Positions 1 through 64,000 of a DNA stretch of 64,000 bases are shown piece by piece. How positions within the stretch are numbered: the stretch's first letter is position 1; every line of letters begins with the position of its first letter. This stretch comes from Acidobacteriota bacterium (GTDB taxonomy: Bacteria; Acidobacteriota; UBA890): assembly GCA_965216935.1 (NCBI GenBank), contig OZ244217.1, positions 2,512,741 through 2,576,740 of the forward strand, written 5' to 3'. The notes beneath the pieces are model-generated. The model ran no database searches and was not told the DNA's origin. It saw nothing but the letters and a program-made list of their open reading frames with translations. The position numbers were made by a program, and so were the translations under genes.

Positions 1-318
1 TTGAAGACGACGTCGTCGAGATCGTCCTCGGCTTCGCCCATCCGCTCGTTGGCTTCGTCGATCACGTCTTCAGGTCCGCCCATTCGGTCGTCGCCGTCGT
101 CGATCCCGGCCTCGGATGGTTGATCACGACGCCCGCGTGCCCGTGTGCCGCTCGAGTCGCGGACCTGCCGGCGATTCGGCGCACTCTGGAGGTAGAGGAA
201 CCAATTCAGTATCCTTTCGCCCGTCTGACTTCTCAAGGATCCGCGGTCGGGGACTCCTCCGGTACGTCCGTACGGGTAGCACCGGGGTGCATCGCGGGTT
301 CCTGTGTGTGGGCGGGAC

Positions 319-1854
319 ATGAGAACACCGAAGCGGTTCTGCGAGTTCCGAATCCGACTCTCCCAGGGCTCGGCCTTCGCCATGTACAACGGCGAGCTGA
401 ATATCCCGGGTGTTCGACACGGACCGCCCACGGACCGGATCGAGTTGGTCAACGAGGGTCTGCGCAAGGATGCGATCGAGGTCCTCAGCAACCTCGTCCA
501 CCGCGAGGGGGCGGGCCGAGAAGAGATCACCCTGCTGGGAGACTTCCTCTACGACCTGCTGTTCCAGGGCGAGATCCGCGACCAGTTCCTCAAGACCTAC
601 GAGGCCGTAACCGCGGACGAGGACTGCGTGCTGCGGCTCGTCCTGGAGTTCAAGGGGGGCGAGGATTTCTCCGAGCTTCCGTGGGAGTACCTGCACCTGA
701 CCGACCTCAACGTGTTTGCCGCGGCCGTCTCGCCGATGGTCCTTTCGCGTCACGTCGAGCTCAAGAAGGAGCTGAAGGAGCCCGACGCCCCCGATCAGCT
801 GCGGCTCCTGGCGGTGGTTTCGAACCCCTCCAACGCCCGCGCTCCGGTCATTGCCGCTCCGATCGTCGACAAGATCCGGAAGATGTCCGAGGCGCATCGG
901 CTCGACGTCCGTTTGTTGGAGCAGCCCACCCGCAAGTCCTTCGAGGAGGCGTTCCGGGATCGCGACTGGCGTCCACAGATCCTGCACTTCTTCGGCCACG
1001 GTCAGTTCGATCCCGTTCGCGGCGGTTCGCTGGCGCTGTGCAAGCCGATGTCGGAGCGAGAGGACTGGCTGCCCGATGACGACCTGGTCGACATCCTCGG
1101 CGAGCGGCGGCGTCTCCGCCTGGTCGTGCTGCAGTCGTGCGAGGGAGCCGCGGGCAACGAGTTCAGCGGCGTGGCGAACAAGCTGGTGCGTGCGGCGGTG
1201 CCCGCGGTTGTTGCGATGCGCTACGAGATCGACAACGATTCGGCCACTTGCTTCGCCGAGACCTTCTATCGCCGTTTGGACGAGGGCTGGCCGATCGATT
1301 CGGCGGTGCAGGCCGGCCGCGAGGCGCTGGTGCGCCTGTCCGACGATGCGCGTCGGTTCAGCGACCGCCGCTTCGGTACCCCCGTTCTCTTCCTCCAGAG
1401 CCGCGACTACCAGACCGATCATCGCCTGATCCGGCCGAGCGAGGAAGGCGCGCAGGGCGCCGAAGCAAGCGGCGCTTCCGCCCGGGATCAGGCGCCGCGC
1501 GCCGTGCACGTCAGCTGTCCCTATTGCGGCAACCGCAGCTCGGTGATCCCCGGACGTAGTGTCTACTACTGCTCCAACGACAGTTGTCGGAGCAAGTACC
1601 GCTTCTGCCCGTCGTGCGGCGACGAAGTCATCCCGTCTGCCGAGGAGCACTGCGACGAGTGCCTGCGCCTGCGTGTCACCGCCGCGGCGGCGGGGCAGGC
1701 CGATCCCGATCGCGGAGAGCGCGGCGTGACGCCCGCGGCGGCTCGAGCTCCGCACGCGCCGGCGGACGACAGGGCGGCCCAGCCGGCCGGCGCGGCGGGC
1801 GACCGGCTCTACGTCGTCCGCGGGCAGGACCGGAGGGATCCGGCCGATGGCTGA
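319..1854 (+). CDS. CHAT-domain (caspase-like) cysteine protease with C-terminal double zinc ribbon
   Basis: Track ORF 304..1854; start set at ATG 319 (ATG 382 also possible). His/Cys dyad in CHAT-type context (ILHFFGHGQF ... LVVLQSCEGA). C-terminal cysteine pairs CPYC / CSNDSC / CPSC / CDEC. No signal peptide or TM segment. G/C-rich third codon positions. Confidence 0.85.
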   Translation: MRTPKRFCEFRIRLSQGSAFAMYNGELNIPGVRHGPPTDRIELVNEGLRKDAIEVLSNLVHREGAGREEITLLGDFLYDLLFQGEIRDQFLKTYEAVTADEDCVLRLVLEFKGGEDFSELPWEYLHLTDLNVFAAAVSPMVLSRHVELKKELKEPDAPDQLRLLAVVSNPSNARAPVIAAPIVDKIRKMSEAHRLDVRLLEQPTRKSFEEAFRDRDWRPQILHFFGHGQFDPVRGGSLALCKPMSEREDWLPDDDLVDILGERRRLRLVVLQSCEGAAGNEFSGVANKLVRAAVPAVVAMRYEIDNDSATCFAETFYRRLDEGWPIDSAVQAGREALVRLSDDARRFSDRRFGTPVLFLQSRDYQTDHRLIRPSEEGAQGAEASGASARDQAPRAVHVSCPYCGNRSSVIPGRSVYYCSNDSCRSKYRFCPSCGDEVIPSAEEHCDECLRLRVTAAAAGQADPDRGERGVTPAAARAPHAPADDRAAQPAGAAGDRLYVVRGQDRRDPADG

Positions 1855-4630
1855 TCCGCCCGACGTAGTGGCCTTGCAGCGCCGTGCGGCGATCGCCGAC
1901 GCCTATCGGGATGCAGCGCTGGCGACCGCGGACATGACGAAGGTCACAGCGGATCTCGTCGGGCTGCAGCAGAAGATCGACGAGGCGGAGCACTTTCTCG
2001 ATACCGGCGAGATGCTCGCCGACCTGGTCGGCGCGGCGTGGGCGCGCCCGGAGCTCGATGCCTTTCGGACGCTTCGTGCTCGTCTCCTGCGCGACTACAC
2101 CCACGCCGAAAGACAGCGGCTGCAGGATTCGGCGTTCGCCACGCCCCGTGCCCGCTGGGAAGAGTTCGTTCGCTCGTTCGCCCGTTGCGTCTCCGCCTGG
2201 AAGCTGGAGGTGTGCGCCGCGCTGGCGACCGTGGACCTGGGCGAGGGCGCGGCCGAAGGGCCACTGGACATGTTTCGTGAACGGGTCGAGTACCTGGTCA
2301 AGGAGCGCTGGGCCGAGGGATACCCGATCTTCGAGTACCTCGCCGAGGCCGACGAGGTGCCGCCCCGGGACCGCGGCCGGATCAACGCGCTGTGCGCGGC
2401 GGTGCAGATCTACTTCTTCGAATCGCCCGACAAGGCCCTGGAGCTCCTGAGCCGGGCCGAGGAGCTGGCTCCGGAGGAATCGATCGTCTACGAGGTCCGC
2501 GGCGATCTTTACATTCATCAGTCGAAGCTCGACGAGGCGAGAGTCCAGCTCGATCGCGCCATGGCCTTGAAGCCGGGCAGCGCCGGTGCGCTCGCCTCGA
2601 TGGGCGACCTGGCGGACAAGGGCGATACCCCCGAGTCGGCCGAGTCCTGGTATCGGGAGGCGATTCGACACCGTCCGGGCAGCTCCACGGGCTACACCCG
2701 CATGTGCCGCTTCCTCGGCCGTCCGGACGTCCCGGAAGAGAAGGCCGCCGAGATCTCCGAGCTGGTGGCGCGCTCGGTGTCGGTCGATCCGCTCGGAGAG
2801 CACACCACGTATCTGTCCGCCGGCTGGGCGTACCAGAGTCGCGACGAAACAGAGGTCGCCCGGGAGTGGTTCGATCGCGCCATCGCCAACGACCCGCTTC
2901 GTCCGGACGGGCACGCGGCGCTCGGCCACCTGCTGCTTGGCAGCGGCGCGATCGACGAGGCGCGCGAAGCGTTCGAGCGAGCCATCGAGGTGGCGCCCGA
3001 GTCGCTGGACGGGCACTGGGGACTCGCCCTGCTGGAAGAGCAGGAAGCGAACTGGGCGGCCGCCGAGGCGAGCTTCCGCAGGTCGCTGCAGGCCCGGCCG
3101 GAGTGGGGCGGGGCGATCATCGCGCGGGCGGCCTACGCGGCGTTTCGACAGGGGGACCGCGAGGCGGCGGTAGAGGAGATCGTCACCGCGCTGATGGCGG
3201 ATCCCGACAACGAGATGCTGCGGTCGTATGCCGAACGCATCGCCGACGAGACCGAAAGCGAGTTCGGCGATCTCGAGGGCGCCGACGCGGTCTACGATGC
3301 GATCGCCGGGGTGCTCGGCGACACGTATTCCGAGCGGCACGGCGAGCGCATCGCCGCATTGCGCGTGTCCGCCGCTCTGCGCAAGAACCGCGAGGCGAAC
3401 GCCCTGTACTCGGCGGGCGACTACAGCGGCTCGATCCCGCTGTACGAGGAGGCCATCGAGCTCGACTTCCACGATCCGGTGTATCACGCCAACCTTTCGT
3501 CCGCCTGGGAGCTTGCCGAGGACGTGCCGGTCGTCGACCGTCTCGACCGCGCGATCGAGTGCCTCGATCGGGCGGCGGCGATGGCCAACGACCCGGACGA
3601 GTACCGCACCCGCCAGCTCCACCTACAGACCATGCGCGAGAGCGCCGCGGTGTACGGCGAGGCGATCAGCAGGTTGCCCGTGGTGACCCCCATCGCCCTG
3701 GAGGTGGGAAACACGATCGTGCCGATGGTGGAGGGCGAAGGCGCAGATCTCGCTCCGCTCGCGCAGGAGCTCATCGAACAGATGCGGGAGAGGGTGCGGG
3801 AAGGCTTCGGCGTGAAGGTCCCCGGGATCCGGATCCGCGTCCGCGAGGGAGCGTCCGACCCGGGTGAGTTCGTCATCCTGCTGATGGAAGTACCGCTCTT
3901 GCTGGGCTCGATCCGCGATGTTCCGCTCGAAGATGATCCGGACGCCTACGAGCGCCACGCCCTCGAGCACATGCTCGGCACGCTCGAGGGGCTCCTCGAG
4001 CGGAACCTCGGTGCCTTTCTCGGAATCGAGGCGCTGGACTCCCTGCTGTGGCAGGAGGCGTCGGAATGGCGCGAGAAGTGGGTCGGCGACACGGACGAGC
4101 TGAGTCGCTTGGAGCGCGTCTTCCGGGCGATGCTCGCGGAGGGCGTGGGAATCCGCCCGATCGGCCCGATCTGCGAGCGCTACGCCGAGCTCCGCCAGAG
4201 CGCCGTGCCGGCGCACGAGATCGTCGAGCGACTGCGCGCCTTGCCGGAGGTGCGCGAGCACCTTCCCGGTGCCGAGGGACATTCCTTCTTCGCCGTGAGC
4301 GACGCGTTTCTCGACGTATTCGAGCGTTCGATCAACACCGCCGACGGACATCCTCTGCTGGCGATGCTGCCGGAGGACTGCCAGGCGACCCTCACCGCGG
4401 TGCGCAACACGGTGACCGGCGAGCGCCCGGAGGCGCTGATCGTCCACCGCCCGGTCTTGCGGCCGTTCGTGCGGCGGCTGCTGGAGTTGGAGTTCCCGAC
4501 CCTGCCGGTGCTGGCGGCAAGCGAGCTGGCGGACGCGGAGGCGGCCGTTGTCGACACCGTCCGAATGGACGGCGAGGACAAAGCCCCTGCCGCGACCGAT
4601 CGGCAGCTCGGGACCGGAGGCGAGGGATGA
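1847..4630 (+). CDS. TPR-repeat protein fused to a soluble FlhA/SctV-like cytoplasmic domain (FlhAc-like)
   Basis: ATG 1847 overlaps the CHAT stop by 8 nt (ATGGCTGA). The middle ~400 aa are TPR-like helical repeats (e.g. EANALYSAGDYSGSIPLYEEAIELD). The C-terminal ~310 aa (approx 3670-4600) match conserved FlhAc blocks: IALEVGNTIVPMVEG, GFGVKVPGIRIRVREG..GEFVILLMEVP, FRAMLAEGVGIRPIGPICERYAEL, HRPVLRPFVRRLLELEFPTLPVLAASEL. No TM export-gate region. Confidence 0.85.
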   Translation: MADPPDVVALQRRAAIADAYRDAALATADMTKVTADLVGLQQKIDEAEHFLDTGEMLADLVGAAWARPELDAFRTLRARLLRDYTHAERQRLQDSAFATPRARWEEFVRSFARCVSAWKLEVCAALATVDLGEGAAEGPLDMFRERVEYLVKERWAEGYPIFEYLAEADEVPPRDRGRINALCAAVQIYFFESPDKALELLSRAEELAPEESIVYEVRGDLYIHQSKLDEARVQLDRAMALKPGSAGALASMGDLADKGDTPESAESWYREAIRHRPGSSTGYTRMCRFLGRPDVPEEKAAEISELVARSVSVDPLGEHTTYLSAGWAYQSRDETEVAREWFDRAIANDPLRPDGHAALGHLLLGSGAIDEAREAFERAIEVAPESLDGHWGLALLEEQEANWAAAEASFRRSLQARPEWGGAIIARAAYAAFRQGDREAAVEEIVTALMADPDNEMLRSYAERIADETESEFGDLEGADAVYDAIAGVLGDTYSERHGERIAALRVSAALRKNREANALYSAGDYSGSIPLYEEAIELDFHDPVYHANLSSAWELAEDVPVVDRLDRAIECLDRAAAMANDPDEYRTRQLHLQTMRESAAVYGEAISRLPVVTPIALEVGNTIVPMVEGEGADLAPLAQELIEQMRERVREGFGVKVPGIRIRVREGASDPGEFVILLMEVPLLLGSIRDVPLEDDPDAYERHALEHMLGTLEGLLERNLGAFLGIEALDSLLWQEASEWREKWVGDTDELSRLERVFRAMLAEGVGIRPIGPICERYAELRQSAVPAHEIVERLRALPEVREHLPGAEGHSFFAVSDAFLDVFERSINTADGHPLLAMLPEDCQATLTAVRNTVTGERPEALIVHRPVLRPFVRRLLELEFPTLPVLAASELADAEAAVVDTVRMDGEDKAPAATDRQLGTGGEG

Positions 4631-6255
4631 GCGCCAAGGTGAAGCTGCCCGTCGCCCTGCACATGGGCGAGACCTTGCCGGTCGATCCGGACGGCGTTCG
4701 GGCAGCGATCGAGGGCTACGCCGAAACCTTGCTGGACAGCCTGGAGATCCCGGCCGAAGTGACGGTCGAGCTGGTCTCGGGTCCCCTCGAAGATCTTCCT
4801 TCCGGCGACGCGTCCTTCATCACCGGCCGCGAGGCGTCGGGCCTGACGCGGCACGACGAGGACGGCCGGCTCACCGCCGAGAGCGCCGCCCAGCTCGGCG
4901 CGATGGCCGTGTGCGACGGGCGCTGTCAGCTGGTGACGGCCGCGGTCGTCGACGCCGTGTGGAAGGGCTGGACCGGTGGGGAGTCCGGCGACGCCCCGGC
5001 CGGGCTGGCGGAGGCGTTGCGAGACGCCGTCCGCTACGGCGTCTCGCTCGAGAAGGTTCGCGCCGCCTGGGAGGGGTCGGCCGATCCCGACAACGTCGAC
5101 ACGTTCCGCGTCGCCGTCGACCGAGCCCTGGATGCCCGCGGCAAACCGTTGGCGCGCCTGGCCATGGGCCGCGAACTGTACGCCCGCTGCTTCGATCCGG
5201 CCACCGACGAGCCGCTGCAGCCGGAGGGCGAAGACGATCCGCTGGACGTCATACAGTCGAACATGGTCGACGGGCTCTTCTACTCGCTCGGCATGATCGT
5301 CGAGGTGGAGATCGAGCCCGATGGTGGGCTCGAGCCCTTCGGGTTCTCCACGTCCTTCTACGACCTGCCCGGTCCGCCGATGTCGAACCTCGCCGAGGGG
5401 GAATTCCTGGTCAACGAGATTCCCTCGCGGCTGAACATGCTCCACATCGAGGCGCGGGCGGTGGTCAACCCCGCCAACGGGTCGGAGAACGCCGTTGTTT
5501 CCAGTGCGCGCGACGCGGAGGCATGCCGCGAAGTCGGCGGGTACACCACATGGGGCCAGGCTTCGTACGCGGTCCTCTGCGCGTCCGCGCACGTCCGCCG
5601 CAACGCCGCGGCGTTCATCGACGGTCGATTCGCCCGCCTGTATCTGGCACGGCTGGGGAGTGCCTTTCCGACCCTCGTGCGCGCGATCGACGAGCGGTTC
5701 GACCGTGGATTGATCACCGGGGTGCTGCGTGGCCTCATTGAGGAAGAGATCTCGATCCGCGATGCGCGCGGCATCATGGAGGGGCTGCTGGCGGTGCAAG
5801 GTGTCAGCTCGGTCGATCACGGCCGTTACATCGTGTTCGATCCGTTCACCGAGCGTCGCTGCCCGGTGCCCGCGGGCAGGACACTGGAGGACCTGAGGGC
5901 GCCCGAGTACGCCGAAGCGGCCCGCGGCGCCCTGCGCGATTTCATCTCCCACAAGCACACGCAGGGGGCGAGCTCGCTGCTCTGTTTTCTGGTCGACCCG
6001 GCGATCGAGGCCGAGCTGCAGCAGCCCGAGCCGCTCACACCTTCCCGTCGCCGGGAGATCATCCGAGCCGTATACGAGGAGGCCGGAGGGCGGCCGGGCT
6101 GGTCCAGCCAGCCGGTCATCCTGACGACCGTGTCGGCGCGCAAGCGCATGCGCCGCCTGGTCGAGGCCGAGTTTCCCGAGCTACCCGTGCTGTCGTACCA
6201 GGAGCTTCGACCGGACATGAACATCCAGCCGATCGCCCGCATCAGCGTCGATTGA
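4627..6255 (+). CDS. Stand-alone FlhA/SctV cytoplasmic-domain-like protein (second FlhAc paralogue)
   Basis: ATG 4627 overlaps the upstream stop (ATGA). The upstream part of track ORF 4048..6255 is an Arg-rich out-of-context extension. FlhAc-like blocks: LPVALHMGETLPVD, ITGVLRGLIEEEISIRDARGIMEGLLAV, ARKRMRRLVEAEFPELPVLSYQELRPDMNIQPIARISV. No TM segment. Confidence 0.8.
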   Translation: MSAKVKLPVALHMGETLPVDPDGVRAAIEGYAETLLDSLEIPAEVTVELVSGPLEDLPSGDASFITGREASGLTRHDEDGRLTAESAAQLGAMAVCDGRCQLVTAAVVDAVWKGWTGGESGDAPAGLAEALRDAVRYGVSLEKVRAAWEGSADPDNVDTFRVAVDRALDARGKPLARLAMGRELYARCFDPATDEPLQPEGEDDPLDVIQSNMVDGLFYSLGMIVEVEIEPDGGLEPFGFSTSFYDLPGPPMSNLAEGEFLVNEIPSRLNMLHIEARAVVNPANGSENAVVSSARDAEACREVGGYTTWGQASYAVLCASAHVRRNAAAFIDGRFARLYLARLGSAFPTLVRAIDERFDRGLITGVLRGLIEEEISIRDARGIMEGLLAVQGVSSVDHGRYIVFDPFTERRCPVPAGRTLEDLRAPEYAEAARGALRDFISHKHTQGASSLLCFLVDPAIEAELQQPEPLTPSRRREIIRAVYEEAGGRPGWSSQPVILTTVSARKRMRRLVEAEFPELPVLSYQELRPDMNIQPIARISVD

Positions 6256-6319
6256 TCGGCGATGGCGTCGCACGGCCGCTCCGGCGGGCGGCGACGTCCA
6301 CCAACCCGAGCACGAACCG

Positions 6320-7714
6320 ATGACGATCGAACCCGTTCCCGGCACTCCCTTCGACTACTACCTGGTCTCCTACGACAAGCACGGGCGTGAGTACAACGAT
6401 CCCGAGGGCATGAACGGCCTCATGTCCCTGCGCATCGAGCGGGACATCGCCGATCACGGCATCACCGACGTGTTCTTGCTGTCGCACGGCTGGAAGGGCG
6501 ACGTTCCTGCGGCCAAGTCGCAATACGAGGCGTGGATCAAGGCGATGGCCGATTGCGGCGAGGACGTCGAGAAGGTCCGCGCACAGCGACCGGGCTTCAA
6601 ACCGTTGATTATCGGATTTCACTGGCCCAGCTTGCCGTGGGGCGACGAGTCCTACGGCGGGATTTCGTTCGCGGCGGGCGGTGCAGACGCCGGCCCGCCG
6701 GTGAGCGAGCCCGAGGATCCCGTCAGGGCGCAGATCGATGCGGCGGCCGAGAGCATTGCCGATTCTGCCGCGGCGCGCCAGGCATTGGAAACGATCTTCG
6801 CCGCCGCGCTCGACGACATCGCCCCGGACAACCTGCCGCCTGCGGTCGTTTCGGCCTACGAGACGCTGGCCGCCGAGGCCGGGCTCGAAACGGGCGGGGA
6901 TCTGGGGGCGGCCCCGGGTGACGACGTGGCGGCGTTCGATCCCGAGGCGTCGTATCAAACGATGCTCGAGCTCGAGGAGGACATCTACTACGGCGACTCG
7001 TCGATCGGCGGAGGCATCCTCGGCGGACTGCGCCAGCTGTCCTTCTGGAAGATGAAGAAGCGGGCCCGATCGATCGGCGAGTCGAGCGCCGCGACGTTGA
7101 TCCGACGCCTGCAAGAGATCGGCACCGACGGCCCGGGTGGTGACAACGTGCGGTTCCACCTGATGGGTCACAGCTTCGGCTGTATCGTCGTGTCCGCGGC
7201 GATCGCCGGCCGCGACGGCGACGAGCCTTTGGTGCGACCGATCGACTCCGTGCTGCTGGCGCAGGGGGCGCTGTCGCTGTGGGCGTACTGCAGCGATATT
7301 CCGGTCGCGCCGGGCAAGCCGGGGTACTTCTCCTCGATCGTCGCCGGCGGGAAGGTCGCCGGCCCGCTGGTGACGACGCAATCCATGCACGACACCGCCG
7401 TCGGTGTGCTGTACCCGCTCGCGGCCGGCGCCGCCTTCCTCGCCGCCGACGCCGTCGCCTTCGACTTCGACCCCACCCGGCCGCCCAAGTACGGGGCCCT
7501 CGGCACGTATGGCATCCAGGGGCCGGGCGTCGACCTCGATCGCCGGACCATGGGCCCGGTCGATACCGATTACGAGTTCGTTGGCGGACGGGCATACAAC
7601 GTCGAGGGCAGCGGCGTGATCAACGAGGGCGGCGGCGCCTCCGGGGCGCACAACGACATCGCCAAGCCCGAGGTAGGGCACGCATTCTGGAGCGCGATTC
7701 TGGCCGCTCCCTGA
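6320..7714 (+). CDS. Alpha/beta-fold serine hydrolase (lipase/esterase-like), cytoplasmic
   Basis: Track ORF 6320..7714. GxSxG nucleophile elbow (HLMGHSFGCIVV), an early HG motif (FLLSHGWKGD), and candidate Asp (SMHDTA) and His (GAHNDI). No signal peptide. Lies 64 nt downstream of the FlhAc-like gene on the same strand. Confidence 0.8.
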   Translation: MTIEPVPGTPFDYYLVSYDKHGREYNDPEGMNGLMSLRIERDIADHGITDVFLLSHGWKGDVPAAKSQYEAWIKAMADCGEDVEKVRAQRPGFKPLIIGFHWPSLPWGDESYGGISFAAGGADAGPPVSEPEDPVRAQIDAAAESIADSAAARQALETIFAAALDDIAPDNLPPAVVSAYETLAAEAGLETGGDLGAAPGDDVAAFDPEASYQTMLELEEDIYYGDSSIGGGILGGLRQLSFWKMKKRARSIGESSAATLIRRLQEIGTDGPGGDNVRFHLMGHSFGCIVVSAAIAGRDGDEPLVRPIDSVLLAQGALSLWAYCSDIPVAPGKPGYFSSIVAGGKVAGPLVTTQSMHDTAVGVLYPLAAGAAFLAADAVAFDFDPTRPPKYGALGTYGIQGPGVDLDRRTMGPVDTDYEFVGGRAYNVEGSGVINEGGGASGAHNDIAKPEVGHAFWSAILAAP

Positions 7715-7987
7715 GCCCGGCGTGAGTCGCTCCCTTGACGGTTGTCCCGGCGGCGTGGTCCGATCGGGTCTCCGGCGTTCGTGATTGCGGCGCCCCCGCA
7801 CGGGTAGCTTCCGATTCGGGCGTCGTTGTCGATCGCGAGGCCGGATTACATGGGGACCGCTTCGGTGTGAGCGCGCTTTCGGGTGCGATCCGGCCGGCGG
7901 TCCCTTTTCGATGGGCGAGGTTGCACGGCACCAGCGTCGCCGGAACCCCGGGAGGATCCCGGGTGGGGACCGGAAAGGACTCGTCGT

Positions 7988-9178
7988 ATGGCCCGCAAGC
8001 GCAAAGGCAAGAAACGCAGGACGGCGAAGCGCACGGCATCGTCCGGCCCCGCCGCCCCGATGACCGACGCGCAGCTCAAGCGGAAGGTCAAGGCCCGCCC
8101 GGCCCGCAAGAAACCGAAGAAGTTGGTGATCCGACACGACATCATGGTGGCCGGAACCGACACCCGGCTTCGACACAAGTCCACCGGGAGGTCGAAGTCG
8201 CTCATCGCCCGGCCGCTCGCGAAGGTGCGCTCGGGGCGGGGCATCGATGTGCAGATCGAGATCGCCGGGGCGGAGCTCGGGACGCGCGTTTTCCGTCCGC
8301 CGATCGAAGGCAAGCGGGTCAGGGTGCCGAAGATCACCGCGGCGCGGCGCGCCGAGGCCCGGCAGGGGCTGCCCGCGCTGGACGGGTTTCTACCCGACCA
8401 CCTTCCGCTGCAACCCGTGCCGCCGAAGCTCGAGGCCGCCCTGCGAGTCCCGAGCTTCATCAAGACCGTCGGTCGTATCGGCAAGACGCAACGTCGGGCG
8501 ACGACGGTGTTCGATCCCGAAGATCGTTACACGTTCTCCGACACGGCCTTTCCGTGGTGCACGGTGGGCCGCGTGGACACCGCCGGCGGCTGGGCCAGCG
8601 GTGTGCTCATCGGCCCCCGGCACATGCTCACCGTCAGCCACGCCATTGTCTGGGGGGCGGGGAACAGTGCCGGGTGGGTGCGTTTCCGGCCGTCGTATTT
8701 CGACGGCAACGCGCCGTTCGGCGAGGCGTGGGGGACGCGCTGGTACGCCTTCAAGAAGGTCGTTGGTCCCGGCATCGATCTGGACGAAGGGCGGCAGGAC
8801 TACGTCGTCATCGTGCTCGATCGTCGTATCGGCGACACCTGCGGCTGGATGGGATCGCGGACCTATTCGGAGTCCTGGGACGGCGGCAACTTCTGGCGCC
8901 ACATCGGCTACCCGGGGGACATGGCCGGCGGACTGCGTCCGTCCTACGAGCGCGACATCTCGCTCGATGGGCGCAACACCTCGAGTCACCGGGAGCTCTG
9001 GCACCAGGGTGACGTCTGGCCGGGGCAATCGGGCGGACCGTTCTTCGCCTGGTGGGCCGGCGAGGACTGGCCGCGTGTCGTCAGCGTGCAGTCCTGGGAA
9101 AACAGCCAACGCAACGGAGCCTCCGGCGGCAGCCGCATGGTCGACTTGATCATCACCGCGCGCAACGATCATCCCTGA
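7988..9178 (+). CDS. Trypsin-like (S1, V8/glutamyl-endopeptidase-like) serine protease with very basic ~170-aa N-terminal extension
   Basis: In frame with track ORF 7883..9178. ATG 7988 is preceded by GAAAGGA. His (LTVSHAIV), Asp (DYVVIVLD) and Ser (GQSGGPFF) triad motifs. N-terminus MARKRKGKKRRTAKR... No signal peptide. Confidence 0.8.
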   Translation: MARKRKGKKRRTAKRTASSGPAAPMTDAQLKRKVKARPARKKPKKLVIRHDIMVAGTDTRLRHKSTGRSKSLIARPLAKVRSGRGIDVQIEIAGAELGTRVFRPPIEGKRVRVPKITAARRAEARQGLPALDGFLPDHLPLQPVPPKLEAALRVPSFIKTVGRIGKTQRRATTVFDPEDRYTFSDTAFPWCTVGRVDTAGGWASGVLIGPRHMLTVSHAIVWGAGNSAGWVRFRPSYFDGNAPFGEAWGTRWYAFKKVVGPGIDLDEGRQDYVVIVLDRRIGDTCGWMGSRTYSESWDGGNFWRHIGYPGDMAGGLRPSYERDISLDGRNTSSHRELWHQGDVWPGQSGGPFFAWWAGEDWPRVVSVQSWENSQRNGASGGSRMVDLIITARNDHP

Positions 9179-9194
9179 GCGCGGGTGCGGCGCA

Positions 9195-9240
9195 CCGGCG
9201 GGGAGACGAGTTCTCGTTTCCCCGCCGGCGGTTTTCTTGC
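9195..9240 (+). terminator. Rho-independent terminator after the trypsin-like gene
   Basis: 15-bp stem CCGGCGGGGAGACGA / TCGTTTCCCCGCCGG (one G-U pair), loop GTTC, followed by the T-rich CGGTTTTCTTGC. It starts 17 nt after the stop at 9178. Confidence 0.65.
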
Positions 9241-9316
9241 CGGCGCTCTTACCCGCCGGCGCTCACTCTCGCAGGCTCGTTCCACCGTCCGCGTGTCCGC
9301 GGCTCTCGCTGTTCGT

Positions 9317-11290
9317 TCAGAGCGTCACTTTTCGCGCCGCCACGTAGCCGCCGGCGTCGTAGCCGGCCAGCTCGAGCAGGCTCGCACCCGTGGCATCGAG
9401 GGCGAGGCTAGTGGTGCCGTCGCTGACGTCGAGCGTGCCCACCGGGCGTCCGTCCAGGTACACGTCCACGCGATCGAGGCCGAGGGTGGTCACCTGTGCC
9501 GAAAGCGAGGCCCCGGACCCGCTGGTGGACACGTCGAGGCGTCGCCGCGGCAGCCCATCAAGGATCTCCGCCGCCCGCTCGATCAGGTCCTCGTTGCTGT
9601 TGAGCAGGTCGTTGCGGGTCATGAAGTAGCGCTCGTCCGGCTTGATGCCGAGATCCTCCACCGGTGTCCCTGAGCGTTCGCCGACGCGCAACGTCCGGCG
9701 CACCGAGACCCGCATGCCGGCCCCCTGCGGCAGGTTCCGGTAGGGCGAGGCGGGGTCCGCGGGCGCGGGGTGTTGCAGTAACGCCTGCAGCAGCCCGTGC
9801 GTCCACACGTTGGCCCCGCCCGCACCGGTGTTGTCGTCGACGCCCAGGATCGGGCCGATCTCGTGGTCCTTGAATCCGGCGGCGAAGATGTCCGTGGCGC
9901 TGTAGCAGCGTGCATCGGTCACCAGCACCACCGGCCCGTGGTACTGCTGGCCGCGCCCGTTGGCGAAGTCGTCCGGGGTGATCGGGAAGGCGCGCGAGTA
10001 GACCGCGCCGGTCTCGACCGAGTCGGCGATCGAGTCGGCCCACGGGCCCAGGTCGATGCCTACCGGATTGCTTTCGTGCCGGCGGGCGATGCGCAGGTTC
10101 AGCGGCGTGTTGATGAACTGCACCGGTTCCGCCTCGACGACCGCGGGGGTGAGCGTTTGCAGCAATCCCTCCGACGCCCAGATGTGGCCGCCGCCGTTGG
10201 CCCGAACGTCGACGATGAGGCCGTCCTGCGGCAGTAGGCCGATCAAGCGGACGAACTCGTCGACGAAAGCGCCGGGATTATCGACGCTGAACGTGAAGAT
10301 GCGAACGTAGCCGAAGACTCCCGACGCGGTGTCGACCGACTCCGCCTTGAACACCCCGGACATGGTTGTCGGGATCGACGCTCCGGCCGCGGCGCGCCGA
10401 TTCAGCGCTGCCTTCGAGATTCTCTTGGACGCCTTCGCCACTACCTTGGGCGCGAACAGCATCTTCTTCGTCCGGCGAACGAAGTCGAGCTCGAGATCCA
10501 GCCCGAGACACGCAGCGTTCCGCGACCCCGAGTCGGGATTGACGGCGTCCAGGTCGGGGAGGGGAGGAGAAACGAGCCAGTCGAGCTTGATCTCGCGATC
10601 GGTGCCGCCGCTGTCGACGTAGCCGACGATCACCCAGTTCGCGTCGGGCGGCAGCGCCAGGCGCAGTGGTCGGATCGTCAGGCCGTCGACGCCGCGGGCC
10701 TGGCGGGCGGCCATATTGCTGCCGGCATGGCGGGCGGCGCTCACCTCGATTGCGCGGCGGATCGGCACGCCGTTCCACAGCTTGATTTCGACGCCCGGGT
10801 TGAAGTGCGCCGGCGTGAACCCCTGCACGAAGTGGCTGGCGACGTAGTGGGGCTCGCCGTCGTCGTCGAAGTATTCCTCCACATCGAACGGCAGGAACGC
10901 CACCTTGTCGGCGAAGGGAGCCGGCAGCAGGTAGTTGGTGTGCAGGTCGCGCACCGAATTGAAGATGTCCAGCATCTCCCGATGGAAGGCGAACTCGCTT
11001 CCCATCGTCGCCGTCGTCGACTCTTCCAGGCGATGCTGCACGAGGCGCAGCCGCTGCACCGGGTCGACGCCGTGCATTGCCTCCTTCAGCGGCAGGTGCA
11101 CGTAGTTCTCCTCGATGAGCACGAGTGCCTGTTCCACCAGGCGTTTGCGCTGCGAAAGAGACAGCACGCCGGCTTGCCCGAGGAACGTCGGCAGGTCGGT
11201 AGCCGCGCTGAGGTGGGAGCGGACGGCCGGGTGGGTCCGCTTGAGGAACGACGGCTTGGCGGAACGCTTCTTCGCCGCCTTCTTGGCCAT
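9317..11290 (-). CDS. S41-family (C-terminal processing / tail-specific-like) serine peptidase, no signal peptide
   Basis: Track ORF 9317..11290. S41 hallmarks IVDVRANGGGHIW and LVTDARCYSATDIFAAGFKD. Lys-rich N-terminus MAKKAAKKRSAKPSF. Convergent with the trypsin-like gene. Confidence 0.85.
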   Translation of the reverse strand: MAKKAAKKRSAKPSFLKRTHPAVRSHLSAATDLPTFLGQAGVLSLSQRKRLVEQALVLIEENYVHLPLKEAMHGVDPVQRLRLVQHRLEESTTATMGSEFAFHREMLDIFNSVRDLHTNYLLPAPFADKVAFLPFDVEEYFDDDGEPHYVASHFVQGFTPAHFNPGVEIKLWNGVPIRRAIEVSAARHAGSNMAARQARGVDGLTIRPLRLALPPDANWVIVGYVDSGGTDREIKLDWLVSPPLPDLDAVNPDSGSRNAACLGLDLELDFVRRTKKMLFAPKVVAKASKRISKAALNRRAAAGASIPTTMSGVFKAESVDTASGVFGYVRIFTFSVDNPGAFVDEFVRLIGLLPQDGLIVDVRANGGGHIWASEGLLQTLTPAVVEAEPVQFINTPLNLRIARRHESNPVGIDLGPWADSIADSVETGAVYSRAFPITPDDFANGRGQQYHGPVVLVTDARCYSATDIFAAGFKDHEIGPILGVDDNTGAGGANVWTHGLLQALLQHPAPADPASPYRNLPQGAGMRVSVRRTLRVGERSGTPVEDLGIKPDERYFMTRNDLLNSNEDLIERAAEILDGLPRRRLDVSTSGSGASLSAQVTTLGLDRVDVYLDGRPVGTLDVSDGTTSLALDATGASLLELAGYDAGGYVAARKVTL

Positions 11291-11380
11291 TGCGCGATGC
11301 TCCTAGGTCCCCAAGAGTTCGCGATGAGAGCCGGCTGCCCAGGGTCTCGCGGGAGATCCGAAGCACCCTGCTGCATCTTG

Positions 11381-11467
11381 GATATACCGTGGCGCGGCGA
11401 GTGTCCAGGGGAGCGGGCTGCCGCCGGCCCCGGATCCCTGGACACCCTCTCGCCGTTTGCCCATAAT
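11381..11467. promoter_or_regulatory. Divergent sigma70-like promoters sharing a 10-bp perfect inverted repeat (S41 <-> S8 intergenic)
   Basis: Inverted repeat GTGTCCAGGG (11401-11410) / CCCTGGACAC (11436-11445). Plus strand: TGGACA (11439-11444) - 17 nt - CATAAT (11462-11467), about 90 nt upstream of the S8 ATG. Minus strand: TGGACA (11407-11402) - 15 nt - TATATC (11386-11381), facing the S41 gene. Confidence 0.4.
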
Positions 11468-11554
11468 GGCGCCACCCGGGCCGGCGGCCCGGCCCGGTTG
11501 GGGACCCGGAACGACGCGCCCGCTTGCCGCGCACACGACAGGTCCGCGAACCGC

Positions 11555-13639
11555 ATGGCTGATCGTCGCGATTTCTTCGAGAATCTCGTCTACCAGACGG
11601 TGGATCGGCGGCGGTTCACGCAGCAATCGCCCGTGATGCCGGACGTCTGGATCCACTACGGCATGAATCCGGGCGAGCAGCAGCATCTGCTGATGGTCCC
11701 GGACTGGCACTACACGCCCGCGGCCCTGACCGGCGGGATCAAAGAGCGGCTGTCCGGGGACCGCGATAACGCCCGTCTGAGGCGCTTCCGGCTGGTCCCG
11801 CGCAACCCGGAGCCGGCCGCGGTGGCGCACAACCAGAGCGCGGTGGTGGCCACGCTGTGGTTCGACCAGCTCATCCGCGCCGTGCTTCCTTTGAGCGGCT
11901 GGTGGCGGGACGCCATCGCCGGCACACGTTCGCGTCGCGACAGGGATCGGCTGCACCTCGCCCTCGAAAACAAGGGCGCGCTGGTCACGTCGCTGGTGAC
12001 GGCATGGGGCGGCGACGACGCGAGGAAGGGGGCGGGTCCGGCTCGCCGCGGCGGAGCCCGTAGCGCCGGAGGCGAGCATGATGATGCCGGCGGCAGGCTT
12101 GCCGGAGGTCTCCCGCTCAGCGCCGACGTCCTCTGGCTCACCCGCGTGGCCGGCTTGCTCGCCTTCATCGCGACGAAAGCGCAGCGCGACCGCTTCGGCA
12201 AGCTGCGCAGCGAGAACAGCAAGGTCGAGCTTCTGCAGGGCTTGCTGGAAAAGAAGAACCACCGCAAGCTCGCCGGCGCGCTCGTCGACATCCTGACCGA
12301 GTCGGCGCCGGCGTACCCCGGCGACAACTATCCGCTGTATTCCGTCAACCGGAACCGTGAGACCTCTACCAGCCTGCGGGACTCGGTTGCGGCGGTGAAG
12401 GCCGACGCATCCAACCGGGTGTTCCAGGTCCGCGGCGAGGGCATCCGCTGGGCGGTGATCGACTCGGGCGTCGACGCGCGGCACGTCGCCTTCCGCCGCC
12501 GCAACGCCGACGGCGTGCCGCGGCGGCAGCCCTTCAGCCGGCCGCGACGACGGCGTCGGGCCGCGGCGGGCAGCACGCCGGGCGCCGAGGGCTTCTTCGT
12601 CAACGACACCCGGGTCGTGGCGACCTACGACTTCGTGCACATTCGCGAGTTGCTCGGCACCGAGCCGGAAGAGGTCGATGCGCTCCCGGAGGAGCGATTC
12701 CCGGCGCTCGCCCTCCCCGGAATGCGGCAGAAGCTTCGCGAGCTGATCGAGGACTACCACACCGGCGTCATCGACTGGCAGCGGCTGCAGCCGTTCCTCG
12801 AGATCCGCCACACGCCGAAGGCGTACCGGCCGCCGGTCGATCGCCACGGCACCCACGTCGCCGGGATCATCGGGGCGGACTGGCGTACGAGCGACGAAGA
12901 GGTCGACCTGCCGGGGCCGCGCCGGGAAATGACCGGCATGTGCCCCGAGATCGAGCTGTACGACCTGCGGGTGCTGGGTGATGACGGCACCGGAAACGAG
13001 TTCGCCATCATGTCGGCGATGCAGTTCGTTCGGGCGCTGAACACCGAGAAGGACTTCATGGCGGTTCACGGGGTCAACTTGAGCCTGTCGATCCCGCACG
13101 ACGTGGCGAACTACGCCTGCGGACGAACCCCGGTGTGCGAGGAGGCCGAGCGCCTGGTCGGCAACGGTATTCTGACGGTCGCCGCCGCCGGCAACAGCGG
13201 ACGGGCGCGCTACCTGACGCCCTCCAACGAGATCGACGACGGATTTCGCACCGTCAGCATCACCGATCCGGGCAACGCCGAGTCGGTGGTCACCGTCGGG
13301 GCAACCCACCGGCGGGATCCCCATACGTACGGGGTGAGCTATTTCTCCAGCCGCGGACCCACCGGGGACGGCCGCCTGAAACCCGACCTGGTCGCACCCG
13401 GGGAGAAGATTCGCTCGACCGTTCCCGACGATCGCGACGATCGCCTGGACGGCACCAGCATGGCCGCGCCCCATGTGAGCGGCGCGGCGGCGCTGATCAT
13501 GACGCGCCATCGGGAGGTGATCGGGCAACCCGGCAAGATCAAGGAGATCCTCTGCCGATCGGCGACCGACCTGGGCCGCGAGCCCTACTTCCAGGGGGCC
13601 GGAATGCTCGACATCTTGCGGGCGCTACAGGAGATCTGA
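11555..13639 (+). CDS. S8 subtilisin-family serine peptidase with ~330-aa non-catalytic N-terminal region, no signal peptide
   Basis: In frame with track ORF 10727..13639, whose upstream part is antisense to the S41 gene; start at ATG 11555. Asp (WAVIDSGVDARH), His (HGTHVAGIIGA) and Ser (GTSMAAPHVSGAAALI) triad. Confidence 0.85.
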   Translation: MADRRDFFENLVYQTVDRRRFTQQSPVMPDVWIHYGMNPGEQQHLLMVPDWHYTPAALTGGIKERLSGDRDNARLRRFRLVPRNPEPAAVAHNQSAVVATLWFDQLIRAVLPLSGWWRDAIAGTRSRRDRDRLHLALENKGALVTSLVTAWGGDDARKGAGPARRGGARSAGGEHDDAGGRLAGGLPLSADVLWLTRVAGLLAFIATKAQRDRFGKLRSENSKVELLQGLLEKKNHRKLAGALVDILTESAPAYPGDNYPLYSVNRNRETSTSLRDSVAAVKADASNRVFQVRGEGIRWAVIDSGVDARHVAFRRRNADGVPRRQPFSRPRRRRRAAAGSTPGAEGFFVNDTRVVATYDFVHIRELLGTEPEEVDALPEERFPALALPGMRQKLRELIEDYHTGVIDWQRLQPFLEIRHTPKAYRPPVDRHGTHVAGIIGADWRTSDEEVDLPGPRREMTGMCPEIELYDLRVLGDDGTGNEFAIMSAMQFVRALNTEKDFMAVHGVNLSLSIPHDVANYACGRTPVCEEAERLVGNGILTVAAAGNSGRARYLTPSNEIDDGFRTVSITDPGNAESVVTVGATHRRDPHTYGVSYFSSRGPTGDGRLKPDLVAPGEKIRSTVPDDRDDRLDGTSMAAPHVSGAAALIMTRHREVIGQPGKIKEILCRSATDLGREPYFQGAGMLDILRALQEI

Positions 13640-13642
13640 AAC

Positions 13643-14851
13643 ATGGCGACGGTGTTTACGCTGGAAGCCGTATTCGCGCGCAAGGGCGACGCGCTGCTGC
13701 TCCACTACGGGCCGTGGGAAGGCCCCGACTGGATCCTCGTCGATGGCGGGCCGCCGGGAGTCTACAAGAAGTTCCTGCAGCCACGGCTCGAGCAGCTCCG
13801 CGACGAGTTCGAGATTCAGGCCGACGACCCGATTCCCTTCGAGATGGTCATGGTCAGCCACATCGACGACGATCACATCGCCGGCGTGATCGACCTGTTC
13901 GAGGACATCGACGACGCCAAGACGAGCAATCAGCCGGCGCCGTATCGGGTCGAGAAGCTGTGGAACAACACCTTCGACGATCTTCTCGACAACGACGAGG
14001 AGGAGATCGTCTCGCGTATGGCCGCGACGGCGGCGTCGTCCAGCGCCGCCAACGGGTTGCCGCTGCCGAACATGACGCGTGAATCCCGCGCGGTGGTGGC
14101 GACCACCAGGCAGGGGCGAGACCTGCGAAACCTGGCCAAGAAGCTGCAGGCGAAGGTCAACGATCCCTTCGAGGGTCTGATCATGGCCCCGGCTTCGGCG
14201 GCAATCGCCTTCGATCACGGCCTGACCTTCACGGTGATCGGTCCGCTCGAGCATCGGGTACGTGCCCTTCAGGTGCAGTGGGACAAGGACGTGAAGAAGA
14301 TCCTCGAGGACGAGGCGAACGCCGGTCAGTCCGCCGCCTTCGGCGACACGTCGCCGTTCAACCTGGCGAGCATCTGCGTCCTCGCCGAGATGCAGGGCAA
14401 GTCGATGCTGCTGACCGGCGATGCGCGCGGCGACTTCATCATCGAGGGGCTGGAGGAGGTCGGGCTGCTGCAGGATGGCGACACGTTCCACGTCGACGTG
14501 TTGAAGATGCCTCACCACGGCAGCGACGAGAACGTCGAGGTGTCGTTTTTCGAGCGCGTCACGGCCGATCACTACCTCATTTCGGGCAATGGCGACCACG
14601 GGAATCCCGAGAAGACCACGCTCGAGATGATCGAAGAAGCCCGCGGGACGGACGAGTACACCGTTCACTTCACCTTCACCGAAAGCGCACACCTGACGGA
14701 CACCAGCCAGAAGCGACGAAAGGCGCTGAAGAAGATCACCGACTGGGTGGCGCAGAAGCCGGACAACTGCTCGGTCGTGTTCCAGGACGACGACGACGAG
14801 GTCCAGTCGGTGTACGTGGATCTGCTGGACCCGCTTTTCGAGGAGGAGTAG
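13643..14851 (+). CDS. Metallo-beta-lactamase-fold hydrolase, ComEC/Rec2-type MBL domain
   Basis: Track ORF 13643..14851, beginning 3 nt after the S8 stop. Motifs ILVDGGP, VVSHIDDDHIAG (HxDxDH variant) and VLKMPHHGSDEN, as in ComEC-like MBL domains. No signal peptide. Confidence 0.85.
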   Translation: MATVFTLEAVFARKGDALLLHYGPWEGPDWILVDGGPPGVYKKFLQPRLEQLRDEFEIQADDPIPFEMVMVSHIDDDHIAGVIDLFEDIDDAKTSNQPAPYRVEKLWNNTFDDLLDNDEEEIVSRMAATAASSSAANGLPLPNMTRESRAVVATTRQGRDLRNLAKKLQAKVNDPFEGLIMAPASAAIAFDHGLTFTVIGPLEHRVRALQVQWDKDVKKILEDEANAGQSAAFGDTSPFNLASICVLAEMQGKSMLLTGDARGDFIIEGLEEVGLLQDGDTFHVDVLKMPHHGSDENVEVSFFERVTADHYLISGNGDHGNPEKTTLEMIEEARGTDEYTVHFTFTESAHLTDTSQKRRKALKKITDWVAQKPDNCSVVFQDDDDEVQSVYVDLLDPLFEEE

Positions 14852-14985
14852 ACAGGGGGCCACGGGGATGTGGCGCGAGCGGAGTGACACACGGAGGACC
14901 GGGCGTGGTCCGATCAGACTGACACCGGAGGAGGCGGGGATTCGGGGGCGTGGCCCGCGAGGAGTCACACAAGGAGGAGAGTTTC

Positions 14986-16143
14986 ATGAGCGAGAATGGC
15001 CCTGATGTCGATCCCCGGGTTGCCTCCCCGGTCGACCCGGACAGTGCCGAGAAAGCCCCCAAGCTGCAGGACGGAATCGCCCTGTGCCTGTCGGGGGGTG
15101 GCTATCGGGCGATGCTGTTTCACCTCGGCACGTTGTGGCGGTTGAACGACGTCGGCTATCTGCCGCGCCTCGATCGAGTGTCGAGCGTCTCGGGAGGATC
15201 GATCACCGCCGGGGCCCTGGCGATGAGCTGGGGAAAGCTGAAGTTCGCCGGCACCGGTCGGGCGTCGAATTTCGTCGGCGAGGTTGTTCGCCCGATTCGC
15301 TCGCTCGCGAACCGGACGATCGACGTTGGTTCGGTGATCAGCGGGGCGCTTCTTCCCGGGTCGATCAACGACAAGGTCGAGGGGAAGTACCGTCGGCACC
15401 TGTTCGGCGACACCACCTTGCAAGACCTGCCGGACACGCCGCGGTTCGTGTTCAACGCGACGAACGTGCAGTCGGCGGTGCTGTGGCGATTCTCCAAGCC
15501 CTACATGGGTGACTATCGGGTCGGGCGGGTCGTGAGCCCGACCCTGGGGCTGGCGCAGGTGGTGGCGGCGTCCTCGGCCTTCCCGCCGGTGTTGTCGCCC
15601 GCCGAGCTCGATCTCGATCCGGGCTCGTTCACCTCCGGAACCGACTTGAAGGACCCGGCGTTCCGCCACGAGGTCGTTCTCAGCGACGGCGGCGTGTACG
15701 ACAACCTCGGCCTCGAGACCGCCTTCAAGCGTTACCAGACGTTGCTGGTGAGCGACGCCGGGGGCCGGATCGCTCCCGACGACGATCCACCGCGGGACTG
15801 GGCCCGGCATATGGTGCGCATCCTCGCCATCGTCGACCACCAGGTGCGCAACCTGCGAAAGCGGCAGCTCGTCGGCGCGTTTCGTGCCGATGTGCGCTCC
15901 GGTGCCTATTGGGGCATCCGAACGCCGATCCGCAAGTACTCGGCGAAGCACAAGCTGCACGTCCGCGACGACCGATCCTCCGAGCTCGCGCTGGTGCCGA
16001 CGCGCTTGAAGCGCCTTGAGGCCGGCCTGCAGGAGCGACTGATCAACTGGGGGTATGCGATCACAGACGCGGCGATGCGCACCTGGGTCGATACCGACCT
16101 GAAGCCGCCGAAGAGCTTCCCGTACCCGAAGGTGGGCGTGTGA
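14986..16143 (+). CDS. Patatin-like phospholipase
   Basis: In frame with track ORF 14950..16143. ATG 14986 is preceded by AAGGAGGAG. Motifs: LSGGGYRAM (oxyanion), VSGGSI (GxSxG Ser), SDGGVYDNLG (DGG Asp). Confidence 0.9.
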   Translation: MSENGPDVDPRVASPVDPDSAEKAPKLQDGIALCLSGGGYRAMLFHLGTLWRLNDVGYLPRLDRVSSVSGGSITAGALAMSWGKLKFAGTGRASNFVGEVVRPIRSLANRTIDVGSVISGALLPGSINDKVEGKYRRHLFGDTTLQDLPDTPRFVFNATNVQSAVLWRFSKPYMGDYRVGRVVSPTLGLAQVVAASSAFPPVLSPAELDLDPGSFTSGTDLKDPAFRHEVVLSDGGVYDNLGLETAFKRYQTLLVSDAGGRIAPDDDPPRDWARHMVRILAIVDHQVRNLRKRQLVGAFRADVRSGAYWGIRTPIRKYSAKHKLHVRDDRSSELALVPTRLKRLEAGLQERLINWGYAITDAAMRTWVDTDLKPPKSFPYPKVGV

Positions 16144-16153
16144 GCGATCCTTC

Positions 16154-19100
16154 ATGCCGCTGACCTTCAAGAAGAACAAGAGCCTGCTGACCGGCCCGGG
16201 ACAGCGGCGCGGGCTACCGCCCGTCGACCTGGAGCTCGAGGCGACGGCCGACAACGATCCGGCGACCGCCGACGCCTTGTTGCGCAACGATCCCTTCCCG
16301 AAGCTTCCGCTCAGGCTCGGCCGGGCGTCGGTCAAGGTCGATGCCGACGAGGAGGTCTCGTTCGGAAACGGCAAGGCGAAGACGAGCTTCTCCGCCGGCG
16401 TCGGCGTGTTCGCCGAGCTGGGCGTGTTCATGACCTCGAAGGCGGCGTTCAAGGCGGCGGCGATCAACGGAGCGATGTTGCCGGCGTTGTCCGTCGAGCG
16501 GGCCGAGACGGCGGAAGGCGCCGACGGGGGTGGGGCGGGCGGAGAGGCGGGCGGAGAAGCGGGCGGAGAAGCGGGCGGAGAGGCGGGCGGAGAAGCGGGC
16601 GGAGAGGCGGGCGGAGAGGCGGGCGGAGAGGCGGGCGGGGGGCCCCGGAAACTTGTCTACGCCGTGATGCAATCGGGGTACTCGCTCGCGGCCGAGGTCG
16701 ACGCGTCGATCGCTCTGGCTCCGGGATTCGTCCCCAGTCTGGAGACCTCGGCCGGCCGCTCGCGCGATTTCGCCGTGATCCGGGCTGTCGACGCGGAGGC
16801 CGGCTCCCGGGACGTCGTCCAGGATTTGCTGGACTCTTGGCGGCTGCCGCGCCAGGTGAACGAGGCATCCGACCTCGAGCCCGGCACGTGGATCGTCGCC
16901 GAGGTCGACGGCTCGTTCGCGCTCGGCCTCGAGGCGCGATACGGCTACACGTACAACTGGGTGAAAGCGGCGCGCCTGGGTGGCCTCTCCGGCGATATCG
17001 GCCTGAAGATCGAGCTCGGGGCCGCCGCGTCTCTGGGGTTCTCGGCCAGCGGCAAGTACGCCCTGGTGATCGGTCGTGCGTCCATGCAGCAAGACGACGA
17101 GCGACTCCGCGTGCGCCTGCATCGCCTGCAGCAGAGTGGGTGGAACTTCGCCTTCGACGCCTCGGCCGGCTTCACCGGTGACACGAGCGGCTTCTTGCCG
17201 GAGGAGTACGACAAGCTCGTGGCTGCGGTCTTCGGGCTCGACCCCGGCCAGCTCGTCGACGACCTCCGTCGCTGGACCGATCCGGCCAACGCCCTCCCCG
17301 ACCTGATTGCCGGGGAGAGCATCGACCTGGCGCACGAGGTGCTCACCGATCTCACCGGAATCGACGCGAAGGCGGAGTTCGCTCGGGCGCAGAAGAAGCT
17401 GCGTGAGCTGCTGGATCGCTGGGACGGTCTTCCGGGCGAGGTCGCCTCGCGCATCTGGGAGACGTTGCCGCACGCCGACGAGATCGAGCGCGTCGCCGAG
17501 GTCGCCCGGCAGATTGCCGAGGCGGATTCCAACGCGGCGAAGGCCCGGGTGATGGAGCTGATCGAGAAGCTCCTGGAGGAGATCGACTTCTTCGACACGC
17601 CGGTCGGCAAGTGGGTGCTTGCCGTGGCGATGAACCGGCCGCTGGAGCTGCTCGCCGCAGGGGTCGACTCCGAGCGCTTCAAGGAGTTCCAGGCGATCGC
17701 CGCCAGGACGGCTGCGATTCTCGACGGTTCCGAGGTCGCGGCAATGCTCGGCAAGTTCCACGCGCTGGTGTCCGAGAGGCTGCGGATCGACCTGCTTCGC
17801 GACCTCAACAAACGCGAGTTCGATGAGCTCGACGACTGGATGAAGGCGAAGCTGAGCCAGTTCATCGGCCGCAAGATCGACTTCTCCGAAATCGACAAGG
17901 TGCGCCGTGCGATCAAGGTCATGGACGACAACGCCGCCGCCTTCTACGAGAAGACGATCGCCGCACTGAACCGCAAGTACGAGCTCGCCTTCGCCTACAG
18001 GTTCCAGAGCGCGACGACGAAGACCGCCCTGATCGACGTGACCCTGGATTTCGCGGAGGGCAATCTGGGCGCTGCGCTGCGGCGGATGATCGCGGGAGAT
18101 TTCGACACGCTGCTTACCCGGCCGCAGAAGGGGATCACGCTCCACGTCGGCGCGCTGACCCACGGGATCGAGCGCCGGACGTCGGTCGATCTGACCATGC
18201 CGTGGATCAAGAAGAGCACCGTTTCGCGCTCCGAGGCGGTGGCCGAGCTCGACGTCGTGGACGAGGATGACGGTCGCCTGTTGATGTACGCCGGTGCGGC
18301 GAGCAACAAGGTTACCGAGGTAACGACCGTGGGCGCCGCCCAGTCGTACCGGGTCAGCGCGTTCGCCGTCGCTGCTCGACTTCCGGTGATGGTCGGCGGT
18401 GCGGCGAGGCGATCTGCTGGGGCGTCGGGTGGGACATCGAGTGGAGCTTCGAGTGGGGCGCTGACCGGCGCGTCGGGTTCGGCGGTCGGTGGAGGGTCGG
18501 GTACGGGGCCCTCGCGTGGCCTGCGGGTACATGGCGGGAGCTCGTTGGAGGCCTCCTATACGTACGCGGTGGCCGCTCCCGAGATGGTCATCGAGGACTT
18601 CATCAGCCACTTCGGCCCCTACGTTCGGGCTTACTTTCCGCGTCAGTTCGACAACGACGAAGCCCCCCGCTTCGGGGTCTGGGCGACGGAGCTCGACCGC
18701 AGGATCGACGCCGACCCGGACACTGCGAACGGGCCGCGCCTGTTCGGCGACACGCTCGTGCGGCTGGCGGTGGCGCTGCCGCCGGATACCGGCTCCGTCT
18801 GGTTCGAGGGGCCGACCCGGAAGACGGCTCCCGCGTACCGGGCGATGTCGCTGCGGATTCAGCAGGCCATGCGCGATCTGCTGACCTTCTACTACTTCGC
18901 CGACCCGCGGAACTTCCGCAACCGACTCGCCGCCCACGCCCTGCTGATGTACGCGGCGACCCCTCCGGCGAACGGCCTGAGGCTCGAGGGCGACAAGATC
19001 AAGAAGACCACTCACGCGATTCACTGGGATTGGCCGAACAACAAGCTACGTCGCGCGGTCTTGAACAGCAGTGCTACCGCCGAGCGCCTCGCCGCCGCCT

Positions 19101-19690
19101 TGCAGGTGGTTCGCGACCGGTTGGAGGGATTCCCCGACGCCGCCGGGTTCGCCGATTTGTACGACAGCACCGATCGCGTCCGCCGCACGCTCGTCGACCG
19201 GAACGCCGTCACCCTGCTGAAGTCGCTGTACCGGATGGAATCGATCGCGACACGCCGGGCCGCCGAGGCCGCAGTGCACGGAGCGGAGTTTCGGCGTGAC
19301 AAGGATGCGCGACCGGCGGACGCCCTCGAGGCGCTGGCGAAGTTCGGCGTCGTCGTCACCAGGGCGTTCAACGACGACCTGGGCACCGGGAAGGCGTACG
19401 GCTCGGCCGCGCTGCGTCCCCTGGGGGCGCTGGTGTACGTCGAGGCGATGCGGGCCTTGCAGGAGCGAACCCGCGGCTCGGCCGCCCCGGGATCCGTCCC
19501 GCCCGGAACCGCCGGCCGCGCCGGTGCGTCCGCCCCGCGGGGACTCGCCGGCGGCCCGGCCGGCTTGCCGCTGGCGACGTTCCAGCTCGAGGTGTTGCGG
19601 CGGGGCGTCGCCATCCCGGAGACGTTTCCCGACCACGAGCCGTTGCAGAGGGACGCGCTCGCCGTCCGTGAGCGGATCGTCAACGTCTGA
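16154..19690 (+). CDS. Large (1178 aa) protein of unknown function; beta-rich N-terminal region, helical middle and Gly/Ser-rich linkers
   Basis: Track ORF 16154..19690, 10 nt after the patatin stop. Codon-3 G/C bias is consistent with coding. I recognise no catalytic motif. Contains an (GGEA)x8 repeat and a GASGGTSSGASSGALTGASGSAVGGGSGTG linker. Confidence 0.75.
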   Translation: MPLTFKKNKSLLTGPGQRRGLPPVDLELEATADNDPATADALLRNDPFPKLPLRLGRASVKVDADEEVSFGNGKAKTSFSAGVGVFAELGVFMTSKAAFKAAAINGAMLPALSVERAETAEGADGGGAGGEAGGEAGGEAGGEAGGEAGGEAGGEAGGEAGGGPRKLVYAVMQSGYSLAAEVDASIALAPGFVPSLETSAGRSRDFAVIRAVDAEAGSRDVVQDLLDSWRLPRQVNEASDLEPGTWIVAEVDGSFALGLEARYGYTYNWVKAARLGGLSGDIGLKIELGAAASLGFSASGKYALVIGRASMQQDDERLRVRLHRLQQSGWNFAFDASAGFTGDTSGFLPEEYDKLVAAVFGLDPGQLVDDLRRWTDPANALPDLIAGESIDLAHEVLTDLTGIDAKAEFARAQKKLRELLDRWDGLPGEVASRIWETLPHADEIERVAEVARQIAEADSNAAKARVMELIEKLLEEIDFFDTPVGKWVLAVAMNRPLELLAAGVDSERFKEFQAIAARTAAILDGSEVAAMLGKFHALVSERLRIDLLRDLNKREFDELDDWMKAKLSQFIGRKIDFSEIDKVRRAIKVMDDNAAAFYEKTIAALNRKYELAFAYRFQSATTKTALIDVTLDFAEGNLGAALRRMIAGDFDTLLTRPQKGITLHVGALTHGIERRTSVDLTMPWIKKSTVSRSEAVAELDVVDEDDGRLLMYAGAASNKVTEVTTVGAAQSYRVSAFAVAARLPVMVGGAARRSAGASGGTSSGASSGALTGASGSAVGGGSGTGPSRGLRVHGGSSLEASYTYAVAAPEMVIEDFISHFGPYVRAYFPRQFDNDEAPRFGVWATELDRRIDADPDTANGPRLFGDTLVRLAVALPPDTGSVWFEGPTRKTAPAYRAMSLRIQQAMRDLLTFYYFADPRNFRNRLAAHALLMYAATPPANGLRLEGDKIKKTTHAIHWDWPNNKLRRAVLNSSATAERLAAALQVVRDRLEGFPDAAGFADLYDSTDRVRRTLVDRNAVTLLKSLYRMESIATRRAAEAAVHGAEFRRDKDARPADALEALAKFGVVVTRAFNDDLGTGKAYGSAALRPLGALVYVEAMRALQERTRGSAAPGSVPPGTAGRAGASAPRGLAGGPAGLPLATFQLEVLRRGVAIPETFPDHEPLQRDALAVRERIVNV
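16538..16633 (+). repeat. In-frame 12-nt tandem repeat (GGCGGAGARGCG x8) encoding (GGEA)8
   Basis: Read directly from the sequence; only the A/G in the GAR codon varies between copies. Confidence 0.9.
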
Positions 19691-19777
19691 CGGTCGAACG
19701 TTCGACGGCGAGCCGACCTGCGGGACGCCGGCAGAGGCGCTGGCCGTGGTGGGGCCTTCTTGCCGCGTTGGTCCGCC

Positions 19778-19870
19778 GGGCGGGTGCGCGCGGATCCCCG
19801 GGCGAGTGCGCGCGGACCCTCGGGTGAGTGCACGCGGACCCTCGGGCGAGTCCGCGCGGACCCCCGGGCC
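19778..19870. repeat. Intergenic tandem repeat, ~22-nt unit x4 (GGGCGAGTGCGCGCGGACCCTC-like)
   Basis: Copies at 19778-19799, 19800-19821, 19822-19843 and 19844-19865, plus a partial fifth. Lies between the 1178-aa gene and the metalloprotease gene. Confidence 0.85.
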
Positions 19871-19951
19871 GGCGGAAGGATTGCCGTCCTTCCAGTAGAC
19901 TCGCACGGTATGCGCCATTCAGATCTCCCCTTACTCCCGTGGAGAGGACCC

Positions 19952-22405
19952 ATGCGTCGCTTCCTACTTGCCCTCACCGTCGTCGCGATCGTCGCCGTCG
20001 CGCCGTTCGCCGCCCACGCCCAGATGCAGGACTACGACGAGGTCGTTCCCGCGTCTGCCGAGACGCAGGAGGGCGTGTTTACCGTCCACCGCGCCGGCGA
20101 TCAGCTCCTGTTCGAGATCCCGGACGCCGCCCTGGACCGCGACATGATCATCATGAGCCGGTTCGCGCGCGCCCAGCAGGGGCTCTCGACCGCCGGGGCG
20201 AACATGACGGGCAACATCACCGTCCGCTGGGAGCGGCGCGGCGACCGGATTCTGGTTCGGGCGATGTCGTACCAGAACATTGCCGAGGACGGCTCGGCCG
20301 TCGCTATCGCGGTGGAGGACTCGGCCTTCCCGCCGATCCTTCATTCGCTGCCGATCCAGGCCCGGGGTGCCGGGACCTCGGTGATCGATGTCACCGATTT
20401 GTACATGGGCGACACGCCGACGTTCTCGTTGCCGCGTGCCCGCCGCGGACAGCTCGGTGTGCAACGCTACGACCGCGAGCGCAGCTGGCTCGAGTGGGCC
20501 CGGACGTTCCCGACCAACGTCGAGATCCGCACGGTGCAGACCTATGCGGCGACACAGCCGCCGTCGAACGCCCGCGGCGGAACGATCTCGTTCGAGGTCA
20601 ACCACTCGATGGTCATGCTTCCCGAGGAGCCGATGATGCCGCGGCTCTGGGACGAGCGCACCGGTCTGATCTCGATGCAGGTGACCGACTACTCCAGCGC
20701 TTTTCAGGGGGTGCGGCCGGTGCGCTACCTGATCCGCAAGCGCATGGAGCCGTCCGATCCCGCGGCCTACGCCCGCGGTGAGCTGGTCGATCCGGTCGAG
20801 CCCTGGGTCTGGTACATCGACGCGGCGGTGCCCGAGAACCTGGTGCCGTACGTCGAGGCCGGCATTCTGGAATGGAACGAGGCCTTCGAGCAGGCCGGCT
20901 TCTCGAACGCCATCGAGGTGCGGCGAGCACCGGCGGAAGGGGAGGATCCGAGTTTCTCGCTGCTCGACGCCCGGTTCTCCGTCGTGCGCTACAACGCCAC
21001 GCCGACCCGGTCGGCGAACGCCGGCGCCGACGTCGTCGACCCGCGCTCGGGCGAGGCGATTCGCTCGCACATGAACATCTATCACGGTCTCGCCGAGCGG
21101 ATGCGCTGGCAGCTCGTATCGCAGGTGGCGACCGCCAATGCCGAGTTCCAGACGCAGGAGCTCTCGGAAGAGGATCTCGGCGAGGCGATTCGCTACGTGG
21201 TCTCGCACGAGTCGGCGCACGCCATCGGCTTGCCGCACAACCAGCGCGCCAACTTCGTCTACCCGGTCGAGTCCATCCGCGATCCGGCGTTCGTGGCCGA
21301 GTGGGGGCACTCTGCTTCGTCGGTCGGTCGCACCCGCTTCAACTACGTCGCCCAGCCCGGCGACGGCGTTCCGCCCGAGCGCCGGGTGGGCGTGTGGGAC
21401 AAGTTCGCCGTCCTGTGGGGCTACCGAATCATCCCCGGGGCGACCACGCCCGCGGAGGAGCAGGAGACGCTCAACCAGTGGATCGTCGAGCGCGCGGCGG
21501 ATCCCTGGTATCGCTTCGGCGCCGCGCTGTTCGGCATGGATATCGAGTGGGACCCGCACCGGATGACCGAGGGTATTTCCGACGACCCGGTGCAGGCGGC
21601 CGTCTACGGCATGCGCAGCCTGTTCGCCGCTTCGGAGTCCTTGATGGAGTGGGTGCTCGATCCCGGCGACGACTACTACGAGCTCGAAACCCATCACCTG
21701 CAGCTTCTTACGCAGTGGAACCGCTACGCCGAGCACGCCGCCGCCGCCGTGGGTGGCTCCTGGACGCACCACAAGCGCTACGGCGAGGAGGGCTGGGTGT
21801 ACACGCCGATCGAGCGCGAGTACCAGCTCGAGGCCATGGCGTTCATCGACGAGTTCGTCCTGGCGACGCCGCAGTGGGCGTTGGACCTGAACCAGCTACG
21901 CCGGCTCGAGCACGCCGGAGCGGTGGAGCGGGTTCGTGCCTACCAGGAGCTGGCGGTACAACGCTTGCTGAACCACGCGCGGCTCGCCCGCATGATCGAG
22001 CACGAGGCGTTCCTCGGAGACGCCACCTATCGTCCCGCGGACATGCTCGACGATGCCCGCGAGATGATCTGGCGGGAGATGTACGCCGGCGATGCGATCG
22101 ACACGTTCCGCCGCAACATGCAGCGGGCCTACCTGCAGCAGGCCGACTACCTGCTGAACGAGGCGGAGTCCGACTTCTGGTCACCGCCGGGATCGGGCAA
22201 CCTGCGGGTCGGCTCGAACAACGATCCGCCGCTCAACGCCGACCTGCACATCGCCCAGTCGGACATCCGCCCGTTGATCCGCGACCAGCTCACGCTATTG
22301 CGCGGTGAGATCGAGGAAGCGCTGGGCGCGGGTGTTACCGACCGCATGACCCGGATCCACCTGCAGGACGCGCTCGTGCGGATCGACGGGACGCTGGGTG
22401 GGTAG
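19952..22405 (+). CDS. Secreted zinc-dependent metalloprotease (DUF4953/DUF5117-type)
   Basis: In frame with track ORF 19760..22405. ATG 19952 is preceded by GGAGAGG. Signal peptide MRRFLLALTVVAIVAVAPFAAHAQ. HExxH in VVSHESAHAIGLPHN. Confidence 0.85.
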   Translation: MRRFLLALTVVAIVAVAPFAAHAQMQDYDEVVPASAETQEGVFTVHRAGDQLLFEIPDAALDRDMIIMSRFARAQQGLSTAGANMTGNITVRWERRGDRILVRAMSYQNIAEDGSAVAIAVEDSAFPPILHSLPIQARGAGTSVIDVTDLYMGDTPTFSLPRARRGQLGVQRYDRERSWLEWARTFPTNVEIRTVQTYAATQPPSNARGGTISFEVNHSMVMLPEEPMMPRLWDERTGLISMQVTDYSSAFQGVRPVRYLIRKRMEPSDPAAYARGELVDPVEPWVWYIDAAVPENLVPYVEAGILEWNEAFEQAGFSNAIEVRRAPAEGEDPSFSLLDARFSVVRYNATPTRSANAGADVVDPRSGEAIRSHMNIYHGLAERMRWQLVSQVATANAEFQTQELSEEDLGEAIRYVVSHESAHAIGLPHNQRANFVYPVESIRDPAFVAEWGHSASSVGRTRFNYVAQPGDGVPPERRVGVWDKFAVLWGYRIIPGATTPAEEQETLNQWIVERAADPWYRFGAALFGMDIEWDPHRMTEGISDDPVQAAVYGMRSLFAASESLMEWVLDPGDDYYELETHHLQLLTQWNRYAEHAAAAVGGSWTHHKRYGEEGWVYTPIEREYQLEAMAFIDEFVLATPQWALDLNQLRRLEHAGAVERVRAYQELAVQRLLNHARLARMIEHEAFLGDATYRPADMLDDAREMIWREMYAGDAIDTFRRNMQRAYLQQADYLLNEAESDFWSPPGSGNLRVGSNNDPPLNADLHIAQSDIRPLIRDQLTLLRGEIEEALGAGVTDRMTRIHLQDALVRIDGTLGG

Positions 22406-22492
22406 GCGCGGCCGGCCGATGGGGTTGTCGGCCGGCGGGGTTGTCGCCCGGCGGTGGCCTCTGTTTGATTCGCCCGTACAAGGGGAGGGCGC

Positions 22493-22559
22493 GCCGCGGC
22501 CGGCGCCCCGAGAGAAGAGCTTCGGGTGAAGCCCCGAGATGAGGGGCTCCGGCCGCGGC
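22493..22559. terminator. Long hairpin between convergent genes (possible bidirectional terminator without U-tract)
   Basis: 17-nt arms GCCGCGGCCGGCGCCCC (22493-22509) and GGGGCTCCGGCCGCGGC (22543-22559), one mismatch, 33-nt loop. No T-run follows. Confidence 0.3.
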
Positions 22560-22569
22560 GCTGACGTTG

Positions 22570-23394
22570 CTAGGCCGGCTTCCGCGCCGTCAGCACGTTC
22601 GACACCATCGGGCCCATGTTCGTGGCGCCGTTGCTGCCGGCGGCGACGATTTGCACCAGCGTGCGGCGGAACTCCGCCTGCCGGTCCTCGGGCAGCGCGC
22701 GAAGGGCGGGGCCGATCGGCGTGGCGTATGCTACGTCGGGCGCCTGCTCCGGGCCGTTCTCGAGCATCATGTCGATCGTCACCTGCTCTACCTGGATGTC
22801 CTCGAACCCCGCCTGCTCGAAGTGGGATACGAGCTCATCCTGCGGCATGTTGTCGAACGGCACCCGCATCGAGTCGGAAATCTCCAACTCGCCCATGGCC
22901 TCGAGCGCGTCGCAGACGACGCCGAAGCCGCGTGACTTGCTCACGGGCTCCCACGTGCTGACGACCACTTTGCCGCCGGCGCGCAGGGCGCGATACATCT
23001 CGGCCGCCGCCGCTCCGCGCTCGGGAAAGAACTGGAGGCCCTGCTGGCAGGTGACGACGTCGGCGCTGGCATCGGCCACGTCCAGCGGGAATGCCGGCGT
23101 CTCGACGAACTCGATCGTCGCCTCGACGTCGGCGCAGCGGCGCTGCGCCGCACCGAGCATCTGCGGGTTGATGTCGGCGCCGGTGACCTTGCCCTCCGGG
23201 CCGACGCGTTCGCCGACGAACTGCGCTACCACGCCCGTCCCGGTGGCGATGTCGAGCACCTGTCGGCCTTCCCACGGCCCGTAGTTGTCCACGAGCTGCT
23301 GCGCCCAGGGGTAGAACAGGGTCGGCACGATGACCGCGTCGTAGTCGCGGGCGACGGTATCGTCTCCGAAGTCGAAATCGTTGGCTTCGCTCAT
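22570..23394 (-). CDS. Class I SAM-dependent methyltransferase
   Basis: Track ORF 22570..23394. SAM-binding motif VLDIATGTGVVA, then ADINPQML, and a Methyltransf_11-like core. Confidence 0.85.
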   Translation of the reverse strand: MSEANDFDFGDDTVARDYDAVIVPTLFYPWAQQLVDNYGPWEGRQVLDIATGTGVVAQFVGERVGPEGKVTGADINPQMLGAAQRRCADVEATIEFVETPAFPLDVADASADVVTCQQGLQFFPERGAAAAEMYRALRAGGKVVVSTWEPVSKSRGFGVVCDALEAMGELEISDSMRVPFDNMPQDELVSHFEQAGFEDIQVEQVTIDMMLENGPEQAPDVAYATPIGPALRALPEDRQAEFRRTLVQIVAAGSNGATNMGPMVSNVLTARKPA

Positions 23395-23568
23395 GGTTGT
23401 CTTCCTCGGCTGGATGCGCCCAACGGCGGCGGATTCTCGTTTCTCGGAAGGGGGCGCGTCCCCTCGCGCCTCTCTGTAGAGGTATACAGGAGGTCGGCTC
23501 GATCGGGCTCACCGCGGTGTTCGACGCGGCGGAGCCGGGATTCCGCGCTGCGGATCGAGCGCTGAAGA

Positions 23569-24327
23569 CTAGCCCCCGAATATCAGCCGCCAACCGATCC
23601 AAAGCAGCGCCAGGTCGACGATCGCGTGGCTGACGTATCCGGGCCAGATCGATTGGTATCTCCGGTAGCACCACGACCAGATGGCGCCCCCGGCGAAGAC
23701 ACCGGTGGAGGCCAGGATCGTCGCTAGCGGATCGAACTGGGCCCGAAGCGCGACGACGTGGTGCAGGGTGAAGAATGCTGCGGCGAGCAGGACCGCAGCC
23801 CCGCTTCTCCCCGCAGGGAGCAGGGCCTCGCACTTGCGGAAGACGAACCAACGCCAGACGTATTCCTCGACCAACGAGTTCACCAGGATCAGGTAGGCGG
23901 CGAAGGCCAGAAACATGAGAGGCTCGCCGATGCCCACTTGCAGAGCCCGTGCGCGGACCTGGTCGGGTCGTATGAGCGCCTGCCCGAGGATCTCGGACAG
24001 AGCGCCGCCCGGGCCGAGGAGCAGGGAAACCGCGACAATACCGGCGCTCAGCACCAGGCCGAGCGCCAGGCCGAGGACCAGGCCGCTGAGCAGGCCGCTC
24101 CTCCGCAGGGGCGACCAGCTGATCCGCCCGCGATCCACCCACAGCAACCAGGCCAGGGGAAGAGTGACGATCCACAGCTTCCCGAGGGCGTAGGCTCCTT
24201 GGCCGACCCAGGTTCCCTGGGTGGCGTCCACGGACATGGCGAGGGCTGTTCCGATCGATGGAGCGGGGACGAGCAGCAACAGGGCCCAGGCGGCGCGGCG
24301 TCTCTGGTTGTGCGGTTCTCCTGTCAT
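23569..24327 (-). CDS. CPBP-family (CAAX/Abi) intramembrane metalloprotease
   Basis: Track ORF 23569..24327. Multi-TM protein. Motifs EEYVWRWF (EExxxR), FFTLHH (FxxxH) and SHAIVD. Confidence 0.8.
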   Translation of the reverse strand: MTGEPHNQRRRAAWALLLLVPAPSIGTALAMSVDATQGTWVGQGAYALGKLWIVTLPLAWLLWVDRGRISWSPLRRSGLLSGLVLGLALGLVLSAGIVAVSLLLGPGGALSEILGQALIRPDQVRARALQVGIGEPLMFLAFAAYLILVNSLVEEYVWRWFVFRKCEALLPAGRSGAAVLLAAAFFTLHHVVALRAQFDPLATILASTGVFAGGAIWSWCYRRYQSIWPGYVSHAIVDLALLWIGWRLIFGG

Positions 24328-24432
24328 GTCGATGCTGTAACGAAGAGCGGGACGAACGTTTCACGTCCGCCGCATTGGGTTGCGTTCCGTTCCGGGCAGG
24401 GGCGGCGATCCGTGCTCGTTGCCGACAGCTGC

Positions 24433-25287
24433 TTACAACCGCTCCCCGCAGTACTTGCAGTGCGCCGCGTCGACGTCGTGCCCTTCGTGCATACAGTTCG
24501 AGCACGCCTGGGTCGAAACCGGCCGCATGGCGATCCGCTGGCCGACGAGCTCGGCCGACACGAACCCCGTCGGCACGATGATCAGGCTGTAGCCCAGGAT
24601 GATCAGAATGGCCGAGAGGAGCTTGCCGAGGACGGTTTCCGGCACGATGTCGCCGTACCCGACGGTGGTCATCGTGACGATGGCCCAGTACATGCCTTGC
24701 GGGATCGAGGTGAACTGGCTCGACGGTCCGTCGAGGTTCTCCACCAGGTACATCGCCGATCCCATGATCGAGACGGCGATCAGCACCGTGGTCAGAAACA
24801 CGACGATCTTGCCGCGTGCCTCCCAGACGGCCTTCCGCAGGTTGGCGGCCTCGGAAAGAAAGTGCGCCAGCTTGAAGACGCGGAAAACGCGCAGCAGACG
24901 CAGCGAGCGGATGACGATGAGCGACTGCGAGCCCGGCAGCAGGATGCTCAGATACGTCGGCAGCACCGCGAGCAGGTCGACGACGCCGAAGAAGCTCTTC
25001 GCGTAGCGCCAAGGACTGGCTACGCAAACCAGCCGGAGGACGTACTCGACGGTGAACAGCACCGTGATCGTCCACTCGATCGCCACCAGCGCATCGCCGT
25101 ATCGCTGTTGCACGGACGCGACCGTCTCCAGGCTGACCGCCAGCATGCTCGCCAGGATGGCGGCCAACAGCGCCACGTCGAACGCCTTCCCGGCGGGCGT
25201 GTCGGCCTCGAAGATCACCTCGTGCAGCTTGATGCGCCAGGGGGCGGAAGTGTCGGTAGCGTCGGAACGTGGGGCGTTGTCGACCAT
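24433..25287 (-). CDS. Voltage-gated-type K+ channel (6TM, TVGYGD filter) with C-terminal CxxC..CxxC tail
   Basis: C-terminal part of track ORF 24433..26637; start at ATG 25287 (MVDNAPR). S4-like segment IRSLRLLRVFRVFKLAHF. Selectivity filter TTVGYGD. Tail ACSNCMHEGHDVDAAHCKYCGERL. Confidence 0.85.
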   Translation of the reverse strand: MVDNAPRSDATDTSAPWRIKLHEVIFEADTPAGKAFDVALLAAILASMLAVSLETVASVQQRYGDALVAIEWTITVLFTVEYVLRLVCVASPWRYAKSFFGVVDLLAVLPTYLSILLPGSQSLIVIRSLRLLRVFRVFKLAHFLSEAANLRKAVWEARGKIVVFLTTVLIAVSIMGSAMYLVENLDGPSSQFTSIPQGMYWAIVTMTTVGYGDIVPETVLGKLLSAILIILGYSLIIVPTGFVSAELVGQRIAMRPVSTQACSNCMHEGHDVDAAHCKYCGERL

Positions 25288-25422
25288 GGGCGACACGGTA
25301 GCAGTTTCCGTGGCCTGCAAAGGCCGGGAGGCCCGAGTGATACCCTGGCGCCACACGGGAGGTCCGACCTGAACGCGTGATGCGCCGCGTGCTGAAGCCA
25401 CGCGGCGAATGTGGGGAGTCGC

Positions 25423-26568
25423 ATGATCAAGTGGCGTGCCGCGCTCGTCGTCTCGTTGATCGCGCTTGCTCTCGCGGGCAATGGCGCAACGCCCTCGGCG
25501 GCGCCGTCGTCGCCGGGAGCTATCGCCGCCTCGCCCTCGGCGGCGTCGGCATCGCCGGGAGCTGTCGCCGCCCCGCCCTCGGCGGCGTCGGCATCGCCGG
25601 GAGCTATCGCCGCCCCGCAGCTCCCGCGCACGGAGCTGTTTACCTTCCACTCCGACGTCTTCATCAACTTCCACCACTTCCTCTACCGCTGGGCGCAAGT
25701 GGGCCCGGGATCGGATCCGACCGGTCTCGATCCGCGCATTCAGCTGCAGCCGGGGGATATTCGGCGGTACGAGGAGCTCGAGGAGGCTCAGCGCGAGCGC
25801 TGGGACGTGCCCGCCGCCGCCTACCGCCTCGGCGTCATCGACCGCGATCTGCTGTTCGACGACGGCATGGTCAATGTTCGAGATTGCCTGGTGCTGGCGG
25901 GCAACTACTGCGACCGCATGGGGGCGGCCGACCAGGCCCTTGTGGAGTTGTTGGCCGAGTATGTCGGCCTGTACCGCAGCACCTTCTGGTCGCGCCACGA
26001 CGCGGCGAACCGCGTCTGGATGGAAACGATGATCCCGCTGGTCTCGCGCTACGAGAGCGAGATCGCGCGCCGCCTCGAGGCGGCGTACACCGGCTCCTGG
26101 TCGGACAATCGGCACCGCGTTGATGTCACCCACTACGCCAACAGGGTAGGGGGATATACGACGTCGGACGGCCACATCACCGTCTCCAGCATCGACCCCG
26201 GGAATCAGGATCTTCTCGGGCTCGAGCTGGTCTTCCACGAGGCGTCGCACGGCGAAACGCTCGAGGGGCCGCTGCGCCGGCTGATCCGTCGCTCCTTCGA
26301 CGCCATTGGCGCCGAAACGCCGCCCGACCTGTGGCACATGACGATCTTCTACACCGCCGGGCACGTCACCCGGGTCGTCCTCGCCGAAGCCGGCGTGAGC
26401 CTGCCGCAGACGTATGCCGAGTACGCCGGGATCTTCGAGCGGCGCGAGGCGAACGTCCGCGCCAAGGCGGCGCTGGACGCGCATTGGAAGCAGGCGCTGG
26501 AATCCGGCGAGGGCTTCCGCGACGCGATGGCCGGTGTGGCCCGCGCGTGGGAGGCGTGGGGGAGGTAG
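25423..26568 (+). CDS. Secreted hypothetical protein with HExxH motif (possible metallopeptidase-like)
   Basis: In frame with track ORF 25411..26568. ATG 25423 follows GGGGAG. Signal-like MIKWRAALVVSLIALALAG. Ala/Pro/Ser repeat linker. LELVFHEASHGE contains HExxH. I do not recognise the family. Confidence 0.65.
   Translation: MIKWRAALVVSLIALALAGNGATPSAAPSSPGAIAASPSAASASPGAVAAPPSAASASPGAIAAPQLPRTELFTFHSDVFINFHHFLYRWAQVGPGSDPTGLDPRIQLQPGDIRRYEELEEAQRERWDVPAAAYRLGVIDRDLLFDDGMVNVRDCLVLAGNYCDRMGAADQALVELLAEYVGLYRSTFWSRHDAANRVWMETMIPLVSRYESEIARRLEAAYTGSWSDNRHRVDVTHYANRVGGYTTSDGHITVSSIDPGNQDLLGLELVFHEASHGETLEGPLRRLIRRSFDAIGAETPPDLWHMTIFYTAGHVTRVVLAEAGVSLPQTYAEYAGIFERREANVRAKAALDAHWKQALESGEGFRDAMAGVARAWEAWGR
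25492..25617 (+). repeat. In-frame 42-nt tandem repeat x3 (PSAA[PS]S[SA]SPGA[IV]AA[SP])
   Basis: Copies at 25492-25533, 25534-25575 and 25576-25617; the last two differ at 1 nt. Confidence 0.9.
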
Positions 26569-26767
26569 GGGACAACCGGTGCGCTCCCCGACTCCTTCCA
26601 ACCCGTCGCGCGATCCGGCCGAGGCGAGCACGATCACGAACGCTCCGTCCGTCCGCTGCGGGCAGGCGGGCGGCGATTCTGCACGAGAACGTGGCAGGAG
26701 TTACCGTTCCTGAGATCGCCGTGACGAATGGGGCTACCGCGGCGGGACCCCGAAACAAGGTGCCAGC

Positions 26768-28675
26768 ATGAACCTCCATCTCGAGGATCCCGGGCTCACG
26801 GTCGCATTGGCGCTCGCCGTCGGCCTCTCGGCCCAGGCCCTCGGCCGGCATCTGCGAGTCCCCGGAATCGTCGTGCTGCTCGCCGCGGGTGCGGCGCTCG
26901 GTCCCGACGGCGCCGGCCTGATCGACCCCGAGGTTCTCGGCGGCGGCCTCGAGATCCTCGTCAGCTACGCCGTCGCGGTCATCCTTTTCGAAGGAGGCCT
27001 GAACCTGAACCTCAGCCGGCTCCGCCGCCAGGCCGTGGTGATTCGCCGGTTGATCACCGAGGGAGCCTTCATCACCACCGCGGGCGGAGTCCTGCTGGCG
27101 CGGTACGTGATGGGCTGGCCCTGGCCGGTCTCGCTGGTGTTTGGCTCACTGGTCATGGTCACCGGTCCGACCGTGATTACGCCACTGCTCCGCCGCACCC
27201 GGATCAAGCGCCAGCTCCACACGATTCTCGAGGCCGAGGGTGTGTTCATCGACGCCGTCGGTGCGCTGACCGCGGTCGCCGTATTCGACGCCGTCTTCTC
27301 CGGTTTGGGGCCGGAGGGCGAAGCCTCGGCGGGGGTGCTGGCGGATTTCGTCGTTCGCTTCGGCGGTGGCTGCGTCATCGGGTTGATCGGCGGCGCGCTG
27401 ATGGTGCTCATCGTGCGCTGGGATCGGGTGGTCCCGCGGGGGTTGGAGAACGTGTTCTTCCTGTCGCTCGTGCTGGTCCTGTTTCAGGCGAGCAACGCCC
27501 TGCTGCATGAATCCGGCATCGCCGCCGCAGCCGTCGCCGGCGTGCTGGTGGGCAACACGAAGACGCGGCTGACGCGGGAGCTGCGCGAGTTCAAGGAACA
27601 GCTCACCGTCATGTTGATCGGCATGTTGTTCGTGCTTTTGGCCGCCGACGTCGGTCTCCGGGACGTCCTGGACCTGGGTGTTCCCGGATTGATCACCGTT
27701 GCCGGGTTGGCCTTTCTGGTCCGCCCGCTCTGCGTGCTCGTGAGCTCTCGGGGCACCTCTCTCGCCCCGAGCGACAAGGCGTTTCTCGCCTGGCTGGCGC
27801 CGCGTGGCATCGTGGCGGCGGCGGTGTCGTCGTTGTTCGCCCAGGAAATGACACGCAACGGGATCCCCGGCGGAACCGAGCTGCGCGCGCTGGTGTTCCT
27901 GGTCATCGGGGTCACCGTACTGGTGCAGGGGCTGCTGGCCGGGCCGGTTGCCGGCCTTCTCGGTGTGCGCCGGCCGCATCGCGGCTACGTGATCTTGGGA
28001 GCCAACGGCCTCGGGCTGGCGCTCGGCGCTGCCCTGCGTGACGGTGGGCACGAGATCGTGTTCATCGACAACAACGGCTCCGCCACCGGGCACGCGGAAC
28101 AGGCCGGTTTCAAGGCCCTGTGGGGCAGCGGGGTTGACACCGGGGTGCTCCAGCGAGCCGAGCTCGATGGCCGGCTCGGTGGCGTCGGAACGACGACCAA
28201 CGAGGAGGTGAACAGCCTTTTCGCCGACCTGGCACACGACACGTTTCGCACTCCGGCGTCGTACGCCGCCCTGCAGAAGGGCCGTCCGAGCCTGTCCATG
28301 GACAGCATGCGTGATGCGGGGGTGAAGATCCTCTACGGGGGGCCGGTGGACCTGGATCGCTGGGCGCTGAGGTTTCATCGCGACCGCGCCGTGAGCGAGC
28401 GCTGGGAGCTGGGAGAGCCCGGGGAGCTGCGGGAGCCGGGGGAGCTGCGGACCGGCAAGGGTGCGTTGGCGATCCCGGACGACCTCGAAAGTGCTCTGCT
28501 GCCGCTCGCCTGGGGGCGCAAGGAAGGCGCGGAGCCTTTTCACGACGGGGTTCGCCTCAAGGAGGGTCGGCGGGTGTGGTTCGCCGTCGCCGAGGATCGT
28601 GGCGACGAGGCCCGAGCCTGGCTGCGGGAGAGCGGTTGGTCTCCCCGTCCCGTGGCGGCGACTCCTTCGCCCTGA
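26768..28675 (+). CDS. CPA1-type cation/proton (Na+/H+) antiporter with C-terminal RCK/TrkA-N-like domain
   Basis: Track ORF 26768..28675. About 12 TM segments. A Rossmann-like YVILGANGLGLALGAALRDGGHEIVFIDNN follows the membrane domain. Confidence 0.85.
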   Translation: MNLHLEDPGLTVALALAVGLSAQALGRHLRVPGIVVLLAAGAALGPDGAGLIDPEVLGGGLEILVSYAVAVILFEGGLNLNLSRLRRQAVVIRRLITEGAFITTAGGVLLARYVMGWPWPVSLVFGSLVMVTGPTVITPLLRRTRIKRQLHTILEAEGVFIDAVGALTAVAVFDAVFSGLGPEGEASAGVLADFVVRFGGGCVIGLIGGALMVLIVRWDRVVPRGLENVFFLSLVLVLFQASNALLHESGIAAAAVAGVLVGNTKTRLTRELREFKEQLTVMLIGMLFVLLAADVGLRDVLDLGVPGLITVAGLAFLVRPLCVLVSSRGTSLAPSDKAFLAWLAPRGIVAAAVSSLFAQEMTRNGIPGGTELRALVFLVIGVTVLVQGLLAGPVAGLLGVRRPHRGYVILGANGLGLALGAALRDGGHEIVFIDNNGSATGHAEQAGFKALWGSGVDTGVLQRAELDGRLGGVGTTTNEEVNSLFADLAHDTFRTPASYAALQKGRPSLSMDSMRDAGVKILYGGPVDLDRWALRFHRDRAVSERWELGEPGELREPGELRTGKGALAIPDDLESALLPLAWGRKEGAEPFHDGVRLKEGRRVWFAVAEDRGDEARAWLRESGWSPRPVAATPSP

Positions 28676-28724
28676 ACCGAGGTCCGCTCTTGCGCCGTCG
28701 ATGGCGATGTGTTCTTATTCGAGC

Positions 28725-28746
28725 ATGTGGTGATTTTTCACCACGT
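28725..28746. promoter_or_regulatory. Candidate BlaI-family operator palindrome
   Basis: ATGTGGTGA-TTTT-TCACCACGT (8 of 9 positions symmetric), 44 nt upstream of the BlaI-like ATG, within a locally AT-richer stretch. Confidence 0.4.
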
Positions 28747-28789
28747 ACGACTTCGACACGCGATTTCGACCGAGCGGCGAGGAGACGCC

Positions 28790-29182
28790 ATGAGCAAACC
28801 ACCGCATTTCGACCTGAGTAGGCGGGAGCGCCAGATCATGGACGTCATCCACCGTCGGGGCCGGGCGACCGTCGGCGAGATCCAGGAGGAGCTCGATAGC
28901 GAGGCGACCTACTCGGCGATCCGCTCGGCCCTGCGGCTGCTGCGCGAAAAGGCCGTGATCCGGTATGAACACGACGGCAAGAAATACGTATACCTACCGT
29001 CGATCCCTCGCCACGAGGCGCGGGAGTCGGCGTTGAAGCATCTCGTGGACACATTCTTTTCCGGCTCACAGGCCGCCACGGTGAGCGCCATCCTCGAGAT
29101 GGGCGACACCGACCTGCCGGACGAAGAGCTCGATCGCCTCGACGATATCGTTTCGCGAGCCCGCGGCAAGGACGAACAATGA
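28790..29182 (+). CDS. BlaI/MecI/CopY-family winged-helix transcriptional repressor
   Basis: In frame with track ORF 28709..29182. ATG 28790 follows GGAGA. Family-typical LSRRERQIMDVIHRRGRATVGEIQEEL...YSAIRSALRLLREKAVI. Confidence 0.85.
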   Translation: MSKPPHFDLSRRERQIMDVIHRRGRATVGEIQEELDSEATYSAIRSALRLLREKAVIRYEHDGKKYVYLPSIPRHEARESALKHLVDTFFSGSQAATVSAILEMGDTDLPDEELDRLDDIVSRARGKDEQ

Positions 29183-32142
29183 CGACGACCTGGTTCATCG
29201 GCCTCGCGGTCAAGGCGACGTTGTTGCTGCTGTCGGCCGTACTGATCGCCGGCGCCGCCCGCCGGAGCCCCGCGGCGACGCGGCATTTCGTTTGGCTTGC
29301 CGCCCTCGGCGCCCTGCTCGTGCTACCGGTCATGGCCGTAGTGGGGCCGGCGTGGTCGCCTGGCTGGGCGGCGACGTGGCTGCCGGACTACCTCCTTCTC
29401 GACACGCTGGACGTGATCGCAGCGACAGAGCCCGGCGGAATCCCGCAAGGGTCCCCGGATGCCGAAGCAAACGGCGCCCAGGCCTCGGCCGGGGCCGAAA
29501 CCTCGGACCGAGCCGTTCGATCGCTGACTCTCGTTTTGTCGCAGCAGGCCTCCGGAGAGAGGTCGGCGGCGGATCTCGCCCCGGCCGGTAGGCTAGCGCC
29601 GCTCTCCGCGGGTTCGTCGGCGACCGACGTCGCCGGTACCGCGGCACCGATCGTCACCGGGGCCGGGCTGTCGCCGTGGCTGATTCTGTTGTGGGTCGTC
29701 GGGGCGCTGACGATGTTGATGCGGTTGGGCGTCGGGTTCGCGCGGCGCGCACGCATCGCCCGGGACGCGACTCCAGTCGAGGCGGGATCGATCGTTTCCG
29801 CCAGCGAGGAGGCGGCCCGTGACCTCGGCCTCGGTCGAGGCGCCCGCATTCTCCTGGGGGATTCCCACCTCGTTCCCATGACCTGGGGCGTCCTCCGGCC
29901 GGTGCTGTTCCTTCCGTCCGCCGCGCGCAATTGGCCGGGTCGCCGCCTGCGCACGGTCTTGCTGCACGAGCTGGCACACATCAAGCGGCGTGACTCGCTG
30001 TCGCGGACGCTGGCTCAGCTCTCCTGTGGCGTCTTCTGGTTCCATCCCCTGGCCTGGCTGTCCGCCTGGAGGATGCTGCGCGAGCAGGAACGCGCCTGCG
30101 ACGACGTCGTCATCCTTGCCGGGGAAGATCCGCATCACTACGCCGAGACGCTCGTCGCCATCGCCCGCGAGTTTCGTGGTCCGCGTCCGAGCGTCGTCGG
30201 TGCGCTGGCCTTTTCACGCCGCTCCAACCTCGAGCACCGTGTGCTCTCCATCCTCGATCCCCTCGAGAGGCGCAGAAAGTTGAGTCCCATACGAAAAGCG
30301 TTGTTGTCGGTAGTCTTCATCGGCATGGCGGCCCCGCTGGCCGCTCTTCATCCCACCGCGACGGCGCAGGAGCCGGACAAGCAGGCGAGCGCGACGAACA
30401 AGTCGAAGCCTCAGGGCATCGTCGTGAAGCGGCCGGACGCCAAGGTAGAGGGTGTCTCCGTGGTCGTCCCGGGTCCCGTCGGGAAGAGCGCTCCGGGGAG
30501 CGACGTGGCACCGCAGGCCGATGCACCGGCGCCGCAAGCAGTCAGGGTGTCGCCGCCGACAGGACGCGCGGCTCCGCAGGCTGACGCCGCTGCCCCGCGA
30601 GTTGCCGTGGCAGTTCGGCAGGCCGATGCGCTGCCGCCGGGCGTGGGCGTGGTCGCGCCGCGAGCCGATACGCTCCCGCCGGGCGTGGTCGCGCCGCGAG
30701 CCGATACGCTCCCACCGGGCGTGGACGTCGTCGCGCCGCGAGCCGATGCGCTCCCACCAGGCGTAGGCGAGGCGGTGCCGCAAGCTGATGCGCGCCCGCC
30801 CGTGGTCGGGGTCGTGGCCCCGCGCGCCGGCGCGTCGGGCATCGGAACGGTCGTCCCGCGGGCAACCTCCGGGGTTGCAGGCACCGGCGTGATAGCGCCG
30901 CGAGCGGATGCAGGGGTGCCCGGCATCGGTGTGGCGCCGCGGCCGACCGGCGCTACGGGTACCGGCGTTGTCGCCCCGCGGGCGGACGGCGGTAGCTCGG
31001 GCATCGGGGTTGTCGCGCCCGCTGCCGAGCAGGAAGCCCGGGCGGTGGAACAGCGGCGGAGGGTGCGGCGGGTCGATTCTTCAAGCCGCATCGAGGTCCG
31101 CGCGGAGCAGGTCGTTCGCATCGCCTCCAGCGTCGACGATGTCGAGCTCGAAGATGGCGGCAGCCTTGTGATCAGCGAGGGCAATCGGCGCCTGGAAATC
31201 CGACGCACGTCGTCCGGAGAGCGGCAGCAAAGCTATTCGGTCGACGGCTCCGAAGCCGCATTCGACGACGATGCTCGCGAGTGGGCCGACGGGATCCTCG
31301 AGCACGTCGCCCGCATCGGCACGATGAGAGGCAACATCCAGATCACGACGAGTCGCGGCGAGATCGGGGAGATCGCCGACCTCCGGCTCGAGCTGGAGCC
31401 GCTGGAGCTGGCGCTCGAAGAGCTTCAGCTCCAGATGGAGCCGTTGGAGCTGGCCATCCAGGGCATCGAGCCGCTGGAGCTGGCTATCGAGGGCATTGAG
31501 CTCGAGCCGTTGGAGCTCGCGATCGAGCCGCTCGAGGCCATTGAGCTCGCCATCGAACCGCTCGATATCCGGGTGGAACTTGCCGAGGTCGCCGAGCTCA
31601 CGGAGCTCAACGCGGAGCGGGTGCAGATAGCGATCGAGGGGATGCAGAAAGAGATGGTGGAGCTCCAACTCGAGCTCGAACGGGCGATGGAGCCGTTGGA
31701 GATTGCCATCGAGCCCTTGGAGATCGCCATCGAGCCGCTGGAGCTCGCGATCCATGATCTCGAGTACGCCATCGAGCCGCTGGAGCTGGCCTTGGACTTG
31801 CCGCTGATCTCGGACCTGCGTCTGCAGCGCTTTGACCACATCTCCACCTGGACCGAGGGAGGCTCGCGGTTCGTCGCCCTGCGATCGGGCGGGGTGAAGC
31901 TCGGCGAGACCGTGGATGGCATCGAGGTCGGCGAGGAAGGTGATCTGATCATCGACGAGCGAACCGCCGACGACCTCCACCGTCGCCTGCACGTGTTCGC
32001 GAACGAGAACGGCGAAACCGTATTCGAGTGGCTCGTCGACGGAGACCAGGTGCCGTTCGACGCCGCCGGGCGCGAATGGCTCCAGCCGATTCTCGACTGG
32101 TTGAACGACAACCGCTGGGACGAGGCGGCGCTTCTGTTCTGA
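29179..32142 (+). CDS. M56-family (BlaR1-like) membrane metallopeptidase/sensor with long repeat-rich C-terminal region
   Basis: ATGA overlap with the BlaI-like stop. N-terminal TM segments. HExxH in LLHELAHIKRRD. The C-terminal ~600 aa are made of APRAD..LPPGV and EPLELAIE repeats plus two related globular modules. Confidence 0.85.
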   Translation: MTTTWFIGLAVKATLLLLSAVLIAGAARRSPAATRHFVWLAALGALLVLPVMAVVGPAWSPGWAATWLPDYLLLDTLDVIAATEPGGIPQGSPDAEANGAQASAGAETSDRAVRSLTLVLSQQASGERSAADLAPAGRLAPLSAGSSATDVAGTAAPIVTGAGLSPWLILLWVVGALTMLMRLGVGFARRARIARDATPVEAGSIVSASEEAARDLGLGRGARILLGDSHLVPMTWGVLRPVLFLPSAARNWPGRRLRTVLLHELAHIKRRDSLSRTLAQLSCGVFWFHPLAWLSAWRMLREQERACDDVVILAGEDPHHYAETLVAIAREFRGPRPSVVGALAFSRRSNLEHRVLSILDPLERRRKLSPIRKALLSVVFIGMAAPLAALHPTATAQEPDKQASATNKSKPQGIVVKRPDAKVEGVSVVVPGPVGKSAPGSDVAPQADAPAPQAVRVSPPTGRAAPQADAAAPRVAVAVRQADALPPGVGVVAPRADTLPPGVVAPRADTLPPGVDVVAPRADALPPGVGEAVPQADARPPVVGVVAPRAGASGIGTVVPRATSGVAGTGVIAPRADAGVPGIGVAPRPTGATGTGVVAPRADGGSSGIGVVAPAAEQEARAVEQRRRVRRVDSSSRIEVRAEQVVRIASSVDDVELEDGGSLVISEGNRRLEIRRTSSGERQQSYSVDGSEAAFDDDAREWADGILEHVARIGTMRGNIQITTSRGEIGEIADLRLELEPLELALEELQLQMEPLELAIQGIEPLELAIEGIELEPLELAIEPLEAIELAIEPLDIRVELAEVAELTELNAERVQIAIEGMQKEMVELQLELERAMEPLEIAIEPLEIAIEPLELAIHDLEYAIEPLELALDLPLISDLRLQRFDHISTWTEGGSRFVALRSGGVKLGETVDGIEVGEEGDLIIDERTADDLHRRLHVFANENGETVFEWLVDGDQVPFDAAGREWLQPILDWLNDNRWDEAALLF
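30508..31030 (+). repeat. In-frame degenerate repeats (~33-36 nt) encoding about 12 copies of (V)VAPRAD(x)LPPGVG-like motif
   Basis: Seen in the translation: ...VAPRADTLPPGVVAPRADTLPPGVDVVAPRADALPPGVGEAVPQADARPPVVGVVAPRAG... Confidence 0.8.
31375..31825 (+). repeat. In-frame acidic Leu/Glu/Pro repeats (EPLELAIE-type, ~24 nt)
   Basis: Translation: LELEPLELALEELQLQMEPLELAIQGIEPLELAIEGIELEPLELAIEPLEAIELAIEPL ... MEPLEIAIEPLEIAIEPLELAIHDLEYAIEPLELAL. Confidence 0.8.
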
Positions 32143-32300
32143 CCCGGTCTGATCCTGCCTGTCCGGCTTGATCCGATCCGGCCTGGTCCGGCTTGATGCG
32201 GCCCTGCCTGTCCGGATTGATCCGATCCGGCCTGGTCCGGCTTGATCCCGTCCGGCCTGATCTGGATTGACCCGGTCCGGCCTGATCCGGTCGGCCGGGT
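32143..32300. repeat. Intergenic tandem repeats: 44-nt direct repeat x2 (43/44 identical, period 49) built from TCCGGCYTGATC-like sub-units
   Basis: Copies at 32154-32197 and 32203-32246. The degenerate sub-unit occurs about 8 times up to about 32300. Starts right after the BlaR1-like stop codon (32140-32142). Confidence 0.85.
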
Positions 32301-32314
32301 CAGGGCGCGTGCCG

Positions 32315-32545
32315 TCAGTGAGACGGTTCGCGCTTGCCTCCCGGCTTGGCCAACCAGAGCCCGGCGAGCATGCCGAGCAACCACGCAACGACCCACAGCA
32401 CCCGGTCGTTCTTGCTCGCCAGGCGGATGCCGAGCATGTCCTCGGGGATTTGCATGATGCCGCCGAGGTCGAGCATGCCCATCAGGGTGAAGACCGTCGC
32501 CACGACGAACAGTAGCCAGCCGAAGATTCGCAGGAGAGGTTTCAT
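32315..32545 (-). CDS. Small (76 aa) two-TM membrane protein
   Basis: Track ORF 32315..32545. Its ATG overlaps the stop of the upstream UPF0261 gene (ATGA). Two hydrophobic helices. Confidence 0.55.
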   Translation of the reverse strand: MKPLLRIFGWLLFVVATVFTLMGMLDLGGIMQIPEDMLGIRLASKNDRVLWVVAWLLGMLAGLWLAKPGGKREPSH

Positions 32546-33879
32546 GGAGTGCTCCGGTGGACCTCCAGCAGCGCAACCATGCGGCTCACCGCCTCGTCAA
32601 TGAACGCCGGATCCTCGGCACCGGCGTCGATCTTCACGATTTCGATCGTGTCCGGCAGGCCCGACTCGAGAGCGTCGAAAAACGCCGCGTCGGCGTCGGG
32701 TTCGTGCAGCGGCCCGCCGGGAATCGAGTAGCGGCTGACGCCCCTGAGCGGTAGCAGGAAGGCGGCATCGCCGCGGGTTCCCTCGAGGCGGCGGCATATC
32801 TCTTCGGCCACGCGCACGCCCTCCTTTCGGTCGAGCCGTGGAACGAAGATCACCGGGCTGTGAAAGACGTGCAGGTGGTCGCGGTAGGCGTCCGGCACGA
32901 CGTTCGGTTCGACGAACAGCCCGAGGTGCTCCGCACCGCCGGGGCACAGGACCTGCGGGATACCGAGTCGAGATGCGACGGTCAGGCGCTCGGGTCCGCC
33001 CGCCCGGAGGCCGCCGAAAACGTCATCGGCGATCTCGCCCATGGCGTAGTCGAACACGCCGTCGACGACGCCGTCCTTCATGAGTTGCTCCATGGCCCGG
33101 CCGCCCGAGCCGACAGCGTGGAAGACCACGACCTCGCACCCGGCCTCACGAAGGCCCTGCATCGCCCGGTTGGCCCCCTCGCTGAGGACTCCCAGGTTGG
33201 TCATGGCGATCAACGGCTTGTCATCGCCGCGCTCCTCGGAGACATCGGCGTTCCGCGCCATGCCGTAGGCGGCCGCCGCGGCGTTCGAGAGGATCCTGGC
33301 GGTGAACGAATTCACCCCCATCAGGTCGCTCACCGAGAACATCATGGTGATGTCTTTGATGCCGACGAACGGGGCGGTGTCGCCCGAGGCGGCCGTCGAT
33401 ACCATGAGCTTGGGGAAGCCGTAAGGCAGGGCCTGCATCACGGCGGTGCACGAGGAGGTGCCCTGGGTGCCGCCGATACCGAGCAGCGCGTGAGCATTTC
33501 CGGCGTCGACGAGGTCCAGGACGATGCGGGTGGCGCCCTCGATCATCACCGGTCCGGCGTGCTCCCGGGTAGGTTCCGCGAGCAGCTCCGCCAGCGGCGT
33601 GCCGCCGGCGCGGGCTACGTCTTCCCGCGTCGCGTCCGCCCGCGCGCCCGGTTTGCCGACGACGCCGATGTCCACCAGGATGACGGTGCCGCCGAGTGCT
33701 TCGATACGATCGCGCAGGTAGATCGCTTCGTCGGCCTTCGTATCGAGCGTCGCAAGGACGACGACGGTGGGCTTCGCGGCCGACGTGGAGGGCGGAGTCG
33801 TGGCGGGGCCGTCCGCGGCAGGGGTGTCCGTGGCGGGGGTATCCGCGGCGGGGGTGTCCGCGGCGTCGCCCGCACTCAA
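32542..33879 (-). CDS. UPF0261 / Tm-1-like ATP-binding domain protein
   Basis: C-terminal part of track ORF 32542..34623. Family-typical KPTVVVLATLDTKADEAIYLRDRIE... The only in-frame start after the upstream gene is TTG 33879, which overlaps that gene's TGA (TTGA). The start is uncertain. Confidence 0.7.
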   Translation of the reverse strand: MSAGDAADTPAADTPATDTPAADGPATTPPSTSAAKPTVVVLATLDTKADEAIYLRDRIEALGGTVILVDIGVVGKPGARADATREDVARAGGTPLAELLAEPTREHAGPVMIEGATRIVLDLVDAGNAHALLGIGGTQGTSSCTAVMQALPYGFPKLMVSTAASGDTAPFVGIKDITMMFSVSDLMGVNSFTARILSNAAAAAYGMARNADVSEERGDDKPLIAMTNLGVLSEGANRAMQGLREAGCEVVVFHAVGSGGRAMEQLMKDGVVDGVFDYAMGEIADDVFGGLRAGGPERLTVASRLGIPQVLCPGGAEHLGLFVEPNVVPDAYRDHLHVFHSPVIFVPRLDRKEGVRVAEEICRRLEGTRGDAAFLLPLRGVSRYSIPGGPLHEPDADAAFFDALESGLPDTIEIVKIDAGAEDPAFIDEAVSRMVALLEVHRSTP

Positions 33880-34757
33880 AGTTCGTCTCCGCTCGTAGCG
33901 GTAGCGCCGAATTGGAGCGCGGCGAACTCCCCGGCCGCCTTTGATACGGCCCGCTCGATCGGCAACCGCTCGGTCGATGACCCCGTCCAGAAGCCGTGGC
34001 CGGTCGTGTGATCCAACATGTACTGCGTGTCCTCCGGTGTTTCCATCGCCGCGCCGTGGCAGACCAGGATGGTGTCCGGGGCGATCTCGCGTACTTTGGC
34101 GTAGACCTCCTCGGTGCGTTTCGCCGTTTCCGCGATCGTCTCGCCGGAGTCGTAACCGACAAGACCGCCCTTCGTCGTCCCGGCATGAAAGCAGAAAATG
34201 TCCGGCCGCGCCTGCTCGATGACCTGCAGGCTGTCCTCCCGATCGAAGGCCAGGGCCACCGTCACCAGCCCCATTTCCTTCGCCAGCGCCAGCATTTCGA
34301 CCTCGTTGTCGAAGGTGATGCCGCTCTTGACCAGCACCTTGTAAAGATTGCTGTCCTTGTCGACGTAGCTGATCGACGGGCCGATGTTCGAAACCGACAT
34401 GACGCCCATCGACTTCAGCCGTTCGAGCACCGACCGCATGTCCCGCAGCGGATCGTTGGCATTGATGCAGGCGCAAACGAACGCGTCGCCAGCGATCGCC
34501 GGCATGACGTCCTGCTCGGTGTAATCGAGCGTTTGCCGGTTGGAGTCGAGGATCGGCCACATCATCGACATCGTCCCCATCCCGTTGGCCCGCAGGCGCG
34601 CTCCCGAGAAGGTGTTGATGCAATCGACGCCCGCCTTCTCCAGCAACTTCGCCACCAGGCCGCTGCCGGCGCTGGCGATGAAGATCGGTTTGCGGGCGTC
34701 GACCTTGGCACGGAGCCTGGCGAGGATCTCCTCGCGGGTGGTGCGCGGAACGATCAT
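33876..34757 (-). CDS. Phosphoenolpyruvate hydrolase-like TIM-barrel protein (usual partner of UPF0261)
   Basis: C-terminal part of track ORF 33876..35369; ATG 34757 (MIVPRTTREEILARLR) overlaps the upstream stop (ATGA). Family-typical IFIASAGSGLVAKLLEKAGVDCI. Confidence 0.8.
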   Translation of the reverse strand: MIVPRTTREEILARLRAKVDARKPIFIASAGSGLVAKLLEKAGVDCINTFSGARLRANGMGTMSMMWPILDSNRQTLDYTEQDVMPAIAGDAFVCACINANDPLRDMRSVLERLKSMGVMSVSNIGPSISYVDKDSNLYKVLVKSGITFDNEVEMLALAKEMGLVTVALAFDREDSLQVIEQARPDIFCFHAGTTKGGLVGYDSGETIAETAKRTEEVYAKVREIAPDTILVCHGAAMETPEDTQYMLDHTTGHGFWTGSSTERLPIERAVSKAAGEFAALQFGATATSGDEL

Positions 34758-37642
34758 TGTCGCACCCGCATGACGCCGCGCATCGTCTGCCAGTGGTTGG
34801 GGAAGGTGCAAAGGAAGTCGTAGTCGCCGGCTTCGGTCGGCGCGGTGAACTCGATCATCTGGTACTCGCGGTAGTAGAGCAGCTCGGTGGCGGCGATGAT
34901 CCGATCGTCGTCGGGCAGGAAGCCGACGGCGAAGCCGATCGGCCCGAGCGCGTCTGCCGCGGCGGCAATCTCGGCGGCCGAGCCGGGTTCGCCGATGATC
35001 AGGTTGTGCGGCGAGTAGTCCGGATTCTCGAACCAGATCTTGACGGTCTCGCCCGGGCTCACGGTGAACTCCTCGAGATCGAACCGCATCTGGTCGACCA
35101 CGGTTCTTATGACGATCGCGTCGGGGTCGGGCTCGGGCATCTCGCCGGCTTCGTCGGCGAGCATGGCGGTGAAGTCGAACGGCTCGGCGGCGTTGTTGTC
35201 CCACATCTGGCGGACGCGCTCCGCGGCGATGCGGGCGTGCGGCTCCTCCGAAAAGAGCACCAGGTTGAGCAGGTCGCGGTTCACCACGTTGTGCTGCTGG
35301 TGCACCCAAAGCCCCTCGAGCATGTGGTGGGCGTCCTCGGCGCCGGTCGGGTCGAACTTCTGCAGCCACTCCTCGGTTGCGGCAATCACCTCGGCCGTGT
35401 CGCGCTCCGACAGCTCGACGCGGGCGCGGTAGCGGACGTTGTCGATCGGGTGCTCGAGCGCGGTGAGCAAGTCGGGTATCGATGCGCCGTCGATCTGGAC
35501 GTGCTCCTGCAACGGTCGCTCGGGGACCGAGACCCGGTAAATGCGCCCGTGGGCATGGTCGCGTGCCGGGTCACGCACATTGTGCTGCATGTGACCGATG
35601 ATCGCGTTGGCCCAGTCGGCGACGTAGAGCGCGCCGTCGTCGCCGATCTCGGCGTCCACCGGTCGGAAGTTCGGGTCGCGCGACACCAGCAGGTTGTCGG
35701 TCTCCGTACCCCATACGTCACCGGTCTCGGTGTCGTGCTCGAGCGTGTACTGCTTGATGCCGAGGAAGGCGATGACGTTCAAAATGAGAAAGTTGCCCTG
35801 GTTCTTCTCGGGGAAGTGCGCCGACGACAGGATGGTGCTGGCCGGCACGGGTCTGACCGTGTGATCGAGCAGCCGCTGCATCTGGAAGCCCCCGTCGCCG
35901 GTCGGCTTCACCTGGTAGGCCGATCCGCCCGTGCCGTCGGTGGCGTAGTGGTAGCCCCAGTAATCGAAGCTGACGCCGTGGGGGTTGGGCCGGTTGAGGG
36001 CGTGGAAGCTGAACTCGTACGTGCGCGGGTTGAAGCGATACATCGCCGACTCGCCCGATTCCTGGTTGCTCACCCAGGGCGTCTCGATATTCGAGATGTT
36101 GAAGACGCCGCGCTGGTAGTAAAGAAAGCCGTCAGGCCCGTAGACGAAGTTGTTGGCGGAGTGGTGCGTATCGGCCGAGCCGAGCGCTCCCAGGATCGGG
36201 ATGCGCACATCGGCGACGTCGTCGCCGTCGGTATCCTTCAGGAAGATCAAGTCCGGTACCGAGGCGACGATCACGCCGCCGTTCCAGAACTCGAAACCGG
36301 TCGGGTTGTGCACGTAGGCGAAGGTGATCGCCCGGTCGGCGACGCCGTCGCGGTCGTCGTCCGGCAGGATGATCAGCCGGTCGTTCATCTCCTTGGTGGG
36401 CTCCCACTTCGGATAGGTCGCCCAGGTGGCGGCCCACAGCCGGCCCTTGGTGTCGAGGCCGAGCTGCACCGGGTTCACCAGCTCGGGGAACATCTCCTCG
36501 GAGGCGAACAGGTTGGCGTGCATGCCGTCCTCGAGATCCATCATCTCGATGGCCTCCTCGGCGCCGAGGTACTCGAGGTTGCCGGTCTTGCTGATGCCGT
36601 CCTGAAACTGCGGCACGTCGATGTTCGAGATCACTTCGACCGACTCGGGCACGTTGCTGTCGTCGGGCTCGATCGACTCGCCGCGCGCCGCCGCCCAGAT
36701 CACCGCGTCACGGTTCGCCGCCATGACGTCGAGCTGGACGAGCTCCTGCTGCAGCACCTCGTAGTTGGTCTGCTCGTCGGTGAAGGCGAGGGTCGAGCGG
36801 GTGCCCCAGACGTCGTTGCCGTCGGTGGTGCGAAAGCGATTGAACCAGTGCCAGTTCTTGTCGAGGACGGCCTGGCGCACGGCCTCGAGAGTGTTCTCGT
36901 CGACCTGTGGGTGACGGCCGAGCAACCGGCCGACGATCACCTCGGCGATGGCGCGATTGCCGGCGTGGTTCAGGTGCACGCCGTTGATCGTCAGCGGTGT
37001 ATCCGAACCTTGGTACAGCTCCTGCGATGGGCCGAAAACGTCGATGAACGGCACGTCGTTGTCGTCCGCGACCGCCTGCATCGTCTCGGCATAGGCGGCG
37101 AGTCGACCGTTGTTCTCGCGCCCGTCGGGAAGGTTGGGGTCGTCGAGGTCCTCGTGCGCGATCGGCGAAACGAGCACGATACGCGGCGGGCCTTCACCCG
37201 AGTAGTCCTGCTGCCGGGTGTGATCGATCCACGCCTGCAGGGCTGCGCCGAATCCCTCCGGATCGGCGTCGAACGACTCGTTGTAGCCGAACATCGCGAT
37301 GATGACCTCGGCTTGCGACAGGCCGAGGTAGTCGTCCGGGTTGGGGAATCCCTCGACCCGCGGCCGGTGGTCGATGCGGTCGCCGGCGAATCCCTGGTTG
37401 CGAATGACAAGCTGCAGGTCCGGCAGCTCCGCCTGCAGGTAGGCCTCGAGCCAGCCGTCGTGCTGCATGCGGTCGGCGAGGGCGTTGCCGATCAGCACCA
37501 CGTGATCGCCGGGCTCGAAGAGCGTCTGCTGGGGGCCGCACGCGGTGGTCAGCGTGATTGCCAAGATCAGGGAAGTCACGATCCCACGGATTCGGGCTAT
37601 CGGCTCGTTCGCCGGCCGCACCGCCTTGCCGGCACGGGTCAT
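34754..37642 (-). CDS. Multidomain lipoprotein: SGNH/GDSL hydrolase + beta-propeller (sugar dehydrogenase-like) + HEAT-like + C-terminal cupredoxin (azurin-like)
   Basis: Track ORF 34754..37642. Lipobox-like LTTAC. N-terminal VVLIGNALADRM / GVHLNHAGN (SGNH-like). C-terminal Cu ligands in SPHNL ... FLCTFPNHWQTM. Its ATG overlaps the ThuA stop (ATGA). Confidence 0.85.
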   Translation of the reverse strand: MTRAGKAVRPANEPIARIRGIVTSLILAITLTTACGPQQTLFEPGDHVVLIGNALADRMQHDGWLEAYLQAELPDLQLVIRNQGFAGDRIDHRPRVEGFPNPDDYLGLSQAEVIIAMFGYNESFDADPEGFGAALQAWIDHTRQQDYSGEGPPRIVLVSPIAHEDLDDPNLPDGRENNGRLAAYAETMQAVADDNDVPFIDVFGPSQELYQGSDTPLTINGVHLNHAGNRAIAEVIVGRLLGRHPQVDENTLEAVRQAVLDKNWHWFNRFRTTDGNDVWGTRSTLAFTDEQTNYEVLQQELVQLDVMAANRDAVIWAAARGESIEPDDSNVPESVEVISNIDVPQFQDGISKTGNLEYLGAEEAIEMMDLEDGMHANLFASEEMFPELVNPVQLGLDTKGRLWAATWATYPKWEPTKEMNDRLIILPDDDRDGVADRAITFAYVHNPTGFEFWNGGVIVASVPDLIFLKDTDGDDVADVRIPILGALGSADTHHSANNFVYGPDGFLYYQRGVFNISNIETPWVSNQESGESAMYRFNPRTYEFSFHALNRPNPHGVSFDYWGYHYATDGTGGSAYQVKPTGDGGFQMQRLLDHTVRPVPASTILSSAHFPEKNQGNFLILNVIAFLGIKQYTLEHDTETGDVWGTETDNLLVSRDPNFRPVDAEIGDDGALYVADWANAIIGHMQHNVRDPARDHAHGRIYRVSVPERPLQEHVQIDGASIPDLLTALEHPIDNVRYRARVELSERDTAEVIAATEEWLQKFDPTGAEDAHHMLEGLWVHQQHNVVNRDLLNLVLFSEEPHARIAAERVRQMWDNNAAEPFDFTAMLADEAGEMPEPDPDAIVIRTVVDQMRFDLEEFTVSPGETVKIWFENPDYSPHNLIIGEPGSAAEIAAAADALGPIGFAVGFLPDDDRIIAATELLYYREYQMIEFTAPTEAGDYDFLCTFPNHWQTMRGVMRVRQ

Positions 37643-38772
37643 CGGGCCGCTCGCCCGTCGCGGCGTTCATGCGGTCGCGACGCCTCCGAGTCCGGATGCT
37701 CTCGCCCGTCGCCGGTGGGCTTGTCGGGCGACATGATTGGGGTGTCCCAACCGGCCATGTCGGCGGGTCGTACGCCGAGGCGGTAGCCGTCGAACGCGTA
37801 GGTCACGGGGTGATACGGGCCGACGAGCGAGACGTCGAGGTCGGCGGTGATGGCGTCTTCCGCACCCACGGCCCAGAGCGCTGCGTTGACCATCAAGCGG
37901 CGAAACGACGGGTCGACGAAATCCTCGGAGGCGCCGTGCGTCGTGGTGAACACACGCGCCGGCGATCCGTCCGCGGCAGCGTAGGTTCGCGTCCAGGCGA
38001 CCGGCAGCAGCTCCTTTTCGGGATCGGGCGGCGCATCGGCGTTCATGCCGTTGAGGACCTGCCCGCGCAGGAGAACCTCCACGTCCGCCGGCGGGACCGC
38101 GTTGTAGCCGCCGGACTGGACGTGGGCGACGCCGACCCCGCGCATGATCGGGTGAGCCGCCGCGGCGGCCACGTCCGCGCCGTCCGCATCGACCGCTCTG
38201 AGCAGCGAGCTTTGCTGGTGGTTGGTGCCGTAGTGACCCACCCAGGTCTCACCCAGCACCTGGCGACCGAATCCCCCGGCGTAGGCGGGATCTTCGTTGT
38301 TCCAGGTGTACTTGAGAAACGGGCCGTCGGCGATACGGAACGCATGGGTCGACGTGCGGATGCCGATCACCGGGCCGCCCCGGTCCAGGTAGTCGACGAA
38401 GTGCCGCATTTCCTCGTCGGGGAAATCCTGGAAGCGCAGGCCGACGATCATGAGATCGGCGGTGCGCAGCGCCTCGAGGCCGCGAATGTTCGAGCTGCCC
38501 GGCTCGATGAAACCGTCGTCGTCCAGGGTGAAAAAGACACTGGCCGTGAAGCCGAACCGGCGCGCCAGGATGCGGCCGAGCGCCGGAAGGATCTCCTCGG
38601 AACGATATTCGTGGTCGCCGGCGACCAGCACCACGTGCTTGCCCAGGCCCGGGCCGGAGGTGCCTTCGTAGACGACGAGGTGGGGGTTGTCCTGCGGTGG
38701 GGCTGTGGCCGGCATCGCCGCGGAGATGAGGATCGATAGCATCAGGAGCAGGGTACGCATCGGAATCTCCAT
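37639..38772 (-). CDS. ThuA-domain protein (secreted)
   Basis: C-terminal part of track ORF 37639..39657; start ATG 38772 (or 38760, MRTLLLML signal peptide). ThuA-like HVVLVAGDHEYRSEEILP ... GGPVIGIRTSTHAF. Confidence 0.8.
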   Translation of the reverse strand: MEIPMRTLLLMLSILISAAMPATAPPQDNPHLVVYEGTSGPGLGKHVVLVAGDHEYRSEEILPALGRILARRFGFTASVFFTLDDDGFIEPGSSNIRGLEALRTADLMIVGLRFQDFPDEEMRHFVDYLDRGGPVIGIRTSTHAFRIADGPFLKYTWNNEDPAYAGGFGRQVLGETWVGHYGTNHQQSSLLRAVDADGADVAAAAAHPIMRGVGVAHVQSGGYNAVPPADVEVLLRGQVLNGMNADAPPDPEKELLPVAWTRTYAAADGSPARVFTTTHGASEDFVDPSFRRLMVNAALWAVGAEDAITADLDVSLVGPYHPVTYAFDGYRLGVRPADMAGWDTPIMSPDKPTGDGREHPDSEASRPHERRDGRAAR

Positions 38773-38904
38773 GTCTGTGCGGCGAAAGCGGCCTCTGGGC
38801 AGCGCAGATTCTAGCGGCAAACGGGTCCCCGTCCCACCGTCCGTGGGCGGGGTCCGGTCCGAGCTCCGGCGTCCGAACCGCGGCCTGCTAGGATCGCCGG
38901 TGCG

Positions 38905-40410
38905 ATGAACTTCAATGGGCTGCGCTCCAAGATCGGTCTCTTCGGCGTTCCGGCCGCCGCGCTGGCCGTACTGCTGTTCGCGGACCTCGACCCCGGGCGT
39001 CCAGAGATCACCCGGATGGCGGCGGTGGCGGTCCTGATGGCCGGCTGGTGGATCACCGAGGCCATCCCGATCCCGGCCACCTCGCTGCTGCCGGTGGCCT
39101 TGTTTCCGCTGCTCGGCATCCTCGACGGCAAGGTCACGGCGGCCCTCTACTTCAACGACACGATCTTCCTGTTCATCGGCGGCTTCATCTTCGCCCTGGC
39201 CATGCAGCGATGGCAGCTGCACCGGCGCATTGCCCTGCGCATCATCCTGACCCTCGGCTCGGGTCCGATGCGGCTGATGCTCGGCTTCATGGTAGCGACC
39301 TGGTTCCTGTCGATGTGGATCTCGAACACGGCCACGACGATGATGATGGTGCCGATGGCCATGGCGATCGTGCTGCAGTTGCGCGAGCAGTTCGGTGGCG
39401 AGGCGGTATCGACCTATGCGATCGGCTTGCTCCTGGGCGTTGCGTACTCGGCCTCGATCGGCGGCATCGCGACGATCATCGGCACGCCGCCGAACCTCTC
39501 CTTCCGCCGCATTCTCACCATCCTCTTCCCGCAGGCGCCGGAGATCACGTTCGCCGACTGGTTCATCTTCGCCCTGCCGTTGTCGGTCGTGTTCCTGCTC
39601 GTCTGCTGGGGCTTTCTGGGGAGGTTGTTTGCTCGTGAAACCGGCATCGACGACCACAACACCGACATGTTCCAGCGCGAGTACGCCAAGTTGGGGCCGG
39701 TCGGCTTCGAAGAACGCGCCGTGTCGGCGCTTTTCGGACTGCTCGTGTTCCTCTGGATGTTCCGTCGGGATCTCTTCTTCATCCCCGGCTGGTCGCGCCT
39801 CCTACCGGATCCCGAACTTGCGTACGACGGCACCGCCGCGATCGTCGTGGCGATCATCCTGTTCCTGATTCCGGCGCGCTCCCGCCCCGGCGAGCGCTTG
39901 ATGGACTGGGAGACGGCCGTTCAATTGAAGTGGGGGATCGTGTTGCTGTTCGGTGGCGGGTTTGCGCTCGCCGGCGGCTTTGCCGAGTCGGGACTGTCGA
40001 CGTGGCTGGGGGAGAACCTGTCGACGTTCGCCGACTACCCGCCGATCGTTCTGGTGCTGGTTACCTGTGCAGCGATTACCTTCCTGACCGAGTTGACGTC
40101 CAACGCCGCGACGACGGAGATGGCGCTGCCCGTTCTCGGCTCCCTGGCGGTGGCCATCGAGGTGAACCCGTTGCTGTTGATGGTACCGGCGACGCTGAGC
40201 GCGTCGTGCGCCTTCATGCTGCCGGTGGCGACGCCGCCCAACGCCATTGCATTCGGCTCCGGCGAATTGCCGATGAGGGACATGGTGCGCACCGGCATCT
40301 TCTTGAACCTGATCGGGGTGGTGTTGATCACCGCGGCGATCTATCTGATCGGCCTCTCCGCGCTCGACATCGACCTGACGTCGATGCCGGACTGGGCGGT
40401 AACGCCCTAG
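38905..40410 (+). CDS. DASS/SLC13-family divalent anion:Na+ symporter
   Basis: Track ORF 38905..40410. Polytopic membrane protein. Duplicated hairpin motifs SNTATTMMMVP and SNAATTEMALP. Confidence 0.85.
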   Translation: MNFNGLRSKIGLFGVPAAALAVLLFADLDPGRPEITRMAAVAVLMAGWWITEAIPIPATSLLPVALFPLLGILDGKVTAALYFNDTIFLFIGGFIFALAMQRWQLHRRIALRIILTLGSGPMRLMLGFMVATWFLSMWISNTATTMMMVPMAMAIVLQLREQFGGEAVSTYAIGLLLGVAYSASIGGIATIIGTPPNLSFRRILTILFPQAPEITFADWFIFALPLSVVFLLVCWGFLGRLFARETGIDDHNTDMFQREYAKLGPVGFEERAVSALFGLLVFLWMFRRDLFFIPGWSRLLPDPELAYDGTAAIVVAIILFLIPARSRPGERLMDWETAVQLKWGIVLLFGGGFALAGGFAESGLSTWLGENLSTFADYPPIVLVLVTCAAITFLTELTSNAATTEMALPVLGSLAVAIEVNPLLLMVPATLSASCAFMLPVATPPNAIAFGSGELPMRDMVRTGIFLNLIGVVLITAAIYLIGLSALDIDLTSMPDWAVTP

Positions 40411-40420
40411 CTGCGTCTCT

Positions 40421-40525
40421 TCACGCGCGTCGCCCTAGCCGTTTCCTGCCATTACGCGTCGCCCTGGCCGTTTTCTGCCATCTCGGGTCGCCCCGGCCGC
40501 CTCCGTCCATCAGGCATCGCCCTGG
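40421..40525. repeat. Tandem repeat, ~29-30-nt unit x3.5 (CGCGTCGCCCTGGCCGTTTYCTGCCAT-like)
   Basis: Starts about 10 nt after the DASS stop. The last degenerate copy overlaps the 3' end of the XRE-like remnant on the minus strand. Confidence 0.75.
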
Positions 40526-40689
40526 TACTCGAACACCTCGTCGACGGTCATTCCGAAAGTGCGAGCGATGCGGAAGGCCAGGGCGAGCGAGGGCGCATAG
40601 CGACCCTGCTCGAGCAGGACGATCGATCGGTCGAATCCCGGCAGGGGTAGCGCTCCGATCACGGGGCTCACATTGGTCGCAGGCCACAT
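40510..40689 (-). pseudogene. Truncated XRE-family HTH regulator remnant (59 codons)
   Basis: Not in the track (below 60 aa). Translation MWPATNVSPVIGALPLPGFDRSIVLLEQGRYAPSLALAFRIARTFGMTVDEVFEYQGDA. The C-terminal two thirds look like a small XRE repressor (..EkGrY.PSL.LAfkIArvFg..veevF) but the first helix is missing. An in-frame stop lies immediately upstream of the ATG. Confidence 0.35.
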
Positions 40690-40764
40690 TCAGGTCCCGG
40701 CAGCGCACCCCGGCACGCGGGTGTAGCATCGAAATGCGAGTCCTGCCGACCAGGGGAGGCCACG

Positions 40765-42039
40765 GTGAAGCCCAAGGACAAGGCGTACATTGGCGACAAG
40801 GAGCTCAAGCCGGAAAGTCTGATGATGAGCTACGGATACGATCCGAAGCTCTCGATGGGGGCCGTCAAGAGCCCGATCTTCCAGACCTCGACCTTCGTGT
40901 TCGAGAGCGCCGAGGCCGGCAAGGCGTTCTTCGAGGTGGCCTACGGGCTGCGTGAGAAGGGGCCTACGGAAGAGCTCGGTCTGATCTACAGCCGGTTGAA
41001 CAACCCGGATCTGGAGATCCTGGAGGACCGGCTGACGCTCTGGGATCGGGCTGACGCCGCAGCCGTGTTCGACAGCGGCATGGGGGCCATCAGCACGACC
41101 CTGTTCGCTCTGCTCAGCCCGGGAGACGTGGTGCTGTACAGCGAGCCGGTGTATGGCGGCACCGACTACTTCCTCAACCACATCCTGCCGCGCTTCGGTA
41201 TCGAGTCGGTTGGCTTCCACGCCGGCATCGGCGCCGAAGAGGTGCGGCAACGGGTCGCGACCGCGGGGATCGCCGACCGGATTCGGATGATCTACGTCGA
41301 AACCCCGGCGAATCCGACCAACGCACTCGTCGACCTGGAGATGTGCTCAGAGCTCGCCGGCGAGCTCAGCGGAGCCGATCGCGAGGTGCTCGTAGCGGTG
41401 GACAACACCTTCCTCGGTCCGCTGTGGCAGCACCCGATCGAGTTCGGCGCCCACCTGGTGCTGTACTCGGCCACCAAGTACATCGGCGGCCATTCCGACA
41501 TCATCGCCGGCGTTTGTCTCGGCAGGGCCGACCTGATGGAGCAGGTGCGGGCCCATCGGACGTTCTTCGGCTCGATGGCGGGGCCATGGACGGGGTGGTT
41601 GCTGATGCGCAGCCTCGAGACGCTGAAGCTCCGGATGACGTCGCAGATGAAGAACGCCCGCTACGTCGCCGATTTCCTCGAGGAGCACCCCAAGGTCGAC
41701 CGGGTCTACTACCTCGGGCACCTGACCGAGGATGATCCCCAGCACGCCATCTACCGGAAGCAGTGCATCGCGCCCGGCGGAATGGTGTCGTTCGACGTCC
41801 GCGGCGGGGAGGCGGAGGCGTTCCGCTTCCTGAATGCCCTGAAGCTCTTCAAGCTCGCGGTCAGCCTGGGCGGCACCGAGTCGCTGGCCGAGCATCCGGC
41901 GAGCATGACCCATTCGGACATTGTTCCTGAGTTGCGGGCGCAGCACGGAATCGGCGAGAACCTGGTGCGGCTGTCGATCGGTGTAGAGGCTCCGGACGAC
42001 CAGATCGCCGATGTCGAACAGGCGCTCGAGGCCGTATGA
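40765..42039 (+). CDS. Cys/Met-metabolism PLP-dependent enzyme (cystathionine gamma-synthase / methionine gamma-lyase family)
   Basis: Track ORF 40765..42039 (GTG start). PLP-Lys motif YSATKYIGGHSD. Family-typical SPIFQTSTFVF and YSRLNNPD. Confidence 0.85.
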   Translation: MKPKDKAYIGDKELKPESLMMSYGYDPKLSMGAVKSPIFQTSTFVFESAEAGKAFFEVAYGLREKGPTEELGLIYSRLNNPDLEILEDRLTLWDRADAAAVFDSGMGAISTTLFALLSPGDVVLYSEPVYGGTDYFLNHILPRFGIESVGFHAGIGAEEVRQRVATAGIADRIRMIYVETPANPTNALVDLEMCSELAGELSGADREVLVAVDNTFLGPLWQHPIEFGAHLVLYSATKYIGGHSDIIAGVCLGRADLMEQVRAHRTFFGSMAGPWTGWLLMRSLETLKLRMTSQMKNARYVADFLEEHPKVDRVYYLGHLTEDDPQHAIYRKQCIAPGGMVSFDVRGGEAEAFRFLNALKLFKLAVSLGGTESLAEHPASMTHSDIVPELRAQHGIGENLVRLSIGVEAPDDQIADVEQALEAV

Positions 42040-43334
42040 GCTCGAAACCCGAGCGTAGCTCGCACCCCGATACGAGTCCGCGACCGGACACACGGGTTCT
42101 CTGGGACATGGGAACCCTTCCGTTCCACATGGGACCGCTCCCCGAACCTCGTGTCGACGGCTTTCCCGAGCGGATGCGTTTCCGGGTGGGTTACGAAGAT
42201 GGTCTCGGCCTGTTCACCCAGGTATACGACGAAGACGTGATGGAGGCGCTCCACGCGGTCTACGCGCGCGGTTCCCAGCTCGGGATCCCGATGGGAGATC
42301 AGGGCCTGGGCAAGGCGTACGCGGACGACTTCGAGGGCGTCATTCGCGATTGGCAGGGCGAGGGACTGGCCGATAGCGACGTCCTCGAGATCGGCTGCGG
42401 GTCGGGACACTTGCTGGCGGCGCTGGCAGCGGCGGGGGCGCGACCGTTCGGCGTCGAGCCCGATCCGCGCTGCGCCGAGGCGATGCGGAGCCGGGGGATC
42501 GGGGTCGCCACCTGCGAGCTCGACGAGTTCGAGCCCGACCGGACGTTCGACACCGTGCTGCATTACTGCGTCTGGGAGCACGCTCCGGACCCGGTGGACT
42601 TCCTCGCTCGCCAGCGGTCGCTGCTGAAACCGGGCGGCCGCATCATCGCGGCGGTGCCGGATTGCACCGAGGCGCTCGCGGCGGGCGACATTTCGATCTT
42701 CATTCATCAGCACTGGAGCTACTTCTCCATCGAGTCGTTGAACCGGGTGGCTGACGCAGCCGGTTTGCGGGTCGATGACCTCCGGCACGCTCGAGTCGGC
42801 GGCGTTCTCTACGCGATGATGAGCGCCGACGATCGCTCCGCAGCGGCCGGCGCCGGCGGACCCGATGCGGCCGAGCCCGGCGGAGACGAACAGGCCGAGC
42901 AGGGCGGGGACGCTTCGGCCAACCCCGGCGCTGCCGACGCCGGAAGCCGAGCCAGCCAGATCGAGCCCGGGCGGGTGATCGAGCGCGCCCGCCGATCGAC
43001 CGAGAGCTTCGTGCAATACGTCCGCAAGACAGCCGAGGACGGCCGCAGCCTGGGTATTTATTGCCCGACCCGGGCTTTCAACTTCGTGCCGGAAGGGGAC
43101 GAGATCGTCGCCGGTCCGCGCCTCTTCGACGACGCGCCGTTGTTGCTCGGCAAGTTCGTGCCACCCTTCCGCTCGCCGGTCGAGAATATCGAGGACCTCG
43201 TGGCGCGGCCCGTCGACGAGGTGTTGATCATGTCGCGCTCCTTCGGGCAGGCAATCGAGCGTGCCATCCGTGAGCACTTGCCCGGGTCGGAGCTACGGGT
43301 GCGCCACATCGACGACGTGCTGGACGGCGGATGA
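42036..43334 (+). CDS. Class I SAM-dependent methyltransferase with C-methyltransferase-type C-terminal domain (NDP-hexose C-methyltransferase-like)
   Basis: ATGA overlap with the PLP gene stop. SAM motif VLEIGCGSGHLL, then LHYCVWEHAPDP. C-terminal Rossmann-like GIYCPTRAFNFV...DDAPLLLGKFVP...VDEVLIMS. Confidence 0.75.
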   Translation: MSSKPERSSHPDTSPRPDTRVLWDMGTLPFHMGPLPEPRVDGFPERMRFRVGYEDGLGLFTQVYDEDVMEALHAVYARGSQLGIPMGDQGLGKAYADDFEGVIRDWQGEGLADSDVLEIGCGSGHLLAALAAAGARPFGVEPDPRCAEAMRSRGIGVATCELDEFEPDRTFDTVLHYCVWEHAPDPVDFLARQRSLLKPGGRIIAAVPDCTEALAAGDISIFIHQHWSYFSIESLNRVADAAGLRVDDLRHARVGGVLYAMMSADDRSAAAGAGGPDAAEPGGDEQAEQGGDASANPGAADAGSRASQIEPGRVIERARRSTESFVQYVRKTAEDGRSLGIYCPTRAFNFVPEGDEIVAGPRLFDDAPLLLGKFVPPFRSPVENIEDLVARPVDEVLIMSRSFGQAIERAIREHLPGSELRVRHIDDVLDGG

Positions 43335-43422
43335 TCCGCGCGCTGGCCGGCGCCGGGCGAGCGCAGGTGCGGACGTGAGACGACGCTTCGGCGGAGGCGA
43401 CGCGGGCCGGGGCCCGGGTGCG

Positions 43423-44481
43423 ATGGTGTGGGTGACCGGGGCAACAGGGTTTCTCGGGTCGGCCACGTGCGACGCCCTCTGCCGGTCGGGGTTTGGCGTT
43501 ACTGCGGTGACCCAACGGGTCTTTCGCCGAGACGAAGGCTCGTCGGACGAGCCGGCAGGCGGGGGGCGGGATCCGAGACGCCCCGGGAGCCGCCGCCGGG
43601 CAGGCGACAGCGGCCATCGCGTCGTGGTTGCCTGCGATCTTGCCATGGGGCCACCTCCCTGCCGGTCGGAGCTGACGCCGCCGGATGCGGTCGTCCACCT
43701 GGCCGCGGAGATTCCCCCCGCATTCGAGGGCAAGGCCGCCGAGCGGTCCGCGGAGCGAAACCGGGCGATCGACCGCAACGTCTTCGACTTCGCCGTCTCG
43801 CAGGGAGCCGCGGTGGTGTTCGCCTCGTCGGGAAGCGTCTACGGAGAGGGGCGCGGGCAGGTGTTTACGGAAACGGATGCCGTCTCGCCGCGCGGACCGT
43901 ACGCCGCCGGAAAGGCGGATTCGGAGCGCCGCGGTGTCGCTCTGACCAAGGGGGCCGGCCTTCCCTTCGCCGCGCTGCGAATCAGTGCGCCGTACGGTCC
44001 GGGCCAGCGCACCCGGACGGTCGTGCGGCATTTCCTCGAGCGTGCCATGGCAGGCGAGCGAATCGAGTATCACGGCAGTGGAAGTCGTATGCAGGACTTC
44101 GTCTATGTGACCGATGTTGCCGACGCTGTTGTTCGCTGCCTGGAGGCCGCGGCAGACGGTGTTTTCAACGTCGCCTCCGGCCGGCCGGTGACGATGCGCG
44201 AGCTGGCCGAGGTCGTAGCCGCGGTGGTCGGCGACGAGGTTGGCAGGGAAGTGGACATCGGACCGTCCGGGCAGCCTGACCCGCAGGAGGGGCTGACGGC
44301 CGACTATGCCGTCGACGCGATCCGCTCGACCGGATGGGAGCCCCGTACGACCTTGCGCGAGGGGTTGGAATGCTGGCGAGATGTGCTCGCCGGCAGCGGC
44401 AGCGGCGGTGGCGGTGGCTGCGGAGGCGGCGGAGGAGGCGGCAGCGGCGGTGGCGGTGGCTGCGGAGGCGGAGGGTCGTGA
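43423..44481 (+). CDS. NAD-dependent epimerase/dehydratase (extended SDR) with Gly-rich C-terminal tail
   Basis: In frame with track ORF 43261..44481; ATG 43423 gives MVWVTGATGFLGS (GxxGxxG). Active-site YAAGK. Tail GSGSGGGGGCGGGGGGGSGGGGGCGGGGS. Confidence 0.8.
   Translation: MVWVTGATGFLGSATCDALCRSGFGVTAVTQRVFRRDEGSSDEPAGGGRDPRRPGSRRRAGDSGHRVVVACDLAMGPPPCRSELTPPDAVVHLAAEIPPAFEGKAAERSAERNRAIDRNVFDFAVSQGAAVVFASSGSVYGEGRGQVFTETDAVSPRGPYAAGKADSERRGVALTKGAGLPFAALRISAPYGPGQRTRTVVRHFLERAMAGERIEYHGSGSRMQDFVYVTDVADAVVRCLEAAADGVFNVASGRPVTMRELAEVVAAVVGDEVGREVDIGPSGQPDPQEGLTADYAVDAIRSTGWEPRTTLREGLECWRDVLAGSGSGGGGGCGGGGGGGSGGGGGCGGGGS
44392..44478 (+). repeat. In-frame GGN-rich direct duplication (~39-42 nt x2) encoding the Gly-rich tail
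   Basis: GGCAGCGGCGGTGGCGGTGGCTGCGGAGGCGG occurs twice within the last 90 nt of the epimerase gene. Confidence 0.8.
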
Positions 44482-45173
44482 AGCTCGCGCTGCTGTCCGA
44501 CGCCCACTGCAACGCGGTCGGGCTGGCCGTCTGCCTGGCCCGCATCGACGAGATGCAGGTCGATGCGACCTTCTTTCTGGGCGACGCGGTCGGATACCTC
44601 TCGCGTCCTGCGGACACCTTGGAGGCGCTCGAGGCCGCGTCCGTGGCCTGCCAGAAGGGTAATCACGAGGCAATGTTGCTGGGTGAGCTGCAGCTGGACC
44701 CGGGACGGGATCGCTGGTACCGGTTGGCAGCCCAGCGGCGCGAGCTTGACGACACCGCAACGGGCGCGATGGCCGCCTGGCCCACGGTTCGGGAGCTCGA
44801 GGTCGACGGCGCGCGCATCTTGCTGAGCCACGGATCGCCCGCGCCCTCGATCGACGAGCGCGTCCACGAGGACACGCCGTGGTCTCCTCCGAGCGACTTC
44901 CTCTACGACGTGGTCTTCATTGGCCATACCCACCGCCCCTTCATTCGACGGGAGGGCGACGTGCAACTGGTCAACGTGGGCTCGTGCGGGATGCCGCGTG
45001 ACCGCGGTGATCTGGCCTCGTTCGTGGTCTACGAGGGCGAGTCCGGCACGGTTCGTATCTACCGGGTACCGTTCGACGTCGAGCGGACGTTGAGGCGCCA
45101 CGGAGACGGCGTCGCGGCCGAGGTGAGGTCGGTGTTCGCGCGACGGGAGCCGTTCCACGGCGAGGTTCTCTAA
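44478..45173 (+). CDS. Calcineurin-like metallophosphoesterase (YfcE-like)
   Basis: In frame with track ORF 44334..45173. GTG 44478 overlaps the epimerase stop (GTGA). Motifs LLSDAHCN, FLGDAVGY, GNHE, IGHTH. Confidence 0.8.
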   Translation: MKLALLSDAHCNAVGLAVCLARIDEMQVDATFFLGDAVGYLSRPADTLEALEAASVACQKGNHEAMLLGELQLDPGRDRWYRLAAQRRELDDTATGAMAAWPTVRELEVDGARILLSHGSPAPSIDERVHEDTPWSPPSDFLYDVVFIGHTHRPFIRREGDVQLVNVGSCGMPRDRGDLASFVVYEGESGTVRIYRVPFDVERTLRRHGDGVAAEVRSVFARREPFHGEVL

Positions 45174-45176
45174 CGG

Positions 45177-45290
45177 GCTCCTACAGAGTCTGTCGTGCTT
45201 CTACCGAGTCTGGCTGCTTCTACAGAATCTGTCGTGCTTCCACAGAGTCTGGCGGGCTCCCACAGAGTCCGTCGGGCTTCTCGCTGCCTT
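45177..45290. repeat. Intergenic tandem repeat, 19-20-nt unit x5 (CTACAGAGTCTGTCGTGCTT-like)
   Basis: Copies at 45181-45200, 45201-45219, 45220-45239, 45240-45259 and 45260-45279, plus a degenerate tail. Fills the whole gap between two convergent genes. Confidence 0.9.
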
Positions 45291-46598
45291 CTACTCCGGA
45301 TGGGCGGTAAACGCTTCGGTCAGGCGCTCGATCGTGTCGTCGACGATACGCCGGGCGCGGTCGTCGCCGACGAGGGCGCGGTCGTAGGTGAAGCTCAACG
45401 ACGAAGTCGGGCCGACGGACGCGGCCCCCAAGCAAATGGCTCGCGTCCCCTGGATGCCGCTGGATTCCACCACCGAGATTCGCTCGAGCCGGAGGTCGCC
45501 ATAGCGCTCGAAGAAATCGAGGCGGCCGAGGTTGGCGACGATCGCTGCCGCCCTGGCGCGCTTCTTCAGTCGATTCGCGAAGCGGCGACCATCGTTGGCG
45601 TGCCTGCCCGCCGCCTCGGCTCGGCGGGCCAGATCGAAGACCTCGCCTTCGCGCACGGCTGCCCGGATGGCCTCGGAGATCTCGGCGGCGAGGTCGAACA
45701 GCAACGTGTGCTCGTGCACCCGGTGTCCCGTCAGCGCGTGAGAGACGAGGTTGCCTGCCGCCGCCGGGCGCAGGTCGCCGGGCCGCCTCAGGTCGACGGG
45801 CGTGTCGCAGCCCAGGAACACGTCCGCGCGGCCCTCGTACTTGCGCATGTCCTCGCGAATGGCCTGGAGCAGCGCAGCGCAGAGCGTGCCGTGAACGGTC
45901 GTACCGTGAGAACGTGCCCGTCGCCCGAGTTCGTCAACCGCGGCGCCGTCGAGGGCGGCATCGATGAGGCCCGTCTCGGCGTTCGTGGCTCCTTCCCGCG
46001 GCGACGTTTCAAGTGGCGCCGACTCGAGCGGCGACAGCACATCCATCCGCGATCCTTGCCGAGCCAGTCGACGCGACGTAAGGAACGCCGCCCAGCGAGA
46101 ACCGGCGAGCATCTCGGCCGGCGGCGCCAGAACCTCGTCGGCGGCCACCGCCGGGTGCGCCTCGCCGCCGTGGATCCGCAGCATGTCCTCGAGGACGGCC
46201 GAGCCGCTGACGCCGTCCGCGACCGCACGATGGAACGCAACGACGAGGTCCGATCGATCATCGCCCGCCAGCAACGTGGCTCGCAGCGGTGGGGCTTCCG
46301 ATGTCGGAATCCGCTCGGTCGATTGAGCGAGCGCCGTAGCCCGCCAGGCCCCCGGCTCCCACGGCACGACATCGAGGGGCAGGGGAGCGTCCGTCGTTAC
46401 GAACGCCGGCTCGGGCTCGGTCTCGACGATCGAGCCCAGGTGCGGATACCGGACGCGAATTGCCTGCATCGCCGCCGACAGGCGATGTGGCTCGACTTGC
46501 CCGCGAACCGTCGCTACCAGGACCAGGTTTCGTCCCGTCGCCCGGCCGATCAGCCAGTGCCATCGTTCCAAGCCGGTCAGGGGTCTCCGCCACCTCAT
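45291..46598 (-). CDS. Condensation-domain-like acyltransferase (PapA5-like) with variant HRxxxDG motif
   Basis: Track ORF 45291..46598. N-terminal LTGLERWHW...VRGQVEPHRLSAAMQAIRVRYPHLGS resembles C-domain starts. VVAFHRAVADGVSG aligns to HHxxxDG with the second His replaced by Arg. Confidence 0.6.
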   Translation of the reverse strand: MRWRRPLTGLERWHWLIGRATGRNLVLVATVRGQVEPHRLSAAMQAIRVRYPHLGSIVETEPEPAFVTTDAPLPLDVVPWEPGAWRATALAQSTERIPTSEAPPLRATLLAGDDRSDLVVAFHRAVADGVSGSAVLEDMLRIHGGEAHPAVAADEVLAPPAEMLAGSRWAAFLTSRRLARQGSRMDVLSPLESAPLETSPREGATNAETGLIDAALDGAAVDELGRRARSHGTTVHGTLCAALLQAIREDMRKYEGRADVFLGCDTPVDLRRPGDLRPAAAGNLVSHALTGHRVHEHTLLFDLAAEISEAIRAAVREGEVFDLARRAEAAGRHANDGRRFANRLKKRARAAAIVANLGRLDFFERYGDLRLERISVVESSGIQGTRAICLGAASVGPTSSLSFTYDRALVGDDRARRIVDDTIERLTEAFTAHPE

Positions 46599-46621
46599 GC
46601 GGAGATACTACTCCCGCGGCA

Positions 46622-46867
46622 TCAGTCGCCGGTTTCCTTCAAGGCGTGGCTCGCATCGGCGCCGAAGTCGACGCCGTAGACGTCGCGCAGCTGGGCGATC
46701 TTTTCGAGTGTCTGCGGGCCGAACGCCGAGCGGCCCTCGAAGGCGTGCAGAACGATCCCCTCGAGGAGATCCCCCAGGGTCATGTCCAGGTACTCGGCCA
46801 ACCCCTTGAGGACCTTGATTAGTCGCTTCTCGATGCGGACGCCGGTTTGGACACGTTCGACCTTCAT
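46622..46867 (-). CDS. Small (81 aa) hypothetical protein
   Basis: In frame with track ORF 46622..46942. ATG 46867 is preceded by CAGGAGC. Translation MKVERVQTGVRIEKRLIKVLKGLAEYLDMTLGDLLEGIVLHAFEG... Function not recognised. Confidence 0.55.
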   Translation of the reverse strand: MKVERVQTGVRIEKRLIKVLKGLAEYLDMTLGDLLEGIVLHAFEGRSAFGPQTLEKIAQLRDVYGVDFGADASHALKETGD

Positions 46868-46967
46868 GCGGAGTGCTCCTGCTGTATGGGTACCTTTGTA
46901 CCAATATAGCGCAGGTGGCGGGCGGTGCCGCGTCGGGAGCACGATCAGGTTGAGCGGGCCCGGCCGG

Positions 46968-48140
46968 CTATTCGAACGGCTCCACCAGCCGGTAGCGAAC
47001 CGGCTCGTCCTCGTCGCTCATCGGGTTGCGGCGGAGCGCGTAGACGAAATCACCGGCGGCATCGGTCCACCGGATCGACGGCATCGTGCCGGCGAACAGA
47101 CGTGATCCTTCGGCGTCGTAAACGTCTACCGCGACCTCGTCCGGCGCACTGGTGAACGGTGGTTGCATGAAAAAGACATACAGGTGGCCGTGACCGTCGA
47201 CCGCCAGCCGCTGGACGGAGCCGATGTGGCTCGGCCACTCCGTCTCGCTCGTGTCGAGATCGGGAAAGTTACCCCGCAGCGCATCGATGACGTGCGCACG
47301 GTGCTCCTCGGTGAGCGGTGGTCGCGGGCGCGCGACCCGTAGCGCCCACCGGCCGCTGCCATCGGCCGCCAGGGCGAGTATCTGGTACTCGTCGCCGGGA
47401 GAGGGGTACACGAGGCCGTCCTTGGTAGCGGTGTAGGTGGCTTCACCGGTGGGGTTGGCCAGGCCGATACGGCCGACCATGAAGTTCCCGGACCGCGGCA
47501 GGCCAACGTACTCGTGCAGCAACTCCCCATCGATCGAAACGCCGACGACCGAACGGATCGAGCCGCTCTCGGTTCGTTGGATGGTCTCCGCCAGAATCGT
47601 CTCGTTCGCCACGCCGGCGAGGAGTCCCGCGACGCGGGTCTCGGTGATCGAGTGGTCGCCCGAGTGCTCGCCATCGGGCCCCCACACGGAGAAGCGCGAC
47701 TGCGCCCCGTCGTATGCGACCATCAGGTCACCGGCGACGACGGCGTCGACTTGAGTAAAACCGCCACGGGCAGGACGAAATTCCCCCGGGCCGCTACCCT
47801 CGGCGCCCAGCGTGCGCACGTACTCACCGGCGGGATCGAACACCTGAATGCGAGAGTTGCCACCGTCGAGGACGTAGATCAACCCGCGCGAATCGACGCG
47901 GACCAGCCGCGGGTTGAAGAAGGTGTAGTTGTCGTCGCCTGGGCGCGCCGCAATGGCGAGGTCTTCCTCGAGCTCGACGCGGTTGCCGGCGCGGTCCGCC
48001 TCGGTCGCCTCCGGCAGGCCGATCACGCGGACGCCCTCGGGAACCGCGATCGTCCAATCCGCGAACACGAGAGGATCGGCGCACGCGCACGTGAAGCACG
48101 CGATCCCCGCCAGCAGAAGTCGAGAGAGGCAGTCTCGCAT
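46968..48140 (-). CDS. NHL-repeat / six-bladed beta-propeller lipoprotein
   Basis: Track ORF 46968..48140. Lipoprotein-like LLAGIACFTCAC. NHL-like LIYVLDGGNSRIQVFDPAGEYVRTLGAEGSGPGEF. Confidence 0.7.
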   Translation of the reverse strand: MRDCLSRLLLAGIACFTCACADPLVFADWTIAVPEGVRVIGLPEATEADRAGNRVELEEDLAIAARPGDDNYTFFNPRLVRVDSRGLIYVLDGGNSRIQVFDPAGEYVRTLGAEGSGPGEFRPARGGFTQVDAVVAGDLMVAYDGAQSRFSVWGPDGEHSGDHSITETRVAGLLAGVANETILAETIQRTESGSIRSVVGVSIDGELLHEYVGLPRSGNFMVGRIGLANPTGEATYTATKDGLVYPSPGDEYQILALAADGSGRWALRVARPRPPLTEEHRAHVIDALRGNFPDLDTSETEWPSHIGSVQRLAVDGHGHLYVFFMQPPFTSAPDEVAVDVYDAEGSRLFAGTMPSIRWTDAAGDFVYALRRNPMSDEDEPVRYRLVEPFE

Positions 48141-48301
48141 GTTGTCTACGATAGCGAGGGCGCGAAGGGAGTTCCAGGCCGGCCCGGTCAGGCCGACCCG
48201 GCCAGGCCGACGCGGTCAGCGCCGATCCGGCCCGCGGCGCAGGCGGCACCGATGCGAAGGTGACGGCGCCGCTCCCTCGCCAGACAGCGCTCGGGCGGGG
48301 T

Positions 48302-49186
48302 TCACGGCCCCGGTCGGTTGGTCGTCAGGCGCACCTCGAACAGCTTGGGCCACAGCTTGCCGGTGACGTAGAGGTGACCGTTGTTCGGGTTGTAGGCGAT
48401 GCCGTTGAGCACGGCGTCGGGGTCGCGCGGCCGCTCGCCGGCGAGCAGCTCGGAAAAGTCCAGTCTTCCGACGACGGCGCCGGTGTCCGGGTCGATTTGC
48501 AGGACGTCGTCGCTGTACCAGACGTTGGCGAAGATCAGGCCACCGACGTATTCGAGCTCGTTGATGTCGTCGATCGGTGTTCCGTCTTGGTGGACCGGCA
48601 ACGTGCCGGTGACGGCGAGGGTGCCCGGATCGAGGAAGAACAGACTTGCCGAGCCATCGCTCATGATCAGCCGGCTGCCGTCGGCGGTCAGCCCCCACCC
48701 TTCGGTCTCGTAGCTGAATTCACCGAGCGGCTCGAAGCTGGTGGCGTCGTAGATGAAGCCGCGCTTCGATAGCCAGGTGAGCTGGTAGATGCGATCGCCG
48801 AGGAGGGCGATGCCCTCGCCGAAGAACTGATCCGGCAGTTCTGTCTGCTGCTGGACCTCTCCGGTTTCGACATCGACCCGGCGCAGCCAAGACGTGCCGT
48901 ATCGGCCGGTGCCCTCGTACAGGTAGCCGGCGTGCCAGAACAGCCCCTGGGTATAGGCGGCCGTGTCGTGCGGGTGCTCCGCGACGATCTCGAAGTCGAC
49001 GGTAGGCGTGGCCACCCCGGTTCGGGGTGGAGGATTCGAAGGAGCCTGCGCCGCATCGGCACCCGGCGCCGTCGCTGAAGGAGGCGGATCGGCAGGCCGC
49101 TCGCCGACACCGCTGGAGCAGAGCGCCGTGCTCAGTACAGTGCCGAGAAAGAGGAGCAGGCTCGATGGAAAAGAGTATGGCCGCAT
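48302..49186 (-). CDS. Glutaminyl-peptide cyclotransferase (bacterial/plant beta-propeller type), secreted
   Basis: Track ORF 48302..49186. Signal/lipobox region. Family-typical YTQGLFWHAGYLYEGTGRYGTS.LRRVD..TGEV and NELEYVGGLIFANVW. Confidence 0.85.
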   Translation of the reverse strand: MRPYSFPSSLLLFLGTVLSTALCSSGVGERPADPPPSATAPGADAAQAPSNPPPRTGVATPTVDFEIVAEHPHDTAAYTQGLFWHAGYLYEGTGRYGTSWLRRVDVETGEVQQQTELPDQFFGEGIALLGDRIYQLTWLSKRGFIYDATSFEPLGEFSYETEGWGLTADGSRLIMSDGSASLFFLDPGTLAVTGTLPVHQDGTPIDDINELEYVGGLIFANVWYSDDVLQIDPDTGAVVGRLDFSELLAGERPRDPDAVLNGIAYNPNNGHLYVTGKLWPKLFEVRLTTNRPGP

Positions 49187-49292
49187 GCAGACCTTCTACC
49201 GCACTCGCGCGCCAGACTTCCAGGTCCGCGGGCGAAACTTCCGGGGCGTCGATCTCGTCATCTAGTGTGAACCCGTGAGGCTGGACTCCACC

Positions 49293-49499
49293 ATGATGAC
49301 ATTCATTCTCTGGCTGCTCTTGCTGTTCGTTTGCTGGCCGCTGGCGGTTCTTGCGGTCATCGCGTACCCGCTCGTCTGGCTGCTGCTGCTGCCGTTCCGA
49401 TTGCTGGGTGTGGCCGTCGAGGGGGCGTTCGAGTTTCTCCGCGCCCTTGTCCTGCTACCGGCCCGCATACTCAGGGGGCCGCAGGCGTTCAACGCCTGA
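49293..49499 (+). CDS. Small hydrophobic membrane protein (68 aa)
   Basis: In frame with track ORF 49275..49499; ATG 49293. Two hydrophobic helices. Good codon-3 G/C bias. Function unknown. Confidence 0.45.
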   Translation: MMTFILWLLLLFVCWPLAVLAVIAYPLVWLLLLPFRLLGVAVEGAFEFLRALVLLPARILRGPQAFNA

Positions 49500-49740
49500 C
49501 GCATTCACGAACTCGCCGCGCCGCAGATACACCCCCGCCGGAGTCGCAGCTTGGTCGCCGGCGGTTTCGGCGCGTCCCGTAGTGTCGCGGCGACGAGTTC
49601 GTGCTTCCGGGTTTCGACGGGGAGCCGCCCGAGGCTTTCCATCATACGCTTGAAAGTGCCTCGGAGACACGGCACCCTTTCACAATCCCCACGGCAAACC
49701 CTGAGATGCTCCCCGTCCGGCCACTACTACCGGTGGCGGC

Positions 49741-51408
49741 ATGCCTCGCTTCCTGGCGGAGATGATGGTGAAGAAACGCCTGGGCAAGCTGTTCAAAACG
49801 ACCGCGAAGCTGGTGCTGCTCGTCGGGCTCGGCGTCGCGGCCTGGTACGGATATCAGGCCTATAGTCCGGTCGAAGAAGACGACGGTCTCGGCTCTCTCC
49901 CGGTCGCCGTAGCGGAGACCCGGGACATCACCGTCAGCGTCCAGGCAACCGGGGTGTTGCGTCCGATCAAGATCGTCGAGATCAAGTCGAAGGCTTCGGG
50001 TGAGATCCTCCACATGCCGGTGGAGATGGGCGACGTCGTCGCCGCCGGCGACCTGATCGCCCAGATCGACACCGAGATTCTCGACCAGGAGCTCAAACAG
50101 GTTCAGGCCGACTACGAGAGCGCCGTCGTGCGCCTGGATATCGCCCGGAGCCAGTACGAGCGGGCGCAGTCCCTTTTCGCCCAGGACCTGATTTCCGAGG
50201 ACGCGCTGGAGAACAACCAGCAGAGCTACACCAGCGCCGAGGCCCAGATGCTTCGCGCGGAAGCCTCTCTCGATCTGGCCAAGGAGCGCCTGGCGGACGC
50301 CACGGTTCGTGCCCCGTCCGCCGGAACGATTATCAACAAGACGGTCGAAGAGGGGCAGATCATCGCCTCCTCCACGAACAACGTCTCCGGTGGGACGACA
50401 CTCGTGCAGATGGCCGACCTGTCGCAAATGGAGGTGCGGACGCTCGTCGACGAGGTCGACATCGGCCAGGTTCGAGCGGGGCTCGCGGTCGACAGCAAGG
50501 TCGAGGCGTTCGCAGATGAGCGTTTCGAGGGCGAGGTCGTCAAGATCGAGCCGCTTGCCGAGATCCAGCAATCGGTGACGACCTTTCCGGTGCTTTCGCG
50601 CATCGACAATTCCTCCGGCAAGTTGCTTCCGGGGATGAACGCCGACGTTTCGATCATCGTGCACCGAAAGCCGGGCGTATTGACGGTTCCGAACGAGGCC
50701 GTGCGCACCCCCTCGGACGCGGCGGAGGTGCAGCGGATGCTGGGCCTGGTTGCCGACACCGGTACCGACCGGAGTGGTGGCGGCCGCGGCGGCGGGGGTG
50801 GTCAGCGGGGCGGCGAGGGCTTCGAAGGGCGTGACGGCGGAAGTGCTGGAGCCGGGGACGGCGCGGCGGGCCGAGGCGGGAGCGACGCCGGCCGTGGCGG
50901 GCGAGCTGGCGGCGAGGGCCGCGGCGACGAGCGCGGCGGCAGTGAAGGTCGGCGCGGCTCCGTGGGAGGCGCCCCGGGAAATGGCGATCGCGGCGGATCG
51001 TCAGCCGGGGAGCGGGGATCGGGAGCCGGCGGTACAGACATGCGTGCCCGGTTCGAGGCGATGGATCCGGCCCAGAGGGCCCGCATGTTCGCTGCGATGC
51101 GAGAGGCGAGAGAGGCAACCGACCGGGATCCTTTCGGGATAGCGGGTAGGCGTGAAGACGCCGTCGTCTTTGTCTATGACGCGCAGGGGTTACTCGCCAC
51201 CCGCGAGATCGTCGCCGGAGCGCGTGACTGGGAACACACCGAGATCCTCGAAGGGCTTGCCCCGGGTGACGAGGTCCTGCTGCTCCCCAGCACCTCGTTG
51301 CTGCGCAGTCAGGACAGGTTACGCTCGTGGGCGCGGGGCCGCAGCGGTGTCCCCGGTATCGGCGGCGGCGGTGGCCCCCCGCCCGGCGTGGGTCGCCGCG
51401 GCCGGTAG
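49741..51408 (+). CDS. Efflux-pump periplasmic adaptor (MFP/HlyD/MacA-like) with Gly/Arg-rich insert
   Basis: Track ORF 49741..51408. N-terminal TM anchor. Lipoyl/barrel motifs SKASGEILHMPVEMGDVVAAGDLIAQID and VRAPSAGTIINKTVEEGQ. About 100 aa of RGG-rich sequence near the C-terminus. Confidence 0.8.
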   Translation: MPRFLAEMMVKKRLGKLFKTTAKLVLLVGLGVAAWYGYQAYSPVEEDDGLGSLPVAVAETRDITVSVQATGVLRPIKIVEIKSKASGEILHMPVEMGDVVAAGDLIAQIDTEILDQELKQVQADYESAVVRLDIARSQYERAQSLFAQDLISEDALENNQQSYTSAEAQMLRAEASLDLAKERLADATVRAPSAGTIINKTVEEGQIIASSTNNVSGGTTLVQMADLSQMEVRTLVDEVDIGQVRAGLAVDSKVEAFADERFEGEVVKIEPLAEIQQSVTTFPVLSRIDNSSGKLLPGMNADVSIIVHRKPGVLTVPNEAVRTPSDAAEVQRMLGLVADTGTDRSGGGRGGGGGQRGGEGFEGRDGGSAGAGDGAAGRGGSDAGRGGRAGGEGRGDERGGSEGRRGSVGGAPGNGDRGGSSAGERGSGAGGTDMRARFEAMDPAQRARMFAAMREAREATDRDPFGIAGRREDAVVFVYDAQGLLATREIVAGARDWEHTEILEGLAPGDEVLLLPSTSLLRSQDRLRSWARGRSGVPGIGGGGGPPPGVGRRGR

Positions 51409-51505
51409 TCGCCGGCGGTGTGGTCCCCCGCCCGGTGTAGGTCGCCGCGGAGGTCGCCGGCAGTGGCCCTCCGCCCGGCGTAGGTCGCCGCAGTAGTCCC
51501 CGGCG
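51364..51505. repeat. Tandem repeat, ~43-49-nt unit x3, spanning the adaptor gene stop codon
   Basis: The CGCCCGG anchor recurs at 51380, 51429 and 51472. Copy 1 encodes the last residues (GGGGPPPGVGRRGR, stop TAG at 51406-51408). Copies 2-3 are extragenic. Confidence 0.8.
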
Positions 51506-51791
51506 ACTGATTCACGAGACGCCGGATTTCTTCGGCGATCCGCCGTGATGGGAAGCGCAACTCATGAATTTTTTTGGGTACGTCTGCGCATTTTTGATCA
51601 TATATACGCTACGATAGTCCACGTGCGTGACCGTAAATAAACATTGAACGCCAAAGTAGGCTTGTGTACCTTCTCCTTGGACACAGGAAAACTTCGCCGC
51701 GCACGTGCTTCCGCTGCGGATGCGCGGAGAACCCACGTGTGAGCGGCGTCGCACGGCCGCGCGCTGCGTGCGCCATGTGACGGGGTTGGGA

Positions 51792-54110
51792 ATGGGAAAC
51801 GGCCGCATCGACATCGCTCTCAGCGAGCAACCCCGCCTACCGGTAGTCCTGGCACGTTGGGTCCTGATTATCGGGATCTCCGCCACGCTGCTGTACCGTA
51901 GCGGCTCCACGCCCGGATGGCCTCAATCGCTGATCGTCGGCGTGCTGCTGGTTTCCAACGCCCTGCTGCAGGCCTTGTTGTGGCGCGGTGTGGATTGGAA
52001 GAAGGTCCGCTGGGGCTTCACCGTCGCCGACGTCTTCATCCTCGCGGTGGTCGTTTCGTTCCTTGACGCGGAAGGTGCGCCGCTCTACTTCGTCTATTTC
52101 GCCACCTTGCTGGTCGCGACGATCGTGCCGCGCCTGGGGCCCGTCGCCATGCTCACGCTGTTCGGTGGGCTGGCCTACGGCAGCCTGTTGTACGTTCAGC
52201 TGGGGCCGGCAATGTTCCGGGACCCGGGAGTGATGGTGCAGATCCCGTTCCTGCTCGCCATCGCCGTGTATTTCGGTGGCATCGTCCAGGAGGCCCGGCA
52301 CGAGCAGCAGCGGTCCCACAAGCTCGAGAGCGAGACACGACAGATCGCCGAGCGGGCGAAGCACCTGGCGAAGGAGCAGTACCGGCTGCAGGCTCTGAGT
52401 GAGATCGGGCGACTGGGGCTCAGCGGTGTTCGCTCCGACCCCGGCGCGGTGCTGTTCGACATCATCCAACGAGTACAGAAGGTCGTCGGCGTCGATCGCT
52501 GCTCGCTGGTCATCTTCGAGCGCGAAGGCGGGCAGGCGTACGTCGCCGCCAGTGGCGACGACCCGAGTGTCGAGGTCCGGGTGATCCGGCTGGAGGAGTA
52601 CCCGGAGCTCCAGGTGAGCTTGCAGCGCGGTGAGATCACCGAGCTTTATCCGGGCAAGCCGCGCGACCTGTGGAACAAGGTGCAGGAGCACCTACCACCG
52701 GCGAATCCGTTTCGCAGCTTCCTGATCGTTCCCGTCCAGAGGGGAACGCGGCTCATGGGCGCGATGTATCTGAGGGACGTCCGCACCGACCGCCGTTTCT
52801 CGGAGGACGACCGCAACTTCTGCGGCACGGCGGCGATGATGTCGGCGGCGTTCCTGCATGGGCAGGACATGCTCGAACAGCTGCGCACGCAGAGTCGTCG
52901 GGACGGGCTCACCGGACTGCTCAATTTTCAGGCCTTCACCGACGAGGCCGACCGCGCGATCCGCAAGGCCGGGCCCCACGGCGGGCCGTTCACGCTGGCC
53001 GTTGCCGACCTCGACAATCTCAAGGAGATCAACGACCAGTGGGGGCACATGTCGGGCAACCGGCTGATCATCACCGCCGGGCACGAGTTCGCCAAGGCCC
53101 TGCCGAACGCCATCGCCGTGTGTCGTTACGGCGGCGACGAGTTCGTCGCTATGGTGCCGGGCGGCAAGCAGGCTACGGCGAAGCTGCTGGACGGCTACCT
53201 GAACCATCTGTCGACCAACCCGACGGGACTGCCGAAACCTCCGCGGATCTCGATCGGTGTCGCCGAGTACACCGCCGACGGCATGAGATCCGACGAGCTG
53301 CTCGACGCCGCCGACCAGGCGATGTACCTGGCCAAGAACGACGGCGGGCACCGCGTCCAGCTCGCCGGGCGCGCCGACGGCACGGATAGCGGCGAATACG
53401 ACCGCGAGGTCCTGGAAGCGGTGGTCTCGGTCCAGACCCGGCGCTACTTGCCCGACCGCGAGGTCTCGGTGCGCGACATCCTGGCGCCGCTCGAGCAAAT
53501 CGAGAGCTCGAACCTGGACGATCCCGTCGTTCGCGAGACGCTCAGCGTGCTGATGGAGGCGGTCGAGGCCAAGGATCCGTACACGCACGCCCATTCCCGC
53601 GCCGTCTCGACGCTCGCCCGCCGCCTGGCGGGCGCGATGAGCTTTACGCCGGACGACCAGATGGCCATCGAGATCGCCGGACTGGTGCACGATGTCGGCA
53701 AGATCGGCGTACCCGAGGAGATCCTCGGCAAGGAGGGTCGTCTGAGCTCTGCCGAACGGCGCGTCGTCGAACGCCACCCCGAGATCGCGGCCCAGCTGCT
53801 CGAGCATATTCCACCGCTGCGGCGGGTCGTTCCGCTCGTGTTCCACCATCAGGAGCGCTGGGACGGGAGCGGGTATCCGACCGGGTTGCGCGGAGACGAG
53901 ATACCCGCCGGTGCCCAGGTGGTGGCGTTGTGCGATGCCTACGACGCGCTGACCTCGTCGCGGGCATTCCGCTCCGCGCTGACCCTCGAGGAGGCACGCC
54001 AGGTAATCGAGCGGGATGCCGGATCACTGTGGAACCCGGACATCGTTCGGGTGTTCTTCGAGAAGGTCGTTCCGGCCGAGCTCCCGGCTGCGCACGCCGC
54101 GGGCAGCTAG
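51792..54110 (+). CDS. Membrane-anchored GAF - GGDEF diguanylate cyclase - HD-GYP phosphodiesterase
   Basis: In frame with track ORF 51705..54110; ATG 51792. About 5 N-terminal TM helices. RYGGDEF active-site motif. HD-GYP motifs HDVGKIGVP and HHQERWDGSGYPTGL. Confidence 0.85.
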   Translation: MGNGRIDIALSEQPRLPVVLARWVLIIGISATLLYRSGSTPGWPQSLIVGVLLVSNALLQALLWRGVDWKKVRWGFTVADVFILAVVVSFLDAEGAPLYFVYFATLLVATIVPRLGPVAMLTLFGGLAYGSLLYVQLGPAMFRDPGVMVQIPFLLAIAVYFGGIVQEARHEQQRSHKLESETRQIAERAKHLAKEQYRLQALSEIGRLGLSGVRSDPGAVLFDIIQRVQKVVGVDRCSLVIFEREGGQAYVAASGDDPSVEVRVIRLEEYPELQVSLQRGEITELYPGKPRDLWNKVQEHLPPANPFRSFLIVPVQRGTRLMGAMYLRDVRTDRRFSEDDRNFCGTAAMMSAAFLHGQDMLEQLRTQSRRDGLTGLLNFQAFTDEADRAIRKAGPHGGPFTLAVADLDNLKEINDQWGHMSGNRLIITAGHEFAKALPNAIAVCRYGGDEFVAMVPGGKQATAKLLDGYLNHLSTNPTGLPKPPRISIGVAEYTADGMRSDELLDAADQAMYLAKNDGGHRVQLAGRADGTDSGEYDREVLEAVVSVQTRRYLPDREVSVRDILAPLEQIESSNLDDPVVRETLSVLMEAVEAKDPYTHAHSRAVSTLARRLAGAMSFTPDDQMAIEIAGLVHDVGKIGVPEEILGKEGRLSSAERRVVERHPEIAAQLLEHIPPLRRVVPLVFHHQERWDGSGYPTGLRGDEIPAGAQVVALCDAYDALTSSRAFRSALTLEEARQVIERDAGSLWNPDIVRVFFEKVVPAELPAAHAAGS

Positions 54111-54130
54111 CAGGCCGGGTGGACCGCGTT

Positions 54131-54210
54131 CACCGCGGCGACTCAGAGCCACGGCGGCGGGTCAGAGCCACCGCGGCGGGTCGGAGTCACCGCGGCGGGT
54201 CAGAGCCGCC
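54131..54210. repeat. Tandem repeat, 19-20-nt unit x4 (CACCGCGGCGGGTCAGAGC-like) just after the GGDEF gene stop
   Basis: Read directly from the sequence. Begins about 20 nt after TAG 54108-54110. Confidence 0.85.
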
Positions 54211-54454
54211 CGATGGAAGCCACCTGGGGCTCGCCCGTTTCTCTCCCGAGCGACGCTCGAACCCTCCCTGGCGCCCCTCCGCTACTCCGGCGGCTTGTTG
54301 TCACTGAAAGCCAGTCAAAGATAGCAATAATCAATCTTAGTTTTTAAAACATCGGGACAATTAGGGTTCGTCGCTGCTGCGCCGTCTTGTACCATTGCTA
54401 CCTGAGCACGCTGGAGGCTCGAAACTCCAGGGGCGAACACAGGTGAGGCAAGCA

Positions 54455-54709
54455 ATGTCGTCGTTGGCCGTAGGATCACAGACGCAATCCGGGCACGGTG
54501 GCGCCGTCGCCGGTGGTACCCGCGTCGGCCCTCCGGGACGCAAGGCCGAAGGCCGGCTTCTGACCGTTTCGGAAGTCGCCGAGCTGCTCCGGATCAACAA
54601 GTCGACGGTGTATCGGATGGCCAAGCAGGGCCGCCTGCCCGCCACACGGGTGGGGCGTCAGTGGCGGTTCCGCAAAGACGTGCTGGACGGATTGCTCGAC
54701 CCGGCCTGA
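54455..54709 (+). CDS. Excisionase-type (MerR-superfamily, HTH_17-like) DNA-binding protein
   Basis: In frame with track ORF 54395..54709. ATG 54455 is preceded by AGGTGAGG. LLTVSEVAELLRINKSTVYRMAKQGRLPATRVGRQWRFRKDVLDGLL. Confidence 0.7.
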   Translation: MSSLAVGSQTQSGHGGAVAGGTRVGPPGRKAEGRLLTVSEVAELLRINKSTVYRMAKQGRLPATRVGRQWRFRKDVLDGLLDPA

Positions 54710-54779
54710 CGACCGAAACCGGGCTGCCCGGATACGCCTCGCGCCCGCACGCTCGCGCCCGCACAATGGGACAGAAAAA

Positions 54780-54816
54780 GCCGGCCCAGGATCGATCTGG
54801 ACCGGCTTCTCGTTTG
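54780..54816. terminator. Bidirectional rho-independent terminator (HTH gene / degP)
   Basis: Stem GCCGGCCCAG / CTGGACCGGC (one mismatch), loop GATCGAT. Flanked by AGAAAAA upstream and TTCTCGTTTG downstream. Lies between convergent genes. Confidence 0.6.
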
Positions 54817-54860
54817 TATGGTGCCGCCGGTGGTGGCCAGTGGCGCTTGTCTCGAAGATC

Positions 54861-56483
54861 TTAGTCGGGGATTTCCAGCGGGATCTGCCTGGTGGTGCCG
54901 TTCGGATCCCGTACCCGCAGGATTACCGACCGTCCCGGCTCGACCTGCTCGATCAGCTCGGTGAATTCCTCGACGCTGCCGATGGGCCGGCGATTGACCT
55001 CCTGGATGATCGTACCCGCCCCGATATCGAGGGGAGCCACGCTGCTGCTGGGCTCCACGCCGAGGATCAGGATGCCGCCGTTGGCGATGTCATAATCGAG
55101 CTCGCCCGCGATCCGCGCCGTCAACGGCGCGAGCGTGATGCCGAGGTTCTCTTCGACGGCGGAGAGCTCATGATCAGCGCGGCCGCCGCGGTTACCGGGC
55201 CTGATGATGGCATTCGACTGCCGGTCGGCCAGGACCTGGATCTCCGGAGGACGCTCGCCGAGTGTCACGTCGATCGACTGTCCGCTGACGGTGAACCCGG
55301 TGGCCGAGTCGTCGGGCTCGGCGCGCAGGATGTCCAGGGTGATGGTCGCGTCCGGTGGGGTCATGCCGATCCGCTGGAGGAAATCCTGGTCGTCCTCGAG
55401 CGGGGCCCCGTCGGCGCCGACGACGATGTCGCCCTCACGCACGCCGGCCAGGTCGGCGGGCTCGCCTGCGTTGACCTCGACGATCTCGACCGCGCTCCGC
55501 ACCTCACGCCGGTCGAGTCCGTAGACCTCGGCAATCTGCGTCGGGAGCGGCCGCATGCTGATTCCCAGCCAGCCACGGATCGTGCGCCCGTGCTCGATGA
55601 GCTGGTCGACAACGCCGCTGACGAGGTTGATCGGGATGGCGAAGCCGACGCCGGCGAATTGCCCCTGCAGGCCGTTGCTGAGGATCGCGGTGTTGATGCC
55701 GATCACCTCGCCGCGGAGGTTGACCAGGGGCCCGCCCGAGTTTCCGCGGTTGATGGCAGCGTCGGTCTGGATGAAGTCCTGGTACGCCGAACCGTCGAAG
55801 CCGCCGATCTGAGCGCGGCCCTTGGCCGAGATGATGCCGGCGGACACGGTGTTCGTCAGGCCGAACGGGGCGCCCAGGGCCATGACCCACTCGCCCACGC
55901 GGGACTGTTCGGAGTCGCCGAGGGGGATGAAGGGCAGGTCGCGGCCGGCGTCGATTTTGAGGACCGCCAGGTCCGTGCCGATGTCGACCCCGACGATTTC
56001 CGCCTCGTATTCGTCGTCGTTGCTCAGCCGCACCATGACGCTGTCGGCTTCGACGACCTCGACGGCGTTCACGTCGGCCTGGGACACGACGTGGGCGTTG
56101 GTCGCGATGTAGCCGTCCGCGCTGATCAGGAACCCGGAGCCCTGGGATGCCTGCAACTGGCTGTCGGGAACGTCGGGGGCGTTCTCGTCCTCCTCCAGGA
56201 AGCGGCGGAAGAACTCCGGAACGTCGCCCAGCATCGCCGTACCGCTCACGGTCTGCTCGGTCTGGATGAACACCAGGGCAGGCTGGGTCCGTTCCGCGAC
56301 GCGCACGAAGGCTCCCTGCGGAATGGCCTCGTCGAGCGCCGGTGCGTCGGTGTTGACCGCCGGTTGAGCCCGCTGGCCAGTGCCGGCGACTGCCGACCCG
56401 AGTTGCGTGATCGTGATGCCCGCGATCAACCCGAGGGCGATCAAGCTGGCGGAGGTGAGGAAGCGTTGCCCGTTCTTGCTCAC
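54861..56483 (-). CDS. degP: DegP/HtrA (Do-family) periplasmic serine endoprotease with two PDZ domains
   Basis: Track ORF 54861..56504. The second GTG (56483) lies 8 nt after AGGAGG, so it was chosen as the start. Triad contexts ATNAHVV, DLAVLKI, GNSGGPLVN. TM/signal anchor. Confidence 0.9.
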   Translation of the reverse strand: MSKNGQRFLTSASLIALGLIAGITITQLGSAVAGTGQRAQPAVNTDAPALDEAIPQGAFVRVAERTQPALVFIQTEQTVSGTAMLGDVPEFFRRFLEEDENAPDVPDSQLQASQGSGFLISADGYIATNAHVVSQADVNAVEVVEADSVMVRLSNDDEYEAEIVGVDIGTDLAVLKIDAGRDLPFIPLGDSEQSRVGEWVMALGAPFGLTNTVSAGIISAKGRAQIGGFDGSAYQDFIQTDAAINRGNSGGPLVNLRGEVIGINTAILSNGLQGQFAGVGFAIPINLVSGVVDQLIEHGRTIRGWLGISMRPLPTQIAEVYGLDRREVRSAVEIVEVNAGEPADLAGVREGDIVVGADGAPLEDDQDFLQRIGMTPPDATITLDILRAEPDDSATGFTVSGQSIDVTLGERPPEIQVLADRQSNAIIRPGNRGGRADHELSAVEENLGITLAPLTARIAGELDYDIANGGILILGVEPSSSVAPLDIGAGTIIQEVNRRPIGSVEEFTELIEQVEPGRSVILRVRDPNGTTRQIPLEIPD

Positions 56484-57054
56484 GTCAGTTTCCTCCTGCG
56501 ACACATTTCGACGACGATCGGATCTCGGGGAGTCAACTCAACTCGCGTACGCGAGGCTCCTACGCCCTAGTAGACGCTCGAAACCGCCCGACAGACGAGA
56601 TCATACGGTATTTCGACTTCGGCCCCACGCTCGAGCCGAAACCGAGCCCCCCTAAAGGATAGCGCGTTGCCGCCCGAATCTGTACGGAAACCGGCGCGGG
56701 ACCGTTGTGTTGCACATGGTACTCCGCTCGCCGGACTGGCAGCAGGCCGCATGCCGCGCCCCGGCGGGGGGGAGAAAGGTTACGGGGCGTGCCGGGCGGG
56801 GCAAAAAAATTGCCCGGGCGATCTCCACGACGGCCTCCCAGCGACTGCTCGACTTTCTCCAGCGTGCCGGTCTCCTCAGGGCCTTGCTTCGCCTTTCGAC
56901 TCAGCCAGTTTCCCGAGGTCCTTACGCGCCATCAGCGATCGTCAGGCTCTCGCGTTTGGCCGGGAACATCACCCGGACACCGCCACCATAAGGGCTGGAG
57001 AAAAACTGTCAACAACTTTTTTCGAGATTTACACCGATTCCGGCACGAACCGGG

Positions 57055-58182
57055 TCAGCGGTCGGCGAGATCCCTGTATCGGCGGGGAGACGGCCCGGTG
57101 TACTCGGAGCGCGGGCGGATGAGTTGATTGTCGCCGTACTGTTCCATGACGTGCGCCGTCCAGCCGGCGATCCGGCTGAGGGCGAAAAGCGCCGGGAAAA
57201 GGTCCGCCGGGAGGCCGAGGTAGGTGTAGAGGCTGGCGGAGTAGAAATCGACGTTGATCGACAACCCTTTGCGCTCCTGCATGATGTCGATCATTCGCTC
57301 CTGGACCTCGAGCATCTTCGGGTCGCCTTCGCCCTTCAAGTTCTCTGCCTGCGCCTTCAGATGCCGCCCGCGTGGGTCCTCGACCCGATACACGCGGTGC
57401 CCGAAACCCATGATGCGCTCCTTCGCGGCCAGCTTGGAGTCGATGTAATCGGCCACGTGCTCCGGTCCGCCGACCTCGTCGAGCATGTCCTTGACGCGCT
57501 GATTCGCTCCGCCGTGCAGCGGGCCCTTGAGCGTCCCGATGGCGGAGGTGATGGCGGAATGCATGTCCGAGAGGGTGGCTGCGGTTACCCGGGCCGAGAA
57601 CGTCGAGGCGTTGAACCCATGGTCTGCGTGCAGAACGAGGGCGACGTCGAACGCCCGATTGGCCGACGCGCTGGCGCGCTCGCCGCGGACCATGAACAAG
57701 AAGTTGGCGGCGTGATCGAGGGCGGGATCGGGGGCTACCGGCTCGAGGCCCAGACGGCTGCGCTGGATGGCCGCGGTCAACGTGGCGATTTGCGCCGTCA
57801 AGCGCGCCGCCTTGGCGCGTTGTGCCCCGGGCGACATGTCTTCACCTTCCGGGTCCAGTTCTCCGAGAGCCGATACCGCGGTTCGCAGCGTCGCCATCGG
57901 CGGTGCTTCGGGCGGGGCCTTGGCGATGAGCTCGAGGACTGCCGGCGGCACGGCGCGTTGGCGCGCCAGCATGGTGGTGAAGTCGGCCAGGTCCGCACGC
58001 GACGGAAGCTCGCCCTCCCACAGCAGATACGTCGTTTCCTCGAAGGAGGAATGCTCGGCGAGGTCGTGGATGTCATACCCGCGGTAGGCGAGCAGCCCTT
58101 GCTCGCCGTCGATGATGCAGATTCCCGAGCGGCCCGCGACGACGCCTTTCAACCCTGCCGATGCTGTGCTCGATTCGCTCAT
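57055..58182 (-). CDS. gltA: Citrate synthase (small, type I / 2-methylcitrate synthase-like)
   Basis: Track ORF 57055..58182. LKGVVAG.S.IC.IDG..G.L.YRGY, GPLHGGANQ, GFGHRVY family motifs. Confidence 0.9.
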   Translation of the reverse strand: MSESSTASAGLKGVVAGRSGICIIDGEQGLLAYRGYDIHDLAEHSSFEETTYLLWEGELPSRADLADFTTMLARQRAVPPAVLELIAKAPPEAPPMATLRTAVSALGELDPEGEDMSPGAQRAKAARLTAQIATLTAAIQRSRLGLEPVAPDPALDHAANFLFMVRGERASASANRAFDVALVLHADHGFNASTFSARVTAATLSDMHSAITSAIGTLKGPLHGGANQRVKDMLDEVGGPEHVADYIDSKLAAKERIMGFGHRVYRVEDPRGRHLKAQAENLKGEGDPKMLEVQERMIDIMQERKGLSINVDFYSASLYTYLGLPADLFPALFALSRIAGWTAHVMEQYGDNQLIRPRSEYTGPSPRRYRDLADR

Positions 58183-58269
58183 GCGCTCATCCTACCAGCG
58201 ATACGGCTGCGACGGGCCGGCGAGAGCGCGCGCTCGGGATCGAGCGGGTCGACGTGGTGGTGCCGTTCG

Positions 58270-58468
58270 TCCCCCCCGGGACGTCATGTTGCGGAGATTC
58301 ATGCCCCGGGGGGCGTCATCGTGCGGGGGATTCATGCCCCCGGGGGGCGTCATCGTGCGGGGGATTCATGCCCCCGGGGGGCGTCGTGGTGCGGAGATTC
58401 ATTTCCCGGTGGGGCGTCGGGGTAGGGAGATTCCTGCCCCGACGGCCGTCATGGCGGGGACGGTTGGG
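58270..58468. repeat. Intergenic tandem repeat, 33-34-nt unit x5-6 with GC-palindromic core (GCCCCCGGGGGGC)
   Basis: The GATTCAT anchor ends at 58302, 58335, 58369 and 58402, and GATTCCT ends at about 58435. Lies between the divergent citrate synthase and DUF3179 genes. Confidence 0.9.
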
Positions 58469-58556
58469 TCGGACGCGAACTGGCGGGAGGCGTCGCCACC
58501 GGGTAGAAAAGGAGAGAAGCGAACAGTATCCGCCGCCTTCCACGCCCGGGAGCCCC

Positions 58557-59990
58557 ATGCGACCCACATCGTTCTCTTCCGTGGTGGCCGTCGCCGCCGT
58601 TATCCTCACGACGGTCAGCTTGTCTTCCGCCGTCGCGATCCGGCAGGAGGACCAGCAGCGCGATCCCACGGTGCAGGCTTTCTACGATCTTGTCGATCGC
58701 GATCCGTTCGTGCAGCGACCCGCCGCCCTTCGCCTGCGAGAGCGCGGCGACCGCGACGCACTGCCGTTCCTGGTGACGACGATGCGCTACGACCCGTTCC
58801 GCAACGAGACCCTCCTGGAGGTTCTACGTGACCTGAGCGGGGAAGACCTGGGCGACAACTTCCTACCGTGGTCCGAATGGGTCGTGCGCGAGGAGATCGA
58901 GCCGCACCCGGCGTACCGGCAGTGGAAGGCCGACCTGCTCGCCCGACTCGATCCGGGATTCGGCGAGTTCCTCGATCCCGAGCTGCCGTCGACGATCGAT
59001 TACCTCGAGATCCAATGGGGCGGTGTGCCGCCCGAGGGGATCCCGTCGCTGGACGATCCCGCCGTCATCCCGGCCGCGGATGCCGACTACCTCACCGATG
59101 AGGAGCTCGTATTCGGCGTCGCCCTGTCTCCGGAGGGCGCGCTGGCCGGTGAAGCTCCCGTGGGCGACGTCGAAGCCCGTGCCTATCCGCTGCGGATCCT
59201 CGATTGGCACGAGATGACGAACGACGTCGTCGCCGGGATTCCCGTGGCACTTTCGTATTGCACGCTGTGCGGCTCGGCGATTCTGTTCGACCGGCGCATC
59301 GGCGAGCGGAGCTTCACCTTTGCTACCAGCGGTCTGCTGTATCGCTCCAACAAGCTCATGTTCGACCGCGAATCGAGAACGCTATGGTCGAACATGAGCG
59401 GCCAACCCGTGCTGGGGTCGTTGGTCATGGAAGATCTGCAGCTCTCCGTCTTGCCGGTCATCGTCACCACGTGGGCGGACTGGCGCACGCGCTATCCGGA
59501 TACGACCGTGCTCGATCCCGAGACCGGCTACCAACGCGACTACAGTGTCGGGGCCGCCTATGGGGAGTACTTCGCCAGCGAGAACCTCATGTTTCCGGTG
59601 GGTCTACAGGACGAGCGACTCGCACCCAAGGCCTGGGTTTTCGGCCTGCGCTCCGGCGATGACGCCAAGGCGTTCGGCCTCGACGCCCTGCAGGAACAGG
59701 GCGTGCTGAACACGGTCGTCGGCGATCAGCCGGTGGTCCTCGTTGTCGGGACCGGGCGCGCAGTGCGGGCCTTCGATCGCGGTGACCTGACGTTTCATCT
59801 CGATGAATCCGATTCCGCGCAAGCGCTTTTGCGGGCCGACGACGGCTCGGCTTGGAGGATGAGCGACGTCGCGCTCCATCGCGTCGAAGGGGCCGGCATG
59901 CGGATGCGCTTTCCCGGGCACCTGGCGTACTGGTTCGGCTGGTATGCCTTCTTTCCGGATACCGAGCTCTGGATCGGCGAGGGGCGTTGA
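58557..59990 (+). CDS. DUF3179-domain protein, secreted
   Basis: In frame with track ORF 58161..59990; ATG 58557. Signal-like SSVVAVAAVILTTVSLSSA. DUF3179-typical ARAYPLRILDWHEMTNDVVAGIPVALSYCTLCGS. Confidence 0.8.
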   Translation: MRPTSFSSVVAVAAVILTTVSLSSAVAIRQEDQQRDPTVQAFYDLVDRDPFVQRPAALRLRERGDRDALPFLVTTMRYDPFRNETLLEVLRDLSGEDLGDNFLPWSEWVVREEIEPHPAYRQWKADLLARLDPGFGEFLDPELPSTIDYLEIQWGGVPPEGIPSLDDPAVIPAADADYLTDEELVFGVALSPEGALAGEAPVGDVEARAYPLRILDWHEMTNDVVAGIPVALSYCTLCGSAILFDRRIGERSFTFATSGLLYRSNKLMFDRESRTLWSNMSGQPVLGSLVMEDLQLSVLPVIVTTWADWRTRYPDTTVLDPETGYQRDYSVGAAYGEYFASENLMFPVGLQDERLAPKAWVFGLRSGDDAKAFGLDALQEQGVLNTVVGDQPVVLVVGTGRAVRAFDRGDLTFHLDESDSAQALLRADDGSAWRMSDVALHRVEGAGMRMRFPGHLAYWFGWYAFFPDTELWIGEGR

Positions 59991-60014
59991 ACGAGGCCGG
60001 CCGACCGGCGTCGA

Positions 60015-61418
60015 TCAACCCGTCTTGAGGGTGGCCATCAAGCTCTCGAGCGGGGCGCTGATCGCGATCGGGTAGGCGCCTGCGTCGCTCAGAGCGCGAA
60101 CGCCCCCCGGCAACGCCGCCGTCTGCGCGGCCGCCCGCTGTTGTATCTGCTTGAGCGAGGGGGAGTCGCCCGCTACCTGGCCGCCGCGCATCGCAGGTTG
60201 CAGCAGCGGCTCGACCAGCGACGCTCCCGGCGTGTGGGGCGGAGGAGACGGCTGCTCGTCCTCGAGCCCGATCACATCGCCGATGAAACGCCCGTCCTTG
60301 TGGTATCGCCAGACCTGTTTACGCCCGGGGAGCGTCGCCTTGCCGGTGCTCAACTTGATCACCGGGATCTCGGCGCCGTCGGCATTGCGGCAAGCGGTGA
60401 GCTTGTACGTGCTATCGAGGGAAGGGGCGTCGCCGCTGGTCCCGAGCTCGGTACCGACGCCGAACGCGTCGAGCCGGGCGCCGTCCGCCAGGAGCCGCGC
60501 GATCTCGTACTCGTCGAGCCCGCCGCTGGCGAATATCTTCGTGTCGACGAGGCCGGCGTCGTCGAGGATCTGACGCACGCCTTGGCTGAGTGCGGCCAGA
60601 TCGCCGCTGTCGAGACGAACGGCGGCGAGCCTGCGACCCTGGCGGGCGAGCCTCCGGGCAATGTGCACGGCCTTCCGGGCGCCTTCCAGCGTGTCGTAGG
60701 TGTCGATCAGGAGCGTCGGGTCGCCGGGGTACGCATCGACGAACGACTCGAATGCGGCCTCCTCGCTGCGGTGGAACATGACGAAGGAGTGGGTCATGGT
60801 GCCGTACGTCGGTAGGCCGAACCGGGCGCCCGCGAGAACGTTCGAGGTGCCTACGCAGCCGCCGACGTAGGCTGCCCGTGCGGCCAGCAGGCCGGCTTGC
60901 GGCCCGTGGTCGCGACGGGCGGAGAAGTCGACCACCTGCCGGCCGTCGGCGGCCAGCACGACGCGCGCGGCCTTGCTCGCGATCATCGTCTGATAGGTGA
61001 GCGTCGTGAGCAGGAACGTCTCGACGATCTGCGCTTCGATGATCGGCGCGGTGATGCGCAGCAGCGGGGCCGGCGGGAACGCGACGGTGCCTTCGGGGAC
61101 CGCGTCGACGTCGCCGGTGAACCTCAGGTCGGCAAGGTAGTCGAGAAAATCCGCCTGGAAATGCGACGTACGCTCGAGATAGGCGAGGGACTCCTGGTTG
61201 AACCTGAGATCCAGCAGATAGGCGAGAGCCTGCTCCAGACCGGCGGTCAGGAGGAAGCCGCGGCGGGGCGGAAGGCTGCGAACGTTGAGCTCGAAGGTGG
61301 CGACCCGGTCATGCGCACGCTCGGCGAAATAGGCCGCCGCCATCGTGAGCTCGTACAGGTCCGTCGACAGCGCCAATCGGTCCGGGACGATCTGCGCGTG
61401 GTGCTTCATGGCCGGCAT
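60015..61418 (-). CDS. pncB: Nicotinate phosphoribosyltransferase
   Basis: Track ORF 60015..61418. LSTDLYELTMAAAYF, GTSNV, TMTHSFVM, RLDSGDL family motifs. Confidence 0.9.
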   Translation of the reverse strand: MPAMKHHAQIVPDRLALSTDLYELTMAAAYFAERAHDRVATFELNVRSLPPRRGFLLTAGLEQALAYLLDLRFNQESLAYLERTSHFQADFLDYLADLRFTGDVDAVPEGTVAFPPAPLLRITAPIIEAQIVETFLLTTLTYQTMIASKAARVVLAADGRQVVDFSARRDHGPQAGLLAARAAYVGGCVGTSNVLAGARFGLPTYGTMTHSFVMFHRSEEAAFESFVDAYPGDPTLLIDTYDTLEGARKAVHIARRLARQGRRLAAVRLDSGDLAALSQGVRQILDDAGLVDTKIFASGGLDEYEIARLLADGARLDAFGVGTELGTSGDAPSLDSTYKLTACRNADGAEIPVIKLSTGKATLPGRKQVWRYHKDGRFIGDVIGLEDEQPSPPPHTPGASLVEPLLQPAMRGGQVAGDSPSLKQIQQRAAAQTAALPGGVRALSDAGAYPIAISAPLESLMATLKTG

Positions 61419-61497
61419 ATTAACCGCCGCGTCGGCCGAACTGCAGGAGGAGTGATGAACGCCGCCCAGCCGGACTGCCGCTTATCCGGTCTGTCGC

Positions 61498-62052
61498 CTA
61501 GCCGGTCTCGTGGATGCCGCGGGCCTTCATTTCCTCGAAGTCGAAGCTGCCCGGGAACGTCGGGCTCTCGGAGTTGTGGCACCCCAGGCAGGTCTGCTCG
61601 TCGGGAAGCTTCAAGCCGGCGGCGACCGAGGCCTCGCGGGATTCCATCACTTCCTTATCCTTGTACAGGCTTCCGGGACCGTGGCAGACCTCGCAGCCGA
61701 CGCCGGCGAGGTTGGGCGTGTCGGCGACGCTGGTGAACCCGGTGGGCTCGCCGTAACCGGTGGTGTGGCACTTCAGGCAGTTGGCGTCGCCCCGGCTTTC
61801 CTCCGGCAGCGTCTCCAACGCGTCCGCGTGGGGCGTACGGTCCCAGGCGCGGTATTCTTGCAGGTGGCAGCGACGGCAGCCGGAGCGGCCGCCTTCATAC
61901 GCCGGATCCTGCTCGGTCCAGGTATGAAATTCTGTTACCGGCTCGGTGACCGGGTGGGCGACCGGAGCAGGGCTCGCGTCGACCAAGAGGGCGGCGCCGG
62001 CGATGCCGATCGGAATCGCCAGAAACAACGCGACAAGAACTTGCTTTCTCAC
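61498..62052 (-). CDS. Tetraheme c-type cytochrome (cytochrome c554-like), membrane-anchored/secreted
   Basis: Track ORF 61498..62082. GTG 62052 follows GGAGGAG by 7 nt. Four CxxCH motifs: CRRCH, CLKCH, CEVCH, CLGCH. Confidence 0.8.
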   Translation of the reverse strand: MRKQVLVALFLAIPIGIAGAALLVDASPAPVAHPVTEPVTEFHTWTEQDPAYEGGRSGCRRCHLQEYRAWDRTPHADALETLPEESRGDANCLKCHTTGYGEPTGFTSVADTPNLAGVGCEVCHGPGSLYKDKEVMESREASVAAGLKLPDEQTCLGCHNSESPTFPGSFDFEEMKARGIHETG

Positions 62053-62093
62053 CTGATCTCTCCTCCGGAATATCGAGCCCAACCGGTGATGTC

Positions 62094-62122
62094 TTGCAAA
62101 TAGGTTGCTCGCATCCTATTTT
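62094..62122 (+). promoter_or_regulatory. Sigma70-like promoter candidate for the multiheme cytochrome gene
   Basis: TTGCAA (62094-62099) - 17 nt - TATTTT (62117-62122), in a locally AT-richer stretch about 190 nt upstream of ATG 62310. Confidence 0.35.
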
Positions 62123-62309
62123 AGTCGGTAAGGGTGCCGGCATCAAATCGGTGCGCGGCATTTTTCGTGTCATGACCTGAGGGGGGTGGGCCATCGTCGC
62201 GGCCCACGAAGAAGGAACGGGCCTTTCTTCCAGACGCTTGTCGACCCGTGGTGTCGGCACGGCGATAGCGGTGTCCCCGCGTGTCGAGATCGAGCGAGGG
62301 TGACCAAAG

Positions 62310-64000
62310 ATGAGCGAGCAGGACGAACGCGTTCCGGGTGACGAGGCTTCGGACGAGACAGGGCCGGAGACCGCTTCCGGCGATTCATCCGAGAAGCAGC
62401 CGATGAACCTCGGGTCAATCGGGGACGAATCCGACCTCCGCGCCGCGGGGCGCGAGGAGCAACAAAGCGCCGTCTACCGTTTCTTCGCCGCCCGCTTGGG
62501 GTTCTTCTTCCGCCTCATGCGCAACTGGGTCGGCCTGATGGGCACGGTGATGTTCGTCACCGCGTTCACGACGTTCCTGTTCTTCTTCCTGGTCGAATTC
62601 GTAGCCGGCGAGGAAAACCCGTACCTCGGTCTCTTCCATTTCCTCATCTTGCCGCCCATCGCGACGCTTGGACTCTTCTTCATGCTGGGCGGTTGGTTGA
62701 TCGAACGCCGGCGCAAGCGCGTGGCGCTGGCATCCGGGCAGATTTGGGCGCCCCTGGACATCCGGCGCACACGGGTCCAGCAGCGACTGCTGCTGACCGC
62801 GGGCGGCATGTCCGCCTTCCTCATCTTCATGATGGCAGCGGGAGGGTACCGAGCGTACGAGTTCACCGAGTCGACCGAGTTCTGTGGCGAGGTTTGCCAC
62901 TCGGTCATGCACCCGGAGTACATCGCCTACCAGGTGTCACCGCACGCCCAGGTCGCGTGTGTCGATTGCCACGTCGGTGACGGCGCCGGCTACTACGTGC
63001 AGGCGAAGCTCTCCGGCCTCTATCAGGTGTACTCGGTGATGCGTGGCATCTACCCGAAGCCGATTCCGACCCCGGTTCACAACATGCGACCCGCCCAGGA
63101 TACGTGTGAGCAATGTCACTGGTCGCGATATTTCTTCGGCGATCGGCGCAAGCGGTTCACCCACTACCTGACGGACGGCAGCGAGGAACCCTGGATCGTG
63201 GACATGCTGATCAACATCGGCGGCGGCGATCCGGAGAGGGGCTATACCCGGGGGATTCACTGGCACATGAATCTCGCCAACCGGGTCGAGTACATCTCGC
63301 GCAACGGTACCCGCGAGGAGATCCCCTGGGTGAGGAGCTTCGATGCCGACGGCAACGCCACGACGTACGAAGACGTCGAGAACCCGATGACGCCGGAGGA
63401 GATCGCCGAGCGTGAGGCCGCCGGGGAGGTGCGTCAAATGGACTGCATCGACTGCCACAACCGGCCCGCACACATCTATCGTGGCCCGACCGAGCTGATC
63501 AACCTCGAGCTGGAGCTCGGCCGCATCGATCCGGCGATGCCGGACATCAAGTTCTTCGCGCTCGAGCTGCTCGCGACCGAGTACGAGAGCGCCGAGGCCG
63601 GCGTGGAAGCGATCTCGGCAGGTCTGCACGAAGCGTATGAGGGTGATTTTCCCGACTACTACGCCGAGAACCGCGAGCAGGTGGACGAGGTCGCGGGGAT
63701 CCTGCAACGTCTGTACAGCGAGAACACTTTCCCCGAGATGAACGTTCGCTGGGACTCCTACCCGGACTTCATCGGGCACTGGGATACGGCGGGTTGCTTC
63801 CGTTGCCACGCCGGCAACCTGCAGAGCTCGGAAGGCCGGACGATCTCGACGGACTGCAACGCCTGTCACGTGATCTTGCAGCAGGGGTTCGAGTCGGATC
63901 CGTGGCCGAGCGACGGCCCGGGGGCTCCGTTCGTGCATCCTGGCGACTTCGAGGAGATGAACGAGCCGATCCTCTGCCACGAGTGCCACGACGGTGCTCT
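62310..64000 (+). CDS. NapC/NirT-like membrane-anchored multiheme c-type cytochrome (3' end outside window)
   Basis: Absent from the track because it has no stop in the window. I translated it from ATG 62310 and it stays open to 64000. Two TM helices, then at least 7 CxxCH motifs: CGEVCH, CVDCH, CEQCH, CIDCH, CFRCH, CNACH, CHECH. Confidence 0.8.
   Translation, partial: MSEQDERVPGDEASDETGPETASGDSSEKQPMNLGSIGDESDLRAAGREEQQSAVYRFFAARLGFFFRLMRNWVGLMGTVMFVTAFTTFLFFFLVEFVAGEENPYLGLFHFLILPPIATLGLFFMLGGWLIERRRKRVALASGQIWAPLDIRRTRVQQRLLLTAGGMSAFLIFMMAAGGYRAYEFTESTEFCGEVCHSVMHPEYIAYQVSPHAQVACVDCHVGDGAGYYVQAKLSGLYQVYSVMRGIYPKPIPTPVHNMRPAQDTCEQCHWSRYFFGDRRKRFTHYLTDGSEEPWIVDMLINIGGGDPERGYTRGIHWHMNLANRVEYISRNGTREEIPWVRSFDADGNATTYEDVENPMTPEEIAEREAAGEVRQMDCIDCHNRPAHIYRGPTELINLELELGRIDPAMPDIKFFALELLATEYESAEAGVEAISAGLHEAYEGDFPDYYAENREQVDEVAGILQRLYSENTFPEMNVRWDSYPDFIGHWDTAGCFRCHAGNLQSSEGRTISTDCNACHVILQQGFESDPWPSDGPGAPFVHPGDFEEMNEPILCHECHDGA

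Follow-up and report, generated by a model that had tools for sequence, protein, structure and literature searches.

A CHAT protease gene coupled to a pair of soluble FlhA/SctV-type domains in an Acidobacteriota genome: a candidate conflict or cell-death system

[quoted passage not shown] The question is raised by three genes near the start of a 64,000-nucleotide stretch of an Acidobacteriota genome (the window), in which a first-pass annotation had recognised three same-strand genes with overlapping stop and start codons and products devoid of transmembrane segments or signal peptides. Both observations held. The open reading frames and overlaps were confirmed, and no membrane helix or signal peptide was evident in the trio proteins, the highest 19-residue Kyte-Doolittle mean being 1.6. 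The features of the locus were the following:

319–1854, forward strand: gene 1, CHAT (caspase-like, clan CD) protease, 511 aa
First ~75 aa of gene 1, forward strand: N-terminal region
547–1347, forward strand: CHAT domain of gene 1 (Pfam CHAT)
997–999, forward strand: catalytic His227 of gene 1, in HFFGHG
1138–1140, forward strand: catalytic Cys274 of gene 1, in LQSCEG
1495–1662, forward strand: double zinc ribbon of gene 1 (Cys pairs)
C-terminal end of gene 1, forward strand: low-complexity tail
1830–1854, forward strand: gene 1/gene 2 junction, GGAGGG Shine-Dalgarno within gene 1 and ATGGCTGA start/stop overlap (read directly)
1847–4630, forward strand: gene 2, 'A' subunit, 927 aa, helical/TPR solenoid plus FlhA/SctV cytoplasmic domain
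1847–2416, forward strand: N-terminal helical domain of gene 2
2417–3670, forward strand: TPR superhelix of gene 2 (Pfam TPR)
3671–4579, forward strand: SctV/FlhA-type cytoplasmic domain of gene 2, without SD2 (FHIPEP and CdsV matches; alignment)
4612–4630, forward strand: gene 2/gene 3 junction, GGAGG Shine-Dalgarno within gene 2 and ATGA start/stop overlap (read directly)
4627–6255, forward strand: gene 3, 'B' subunit, 542 aa, free SctV/FlhA-type cytoplasmic domain
4876–5136 (aa ~84–170), forward strand: family-specific helical insertion within SD1 of gene 3
6320–7714, forward strand: gene 4, alpha/beta-hydrolase-like protein, 464 aa, 64 nt 3' of gene 3
7883–9178, forward strand: gene 5, trypsin-like serine protease with a very basic N-terminus (TVSHA and GQSGGP motifs; weak Pfam Trypsin_2 match, 5.6e-4)
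9195–9238, forward strand: strong intrinsic-terminator-like hairpin with a 15-bp stem and a T-rich tail, ending the same-strand run 319–9178

Proteins of the trio and their surroundings

To begin with, the coupling of the three genes was read at both junctions, where the TGA of gene 1 and the ATG of gene 2 (1847) share the ATGGCTGA at 1847–1854, the TGA of gene 2 and the ATG of gene 3 share the ATGA at 4627–4630, and a GGAGG-type Shine-Dalgarno sequence lies 7–10 nt 5' of each internal start. The reading frames of the trio are intact, with a GC3 of 0.85–0.87 in genes 1 and 2. An alternative GTG start for gene 1 was found at 304.

The product of gene 1 matched Pfam CHAT (PF12770) over residues 77–343 (8e-24, scoring 85 bits where the cutoff is 24). 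The His-Cys dyad and the C-terminal double zinc ribbon that had been proposed for it were both located, the former as His227/Cys274, unchanged across the 11 CHAT proteins of the trio loci, and the latter as eight cysteines in four pairs (C400/403, 418/423, 430/433 and 445/448) forming two ribbons. The trio CHAT proteins were mutually similar (E from 1e-30 to 1e-129), with 46% identity between gene 1 and its orthologue in the CHAT + A + B locus L050. The best NCBIfam match was HetF (7e-20, far under the HetF cutoff), and in PADLOC-DB v2 the CHAT domain weakly matched SAVED_CHAT (8.5e-14) and BovA.

Gene 2 matched Pfam TPR families with E-values down to 1e-24 and FHIPEP above the Pfam gathering score (2.3e-18), and the best PDB sequence match of its C-terminal part was CdsV (1.7e-14). 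In its AlphaFold model (pLDDT 82.5), an all-alpha solenoid was predicted from about residue 7 to 608, followed by an alpha/beta domain, which lengthens the approximately 400 aa of TPR-like repeats that had been estimated before. The cytoplasmic domain comprises SD1, SD3 and SD4, as a block of about 55 aa corresponding to SD2 is deleted in the alignment. Consequently, the earlier statement that gene 2 matches every conserved FlhAc block had to be withdrawn. SD2 forms part of the chaperone-binding site in FlhA, and its absence means that ligand handling by gene 2 was not simply inherited from FlhA. Furthermore, the TPR region gave weak and generic matches to class II T3SS chaperone models (LcrH/SycD, 1.7e-8; SctY, 0.059), and the sole PADLOC match of gene 2, also weak, fell in this region (PrimPol, 0.0021).

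Gene 3 matched FHIPEP (8e-21), NCBIfam SctV (1.3e-23) and CdsV in the PDB (1.6e-22). Its AlphaFold model (pLDDT 72) gave full-length Foldseek matches to the cytoplasmic domains of CdsV, YscV, FlhA, InvA, EscV and SsaV (E 2e-18; target TM-score 0.70–0.80), including the solved complexes 6wa9, 7qij, 6ch2 and 6ch3. The similarity of genes 2 and 3 to FlhAc/SctVc is thus significant. All four subdomains SD1–SD4 are present in gene 3, with SD1 starting at residue 3, and its C-terminus is SctV-like (LSYQELRPDMNIQPIARI), the LSYQELSPDMNIQPIARI motif of B being near-identical to that of real SctV. Although gene 3 had been taken for the more divergent copy, it is closer to SctV than the domain of gene 2 is, and departs from SctV by its helical insertion in SD1 (aa ~84–170).

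Downstream of the trio, gene 4 carries HGW, GHS285FG, D358 and H444 motifs, with the triad invariant in 17 homologues and 65% identity to the protein at the same position in L050. Among 27 unrelated loci that have a homologue of gene 4 but no FlhAc, 12 encode another CHAT protein nearby, and no Pfam, NCBIfam, PADLOC or PDB sequence match was obtained for gene 4. It is probably a fourth, lineage-specific component of the system, and a candidate executioner or substrate linked to CHAT. Gene 5 may be co-transcribed with the trio; its membership of the system is doubtful because no counterpart is conserved in L050. In the same scan that flagged the hairpin at 9195, two weaker ones were found at 5965–5983 and 6631–6661, both in coding sequence, so that only the one at 9195 comes after a stop codon.

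Regarding the surroundings, T3SS and flagellar families were absent from the 22 other window proteins scanned (genes 4 and 5 and 20 further ORFs), in line with what the first-pass annotation had reported, and a search of the window for homologues of the genes that flank SctV at 21 canonical loci, a weak test, likewise found none. In genes 1–5, no NTPase domain, no MoxR, vWA or EAD match and no gasdermin family match was detected. Moreover, no cas genes were found near the trio and no repeat array within 10 kb, and neither tRNA nor mobile-element genes were seen at the locus, which lies outside any recognisable defence island. The GC content of the window is uniform and native, and the neighbours are mostly peptidases, hydrolases and housekeeping genes. 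PADLOC-DB v2 gave no match for the FlhAc part of gene 2 or for genes 3, 4 and 5, and since no model for the trio exists there, nothing ties it directly to phage defence.

The A/B pair and its partners in sister loci

A few dozen loci from pattern-seeded scans were surveyed, in which FlhAc pairs appeared beside different partners, as follows:

CHAT + A + B: the window, L050, L001, L031 (Smithella MAG), L008 (contig binned as Heimdallarchaeota), L057 (Deltaproteobacteria MAG), L122, L125, L129, L134 and L139
Two caspase C14-EAD2 proteins: L051, L136, L140 and L146
One caspase C14: L052
nSTAND1-type STAND NTPase (nSTAND1/AAA_16) fused to a third FlhAc: L007, L053 and L009
TIR-NACHT-FGE-sulfatase (FGS): L055, L144, L145 and L148

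With the window included, CHAT, A and B are therefore linked in 11 distinct loci of unrelated lineages, and the partner genes beside the FlhAc pair vary by locus (CHAT, caspase-EAD2, TIR-NACHT-FGS or STAND). No T3SS genes were found in the sister loci, where CHAT, caspase, TIR or STAND genes appeared instead. The homologues thus lie outside flagellar and T3SS loci and do without the membrane domain of SctV, which all 149 of the nearest cluster representatives lacked. With 405 representatives at E ≤ 1e-30, the family is both large and diverse; it is patchily distributed across phyla and includes fusions to TPR, zinc-ribbon, STAND or FGS domains. Some of its hosts belong to lineages that have neither flagella nor injectisomes, for instance Williamsia, Bacteroidota, Anaerolineae and an archaeal bin. 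Frameshifted copies were seen in L006 and L009, and no homologue was found in viral contigs.

In the 72 loci that lack the SctV membrane domain, every B with upstream DNA available is either directly preceded by an A-type ORF or fused to one. Of the 149 top representatives, 24 reach 1,200 aa or more, and all six that were scanned with Pfam carry TPR, A and B on one chain. A and B form two separate monophyletic clades with congruent trees, and their co-divergence gave a mirror-tree r of 0.77 (reached by 0 of 2000 permutations), a congruence that any gene pair passed on in one operon would be expected to show. Where the first-pass annotation had seen a single FlhAc scaffold plus a second copy, the sequence trees point to a co-evolving heteromeric A/B pair as the unit. 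Identity to SctV was higher for A in SD1a (46% vs. 28% for B) and for B in SD2, SD3 and SD4 (48, 38 and 51% vs. 28, 18 and 31% for A); A and B retain complementary parts of the ancestor. The nearest membrane-bound relatives are SctV proteins of the Myxococcota/Bdellovibrionota type, to which B shows 37–42% identity.

The conflict systems described by Kaur et al. 2020 (PMC7159879) have EADs, caspases, TIR, STAND and FGS domains as their hallmark parts. The proposal that the trio is a conflict system accordingly gained from the sister pairs found beside caspase-EAD2, TIR-NACHT-FGS and STAND proteins, and lost from the position of the window locus outside any recognisable defence island. On the other hand, the idea that FlhAc takes the place of the STAND NTPase had to be restricted to the CHAT and caspase types, since two sister types have FlhAc alongside a STAND NTPase or joined to one.

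Relation to known systems

The cytoplasmic fold of genes 2 and 3 is that of FlhA/SctV (InvA, YscV/LcrD, MxiA, EscV and CdsV; PF00771), the main subunit of the type III export gate in flagella and injectisomes, with the motifs DGLFYELG, NPANG, EEISIRD and the C-terminal LSYQELSPDMNIQPIARI kept in the trio. However, the eight-helix membrane domain and the FHIPEP loop are absent, the profile matches covering about 406–657 of 657 positions, and the NCBIfam scores against FlhA and SctV (49 and 47 bits, respectively, for gene 2; 62 and 83 for gene 3) fall short of the equivalog cutoffs of 772 bits for FlhA and 692 for SctV (TIGR01398/TIGR01399). Unlike FlhA/SctV, two diverged paralogues here always come as a pair, with caspase-like, TIR or STAND neighbours and no other T3SS genes. 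FHIPEP is all that Pfam and NCBIfam assign to the FlhAc parts.

The closest resemblance in repertoire was to the EAD-coupled and NTP-dependent conflict systems of Kaur et al. 2020 (PMC7159879) and 2021 (PMC8195603), which share with the FlhAc family caspase/CHAT, TIR, EAD2, STAND NTPases, FGS and TPR, swap effectors around a constant core and are phyletically patchy. In contrast to them, the window trio is devoid of any NTPase, MoxR, vWA or GTPase component and its core is a soluble FlhAc pair, which is unmentioned in PMC7159879 and PMC8195603. The MoxR AAA+, the vWA core and the EAD pairs of the MoxR-vWA (VMAP) ternary/EAD systems are likewise absent in the window, while EAD2 occurs on the caspases of L051. 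In the type III-E Craspase (gRAMP/Cas7-11 with TPR-CHAT/Csx29), a sensor complex controls CHAT via a TPR module. The likeness lies in a caspase-like CHAT controlled through TPR by a separate sensor complex; however, TPR-CHAT is there one protein beside cas7-11 and a CRISPR array, whereas here TPR and CHAT are separate, with TPR on the FlhAc protein.

The apoptosome, the inflammasome, the Avs/NLR-like STAND systems and the gasdermin-protease operons share their logic with the model proposed below (repeat sensing, ring, proximity activation and executioner cleavage). Apoptosome and STAND systems oligomerise via the STAND NTPase, whereas in the CHAT and caspase types FlhAc would do so by analogy. 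The P-loop of STAND/NLR ATPases (Avs, NACHT and NB-ARC) is absent in window genes 1–5, and NACHT or nSTAND1 appear in sister loci. No gasdermin is present either, and the candidate executioners (gene 4, X1 and X2) are of unrelated or unknown families, their profiles giving no match at E ≤ 1–5 to PDB chains, bacterial gasdermins included. No description of such a system was found in PADLOC or the searchable literature, as the first-pass annotation had suspected.

Proposed function and competing explanations

Taking together the domain identities, the coupling, the A-then-B order, the A-B fusions, the A/B co-divergence and the interchangeable partners, all of which were observed, we consider that on balance the trio is probably an undescribed conflict or cell-death type system from a widespread family whose constant core is a heteromeric soluble FlhAc pair. 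The association with caspase, TIR and STAND proteins also fits a non-immune regulated proteolysis or a developmental cell death.

HetF is a developmental CHAT protease, and by comparison with it the trio might serve regulated proteolysis in the host's own physiology (development, stress or quality control), with the TPR-FlhAc protein as an adaptor presenting clients to CHAT. The HetF match of gene 1, sub-threshold as it is, the native GC, the housekeeping and peptidase neighbours and the missing signs of mobile elements all speak for this reading, as does the ancestral job of FlhAc in docking chaperone-substrate complexes (PMC8213127). However, partner swapping, patchy cross-phylum spread and frameshifted copies are typical of conflict systems, and no housekeeping role is known for the TIR and EAD2 partners, which leaves it rather unlikely, if a serious competitor.

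Considerably less probable is that the FlhAc domains act as receptors or decoys for foreign T3SS/flagellar-type proteins, or for mimics from phages or competitors, with the response delivered through CHAT. B does keep SD2, SD3 and SD4 at 38–51% identity to SctV together with the C-terminal LSYQELSPDMNIQPIARI, and in SctV/FlhA it is through these subdomains that chaperones, gatekeepers and the ATPase stalk are bound (cf. 6wa9, 7qij, 6ch2 and 6ch3). Yet T3SS injectisomes are not known to target the prokaryotic cytoplasm, the hosts include lineages to which no exposure argument applies, the window A has lost SD2, and the loci give no hint of T3SS-related ligands. Further down in probability, a cytoplasmic sorting platform for export or assembly by a pathway not yet recognised, left over or branched off from a T3SS and with CHAT as its processing peptidase, would agree with the export-gate homology (FHIPEP, CdsV and Foldseek) and with the LcrH/SycD and SctY matches of the TPR region, but these matches are generic, the trio lacks a membrane segment like the 149 representatives lack the SctV membrane domain, neither the window nor the sister loci yielded another T3SS gene, and the family occurs in non-flagellated lineages and an archaeal bin. 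Finally, chance adjacency or decaying fragments of a lost T3SS, with no joint function, might be suggested by the Myxococcota-type membrane-bound relatives, a group to which the host may be related, and by the frameshifts in L006 and L009, but is effectively refuted by the conserved linkage (the same order in at least 11 distant loci, the fusions and the 405 representatives), along with the intact frames, the GC3 of genes 1 and 2 and the coupled overlaps.

Returning to the conflict or cell-death system, we infer the oligomeric state, the trigger, the activation by proximity, the substrates and the immune role as follows. A and B, the latter a near-complete SctVc with a helical insertion, would co-assemble into a ring or stacked-ring platform, by analogy with FlhAc/SctVc, which form nonameric rings and, once freed from the membrane, 18-mers of two stacked rings (PMC8213127). 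The helical/TPR arm of A would most likely bind the trigger or partner proteins, and a ligand at this arm would shift the assembly, comparably to the open and closed states of FlhAc. CHAT protomers docked on the platform, with their dyad intact and their two zinc ribbons, would then be brought together and activated as the catalytic output, cutting cellular targets or a co-encoded pro-effector, possibly the gene 4 alpha/beta-hydrolase, so that the invaded cell would stop growing or die. More tentatively, and somewhat less likely than not, the A/B pair might be a new kind of NTPase-independent signalosome scaffold, a domesticated export-gate ring split into two co-evolving subunits, which would sense invaders via the repeat arm and switch on caspase-like, TIR and other effectors by induced proximity. 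If this were true, the pair would define an entire superfamily of immune or cell-death systems in prokaryotes, comprising four or more architectures and over 100 sequence clusters, in which the A/B pair would also dock onto STAND NTPases via a third FlhAc copy.

The coupled genes and their surroundings

Three genes with a strong coding signal occupy positions 319-6255 of the window (67% GC) on the forward strand, with GC3 values of 0.85-0.87 for the first two. The following features were found in this region and directly downstream of it:

Features of the gene trio and its downstream flank
319-1854, +: gene 1, CHAT protease, 511 aa
1847-1854, +: stop-start overlap of genes 1 and 2, ATGGCTGA
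1847-4630, +: gene 2, TPR-FlhAc protein (A-type), 927 aa
4627-4630, +: stop-start overlap of genes 2 and 3, ATGA
4627-6255, +: gene 3, free FlhAc protein (B-type), 542 aa
6320-7714, +: gene 4, alpha/beta-hydrolase-like protein, 464 aa, downstream of gene 3
7883-9178, +: gene 5, trypsin-like protease with motifs TVSHA and GQSGGP
9195-9238: strong terminator-like hairpin with a 15-bp stem, directly after gene 5

The coupling of the trio claimed in the first-pass annotation was read directly from the two overlaps, both having a ribosome-binding motif of the GGAGG type located within the preceding gene. A divergent gene adjoins the trio upstream of position 319. Gene 5 has a strongly basic N-terminus (KRKGKKRR), and is not conserved at L050, the closest sister locus.

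Gene 1 was matched to CHAT by Pfam (8e-24), with the expected dyad residues His227 (HFFGHG) and Cys274 (LQSCEG) and four Cys pairs that make up the double zinc ribbon first noted by eye. Gene 2 matched many TPR families as well as FHIPEP (2.3e-18), the Pfam family of the type III secretion export gate FlhA/SctV, whose cytoplasmic domain (FlhAc/SctVc) has subdomains SD1-SD4. In its AlphaFold model (pLDDT 82.5), an unbroken helical solenoid (aa 7-608) is followed by an alpha/beta domain, and this C-terminal part matched Chlamydia CdsV (1.7e-14); the Foldseek search with the full model, whose top 50 were all TPR proteins, was uninformative for the FlhAc part. Gene 3 matched FHIPEP (8e-21), NCBIfam SctV (1.3e-23) and CdsV (1.6e-22), and its model (pLDDT 72) covers the full length of the cytoplasmic domains of CdsV, YscV, FlhA, InvA, EscV and SsaV (Foldseek E-values of 2e-18 to 2e-13, target TM-scores of 0.67-0.80), with an additional helical bundle (aa ~84-170) inserted in SD1. 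The FlhAc-like nature proposed for both proteins was thus borne out by profile and CdsV matches, and for gene 3 by Foldseek. Two details of that proposal were not: gene 2 does not match every conserved block, as it has lost an SD2 block of ~55 aa that other family members keep, and gene 3 is not the more divergent copy, being closer to genuine SctV (42% vs. 32% mean identity for gene 2). As originally read, no membrane segment was found in any of the three proteins.

A Pfam scan of 20 other window proteins identified peptidases (S41, S8, M56 and HtrA-like), metallo-beta-lactamase, patatin, Met-zincin, transporters, MetY and a GGDEF-HD protein, among others, and no flagellar or injectisome component, in line with the first reading. 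The MetY-like gene resembled those of Myxococcales, Polyangiaceae, Caldilineaceae and Gemmatimonadota MAGs at 69-76%, and an early assignment of the host to the actinobacteria was dropped. Moreover, genes 2 and 3 were the sole window matches to the ORFs of 21 canonical SctV loci, a weak test because such loci may be poor in type III secretion genes themselves. GC content was uniform along the window, and neither a tRNA nor a CRISPR-like array was found in it. Five tightly packed, hydrolase-rich genes at 11303-22405 (+) encode an S8 subtilase whose 378 N-terminal residues are unassigned, a protein of the metallo-beta-lactamase fold, a patatin phospholipase, a Met-zincin (DUF5118/DUF5117/DUF4953) and a protein of 1195 aa that Pfam does not match, and may be a second hydrolase-rich operon of conflict-like or secreted-enzyme character. 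In an intergenic-looking tract at 58271-58440, a 34-nt unit (CCCCCGGGGGGCGTCATCGTGCGGAGATTCATG) is repeated about five times in tandem and is not CRISPR-like.

Soluble FlhAc proteins and their loci

A word-indexed homologue search with gene 3 returned eight proteins, and the identical eight with a 47-sequence profile, while an exhaustive comparison with 1.84 billion cluster representatives gave 1792 matches, 405 of them at E <= 1e-30. The description of the family as rare was therefore dropped, since the word-indexed search badly under-reports it. Among the best 149 of the 1792 matches (query excluded), none had the SctV membrane domain; 99 were stand-alone B-like proteins of 450-700 aa, 18 were shorter than 450 aa, 8 had 700-1,199 aa and 24 had at least 1,200 aa. 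Six long proteins with Pfam TPR matches carry TPR, FlhAc and FlhAc on a single chain, each combining the counterparts of genes 2 and 3 in one fusion protein, while a seventh (P0032) joins a DUF4118 membrane sensor domain to two FlhAc domains.

Genome and metagenome scans were seeded with a 10-sequence alignment, a broader one being too diverse, and the loci were sorted with a sequence library built by us. Canonical membrane SctV was present in 100 loci, most of which belong to Myxococcota and Bdellovibrionota, and 72 lacked the membrane domain. In all soluble loci with sufficient upstream DNA, an A-type FlhAc ORF lay directly 5′ of the B-type one or was fused to it. Named host bins were Smithella, other Deltaproteobacteria, Verrucomicrobiae, Bacteroidota, Thiodiazotropha, Povalibacter, Acidobacteriota, Anaerolineae and Williamsia, plus one contig assigned to Heimdallarchaeota; no homologue was found in the viral contigs scanned. 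The partners of the A/B pair are swapped between loci as follows:

Types of soluble FlhAc loci and protein families 5′ of CHAT
Type I: CHAT, (helical or zinc-ribbon)-TPR-A and B, usually with X1 or X2 first; 11 distinct loci (window, L050, L001, L031, L008, L057, L122, L125, L129, L134, L139); A fused to B in L134
Type II: two caspase C14-EAD2 proteins and fused TPR-A-B (L051, L136, L140, L146); also L052, with one caspase C14 and separate A and B
Type III: STAND NTPase (nSTAND1/AAA_16) fused to a third, very divergent FlhAc, a ~930-aa protein, X1-like-A and B (L007, L053, L009, L002, L127, L142)
Type IV: TIR-NACHT-FGE-sulfatase, a ~1,850-aa A and B, sometimes B-FGS (L055, L144, L145, L148)
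X1: ~360 aa, motifs HYFQ, PF.VGP and SPDLT (L008 5325-6410, L057 1328-2467, L122, L125, L129, L134, L139)
X2: ~300 aa (L001 1898-2803, L031 2657-3586)

The 11 type I loci answer the neighbourhood survey proposed in the first-pass annotation, as CHAT, A and B are linked well beyond the window. A chance adjacency of the genes, or FlhAc pseudogenes, is rejected given this conserved linkage and the coding signal of the trio.

Several additional loci encode very large A proteins (1,500-1,960 aa), and no EAD2 or other adaptor was found by Pfam at the N-termini of A-type proteins, which gives no support to homotypic EAD coupling with the core. Some B-type proteins (L055 9761-12409, L145, L148) end in an FGE-sulfatase (FGS) domain, the same as on the neighbouring TIR-NACHT protein. 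The 39-kb contig binned as Candidatus Heimdallarchaeota (JAEOSZ010000007.1, L008/L058) carries a complete set of X1, CHAT, TPR-A and B followed by a small TPR protein, which could reflect either horizontal acquisition by an Asgard archaeon or faulty binning. The genes for A, B and the ~930-aa protein are broken over several frames at L006 (9070-11035) and L009 (4868-9515), suggesting decay by frameshift or mistakes in assembly. Full-length membrane-bound SctV-like genes (L003 8001-10160, L004 2518-4677), the relatives nearest to gene 3, adjoin pyrH/frr, or TPR genes and alaS, with no obvious type III secretion operon; these may be orphan export-gate genes.

The A/B pair and the gene 4 module

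A and B fall into two clades, each monophyletic, with congruent trees (mirror-tree r = 0.77, reached by 0 of 2000 permutations), although congruence alone is also expected from co-inheritance. Their mutual identity is 20%, each being nearer to membrane SctV. Identity to SctV was higher for A in SD1a (46% vs. 28%) and for B in SD2 (48% vs. 28%), SD3 (38% vs. 18%) and SD4 (51% vs. 31%). By this measure, A and B retain complementary ancestral parts, SD1 in A and SD2-SD4 in B, the pattern expected, though not proof, of a duplicated homomeric ring subunit whose copies specialised on different interfaces. Strict gene order, fusions, separate clades, congruent trees and complementary retention together are evidence that A and B act together.

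Between the window and L050, gene 4 is more conserved (65% identity, at the same position) than A (51%), B (48%) and CHAT (46%). Since HGW, GHS285FG, D358 and H444 are kept in 17 homologues, it is an active-looking alpha/beta hydrolase; the family also has an FWKMKKRA motif. It has homologues in Nostoc, Lentzea, Kibdelosporangium, Amycolatopsis, Streptomyces, Variovorax, Lysobacter and others, and in 12 of 27 such loci (L093-L119) another CHAT protein is encoded no more than a few kb away, with FlhAc in none of these loci. The pairing was seen in cyanobacteria, actinobacteria, proteobacteria and others, and an ORF of ~430-560 aa often separates the two genes. CHAT plus the gene 4-type hydrolase is a module separate from FlhAc systems, and in the window lineage gene 4 therefore resembles a CHAT-linked module taking the place of X1 or X2, whose genes immediately precede CHAT in sister loci. 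Gene 4 is proposed as a putative executioner or substrate of the protease. In the STAND-type loci L053 and L142, A-type FlhAc also bears an X1-like domain at its N-terminus. The X1 and X2 families had no Pfam match, and profiles of gene 4, X1 and X2 found none in the PDB.

Described systems and the proposed platform

For the FlhAc domains, Pfam and NCBIfam gave FHIPEP only, equivalog cutoffs being missed by an order of magnitude. PADLOC matched the CHAT domain and, weakly, the TPR region of gene 2, and gave no match for FlhAc. Searchable full text, with few subscription papers, contained nothing relevant that links FHIPEP, FlhA or SctV to CHAT, caspases, STAND, defence or conflict; an apparent co-occurrence of FHIPEP and CHAT came from the surname Chater. 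FlhA, FHIPEP, SctV and T3SS are not mentioned in the text or supplement of the EAD/conflict-system papers PMC7159879 and PMC8195603, nor in recent surveys of STAND sensors and hypermutated conflict systems. The initial statement that no described system has this composition holds for the searchable literature and PADLOC. As for known systems, Craspase was rejected (TPR and CHAT on separate proteins, no cas gene or CRISPR array near the trio), as were VMAP/MoxR (MoxR and vWA core missing from the window genes), Avs (STAND NTPase domain missing from genes 1-5) and gasdermin systems (gasdermin gene missing from genes 1-5). We rate the trio as a real finding, with an FlhAc scaffold not previously tied to caspase, TIR or STAND conflict systems in the searchable literature.

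Domain content, coupling, linkage, fusion and partner swapping were established directly, while oligomerisation, the trigger, the mode of activation and the immune role are inferred. We propose that a heteromeric FlhAc platform, with the TPR arm for sensing or docking, would activate CHAT in an immune role. The platform may be ring-like, by analogy with SctVc, which forms nonamers and stacked 18-mers (PMC8213127), and in the window lineage the hydrolase of gene 4 would be a possible downstream effector. The idea that the FlhAc scaffold replaces the STAND NTPase stands in part: the third FlhAc, fused to STAND in type III, suggests an additional role of these domains as co-assembly adaptors, and therefore the scaffold works alongside NTPases in one part of the systems and by itself in the rest.

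If this reading is right, the best-known type III secretion ring would have been freed from the membrane and reused as an assembly platform for cell death or immunity, doing the job of the STAND ATPases in apoptosomes, inflammasomes and bacterial Avs. It would be a new scaffold class for prokaryotic immunity and a second, non-secretory function for the export-gate domain, which to our knowledge has been studied for thirty years solely in export. The database annotation of soluble FlhAc proteins is misleading in organisms without type III secretion. Furthermore, the switching of a caspase-like protease without an NTPase would become tractable in a set of three or four genes, with the A/B split as a natural experiment in turning a homomeric ring into a heteromeric one.

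Follow-up and report, generated by a model that had tools for sequence, protein, structure and literature searches.

The question raised by positions 319-19690 of the analysed stretch of DNA (64,000 nucleotides, hereafter the window) is whether the ten genes found there, G1-G10, act together and in what kind of process. The original prediction had read the block as a defence/conflict island or one multi-effector system. We distinguish between the following alternatives: the block could comprise several independent conflict modules, a single integrated system, an arsenal of exported hydrolases, or housekeeping genes adjacent by chance. On the evidence of sequence comparison, it probably comprises at least three independent protease-centred conflict modules (M1, G1-G4; M2, G7-G8; M3, G9-G10), likely of the abortive-infection/cell-suicide type, with two orphan cytoplasmic proteases (G5 and G6) among them. 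The features of the block are as follows.

319..1854, + strand: G1, CHAT (caspase-like) protease with C-terminal zinc ribbons, 511 aa (Pfam CHAT, 8e-24)
1847..4630, + strand: G2, TPR array and membrane-less FlhA/SctV cytoplasmic (FHIPEP_C) domain, 927 aa (Pfam TPR_2, 1e-24; FHIPEP, 2e-18)
4627..6255, + strand: G3, N-terminal domain of ~200 aa and complete FHIPEP_C domain, 542 aa (Pfam FHIPEP, 8e-21)
6320..7714, + strand: G4, CHAT-associated alpha/beta-fold serine hydrolase, 464 aa (SHGW and GHSFG motifs; no Pfam match)
7988..9178, + strand: G5, orphan serine protease of the trypsin-like type whose N-terminal tail is very basic, 396 aa (Trypsin_2, 4.6e-4)
9195..9228, no strand: GC-rich hairpin with a 15-bp stem, then a T-run, a probable terminator between the convergent G5 and G6
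9317..11290, - strand: G6, orphan S41 peptidase with a basic N-terminus, 657 aa (Peptidase_S41, 8.9e-16)
11439..11467, + strand: sigma-70-like promoter match (10/12) upstream of G7, by consensus only
11555..13639, + strand: G7, S8 subtilase with an N-terminal extension of ~290 aa, 694 aa (Peptidase_S8, 9e-40)
13643..14851, + strand: G8, ComEC/Avs1a-type MBL-fold predicted nuclease, 402 aa, 4 bp past G7 (Lactamase_B, 7.5e-7)
14986..16143, + strand: G9, patatin-like phospholipase, 385 aa (Patatin, 2e-19)
16154..19690, + strand: G10, protein of an unannotated family, 1178 aa, 11 bp past G9 (no Pfam, NCBIfam or PADLOC matches)

The genes were called by GC3 frame analysis. Nine of the ten share a strand and are separated by short gaps, only G6 being on the minus strand, and the catalytic motifs of the enzymes are intact on inspection. 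By our own estimate, which assumes that ~3% of bacterial genes encode peptidases, five peptidase clans among ten consecutive genes are more than expected by chance. An N-terminal hydrophobic signal and a membrane span are absent from the eight proteins that are either predicted active hydrolases or the 1178-aa G10, and, by the same heuristic, from all ten; thus, the description of the block as hydrolase-dense and free of signal peptides is retained. The heuristic was the Kyte-Doolittle score of the most hydrophobic 10-mer within the first 45 residues, which does not exceed 1.65 across G1-G10, whereas the metalloprotease G11 and further window proteins that are exported reach 3.1. No convincing membrane span was found in G1-G10 at a Kyte-Doolittle threshold of 1.6, the only segments above it being residues 361-381 of G4 (1.74) and 188-206 of G7 (1.64), compared with 1.8-2.6 in the membrane proteins of the window.

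GC content is flat across the block (~0.65-0.70), and GC3 of the block genes passing the filter (0.80-0.89) is the same as in the rest of the window. Neither tRNA genes, Rfam matches and mobility genes nor a compositional shift were found at the block, in agreement with the original statement that its mobility is unsupported. A search with PADLOC-DB v2 yielded no complete catalogued defence system, but single-protein or single-domain matches to G1, G7 and G8, marginal ones to G2 (PrimPol, 2.1e-3) and G9 (phospholipase effector, 2.5e-3), and none to G3-G6 and G10. No gasdermin (Bact_GSDM) match was observed in the block (Pfam), and no NTPase domain or Walker A motif in G1-G10 (Pfam and motif search); regulated conflict systems without an NTPase are unusual. 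All-against-all BLASTP of the ten proteins gave the FHIPEP_C similarity of G2 and G3 and one weak low-complexity G4/G5 match, and no adaptor (EAD-like) domain common to them.

In M1, the reading frames of G1 and G2 overlap by 8 bp, G2 and G3 are joined by an ATGA start/stop overlap, and G4 starts 65 bp past G3. G1 (PADLOC SAVED_CHAT, 8.5e-14) has the catalytic HFFGHG (223) and QSCE (272) motifs and three CxxC pairs at 400-448, all kept in the CHAT proteins of four other loci (L134, L046, L027, L004). The most unusual genes of the block are G2 and G3. The FHIPEP match of G2 covers profile positions 457-654 (Pfam), its PDB matches are the cytoplasmic domains of CdsV, InvA and YscV, and its orthologues were found in L134 (51% identity), L004, L001, L046 and L027. 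At 90% identity, G3 clusters with no other protein, the best match among 5.8 billion clusters being 40% identical. Neither gene was listed in the original prediction, yet together they fill 4.4 kb of the block.

The family of G2 and G3 includes at least 149 membrane-less clusters at 50% identity (405 matches at <=1e-30). The membrane domain is missing in 149 of the 149 best representative clusters, compared with 6-8 spans in the canonical FlhA controls. A search with the profile of the family hit Chlamydia CdsV_C (6wa6) over residues 64-385 of 387 (E=1.3e-64), as well as FlhA, InvA, MxiA, EscV and SsaV. Hence the cytoplasmic domain (SD1-SD4) is homologous to that of the FlhA/SctV (FHIPEP) export gates and essentially complete, but G2 and G3, unlike these gates, lack the 8-helix N-terminal membrane domain, and in the family the domain is joined to TPR, CHAT, STAND NTPase or FGE-sulfatase. 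Other genes for export by flagella or injectisomes were found neither in G1-G11 nor in the related loci examined. A split or pseudogenised FlhA was rejected as an explanation of G2 and G3, because the TPR, CHAT and STAND architectures are conserved and the ORFs are intact in many taxa.

The four-gene cassette G1-G4 recurs in L134 at 48-64% identity, with argC/argJ coming after it. The trio of CHAT, TPR-FHIPEP_C and FHIPEP_C proteins recurs in a Heimdallarchaeota MAG (L004), Smithella (L027) and L046/L047, and in other genomes the equivalents of G2 and G3 are fused into single proteins of 1320-2097 aa with TPR and two FHIPEP_C domains. An NTPase is linked to FHIPEP_C only in distant relatives, namely L003, where the domain is fused to a STAND NTPase (Pfam), and L005, whose protein is a full-length homologue of the former (37% identity); in P0210, the fusion partner is an FGE-sulfatase. 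In L001, the FHIPEP_C pair is followed by an LmuA-type MBL gene in place of the G4 homologue. No obvious defence islands were seen around M1 among the related loci examined.

In G4, Ser285/Asp358/His444 and the SHGW and GHSxG motifs are invariant in 28 homologues. Its family has at least 2362 homologues, with a Pfam domain in none of the 120 listed, and a fold search with its AF2 model (pLDDT 83.6, pTM 0.89) gave only weak, non-significant matches to alpha/beta-hydrolases and lipases. In the small sample of neighbourhoods (five distinct contexts), G4 homologues adjoin a CHAT protein in all five, including CHAT-NACHT and CHAT-nSTAND1-WD40; in L214, the homologue is part of a gasdermin/CHAT-SIR2/nSTAND1 operon situated among DarT/Macro, ParE and PIN genes. 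Neither G3 nor the G4 family had relatives in scans of viral contigs.

In M2, G7 (PADLOC 'subtilase', 1.5e-42) has the Asp, His and Ser motifs and full-length orthologues in L140-L145 (39-48% identity). G8, with the motifs HIDDDH and HHGS, matches ComEC (3.8e-5) and shares homology over its entire length with MBL nucleases of defence systems, namely PADLOC LmuA (2e-46, profile positions 4-323 of 345), Avs1a (3e-33) and the RT-associated MBL, RTasMBL (9e-30); it also matches NCBIfam Avs1a (6.5e-45) but falls under the curated equivalog cut-off (153 vs 420 bits). Five genomes (L140-L144) have kept the S8-MBL pair, the MBL gene always being 3' of the S8 gene, and in L140-L143 the pair occurs without other block modules. 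Among the neighbours of G8, no known infection sensor (HamAB, Avs STAND, LmuB/C or CanB) was detected with Pfam and PADLOC.

In M3, G9 has the GGGYR, SVSGG and DGG motifs. G10 contains a 12-bp repeat (8.8 copies, 16534-16638) coding for (GGEA)n; 25 homologues of ~1050 aa, none with a Pfam domain, were all obtained by protein search, an exact-pattern genome scan being empty. The AF2 model of G10 (pLDDT 73.8) consists of long beta-hairpins and helical bundles and matches no PDB fold at E<0.2, giving just beta-barrel noise. The neighbours of G10 homologues differ by genome (TIR-TPR-S, TPR-CHAT, a PGAP1-like lipase, papain-like Peptidase_C1, NACHT), and these partners share no domain in the small sample of six contexts.

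For G5 and G6, no conserved partner or defence-type context was found among the homologue neighbourhoods sampled. G5 has the motifs TVSHA, DYVV and GQSGGP and 22 K/R within the first 60 residues; its homologues from metagenomes (46-77% identity) adjoin RTX proteins and proline racemase, not G4. We excluded G5 from M1, because the L134 cassette stops after G4 and the G5 homologues have other neighbours. The N-terminal part of G6 is CPAF-like (1e-17). Homologues of G6 with 62-70% identity are found in Nitrospirota, Alpha- and Gammaproteobacteria, and one with 55% in an Acidimicrobiales MAG, all with unrelated neighbours.

The closest relative, a MAG (L159), contains orthologues of the patatin G9 (82% identity), G10 and G11 (88% for the latter), but the S8-MBL pair is missing between the S41 and patatin genes, and G1-G5 are missing beside the S41 gene. 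Thus, gene content differs, and the region is variable, as far as can be read from fragmented MAG contigs. Other relatives, anchored by G11 at 75-83% identity, have neither the block nor the downstream genes; apart from the MAG at 88%, this anchor is thus uninformative on where an island would end. Of the proposed defence/conflict island there remain three sub-clusters with conflict hallmarks in a variable region, while a match to a complete known defence system is missing.

The other half of the original prediction, one multi-effector system, is not borne out. Here a single CHAT/FlhA_C sensor would command each of the seven hydrolases downstream of it, together with G10, as a co-regulated arsenal for suicide, and the common strand of nine of the ten genes, the short gaps, the apparently active cytoplasmic enzymes and the existence of conflict systems with protease cascades (PMC7159879) would agree with it. 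However, the modules are inherited apart: L134 has only G1-G4, L140-L143 only S8-MBL, patatin and G10 are present in the closest MAG but neither S8-MBL nor G1-G5, and the neighbours of G5 and G6 homologues are unrelated. In addition, a strong hairpin sets off G6, which is read from the opposite strand, a separate promoter-like site precedes G7, and a shared adaptor domain is absent, making this alternative very improbable. Ordinary cytoplasmic proteolysis, lipid or nucleic-acid housekeeping, or developmental genes adjacent by chance would fit the host-like composition, the lack of mobility genes, the strong conservation of G6 across phyla and the G9, G10 and G11 orthologues common to the block and the closest MAG. 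CHAT/HetF-type proteases also work in cell differentiation, and G1 resembles HetF, although across the CHAT domain only (7e-20, far under the cut-off). This explanation is nevertheless unlikely, as G3 is a singleton with a best match of 40%, versus 88% relatives for G11 beside the block, the modules are distributed patchily across phyla and domains, and their partners are of the defence type.

The established role of FlhA_C/SctV_C is recognition of export substrates and chaperones. In a further alternative, the soluble domain would keep this ancestral function in the cytosol, sorting substrates or acting as a chaperone platform for a non-Sec route, and the hydrolases would be its cargo, secreted or delivered to prey, to competitors or to gain nutrients. 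The TPR region of G2 is weakly similar to the T3SS chaperone LcrH/SycD (1.7e-8, under the cut-off), G5 homologues adjoin RTX (T1SS-type) proteins, an eCIS_core-domain gene is located upstream in L046, and one relative, P0177, has a DUF4118 membrane domain. On the other hand, no part of a secretion apparatus, such as a membrane channel or an ATPase, is encoded in the block, the CHAT/FHIPEP_C trio occurs in the Heimdallarchaeota MAG and Smithella without secretion genes nearby, the CHAT, STAND NTPase and Avs1a-type MBL partners are intracellular immune components, and G2/G3 are not inherited together with the hydrolases downstream. Taken jointly, such an export route and cargo are thus quite unlikely.

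Returning to the independent conflict modules, the systems nearest to M1 are the caspase/CHAT and alpha/beta-hydrolase conflict systems (VMAP/MoxR-vWA, GAP1-GTPase, EACC1; Kaur, Burroughs, Iyer & Aravind 2020, PMC7159879), in which an alpha/beta-hydrolase gene is obligatory beside caspase-superfamily domains. Similarly to these, M1 has a CHAT protein with an intact His/Cys dyad (G1) and an alpha/beta-hydrolase (G4) in one operon, contains TPR repeats, lacks export signals and is patchily distributed, but its core consists of two NTPase-less FlhA/SctV-domain proteins and not of MoxR-vWA, GTPase or STAND; the likeness is one of gene pairing. Bacterial gasdermin-CHAT operons (Johnson et al., bioRxiv 10.1101/2021.06.07.447441) resemble M1 in the logic of a protease and a dormant executioner, although gasdermin is absent from the window and the candidate executioner is the serine hydrolase G4.

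In M1, we suggest that G2 and G3, being homologues of the ring-forming FlhA/SctV cytoplasmic domain, would form a hetero-oligomeric platform, with the TPR array of G2 sensing a trigger or recruiting partners. The platform would activate the CHAT protease G1, which may act with, or cleave, the putative executioner G4; by analogy, such logic would mirror the CHAT-gasdermin and caspase-nuclease systems. A more general and rather tentative proposal is that soluble FlhA/SctV cytoplasmic domains might form an unrecognised class of oligomeric immune platforms, an 'apoptosome' from a secretion-machine part, in Bacteria and, given correct MAG binning, in Asgard archaea: the type III export-gate ring, alone with TPR or STAND-fused, would sense an invader protein and activate a CHAT protease and a hydrolase or nuclease executioner. 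If the mechanism suggested for M1 is right, this module would add the membrane-less export-gate domain as a new sensor or scaffold type to prokaryotic caspase-centred cell death, with a secretion-machine domain reused for intracellular signalling. We could not find a published description of the pairing of a caspase-like protease with a soluble export-gate domain, nor relevant literature tying FHIPEP/FlhA to CHAT, caspase, STAND, defence or phage; FlhA/FHIPEP is unmentioned in two Aravind-lab conflict-system papers (including PMC7159879, where T3SS is not mentioned either) and the 2026 STAND survey. Today the only label of the family is 'FHIPEP family type III secretion protein', which probably misleads in the annotation of genomes.

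Nearest to M2 are the pairs of a protease and an MBL pro-nuclease in Hachiman HamM, AVAST Avs1a/Avs1b, Lamassu and Canu CanABC, where proteolytic activation by trypsin or caspase partners has been demonstrated in experiments (PMC12799240). As in these pairs, G8 is a ComEC/Avs1a/LmuA-type MBL directly 3' of a co-conserved protease gene, but its partner is an S8 subtilase, a new protease class here, the Hachiman, STAND and Lamassu sensors are absent nearby, and G8 is below the Avs1a equivalog cut-off. The subtilase G7 would cleave and activate the pro-nuclease G8, suggesting that the principle of protease-activated pro-nucleases reaches subtilases. In M3, the large unannotated G10 may be the constant component, with TIR, CHAT, patatin or lipase partners as exchangeable effectors. 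G9 may belong either with G10 or with G7-G8, as in Conexibacter (L144) a 54% identical patatin follows the S8-MBL pair without G10. With only two to four genes each, the three modules form compact operons that lend themselves directly to heterologous expression.

Since the GC content of the window is about 68%, genes were called from third-position GC (GC3) rather than from the ORF length. By these calls, the hydrolase-rich block (319-19690) holds ten genes, G1 to G10. The block, its immediate downstream neighbour and two intergenic elements are as follows.

319-1854, plus strand: G1, CHAT protease
1847-4630, plus strand: G2, TPR array with FHIPEP_C (the FlhA/SctV cytoplasmic domain)
4627-6255, plus strand: G3, FHIPEP_C protein
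6320-7714, plus strand: G4, alpha/beta-hydrolase
7988-9178, plus strand: G5, trypsin-like protease
9195-9228: hairpin with a 15-bp stem and a T-run, between the convergent G5 and G6
9317-11290, minus strand: G6, S41 protease
11439-11467: sigma-70-like site (10/12 match) upstream of G7
11555-13639, plus strand: G7, S8 subtilase
13643-14851, plus strand: G8, MBL nuclease-like protein
14986-16143, plus strand: G9, patatin
16154-19690, plus strand: G10, 1178-aa protein of an unannotated family
19952-22405: G11, the exported metalloprotease cited in the original prediction

The genes G1/G2 and G2/G3 overlap by 8 bp and 4 bp, respectively, and the gaps in the pairs G7/G8 and G9/G10 are only 4 bp and 11 bp. 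Together with the hairpin and the sigma-70-like site, this suggests three transcription units, that is, G1-G4 (possibly extending to G5), G6, and G7-G10.

The hydrolases listed in the original prediction are real: the CHAT, trypsin-like, S41, S8, MBL and patatin proteins were all found by Pfam, NCBIfam and PADLOC, and catalytic motifs are kept in every enzyme of the block; G2 and G3, however, had been overlooked. The reported lack of signal peptides also holds, as a hydrophobicity heuristic (not SignalP) yielded no signal-peptide-like h-region in G1-G10, and no convincing membrane span, only two marginal segments, while clearly picking out the exported or membrane proteins encoded elsewhere in the window, G11 among them. 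As had been noted, the borders of the block are not marked by a GC shift, both GC and GC3 being uniform, or by tRNA genes, as neither these nor any other Rfam RNA occur in the window; no mobility gene was found at the borders either. Unusually, none of the block genes encodes an NTPase.

We compared the block with related genomes to distinguish between an island and a core region. The organism is of an acidobacterium-like lineage; the G11 protein is 75-88% identical to proteins from Acidobacteriota MAGs. In the closest of these (88%), the end of G10 is retained upstream of G11, and on another contig a G9 orthologue (82%) is divergent to an adjoining S41 paralogue (44%), with no S8-MBL pair between them and no G1-G5 past the S41 gene. 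In addition, G3 is a singleton, with the best match at 40% identity among 5.8 billion clusters. Thus, the region is variable, as judged from fragmented MAG contigs. The G10-G11 intergenic spacer contains, at 19776-19869, 4.3 copies of the 22-bp unit CCGGGCGAGTGCGCGCGGACCC; the equivalent region of the closest MAG (locus L049) instead carries, on the opposite strand, a gene for a hemolysin-III-like membrane protein, the translation of which likewise contains repeats.

Two alternatives had been proposed, a defence/conflict island or one multi-effector system. The latter does not hold, as the block comprises three modules that are conserved separately: M1 (G1-G4), M2 (G7-G8) and M3 (G9-G10). The most plausible reading is that of a defence-island-like cluster, made up of these protease-centred modules and two orphan proteases, G5 and G6. 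The mechanisms suggested below for the modules derive from their anatomy and from experimentally studied analogues.

In module M1, Pfam assigns to the C-terminus of G2, following the TPR array, the cytoplasmic part of the FHIPEP (FlhA/SctV) family, and the same module follows an N-terminal domain of about 200 aa in G3. The sequence matches in PDB are the cytoplasmic domains of CdsV, YscV, FlhA, EscV, InvA and SsaV, and a profile of 35 G3-like proteins covers residues 64-385 of the 387 in Chlamydia CdsV_C (E=1.3e-64). Unlike canonical FlhA/SctV, both G2 and G3 lack the eight-helix membrane domain. When 1.84 billion representatives were searched exhaustively with HMMER, 1792 relatives were retrieved (405 at 1e-30 or below); none of the best 149 of the 1792 has a membrane-rich region, while canonical FlhA/SctV proteins, used as a control for the span heuristic, give 6-8 spans. 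Long relatives combine TPR and two FHIPEP_C domains in a single chain, corresponding to a G2-G3 fusion; other architectures are DUF4118 with two FHIPEP_C domains and FHIPEP_C with FGE-sulfatase. A Thiodiazotropha MAG (L003, 739-5220) encodes a 1493-aa STAND NTPase (nSTAND1/AAA_16) with a C-terminal FHIPEP_C, followed by two more FHIPEP_C genes and a gene for a conserved 879-aa protein. A 1317-aa homologue (37% identity; the Pfam domains were read on the L003 protein) is encoded in a betaproteobacterial MAG (L005, 524-4477), with a further FHIPEP_C-coding sequence downstream.

The complete cassette is found on a Logan contig (L134), where the CHAT (510 aa), TPR-FHIPEP_C (919 aa), FHIPEP_C (550 aa) and G4-like (475 aa) proteins are 48%, 51%, 48% and 64% identical to G1-G4, and argC and argJ come after the cassette. 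The triad of CHAT, TPR-FHIPEP_C and FHIPEP_C genes also occurs on a contig of 32% GC assigned by binning to Heimdallarchaeota (L004, 6434-12898), with proteins of 499, 931 and 543 aa, nearly equal in size to those of the window, and a 161-aa TPR protein downstream of them; further triads, with nearly identical sizes, were observed in Smithella and two other contigs. The catalytic His and Cys residues are retained in the CHAT proteins of all triads, as are the CxxC pairs at the C-terminus. The FHIPEP_C pair alone is present in Anaerolineae, Pyrinomonadaceae and Povalibacter. In the Anaerolineae locus, an LmuA/Avs1a-type MBL gene is situated downstream of the pair in place of the G4 homologue, which looks like effector swapping. 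None of the M1-type loci examined contains G5-G10. In two of the triad loci (L046, 398-4806; L027, 2702-3589), CHAT is immediately preceded by a conserved gene of about 297 aa, which lacks Pfam domains and is 44% identical between these loci; L046 has an eCIS_core (DUF4157) gene further upstream. The conserved gene has no equivalent in the 318 bp of the window upstream of G1.

The hydrolase G4 has no Pfam match, yet carries the motifs SHGW and GHSFG, with Ser285, Asp358 and His444 invariant in 28 homologues. Its AF2 model is confident (pLDDT 83.6, pTM 0.89); searched against PDB, it matches only alpha/beta-hydrolases and lipases, and these weakly. The family (about 440 aa) has at least 2362 matches, with no Pfam domain among the 120 listed, and adjoins a CHAT protein in every distinct context sampled. 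One homologue is located 5 bp before a CHAT-NACHT gene, surrounded by DarT/Macro, ParE, PIN and Fic genes; another overlaps the gene for a 1812-aa CHAT-nSTAND1-WD40 protein. An operon in L214 (5209-13341) encodes, in this order, gasdermin, a G4-family hydrolase, a 478-aa protein with a faint Peptidase_C25 match, CHAT-SIR2 and nSTAND1-WD40, thus placing the family inside a gasdermin-type cell-death locus.

In the conflict systems described by Kaur et al. (2020, PMC7159879), caspase-superfamily domains were noted to be always accompanied by an adjoining alpha/beta-hydrolase gene. In M1, a platform-activated CHAT would act together with its hydrolase. FlhA/FHIPEP is not mentioned in that study, its 2021 sequel or a 2026 STAND survey, and full-text searches retrieved nothing relevant joining FHIPEP/FlhA with CHAT, caspase, STAND or defence. 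The cassette of CHAT and soluble FlhA_C proteins hence appears to be undescribed in the literature searched, and is the portion of the block worth following up.

As to module M2, six loci, from Thermoanaerobaculia, other Acidobacteriota, Conexibacter and Skermanella, encode orthologues of G7 over its full length (39-48% identity), and five of these loci have a G8 orthologue (40-46% identity) immediately after it. The flanking genes differ between loci; those around the S8 gene of Skermanella are two trypsin-like genes and, beyond a small ORF, a Cas3 helicase gene. In PADLOC, G8 matches LmuA end to end (2e-46), as well as Avs1a and RT-associated MBL; in NCBIfam, the match to Avs1a (6.5e-45) falls short of the curated cut-off for equivalogs, and there is a weak one to ComEC. 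ComEC-like MBL nucleases were shown to be pro-enzymes, activated when their gating loops are cleaved by a partner protease, trypsin-like in Hachiman, AVAST and Lamassu and a caspase in Canu, in a 2025 Science paper that does not mention subtilase partners (PMC12799240). By analogy, the subtilase G7 may activate the MBL pro-nuclease G8. A 43-bp tandem repeat (two copies, 12489-12574) falls in an Arg/Ala/Gly-rich low-complexity stretch of the N-terminal extension of G7.

The large protein of module M3, G10, has 25 matches at 28-66% identity, which make up an unannotated family with members of about 1050 aa. In the window its neighbour is the patatin G9; elsewhere the neighbours vary, including TIR_2-TPR-S, TPR-CHAT, a divergent PGAP1-like lipase, Peptidase_C1, and NACHT with a 152-aa protein. 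Hence, the large protein would be the constant component, and the effector exchangeable. The assignment of G9 to this module is ambiguous, as Conexibacter has an S8-MBL-patatin arrangement (54% identity to G9) without G10. The AF2 model of G10 (pLDDT 73.8) consists of beta-hairpins of 20-27 residues and helical bundles, and has no fold match in PDB. The window G10 exceeds its homologues by about 100 aa; at 16534-16638 it contains a 12-bp tandem repeat (8.8 copies) encoding (GGEA)n, a segment modelled at very low confidence.

The orphan proteases have no conserved partner: G5 homologues from soil metagenomes (46-77% identity) adjoin RTX-repeat proteins and proline racemase, and G6 homologues, at 62-70% identity in Nitrospirota and Proteobacteria and at 55% in an Acidimicrobiales MAG, have unrelated neighbours. 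Both orphans have strongly basic N-terminal tails, with 22 (G5, 7988-8170) and 12 (G6, 11110-11290) Lys/Arg in the first 60 residues. Outside the block, at 28709-32142, a small gene overlaps by 4 bp the following gene for a 987-aa protein with multiple predicted membrane spans; from the arrangement and the start sequence, our impression is that of a candidate BlaI/BlaR1-type repressor-sensor pair.

What the first reader, a model, noticed from the sequence alone, without database searches (positions are those of the whole stretch)
3670..6255. Two export-gate-less FlhA/SctV cytoplasmic domains outside any secretion locus
Seen, compared with my memory of Salmonella FlhA. Block 1 (SD1 start): IALEVGNTIVPMVEG and LPVALHMGETLPVD versus LGMEVGYRLIPMVD. 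Block 2: GFGVKVPGIRIRVREGASDPGEFVILLMEVP versus MGFLPPVVHIRDNMDLQPARYRILMKGVE. Block 3: FRAMLAEGVGIRPIGPICERYAEL and LRGLIEEEISIRDARGIMEGLLAV versus LQNLLAEKVPIRDMRTILETLAEHA. Block 4 (C-terminus): LRPFVRRLLELEFPTLPVLAASEL and RKRMRRLVEAEFPELPVLSYQEL versus LRPLLSRFLRRSLPQLVVLSNLEL. Canonical FlhA/SctV proteins carry an N-terminal 8-TM export gate; both proteins here lack it. One has TPRs in its place. The second has a long non-matching middle region (about 4850-5650) that may be a lineage-specific insert or a diverged SD2.
Basis: partly seen in the sequence, partly recalled or inferred. Interest (0 to 1): 0.85.

Follow-up and report, generated by a model that had tools for sequence, protein, structure and literature searches.

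The report
Soluble paired secretion-gate domains with protease
Two adjacent genes encode membrane-free copies of the cytoplasmic ring domain of the type III secretion export gate; the pair belongs to a large, apparently undescribed family that has left secretion and is repeatedly joined to cell-death and immunity enzymes (here a caspase-like protease), so it is probably a new kind of bacterial defence scaffold.

Summary
Gene A (1847-4630, 927 aa) is a TPR array fused to an SctV/FlhA cytoplasmic domain. Gene B (4627-6255, 542 aa) is a second such domain. Both pass the Pfam FHIPEP threshold, match solved SctV/FlhA structures by sequence and predicted fold, and lack membrane segments. The 64-kb window holds no SctV gate or other recognisable secretion gene. 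I add five points. (1) A and B overlap by ATGA and follow a CHAT caspase-like protease gene that overlaps A. (2) The A-then-B order recurs in more than 20 loci from several phyla. The two are often fused, and their trees mirror each other (r = 0.87). (3) The family is large: at least 148 clusters at 50% identity. (4) Across the family, A carries TPR, TIR or other N-termini, or follows CHAT or a conserved all-helical protein; one locus also has a separate STAND-NTPase fusion. Neighbours are often defence genes. (5) Here A has lost subdomain SD2. B keeps SD1-SD4 plus a family-specific N-terminal domain. Best reading (inferred): a soluble A/B scaffold that controls effector enzymes in a conflict system. 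I found no description in papers or in PADLOC and NCBIfam.

The parts
304..1854 (+). CHAT (caspase-like) protease gene with C-terminal zinc ribbons, 516 aa. Its end overlaps the start of gene A by 8 nt.
   Evidence: Pfam CHAT 8.2e-24, and PADLOC SAVED_CHAT 8.6e-14. The His and Cys motifs HFFGHG and LQSCEG are present in the translation. Homologous CHAT genes sit directly upstream of A in L003/L004 and L034.
1847..4630 (+). Gene A, 927 aa: an N-terminal helical region, a TPR array and an SctV/FlhA-type cytoplasmic domain. No membrane segment.
   Evidence: Third-codon-position GC is 0.87, typical of real genes in this genome.
2423..3497 (+). TPR array of A (about aa 193-550).
   Evidence: Pfam TPR_2 1.4e-24, TPR_1, TPR_8 and other TPR families.
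3671..4561 (+). FlhAc/SctV-C domain of A. It has the linker-SD1 junction LPVVTPIALEVG, then SD1 (about 3671-4003), SD3 (about 4007-4255) and SD4 (about 4283-4561). SD2 is deleted.
   Evidence: Alignment with canonical SctV. AlphaFold2 secondary structure. Foldseek match to CdsV and YscV. The SD boundaries are read from the model and are approximate.
4627..4630 (+). ATGA overlap: the start codon of B overlaps the stop codon of A. A GGAGG ribosome-binding site lies about 8 nt upstream.
   Evidence: Sequence read directly.
4627..6255 (+). Gene B, 542 aa: a family-specific N-terminal domain followed by a complete SD1-SD4 cytoplasmic domain. No membrane segment.
4627..5136 (+). N-terminal region of B (aa 1-170): a beta-alpha-beta unit (aa 1-50) and a helical domain (aa 84-170).
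   Evidence: AlphaFold2 model. Nearly all of the best 150 family representatives match the B profile from about position 47-70 onward, so this region belongs to the family. Its conservation is modest.
5149..6249 (+). SD1-SD4 of B. SD1 is about 5149-5376 and 5557-5616. SD2, with the NPANG motif, is about 5389-5556. SD3 is about 5623-5802. A low-confidence insert of about 30 aa lies at about 5803-5898. SD4 is about 5899-6249.
   Evidence: Alignments. AlphaFold2 model. Foldseek target TM-score 0.84 over the whole CdsV cytoplasmic domain. The insert between SD3 and SD4 is shared by other B proteins.
6320..7714 (+). Downstream 464-aa protein with no family match. It has a GHSFG motif suggesting a serine hydrolase and no signal peptide. 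It may be co-transcribed. It is not conserved next to A/B in other loci.
   Evidence: No Pfam, NCBIfam or PADLOC hit. No terminator-like site lies between B and this gene. No homologue in the related loci.
7883..9178 (+). Trypsin-like protein with a very basic N-terminus and no signal peptide. It may be the last gene of the transcription unit.
   Evidence: Pfam Trypsin_2 5.6e-4, below the gathering score. Sequence and hydropathy.
9195..9228 (+). Strong terminator-like hairpin (15 pairs followed by a T run) after the trypsin-like gene.

Best explanation
Genes A and B encode two ancient paralogues of the cytoplasmic ring domain of the type III secretion export gate (SctV/FlhA). They have lost the membrane gate and work in the cytoplasm as an obligate pair.

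Shown:
- homology and fold of both proteins;
- absence of membrane segments, of an SctV gate, and of recognisable secretion genes among the window genes that were annotated;
- translational coupling of A and B;
- conservation of the A-then-B order across phyla;
- natural A-B fusions and co-divergence of A and B;
- recurrent fusion or adjacency to CHAT, TIR, STAND-NTPase, TPR and FGE-sulfatase modules, in neighbourhoods that often contain defence genes.

Inferred mechanism: A and B assemble into a hetero-oligomer through the conserved SD3 and SD1 surfaces that build the nonameric SctV ring. This could be a mixed ring or two stacked rings. The variable N-terminus of A then acts as sensor or adaptor (TPR here) or as effector (TIR elsewhere). 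In this locus the co-translated CHAT protease is the effector. Binding of an invader-derived or stress-derived ligand would bring CHAT molecules together, or release them, and so trigger proteolysis and growth arrest or cell death. B keeps SD2 and the SD2-SD4 cleft that binds chaperone-substrate complexes in secretion gates, so B is a plausible ligand-binding subunit.

In short, it would work like an NTPase-independent counterpart of STAND/NLR or TPR-CHAT immune modules, built from a secretion-gate ring.
For: Homology and fold.

No gate and no secretion genes.

Coupling: the ATGA overlap of A and B and the 8-nt overlap of CHAT and A.

A-then-B pairs elsewhere:
- from named MAGs: L001 (Povalibacter), L005 (Anaerolineae), L006 (Thiodiazotropha), L023 (Promineifilaceae), L024 (Blastocatellia), L028 (Burkholderiales);
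- from metagenome contigs: L003/L004, L030-L035, L050, L051, L053-L055, L057;
- L007 (Bipolaricaulia) shows B only, because A is cut off by the contig end.

Fusions: the fragment P0010 and full-length TPR-FHIPEP-FHIPEP proteins of 1300-2100 aa.

Phylogeny: A, B and canonical SctV form separate clades, and the A and B subtrees mirror each other. Distance-matrix correlation is r = 0.87, and 0 of 5000 Mantel permutations reach it.

Family size: all of the best 150 of 5283 HMM hits have E < 1e-97. Apart from the window's own B protein and P0003, which was in the query profile, these are 148 further representatives, and none has the gate's multi-segment membrane domain.

Effector and sensor links:
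- CHAT upstream of A in the window, L003/L004 and L034;
- TIR fused to A in L028, L055 and L057, and to both partners in L030;
- an nSTAND1-FHIPEP protein in L050;
- FGE-sulfatase on 2 of 47 long representatives.

Defence-type neighbours:
- TIR-NACHT-FGE-sulfatase in L006;
- patatin plus an AAA_21 ATPase (HEC-01A / AriA-like) in L007;
- CAP12-PCTIR TIR and TPR-S proteins in L030;
- in the window itself, a subtilase matching the PADLOC 'subtilase' model (1.5e-42) and a metallo-beta-lactamase-fold protein matching LmuA (2e-46) and Avs1a (3e-33).

Precedent: a TPR chaperone complex (YscX:YscY) bound to the SctV cytoplasmic ring is solved as PDB 7qij, which appears among the fold matches.
Against: - There are no experimental data, and no multimer prediction was possible. 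Ring or hetero-oligomer formation is inferred only.
- CHAT is next to A in only 3 distinct loci. Many A/B pairs have no recognisable effector nearby. Several neighbourhoods look like housekeeping, for example 2-hydroxyacid dehydrogenase in L023, radical SAM in L024 and IMP dehydrogenase in L035.
- Defence-island enrichment was not tested statistically. About 25 loci were inspected, with simple ORF calling.
- PADLOC has no model for A or B. No copy was found on IMG/VR viral contigs or PLSDB plasmids, so mobility typical of defence genes is not shown.
- In this window A has lost SD2, so any model that depends on SD2 applies only to B.
- The rest of the 5.87-Mb genome could not be inspected.
Confidence: 0.55

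Rival explanations
1. A cytoplasmic sorting or docking platform for a non-T3SS export or injection route. A/B would keep the ancestral job of binding chaperone-cargo complexes and hand cargo (for example the neighbouring hydrolases) to another machine, such as an extracellular contractile injection system.
For: SctV-C is a chaperone-substrate docking ring, as in 7qij and the FlhA-FliS/FliT complexes among the fold hits. L035 has a phage-sheath-like gene directly upstream of A, and L003 has an eCIS_core (PF13699) protein a few kb upstream. The window has a run of hydrolases without signal peptides downstream.
Against: No sheath, tube, baseplate or other export genes were found in the 64-kb window. 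Such genes are absent from most related loci. The TIR, STAND and CHAT fusions are not what a cargo loader would be expected to carry. The downstream hydrolases are not conserved next to A/B.
Confidence: 0.12
2. A housekeeping or developmental proteolytic regulator. The A/B scaffold would control a CHAT protease in cell division, differentiation or protein quality control, as HetF-type CHAT proteins do in cyanobacteria, with no role in immunity.
For: The CHAT protein's best NCBIfam hit is HetF, at 7.6e-20 but far below the curated cut-off. Several A/B loci sit among housekeeping genes. No viral or plasmid copies were found.
Against: TIR_2 fusions, a STAND NTPase fusion, FGE-sulfatase and TPR-S partners, and LmuA/Avs1-like, patatin and AAA_21 neighbours are the usual vocabulary of conflict systems. 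The distribution is patchy across distant phyla, which is not what a core developmental gene shows.
Confidence: 0.15
3. A split export gate. The membrane part of SctV and the rest of a T3SS are encoded elsewhere in the genome, and A/B supply the cytoplasmic ring in trans.
For: Only 64 kb of a 5.87-Mb replicon could be inspected. B keeps nearly all conserved SctV-C motifs.
Against: Two diverged paralogues are always paired or fused, which does not fit a homo-nonameric gate. N-terminal TPR or TIR occupies the place of the linker to the membrane domain. None of about 25 related loci shows T3SS core genes. None of the 148 further best-scoring representatives has the gate's membrane domain.
Confidence: 0.05
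4. Decaying remnants of a former T3SS locus, that is pseudogenes or annotation noise.
For: A has lost SD2. Both proteins are well below the NCBIfam SctV/FlhA equivalog cut-offs.
Against: The reading frames are long and intact, with coding-type third-position GC of about 0.87. Confident folds are predicted. There are 148 further related clusters, with strong motif conservation and conserved gene order across phyla.
Confidence: 0.02

Closest known systems
SctV / FlhA (FHIPEP) export-gate cytoplasmic domain of type III secretion systems. Closest solved structures: Chlamydia CdsV 6wa6 and Yersinia YscV 7alw/7qij. Closest sequences: SctV of Myxococcota and Bdellovibrionales MAGs.
   Same: The same four-subdomain fold (SD1-SD4) in B, and SD1/SD3/SD4 in A. 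The conserved motifs are shared: LPVVTPIALEVG (A), DGLFY, NPANG, EEISIRD, PVILT and EFPxLxVLSYQEL.
   Different: There is no 8-TM gate and no T3SS partner genes nearby. Two diverged paralogues are always paired or fused. Extra N-terminal modules are present: TPR, TIR, or the B-specific domain. There is an insert between SD3 and SD4 in B, and SD2 is lost in this A. Scores are far below the NCBIfam equivalog cut-offs, at 83 bits against 692.
TPR-CHAT (Csx29) of type III-E CRISPR 'Craspase'
   Same: A TPR array is combined with a CHAT caspase-like protease whose activity is controlled by a partner complex. This rests on the papers listed and on general knowledge.
   Different: Here the TPR and CHAT domains are on separate proteins. 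The TPR is fused to an SctV-C domain. No Cas7-11 gene and no CRISPR array are present.
STAND/NLR-type bacterial conflict systems (Avs, bNACHT and the effector-NTPase-repeat systems of Kaur et al., eLife 2020, PMC7159879)
   Same: The same three-part logic: a swappable effector (CHAT, TIR), an oligomerising core, and TPR or FGE-sulfatase sensor arrays. The neighbourhoods are similar.
   Different: The core here is an SctV-C pair, not a P-loop NTPase. No NTPase domain is found in CHAT, A or B. Neither that paper nor its 2021 successor mentions FlhA, SctV or FHIPEP.
YscX:YscY bound to YscV (PDB 7qij): a TPR-type chaperone complex on the export-gate ring
   Same: It shows that TPR proteins dock on SctV-C. 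This makes a TPR/SctV-C partnership plausible as an inherited interaction.
   Different: That complex serves secretion of early substrates. Here the TPR is covalently fused to one paralogue, and no substrates or secretion apparatus are evident.

Membership tests
SctV/FlhA (FHIPEP) type III export gate | C-terminal cytoplasmic domain with subdomains SD1-SD4 | tested here: met
   B has all four subdomains (Foldseek target TM 0.84 to CdsV). A has SD1, SD3 and SD4 but lacks SD2. The Pfam FHIPEP gathering score is passed by both.
SctV/FlhA (FHIPEP) type III export gate | N-terminal polytopic membrane domain (the export gate proper) | tested here: not met
   No hydrophobic segments in A or B. Only profile positions from about 321 or 406 up to 657 are matched. 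tblastn with a canonical membrane domain finds nothing in the window (E = 8.4).
SctV/FlhA (FHIPEP) type III export gate | Encoded with other T3SS or flagellar core genes (SctRSTU, SctN and others) | tested here: not met
   None among the annotated genes of the 64-kb window, and none seen in the related A/B loci examined.
SctV/FlhA (FHIPEP) type III export gate | Curated equivalog score (NCBIfam TIGR01399 hrcV, TIGR01398 FlhA) | tested here: not met
   B scores 83.4 bits against a cut-off of 692 (hrcV) and 61.6 against 772 (FlhA). A scores 47 and 49 bits.
SctV/FlhA (FHIPEP) type III export gate | Assembly into a nonameric ring | not testable with these tools
   Only monomer prediction was available. 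The SD3 motif (EEISIRD) is conserved in B and weaker in A, which permits ring formation but does not show it.
TPR-CHAT / Craspase (type III-E CRISPR) | TPR and CHAT in one polypeptide, associated with Cas7-11 and a CRISPR array | tested here: not met
   CHAT (304-1854) and the TPR array (in A) are separate proteins. No Cas protein domains and no Rfam CRISPR repeat family were found in the window.
STAND/NLR-like conflict systems | Central P-loop STAND NTPase (NACHT, NB-ARC or nSTAND) | tested here: not met
   No NTPase family hit in CHAT, A or B. Only one related locus, L050, has an nSTAND1-FHIPEP fusion.
STAND/NLR-like conflict systems | Modular effector (CHAT, TIR and others) plus repeat sensor (TPR and others) around an oligomerising core | tested here: met
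   CHAT plus TPR here. TIR, TPR and FGE-sulfatase variants elsewhere in the family. This is a resemblance of logic, not homology of the core.

The most novel reading that the evidence does not exclude
The SctV-C-derived A/B pair is the core of a previously unrecognised class of NTPase-independent bacterial immune or cell-death complexes. In this reading, a ring taken from the type III secretion gate recognises foreign proteins through its old chaperone/substrate cleft, and by assembling or changing conformation switches on TIR NADases or CHAT caspase-like proteases. It would be a resistosome/apoptosome-like hub of independent evolutionary origin.
Probability: 0.3. Interest if true: 0.9.

Novelty: categorically new. 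Interest (0 to 1): 0.8.

Why it matters
Until now the SctV/FlhA cytoplasmic ring has been known only as part of flagella and injectisomes. This window points to a large, phylogenetically broad family in which the ring domain has been duplicated, freed from the membrane, and joined to TIR, CHAT, STAND and TPR modules.

If the inference holds, four things follow:
- A major secretion-machine part would be shown to have been recruited into cytoplasmic signalling or immunity.
- There would be a new oligomeric scaffold for effector activation that needs no NTPase.
- Proteins now annotated as 'FHIPEP family type III secretion protein' in genomes without T3SS would have an explanation. That label can mislead T3SS censuses.
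- Soluble, naturally gate-free ring domains would become available for studying how SctV rings assemble and bind ligands.

Tried and rejected
1. The word-indexed homologue search suggested the family was very rare: 8 hits for B and 10 for A's C-domain. The exhaustive HMM search showed this was a sensitivity artefact, with at least 148 further clusters.

2. Protein 2's N-terminus (LPVALHMGETLPVD) as the start of SD1 was rejected on score against shuffles. The AlphaFold2 model places the SD1 beta-1 strand at about aa 175-180.

3. A five-sequence alignment was too divergent for the genome scan. It was rerun with three sequences.

4. Organism identification failed. There is no rRNA, tRNA or other Rfam hit in the window. 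Cluster look-ups are anonymised. The nearest homologues of a Cys/Met-metabolism enzyme are taxonomically mixed.

5. Literature searches for FHIPEP, FlhA or SctV together with TIR, CHAT, STAND or defence terms found nothing relevant. The two Aravind-lab conflict-system papers do not mention these domains in their main text.

6. No relatives of the soluble type were found on IMG/VR viral contigs or PLSDB plasmids, which hold only canonical sctV.

7. The conserved upstream partner 'X' of type II loci has no Pfam, PDB or PADLOC match. It looks all-helical by eye only.

8. The downstream 464-aa and trypsin-like genes were considered as system members. They are not conserved next to A/B elsewhere, so they are listed as uncertain.

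9. A paper on SctV/FlhA rings was searched for ring-interface residues to test their conservation. It gave no residue-level list, so this was dropped.
Full report
**What is in the sequence**

The window has about 68% G+C. On the + strand three genes follow one another with overlaps:
- a CHAT protease gene (304-1854, 516 aa);
- gene A (1847-4630, 927 aa), whose start overlaps the end of the CHAT gene by 8 nt;
- gene B (4627-6255, 542 aa), whose ATG overlaps A's TGA as ATGA, with a GGAGG about 8 nt upstream.

Third-position G+C is 0.85-0.87 for CHAT and A, as in other genes of the window. There is no terminator-like site between B and the next two + strand genes (6320-7714 and 7883-9178). A strong hairpin followed by a T run lies at 9195-9228.

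**Checking the observation**

Both proteins pass the Pfam FHIPEP gathering score: A 66.5 bits and B 74.6 bits, against 29.1. They match only the C-terminal third of the profile, which is the cytoplasmic domain.

Against PDB sequences the best match for both is Chlamydia CdsV (6wa6). B gives E = 1.6e-22 and the last 343 aa of A give E = 5.7e-16. YscV, InvA, EscV, SsaV and FlhA follow.

AlphaFold2 models are confident: B has pLDDT 80.6 and pTM 0.82, and the A C-domain has 80.7 and 0.74. Foldseek places them on SctV/FlhA cytoplasmic domains. B has E = 8e-21 and target TM-score 0.84 over the whole CdsV domain. A has E = 2.6e-17 and TM about 0.67.

Block 1 for protein 2 does not hold. Against a profile of the SD1 start it scores 0.4 bits, while shuffles of the same residues reach 4.2 bits.

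Neither protein has a membrane segment, whereas canonical relatives have six strongly hydrophobic segments. tblastn with a canonical membrane domain finds nothing in the 64 kb (best E = 8.4). Pfam annotation of the other genes shows no secretion, flagellar or contractile-injection genes.

**Anatomy**

A consists of:
- an N-terminal helical region;
- a TPR array at about aa 193-550 (TPR_2 1.4e-24);
- an SctV-type domain that begins with LPVVTPIALEVG, which is identical to the linker-SD1 junction of the closest canonical SctVs.

A has SD1, SD3 and SD4. The roughly 45-residue SD2 is missing, both in the alignment and in the model. Most A proteins in other loci keep SD2, so the loss is specific to this lineage.

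B has:
- a beta-alpha-beta unit (aa 1-50) and a helical domain (aa 84-170) that canonical SctV lacks;
- a complete SD1-SD2-SD3-SD4;
- an insert of about 30 residues between SD3 and SD4 that other B proteins share.

The rest is ordinary SD1 and SD2, which resemble injectisome SctV rather than Salmonella FlhA.

**Relatives**

The word-indexed search found few relatives. An exhaustive HMM search with a profile of five soluble B proteins found 5283 hits with E <= 1e-3.
- All of the best 150 have E < 1e-97. Two of them are the window's own B protein and P0003, which was in the query profile.
- The other 148 are B-type proteins, mostly about 450-700 aa (some shorter ones are probably fragments), or proteins of 1300-2100 aa.
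- None of them has the gate's multi-segment membrane domain; the most hydrophobic have two segments.
- The long ones are TPR-FHIPEP-FHIPEP, that is A and B fused into one protein. One carries a DUF4118 membrane module, and two carry an FGE-sulfatase domain.

Genome and metagenome scans and contig look-ups gave more than 20 loci with the A-then-B gene order. A was never seen after B.
- Named MAGs: Povalibacter, Anaerolineae, Thiodiazotropha, Promineifilaceae, Blastocatellia and Burkholderiales. A Bipolaricaulia MAG (L007) shows B only, at a contig end.
- Soil, marine and groundwater metagenome contigs supply the rest.

In a neighbour-joining tree A, B and canonical SctV form three separate groups, and the A and B subtrees have the same shape. 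The A-A and B-B distance matrices correlate with r = 0.87, and 0 of 5000 Mantel permutations reach that value. A and B are therefore ancient paralogues that have been inherited and have diverged together. Together with the fusions, this is what is expected of subunits of one complex. Physical interaction itself is not shown.

**What travels with the pair**

Four arrangements were seen.
- Type I: CHAT, then TPR-A, then B. This is the window, L003/L004 and L034.
- Type II: a conserved all-helical protein 'X' of about 700-890 aa, then A, then B. This is L001, L050, L053 and L056. X has no match in Pfam, PDB or PADLOC, and its copies match each other at 1e-88 to 1e-106 between the long ones. It probably plays the role of the TPR arm.
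- Type III: TIR fused to A in L028, L055 and L057, and to both partners in L030.
- Type IV: giant TPR-A proteins of 1700-1900 aa (L006, L023, L024, L035, L051), together with the single-chain fusions.

L050 also encodes an nSTAND1-FHIPEP protein.

Neighbours include:
- a TIR-NACHT-FGE-sulfatase protein (L006);
- patatin plus an AAA_21 ATPase that matches HEC-01A and AriA (L007);
- CAP12-PCTIR TIR and TPR-S proteins (L030).

In the window, the genes after the operon up to 19.7 kb are all hydrolases without signal peptides. They include an S8 subtilase matching the PADLOC 'subtilase' model (1.5e-42), a metallo-beta-lactamase-fold protein matching LmuA (2e-46) and Avs1a (3e-33), and a patatin. 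A secreted Met-zincin marks the end of this stretch.

Other loci sit among housekeeping genes, and I did no statistical enrichment test.

**How it most likely works**

Shown: homology, fold, loss of the gate, translational coupling, conserved pairing and fusion, co-divergence, and recurrent association with immunity-type effector and sensor domains.

Inferred, from established knowledge that SctV/FlhA cytoplasmic domains form nonameric rings through SD3 and SD1 contacts and bind chaperone-substrate complexes around SD2: A and B form a hetero-oligomeric scaffold, which could be a mixed ring or two stacked rings. The variable N-terminus of A is the sensor or adaptor (TPR) or the effector (TIR). 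Here the co-translated CHAT protease, which has intact His and Cys motifs (HFFGHG and LQSCEG), is the effector. It would be switched on by ligand-dependent assembly or rearrangement of the scaffold. B keeps SD2 and almost all conserved SctV-C motifs, so it is the likelier ligand-binding subunit.

I put 0.55 on this reading. Most of the remaining weight goes to four rivals: a non-immune proteolytic regulator (0.15), a cargo-docking platform for another export or injection route (0.12), a gate split from its membrane part (0.05), and gene decay (0.02).

**Comparison with what is known**

By fold, the proteins belong to the FHIPEP cytoplasmic-domain superfamily. They fail the features that define an export gate: the membrane domain, the T3SS gene context, and the NCBIfam equivalog scores (83 bits against a cut-off of 692). 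They should not be filed as SctV or FlhA.

By logic, the system resembles STAND/NLR conflict systems and TPR-CHAT Craspase. It lacks the NTPase of the first and the CRISPR partner of the second.

PADLOC has no model for A or B, and NCBIfam has no specific model. Full-text searches found no paper linking FHIPEP, FlhA or SctV domains with TIR, CHAT, STAND or defence. Two comprehensive conflict-system surveys do not mention these domains. One source names a homologue 'FHIPEP family type III secretion protein', which is misleading.

Within what I could search, the family is undescribed.

**Limits**
- All functional statements are inferred.
- Only monomer models were possible.
- About 25 loci were inspected, with simple ORF calling.
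- The host organism could not be identified.
- The rest of the genome is unseen.
- The literature library excludes most subscription journals.

Noticed in passing
window 10727-19690 (S8 subtilase, probable start about 11555, to 13639; MBL-fold 13643-14851; patatin 14950-16143; unknown 1178-aa protein 16154-19690): This is a + strand run of cytoplasmic enzymes without signal peptides. The subtilase matches the PADLOC 'subtilase' model (1.5e-42). The MBL-fold protein matches Lamassu LmuA (2e-46) and Avs1a (3e-33). No LmuB/SMC-like partner was recognised. The 1178-aa protein has no Pfam or PADLOC match. This may be a second, separate defence module next to the CHAT-A-B operon.
   Followed up: partly
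window 9317-11290 (- strand) and 7883-9178 (+ strand): An S41 peptidase whose best NCBIfam hit is chlamydial CPAF (1.1e-17, below the cut-off) lies convergent to a trypsin-like gene. Both proteins have very basic, lysine- and arginine-rich N-termini and no signal peptide, which is unusual for these protease families.
   Followed up: no
L030 9965-13128 (metagenome contig ERZ25766727): Two tandem TIR-FlhAc genes (518/530 and 524 aa) overlap by 4 nt. Each has a complete SD1-SD4, and they fall at the base of the A and B clades. They sit next to an alpha/beta-hydrolase-TPR-S protein, a MAP3K_TRAF_bd-TPR-S protein and a CAP12-PCTIR TIR protein. This looks like the simplest form of the system and a good experimental entry point.
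   Followed up: partly
L050 1-8966: The gene string is nSTAND1 NTPase-FHIPEP (cut by the contig end), then 'X' (889 aa), then A, then B. That is three SctV-C domains in one operon, one of them fused to a STAND NTPase.
   Followed up: partly
L001, L050, L053, L056 (gene directly upstream of A): This is a conserved protein family 'X' of about 700-890 aa. Its copies are 30-42% identical, with E down to 1e-106. It has no Pfam, PDB or PADLOC match. It takes the place of the CHAT gene or the TPR arm in one subtype of the system.
   Followed up: partly
P0061 (1054 aa, from the representative library): DUF4118, a membrane module known from KdpD-type sensors, is fused to two FHIPEP cytoplasmic domains. 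A few proteins of about 2000 aa also have two N-terminal hydrophobic segments. Some family members have therefore been re-anchored to the membrane by an unrelated domain.
   Followed up: no
L035 1720-3291 and L003 398-1819: A phage-tail-sheath-like gene lies directly upstream of a giant TPR-A gene in L035. An eCIS_core (PF13699) protein lies a few kb upstream of CHAT-A-B in L003. These are possible links to contractile injection systems. The association is not consistent across loci.
   Followed up: no
L002 10001-12160 and L059 2518-4677: These are the closest membrane-bearing SctV relatives of B (P0006 and P0005, 719 aa). In these contigs they are not flanked by other T3SS genes but by housekeeping genes (pyrH, frr, alaS). 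In L059 two small TPR proteins lie just upstream. Orphan SctV genes with TPR neighbours may be the evolutionary source of the soluble family.
   Followed up: partly
L006 2219-5200 and 10808-13438: A TIR-NACHT-FGE-sulfatase protein lies immediately upstream of the A/B pair, ending 16 nt before A. The B protein here is 877 aa, with a long C-terminal extension. Two long family representatives carry FGE-sulfatase domains.
   Followed up: no
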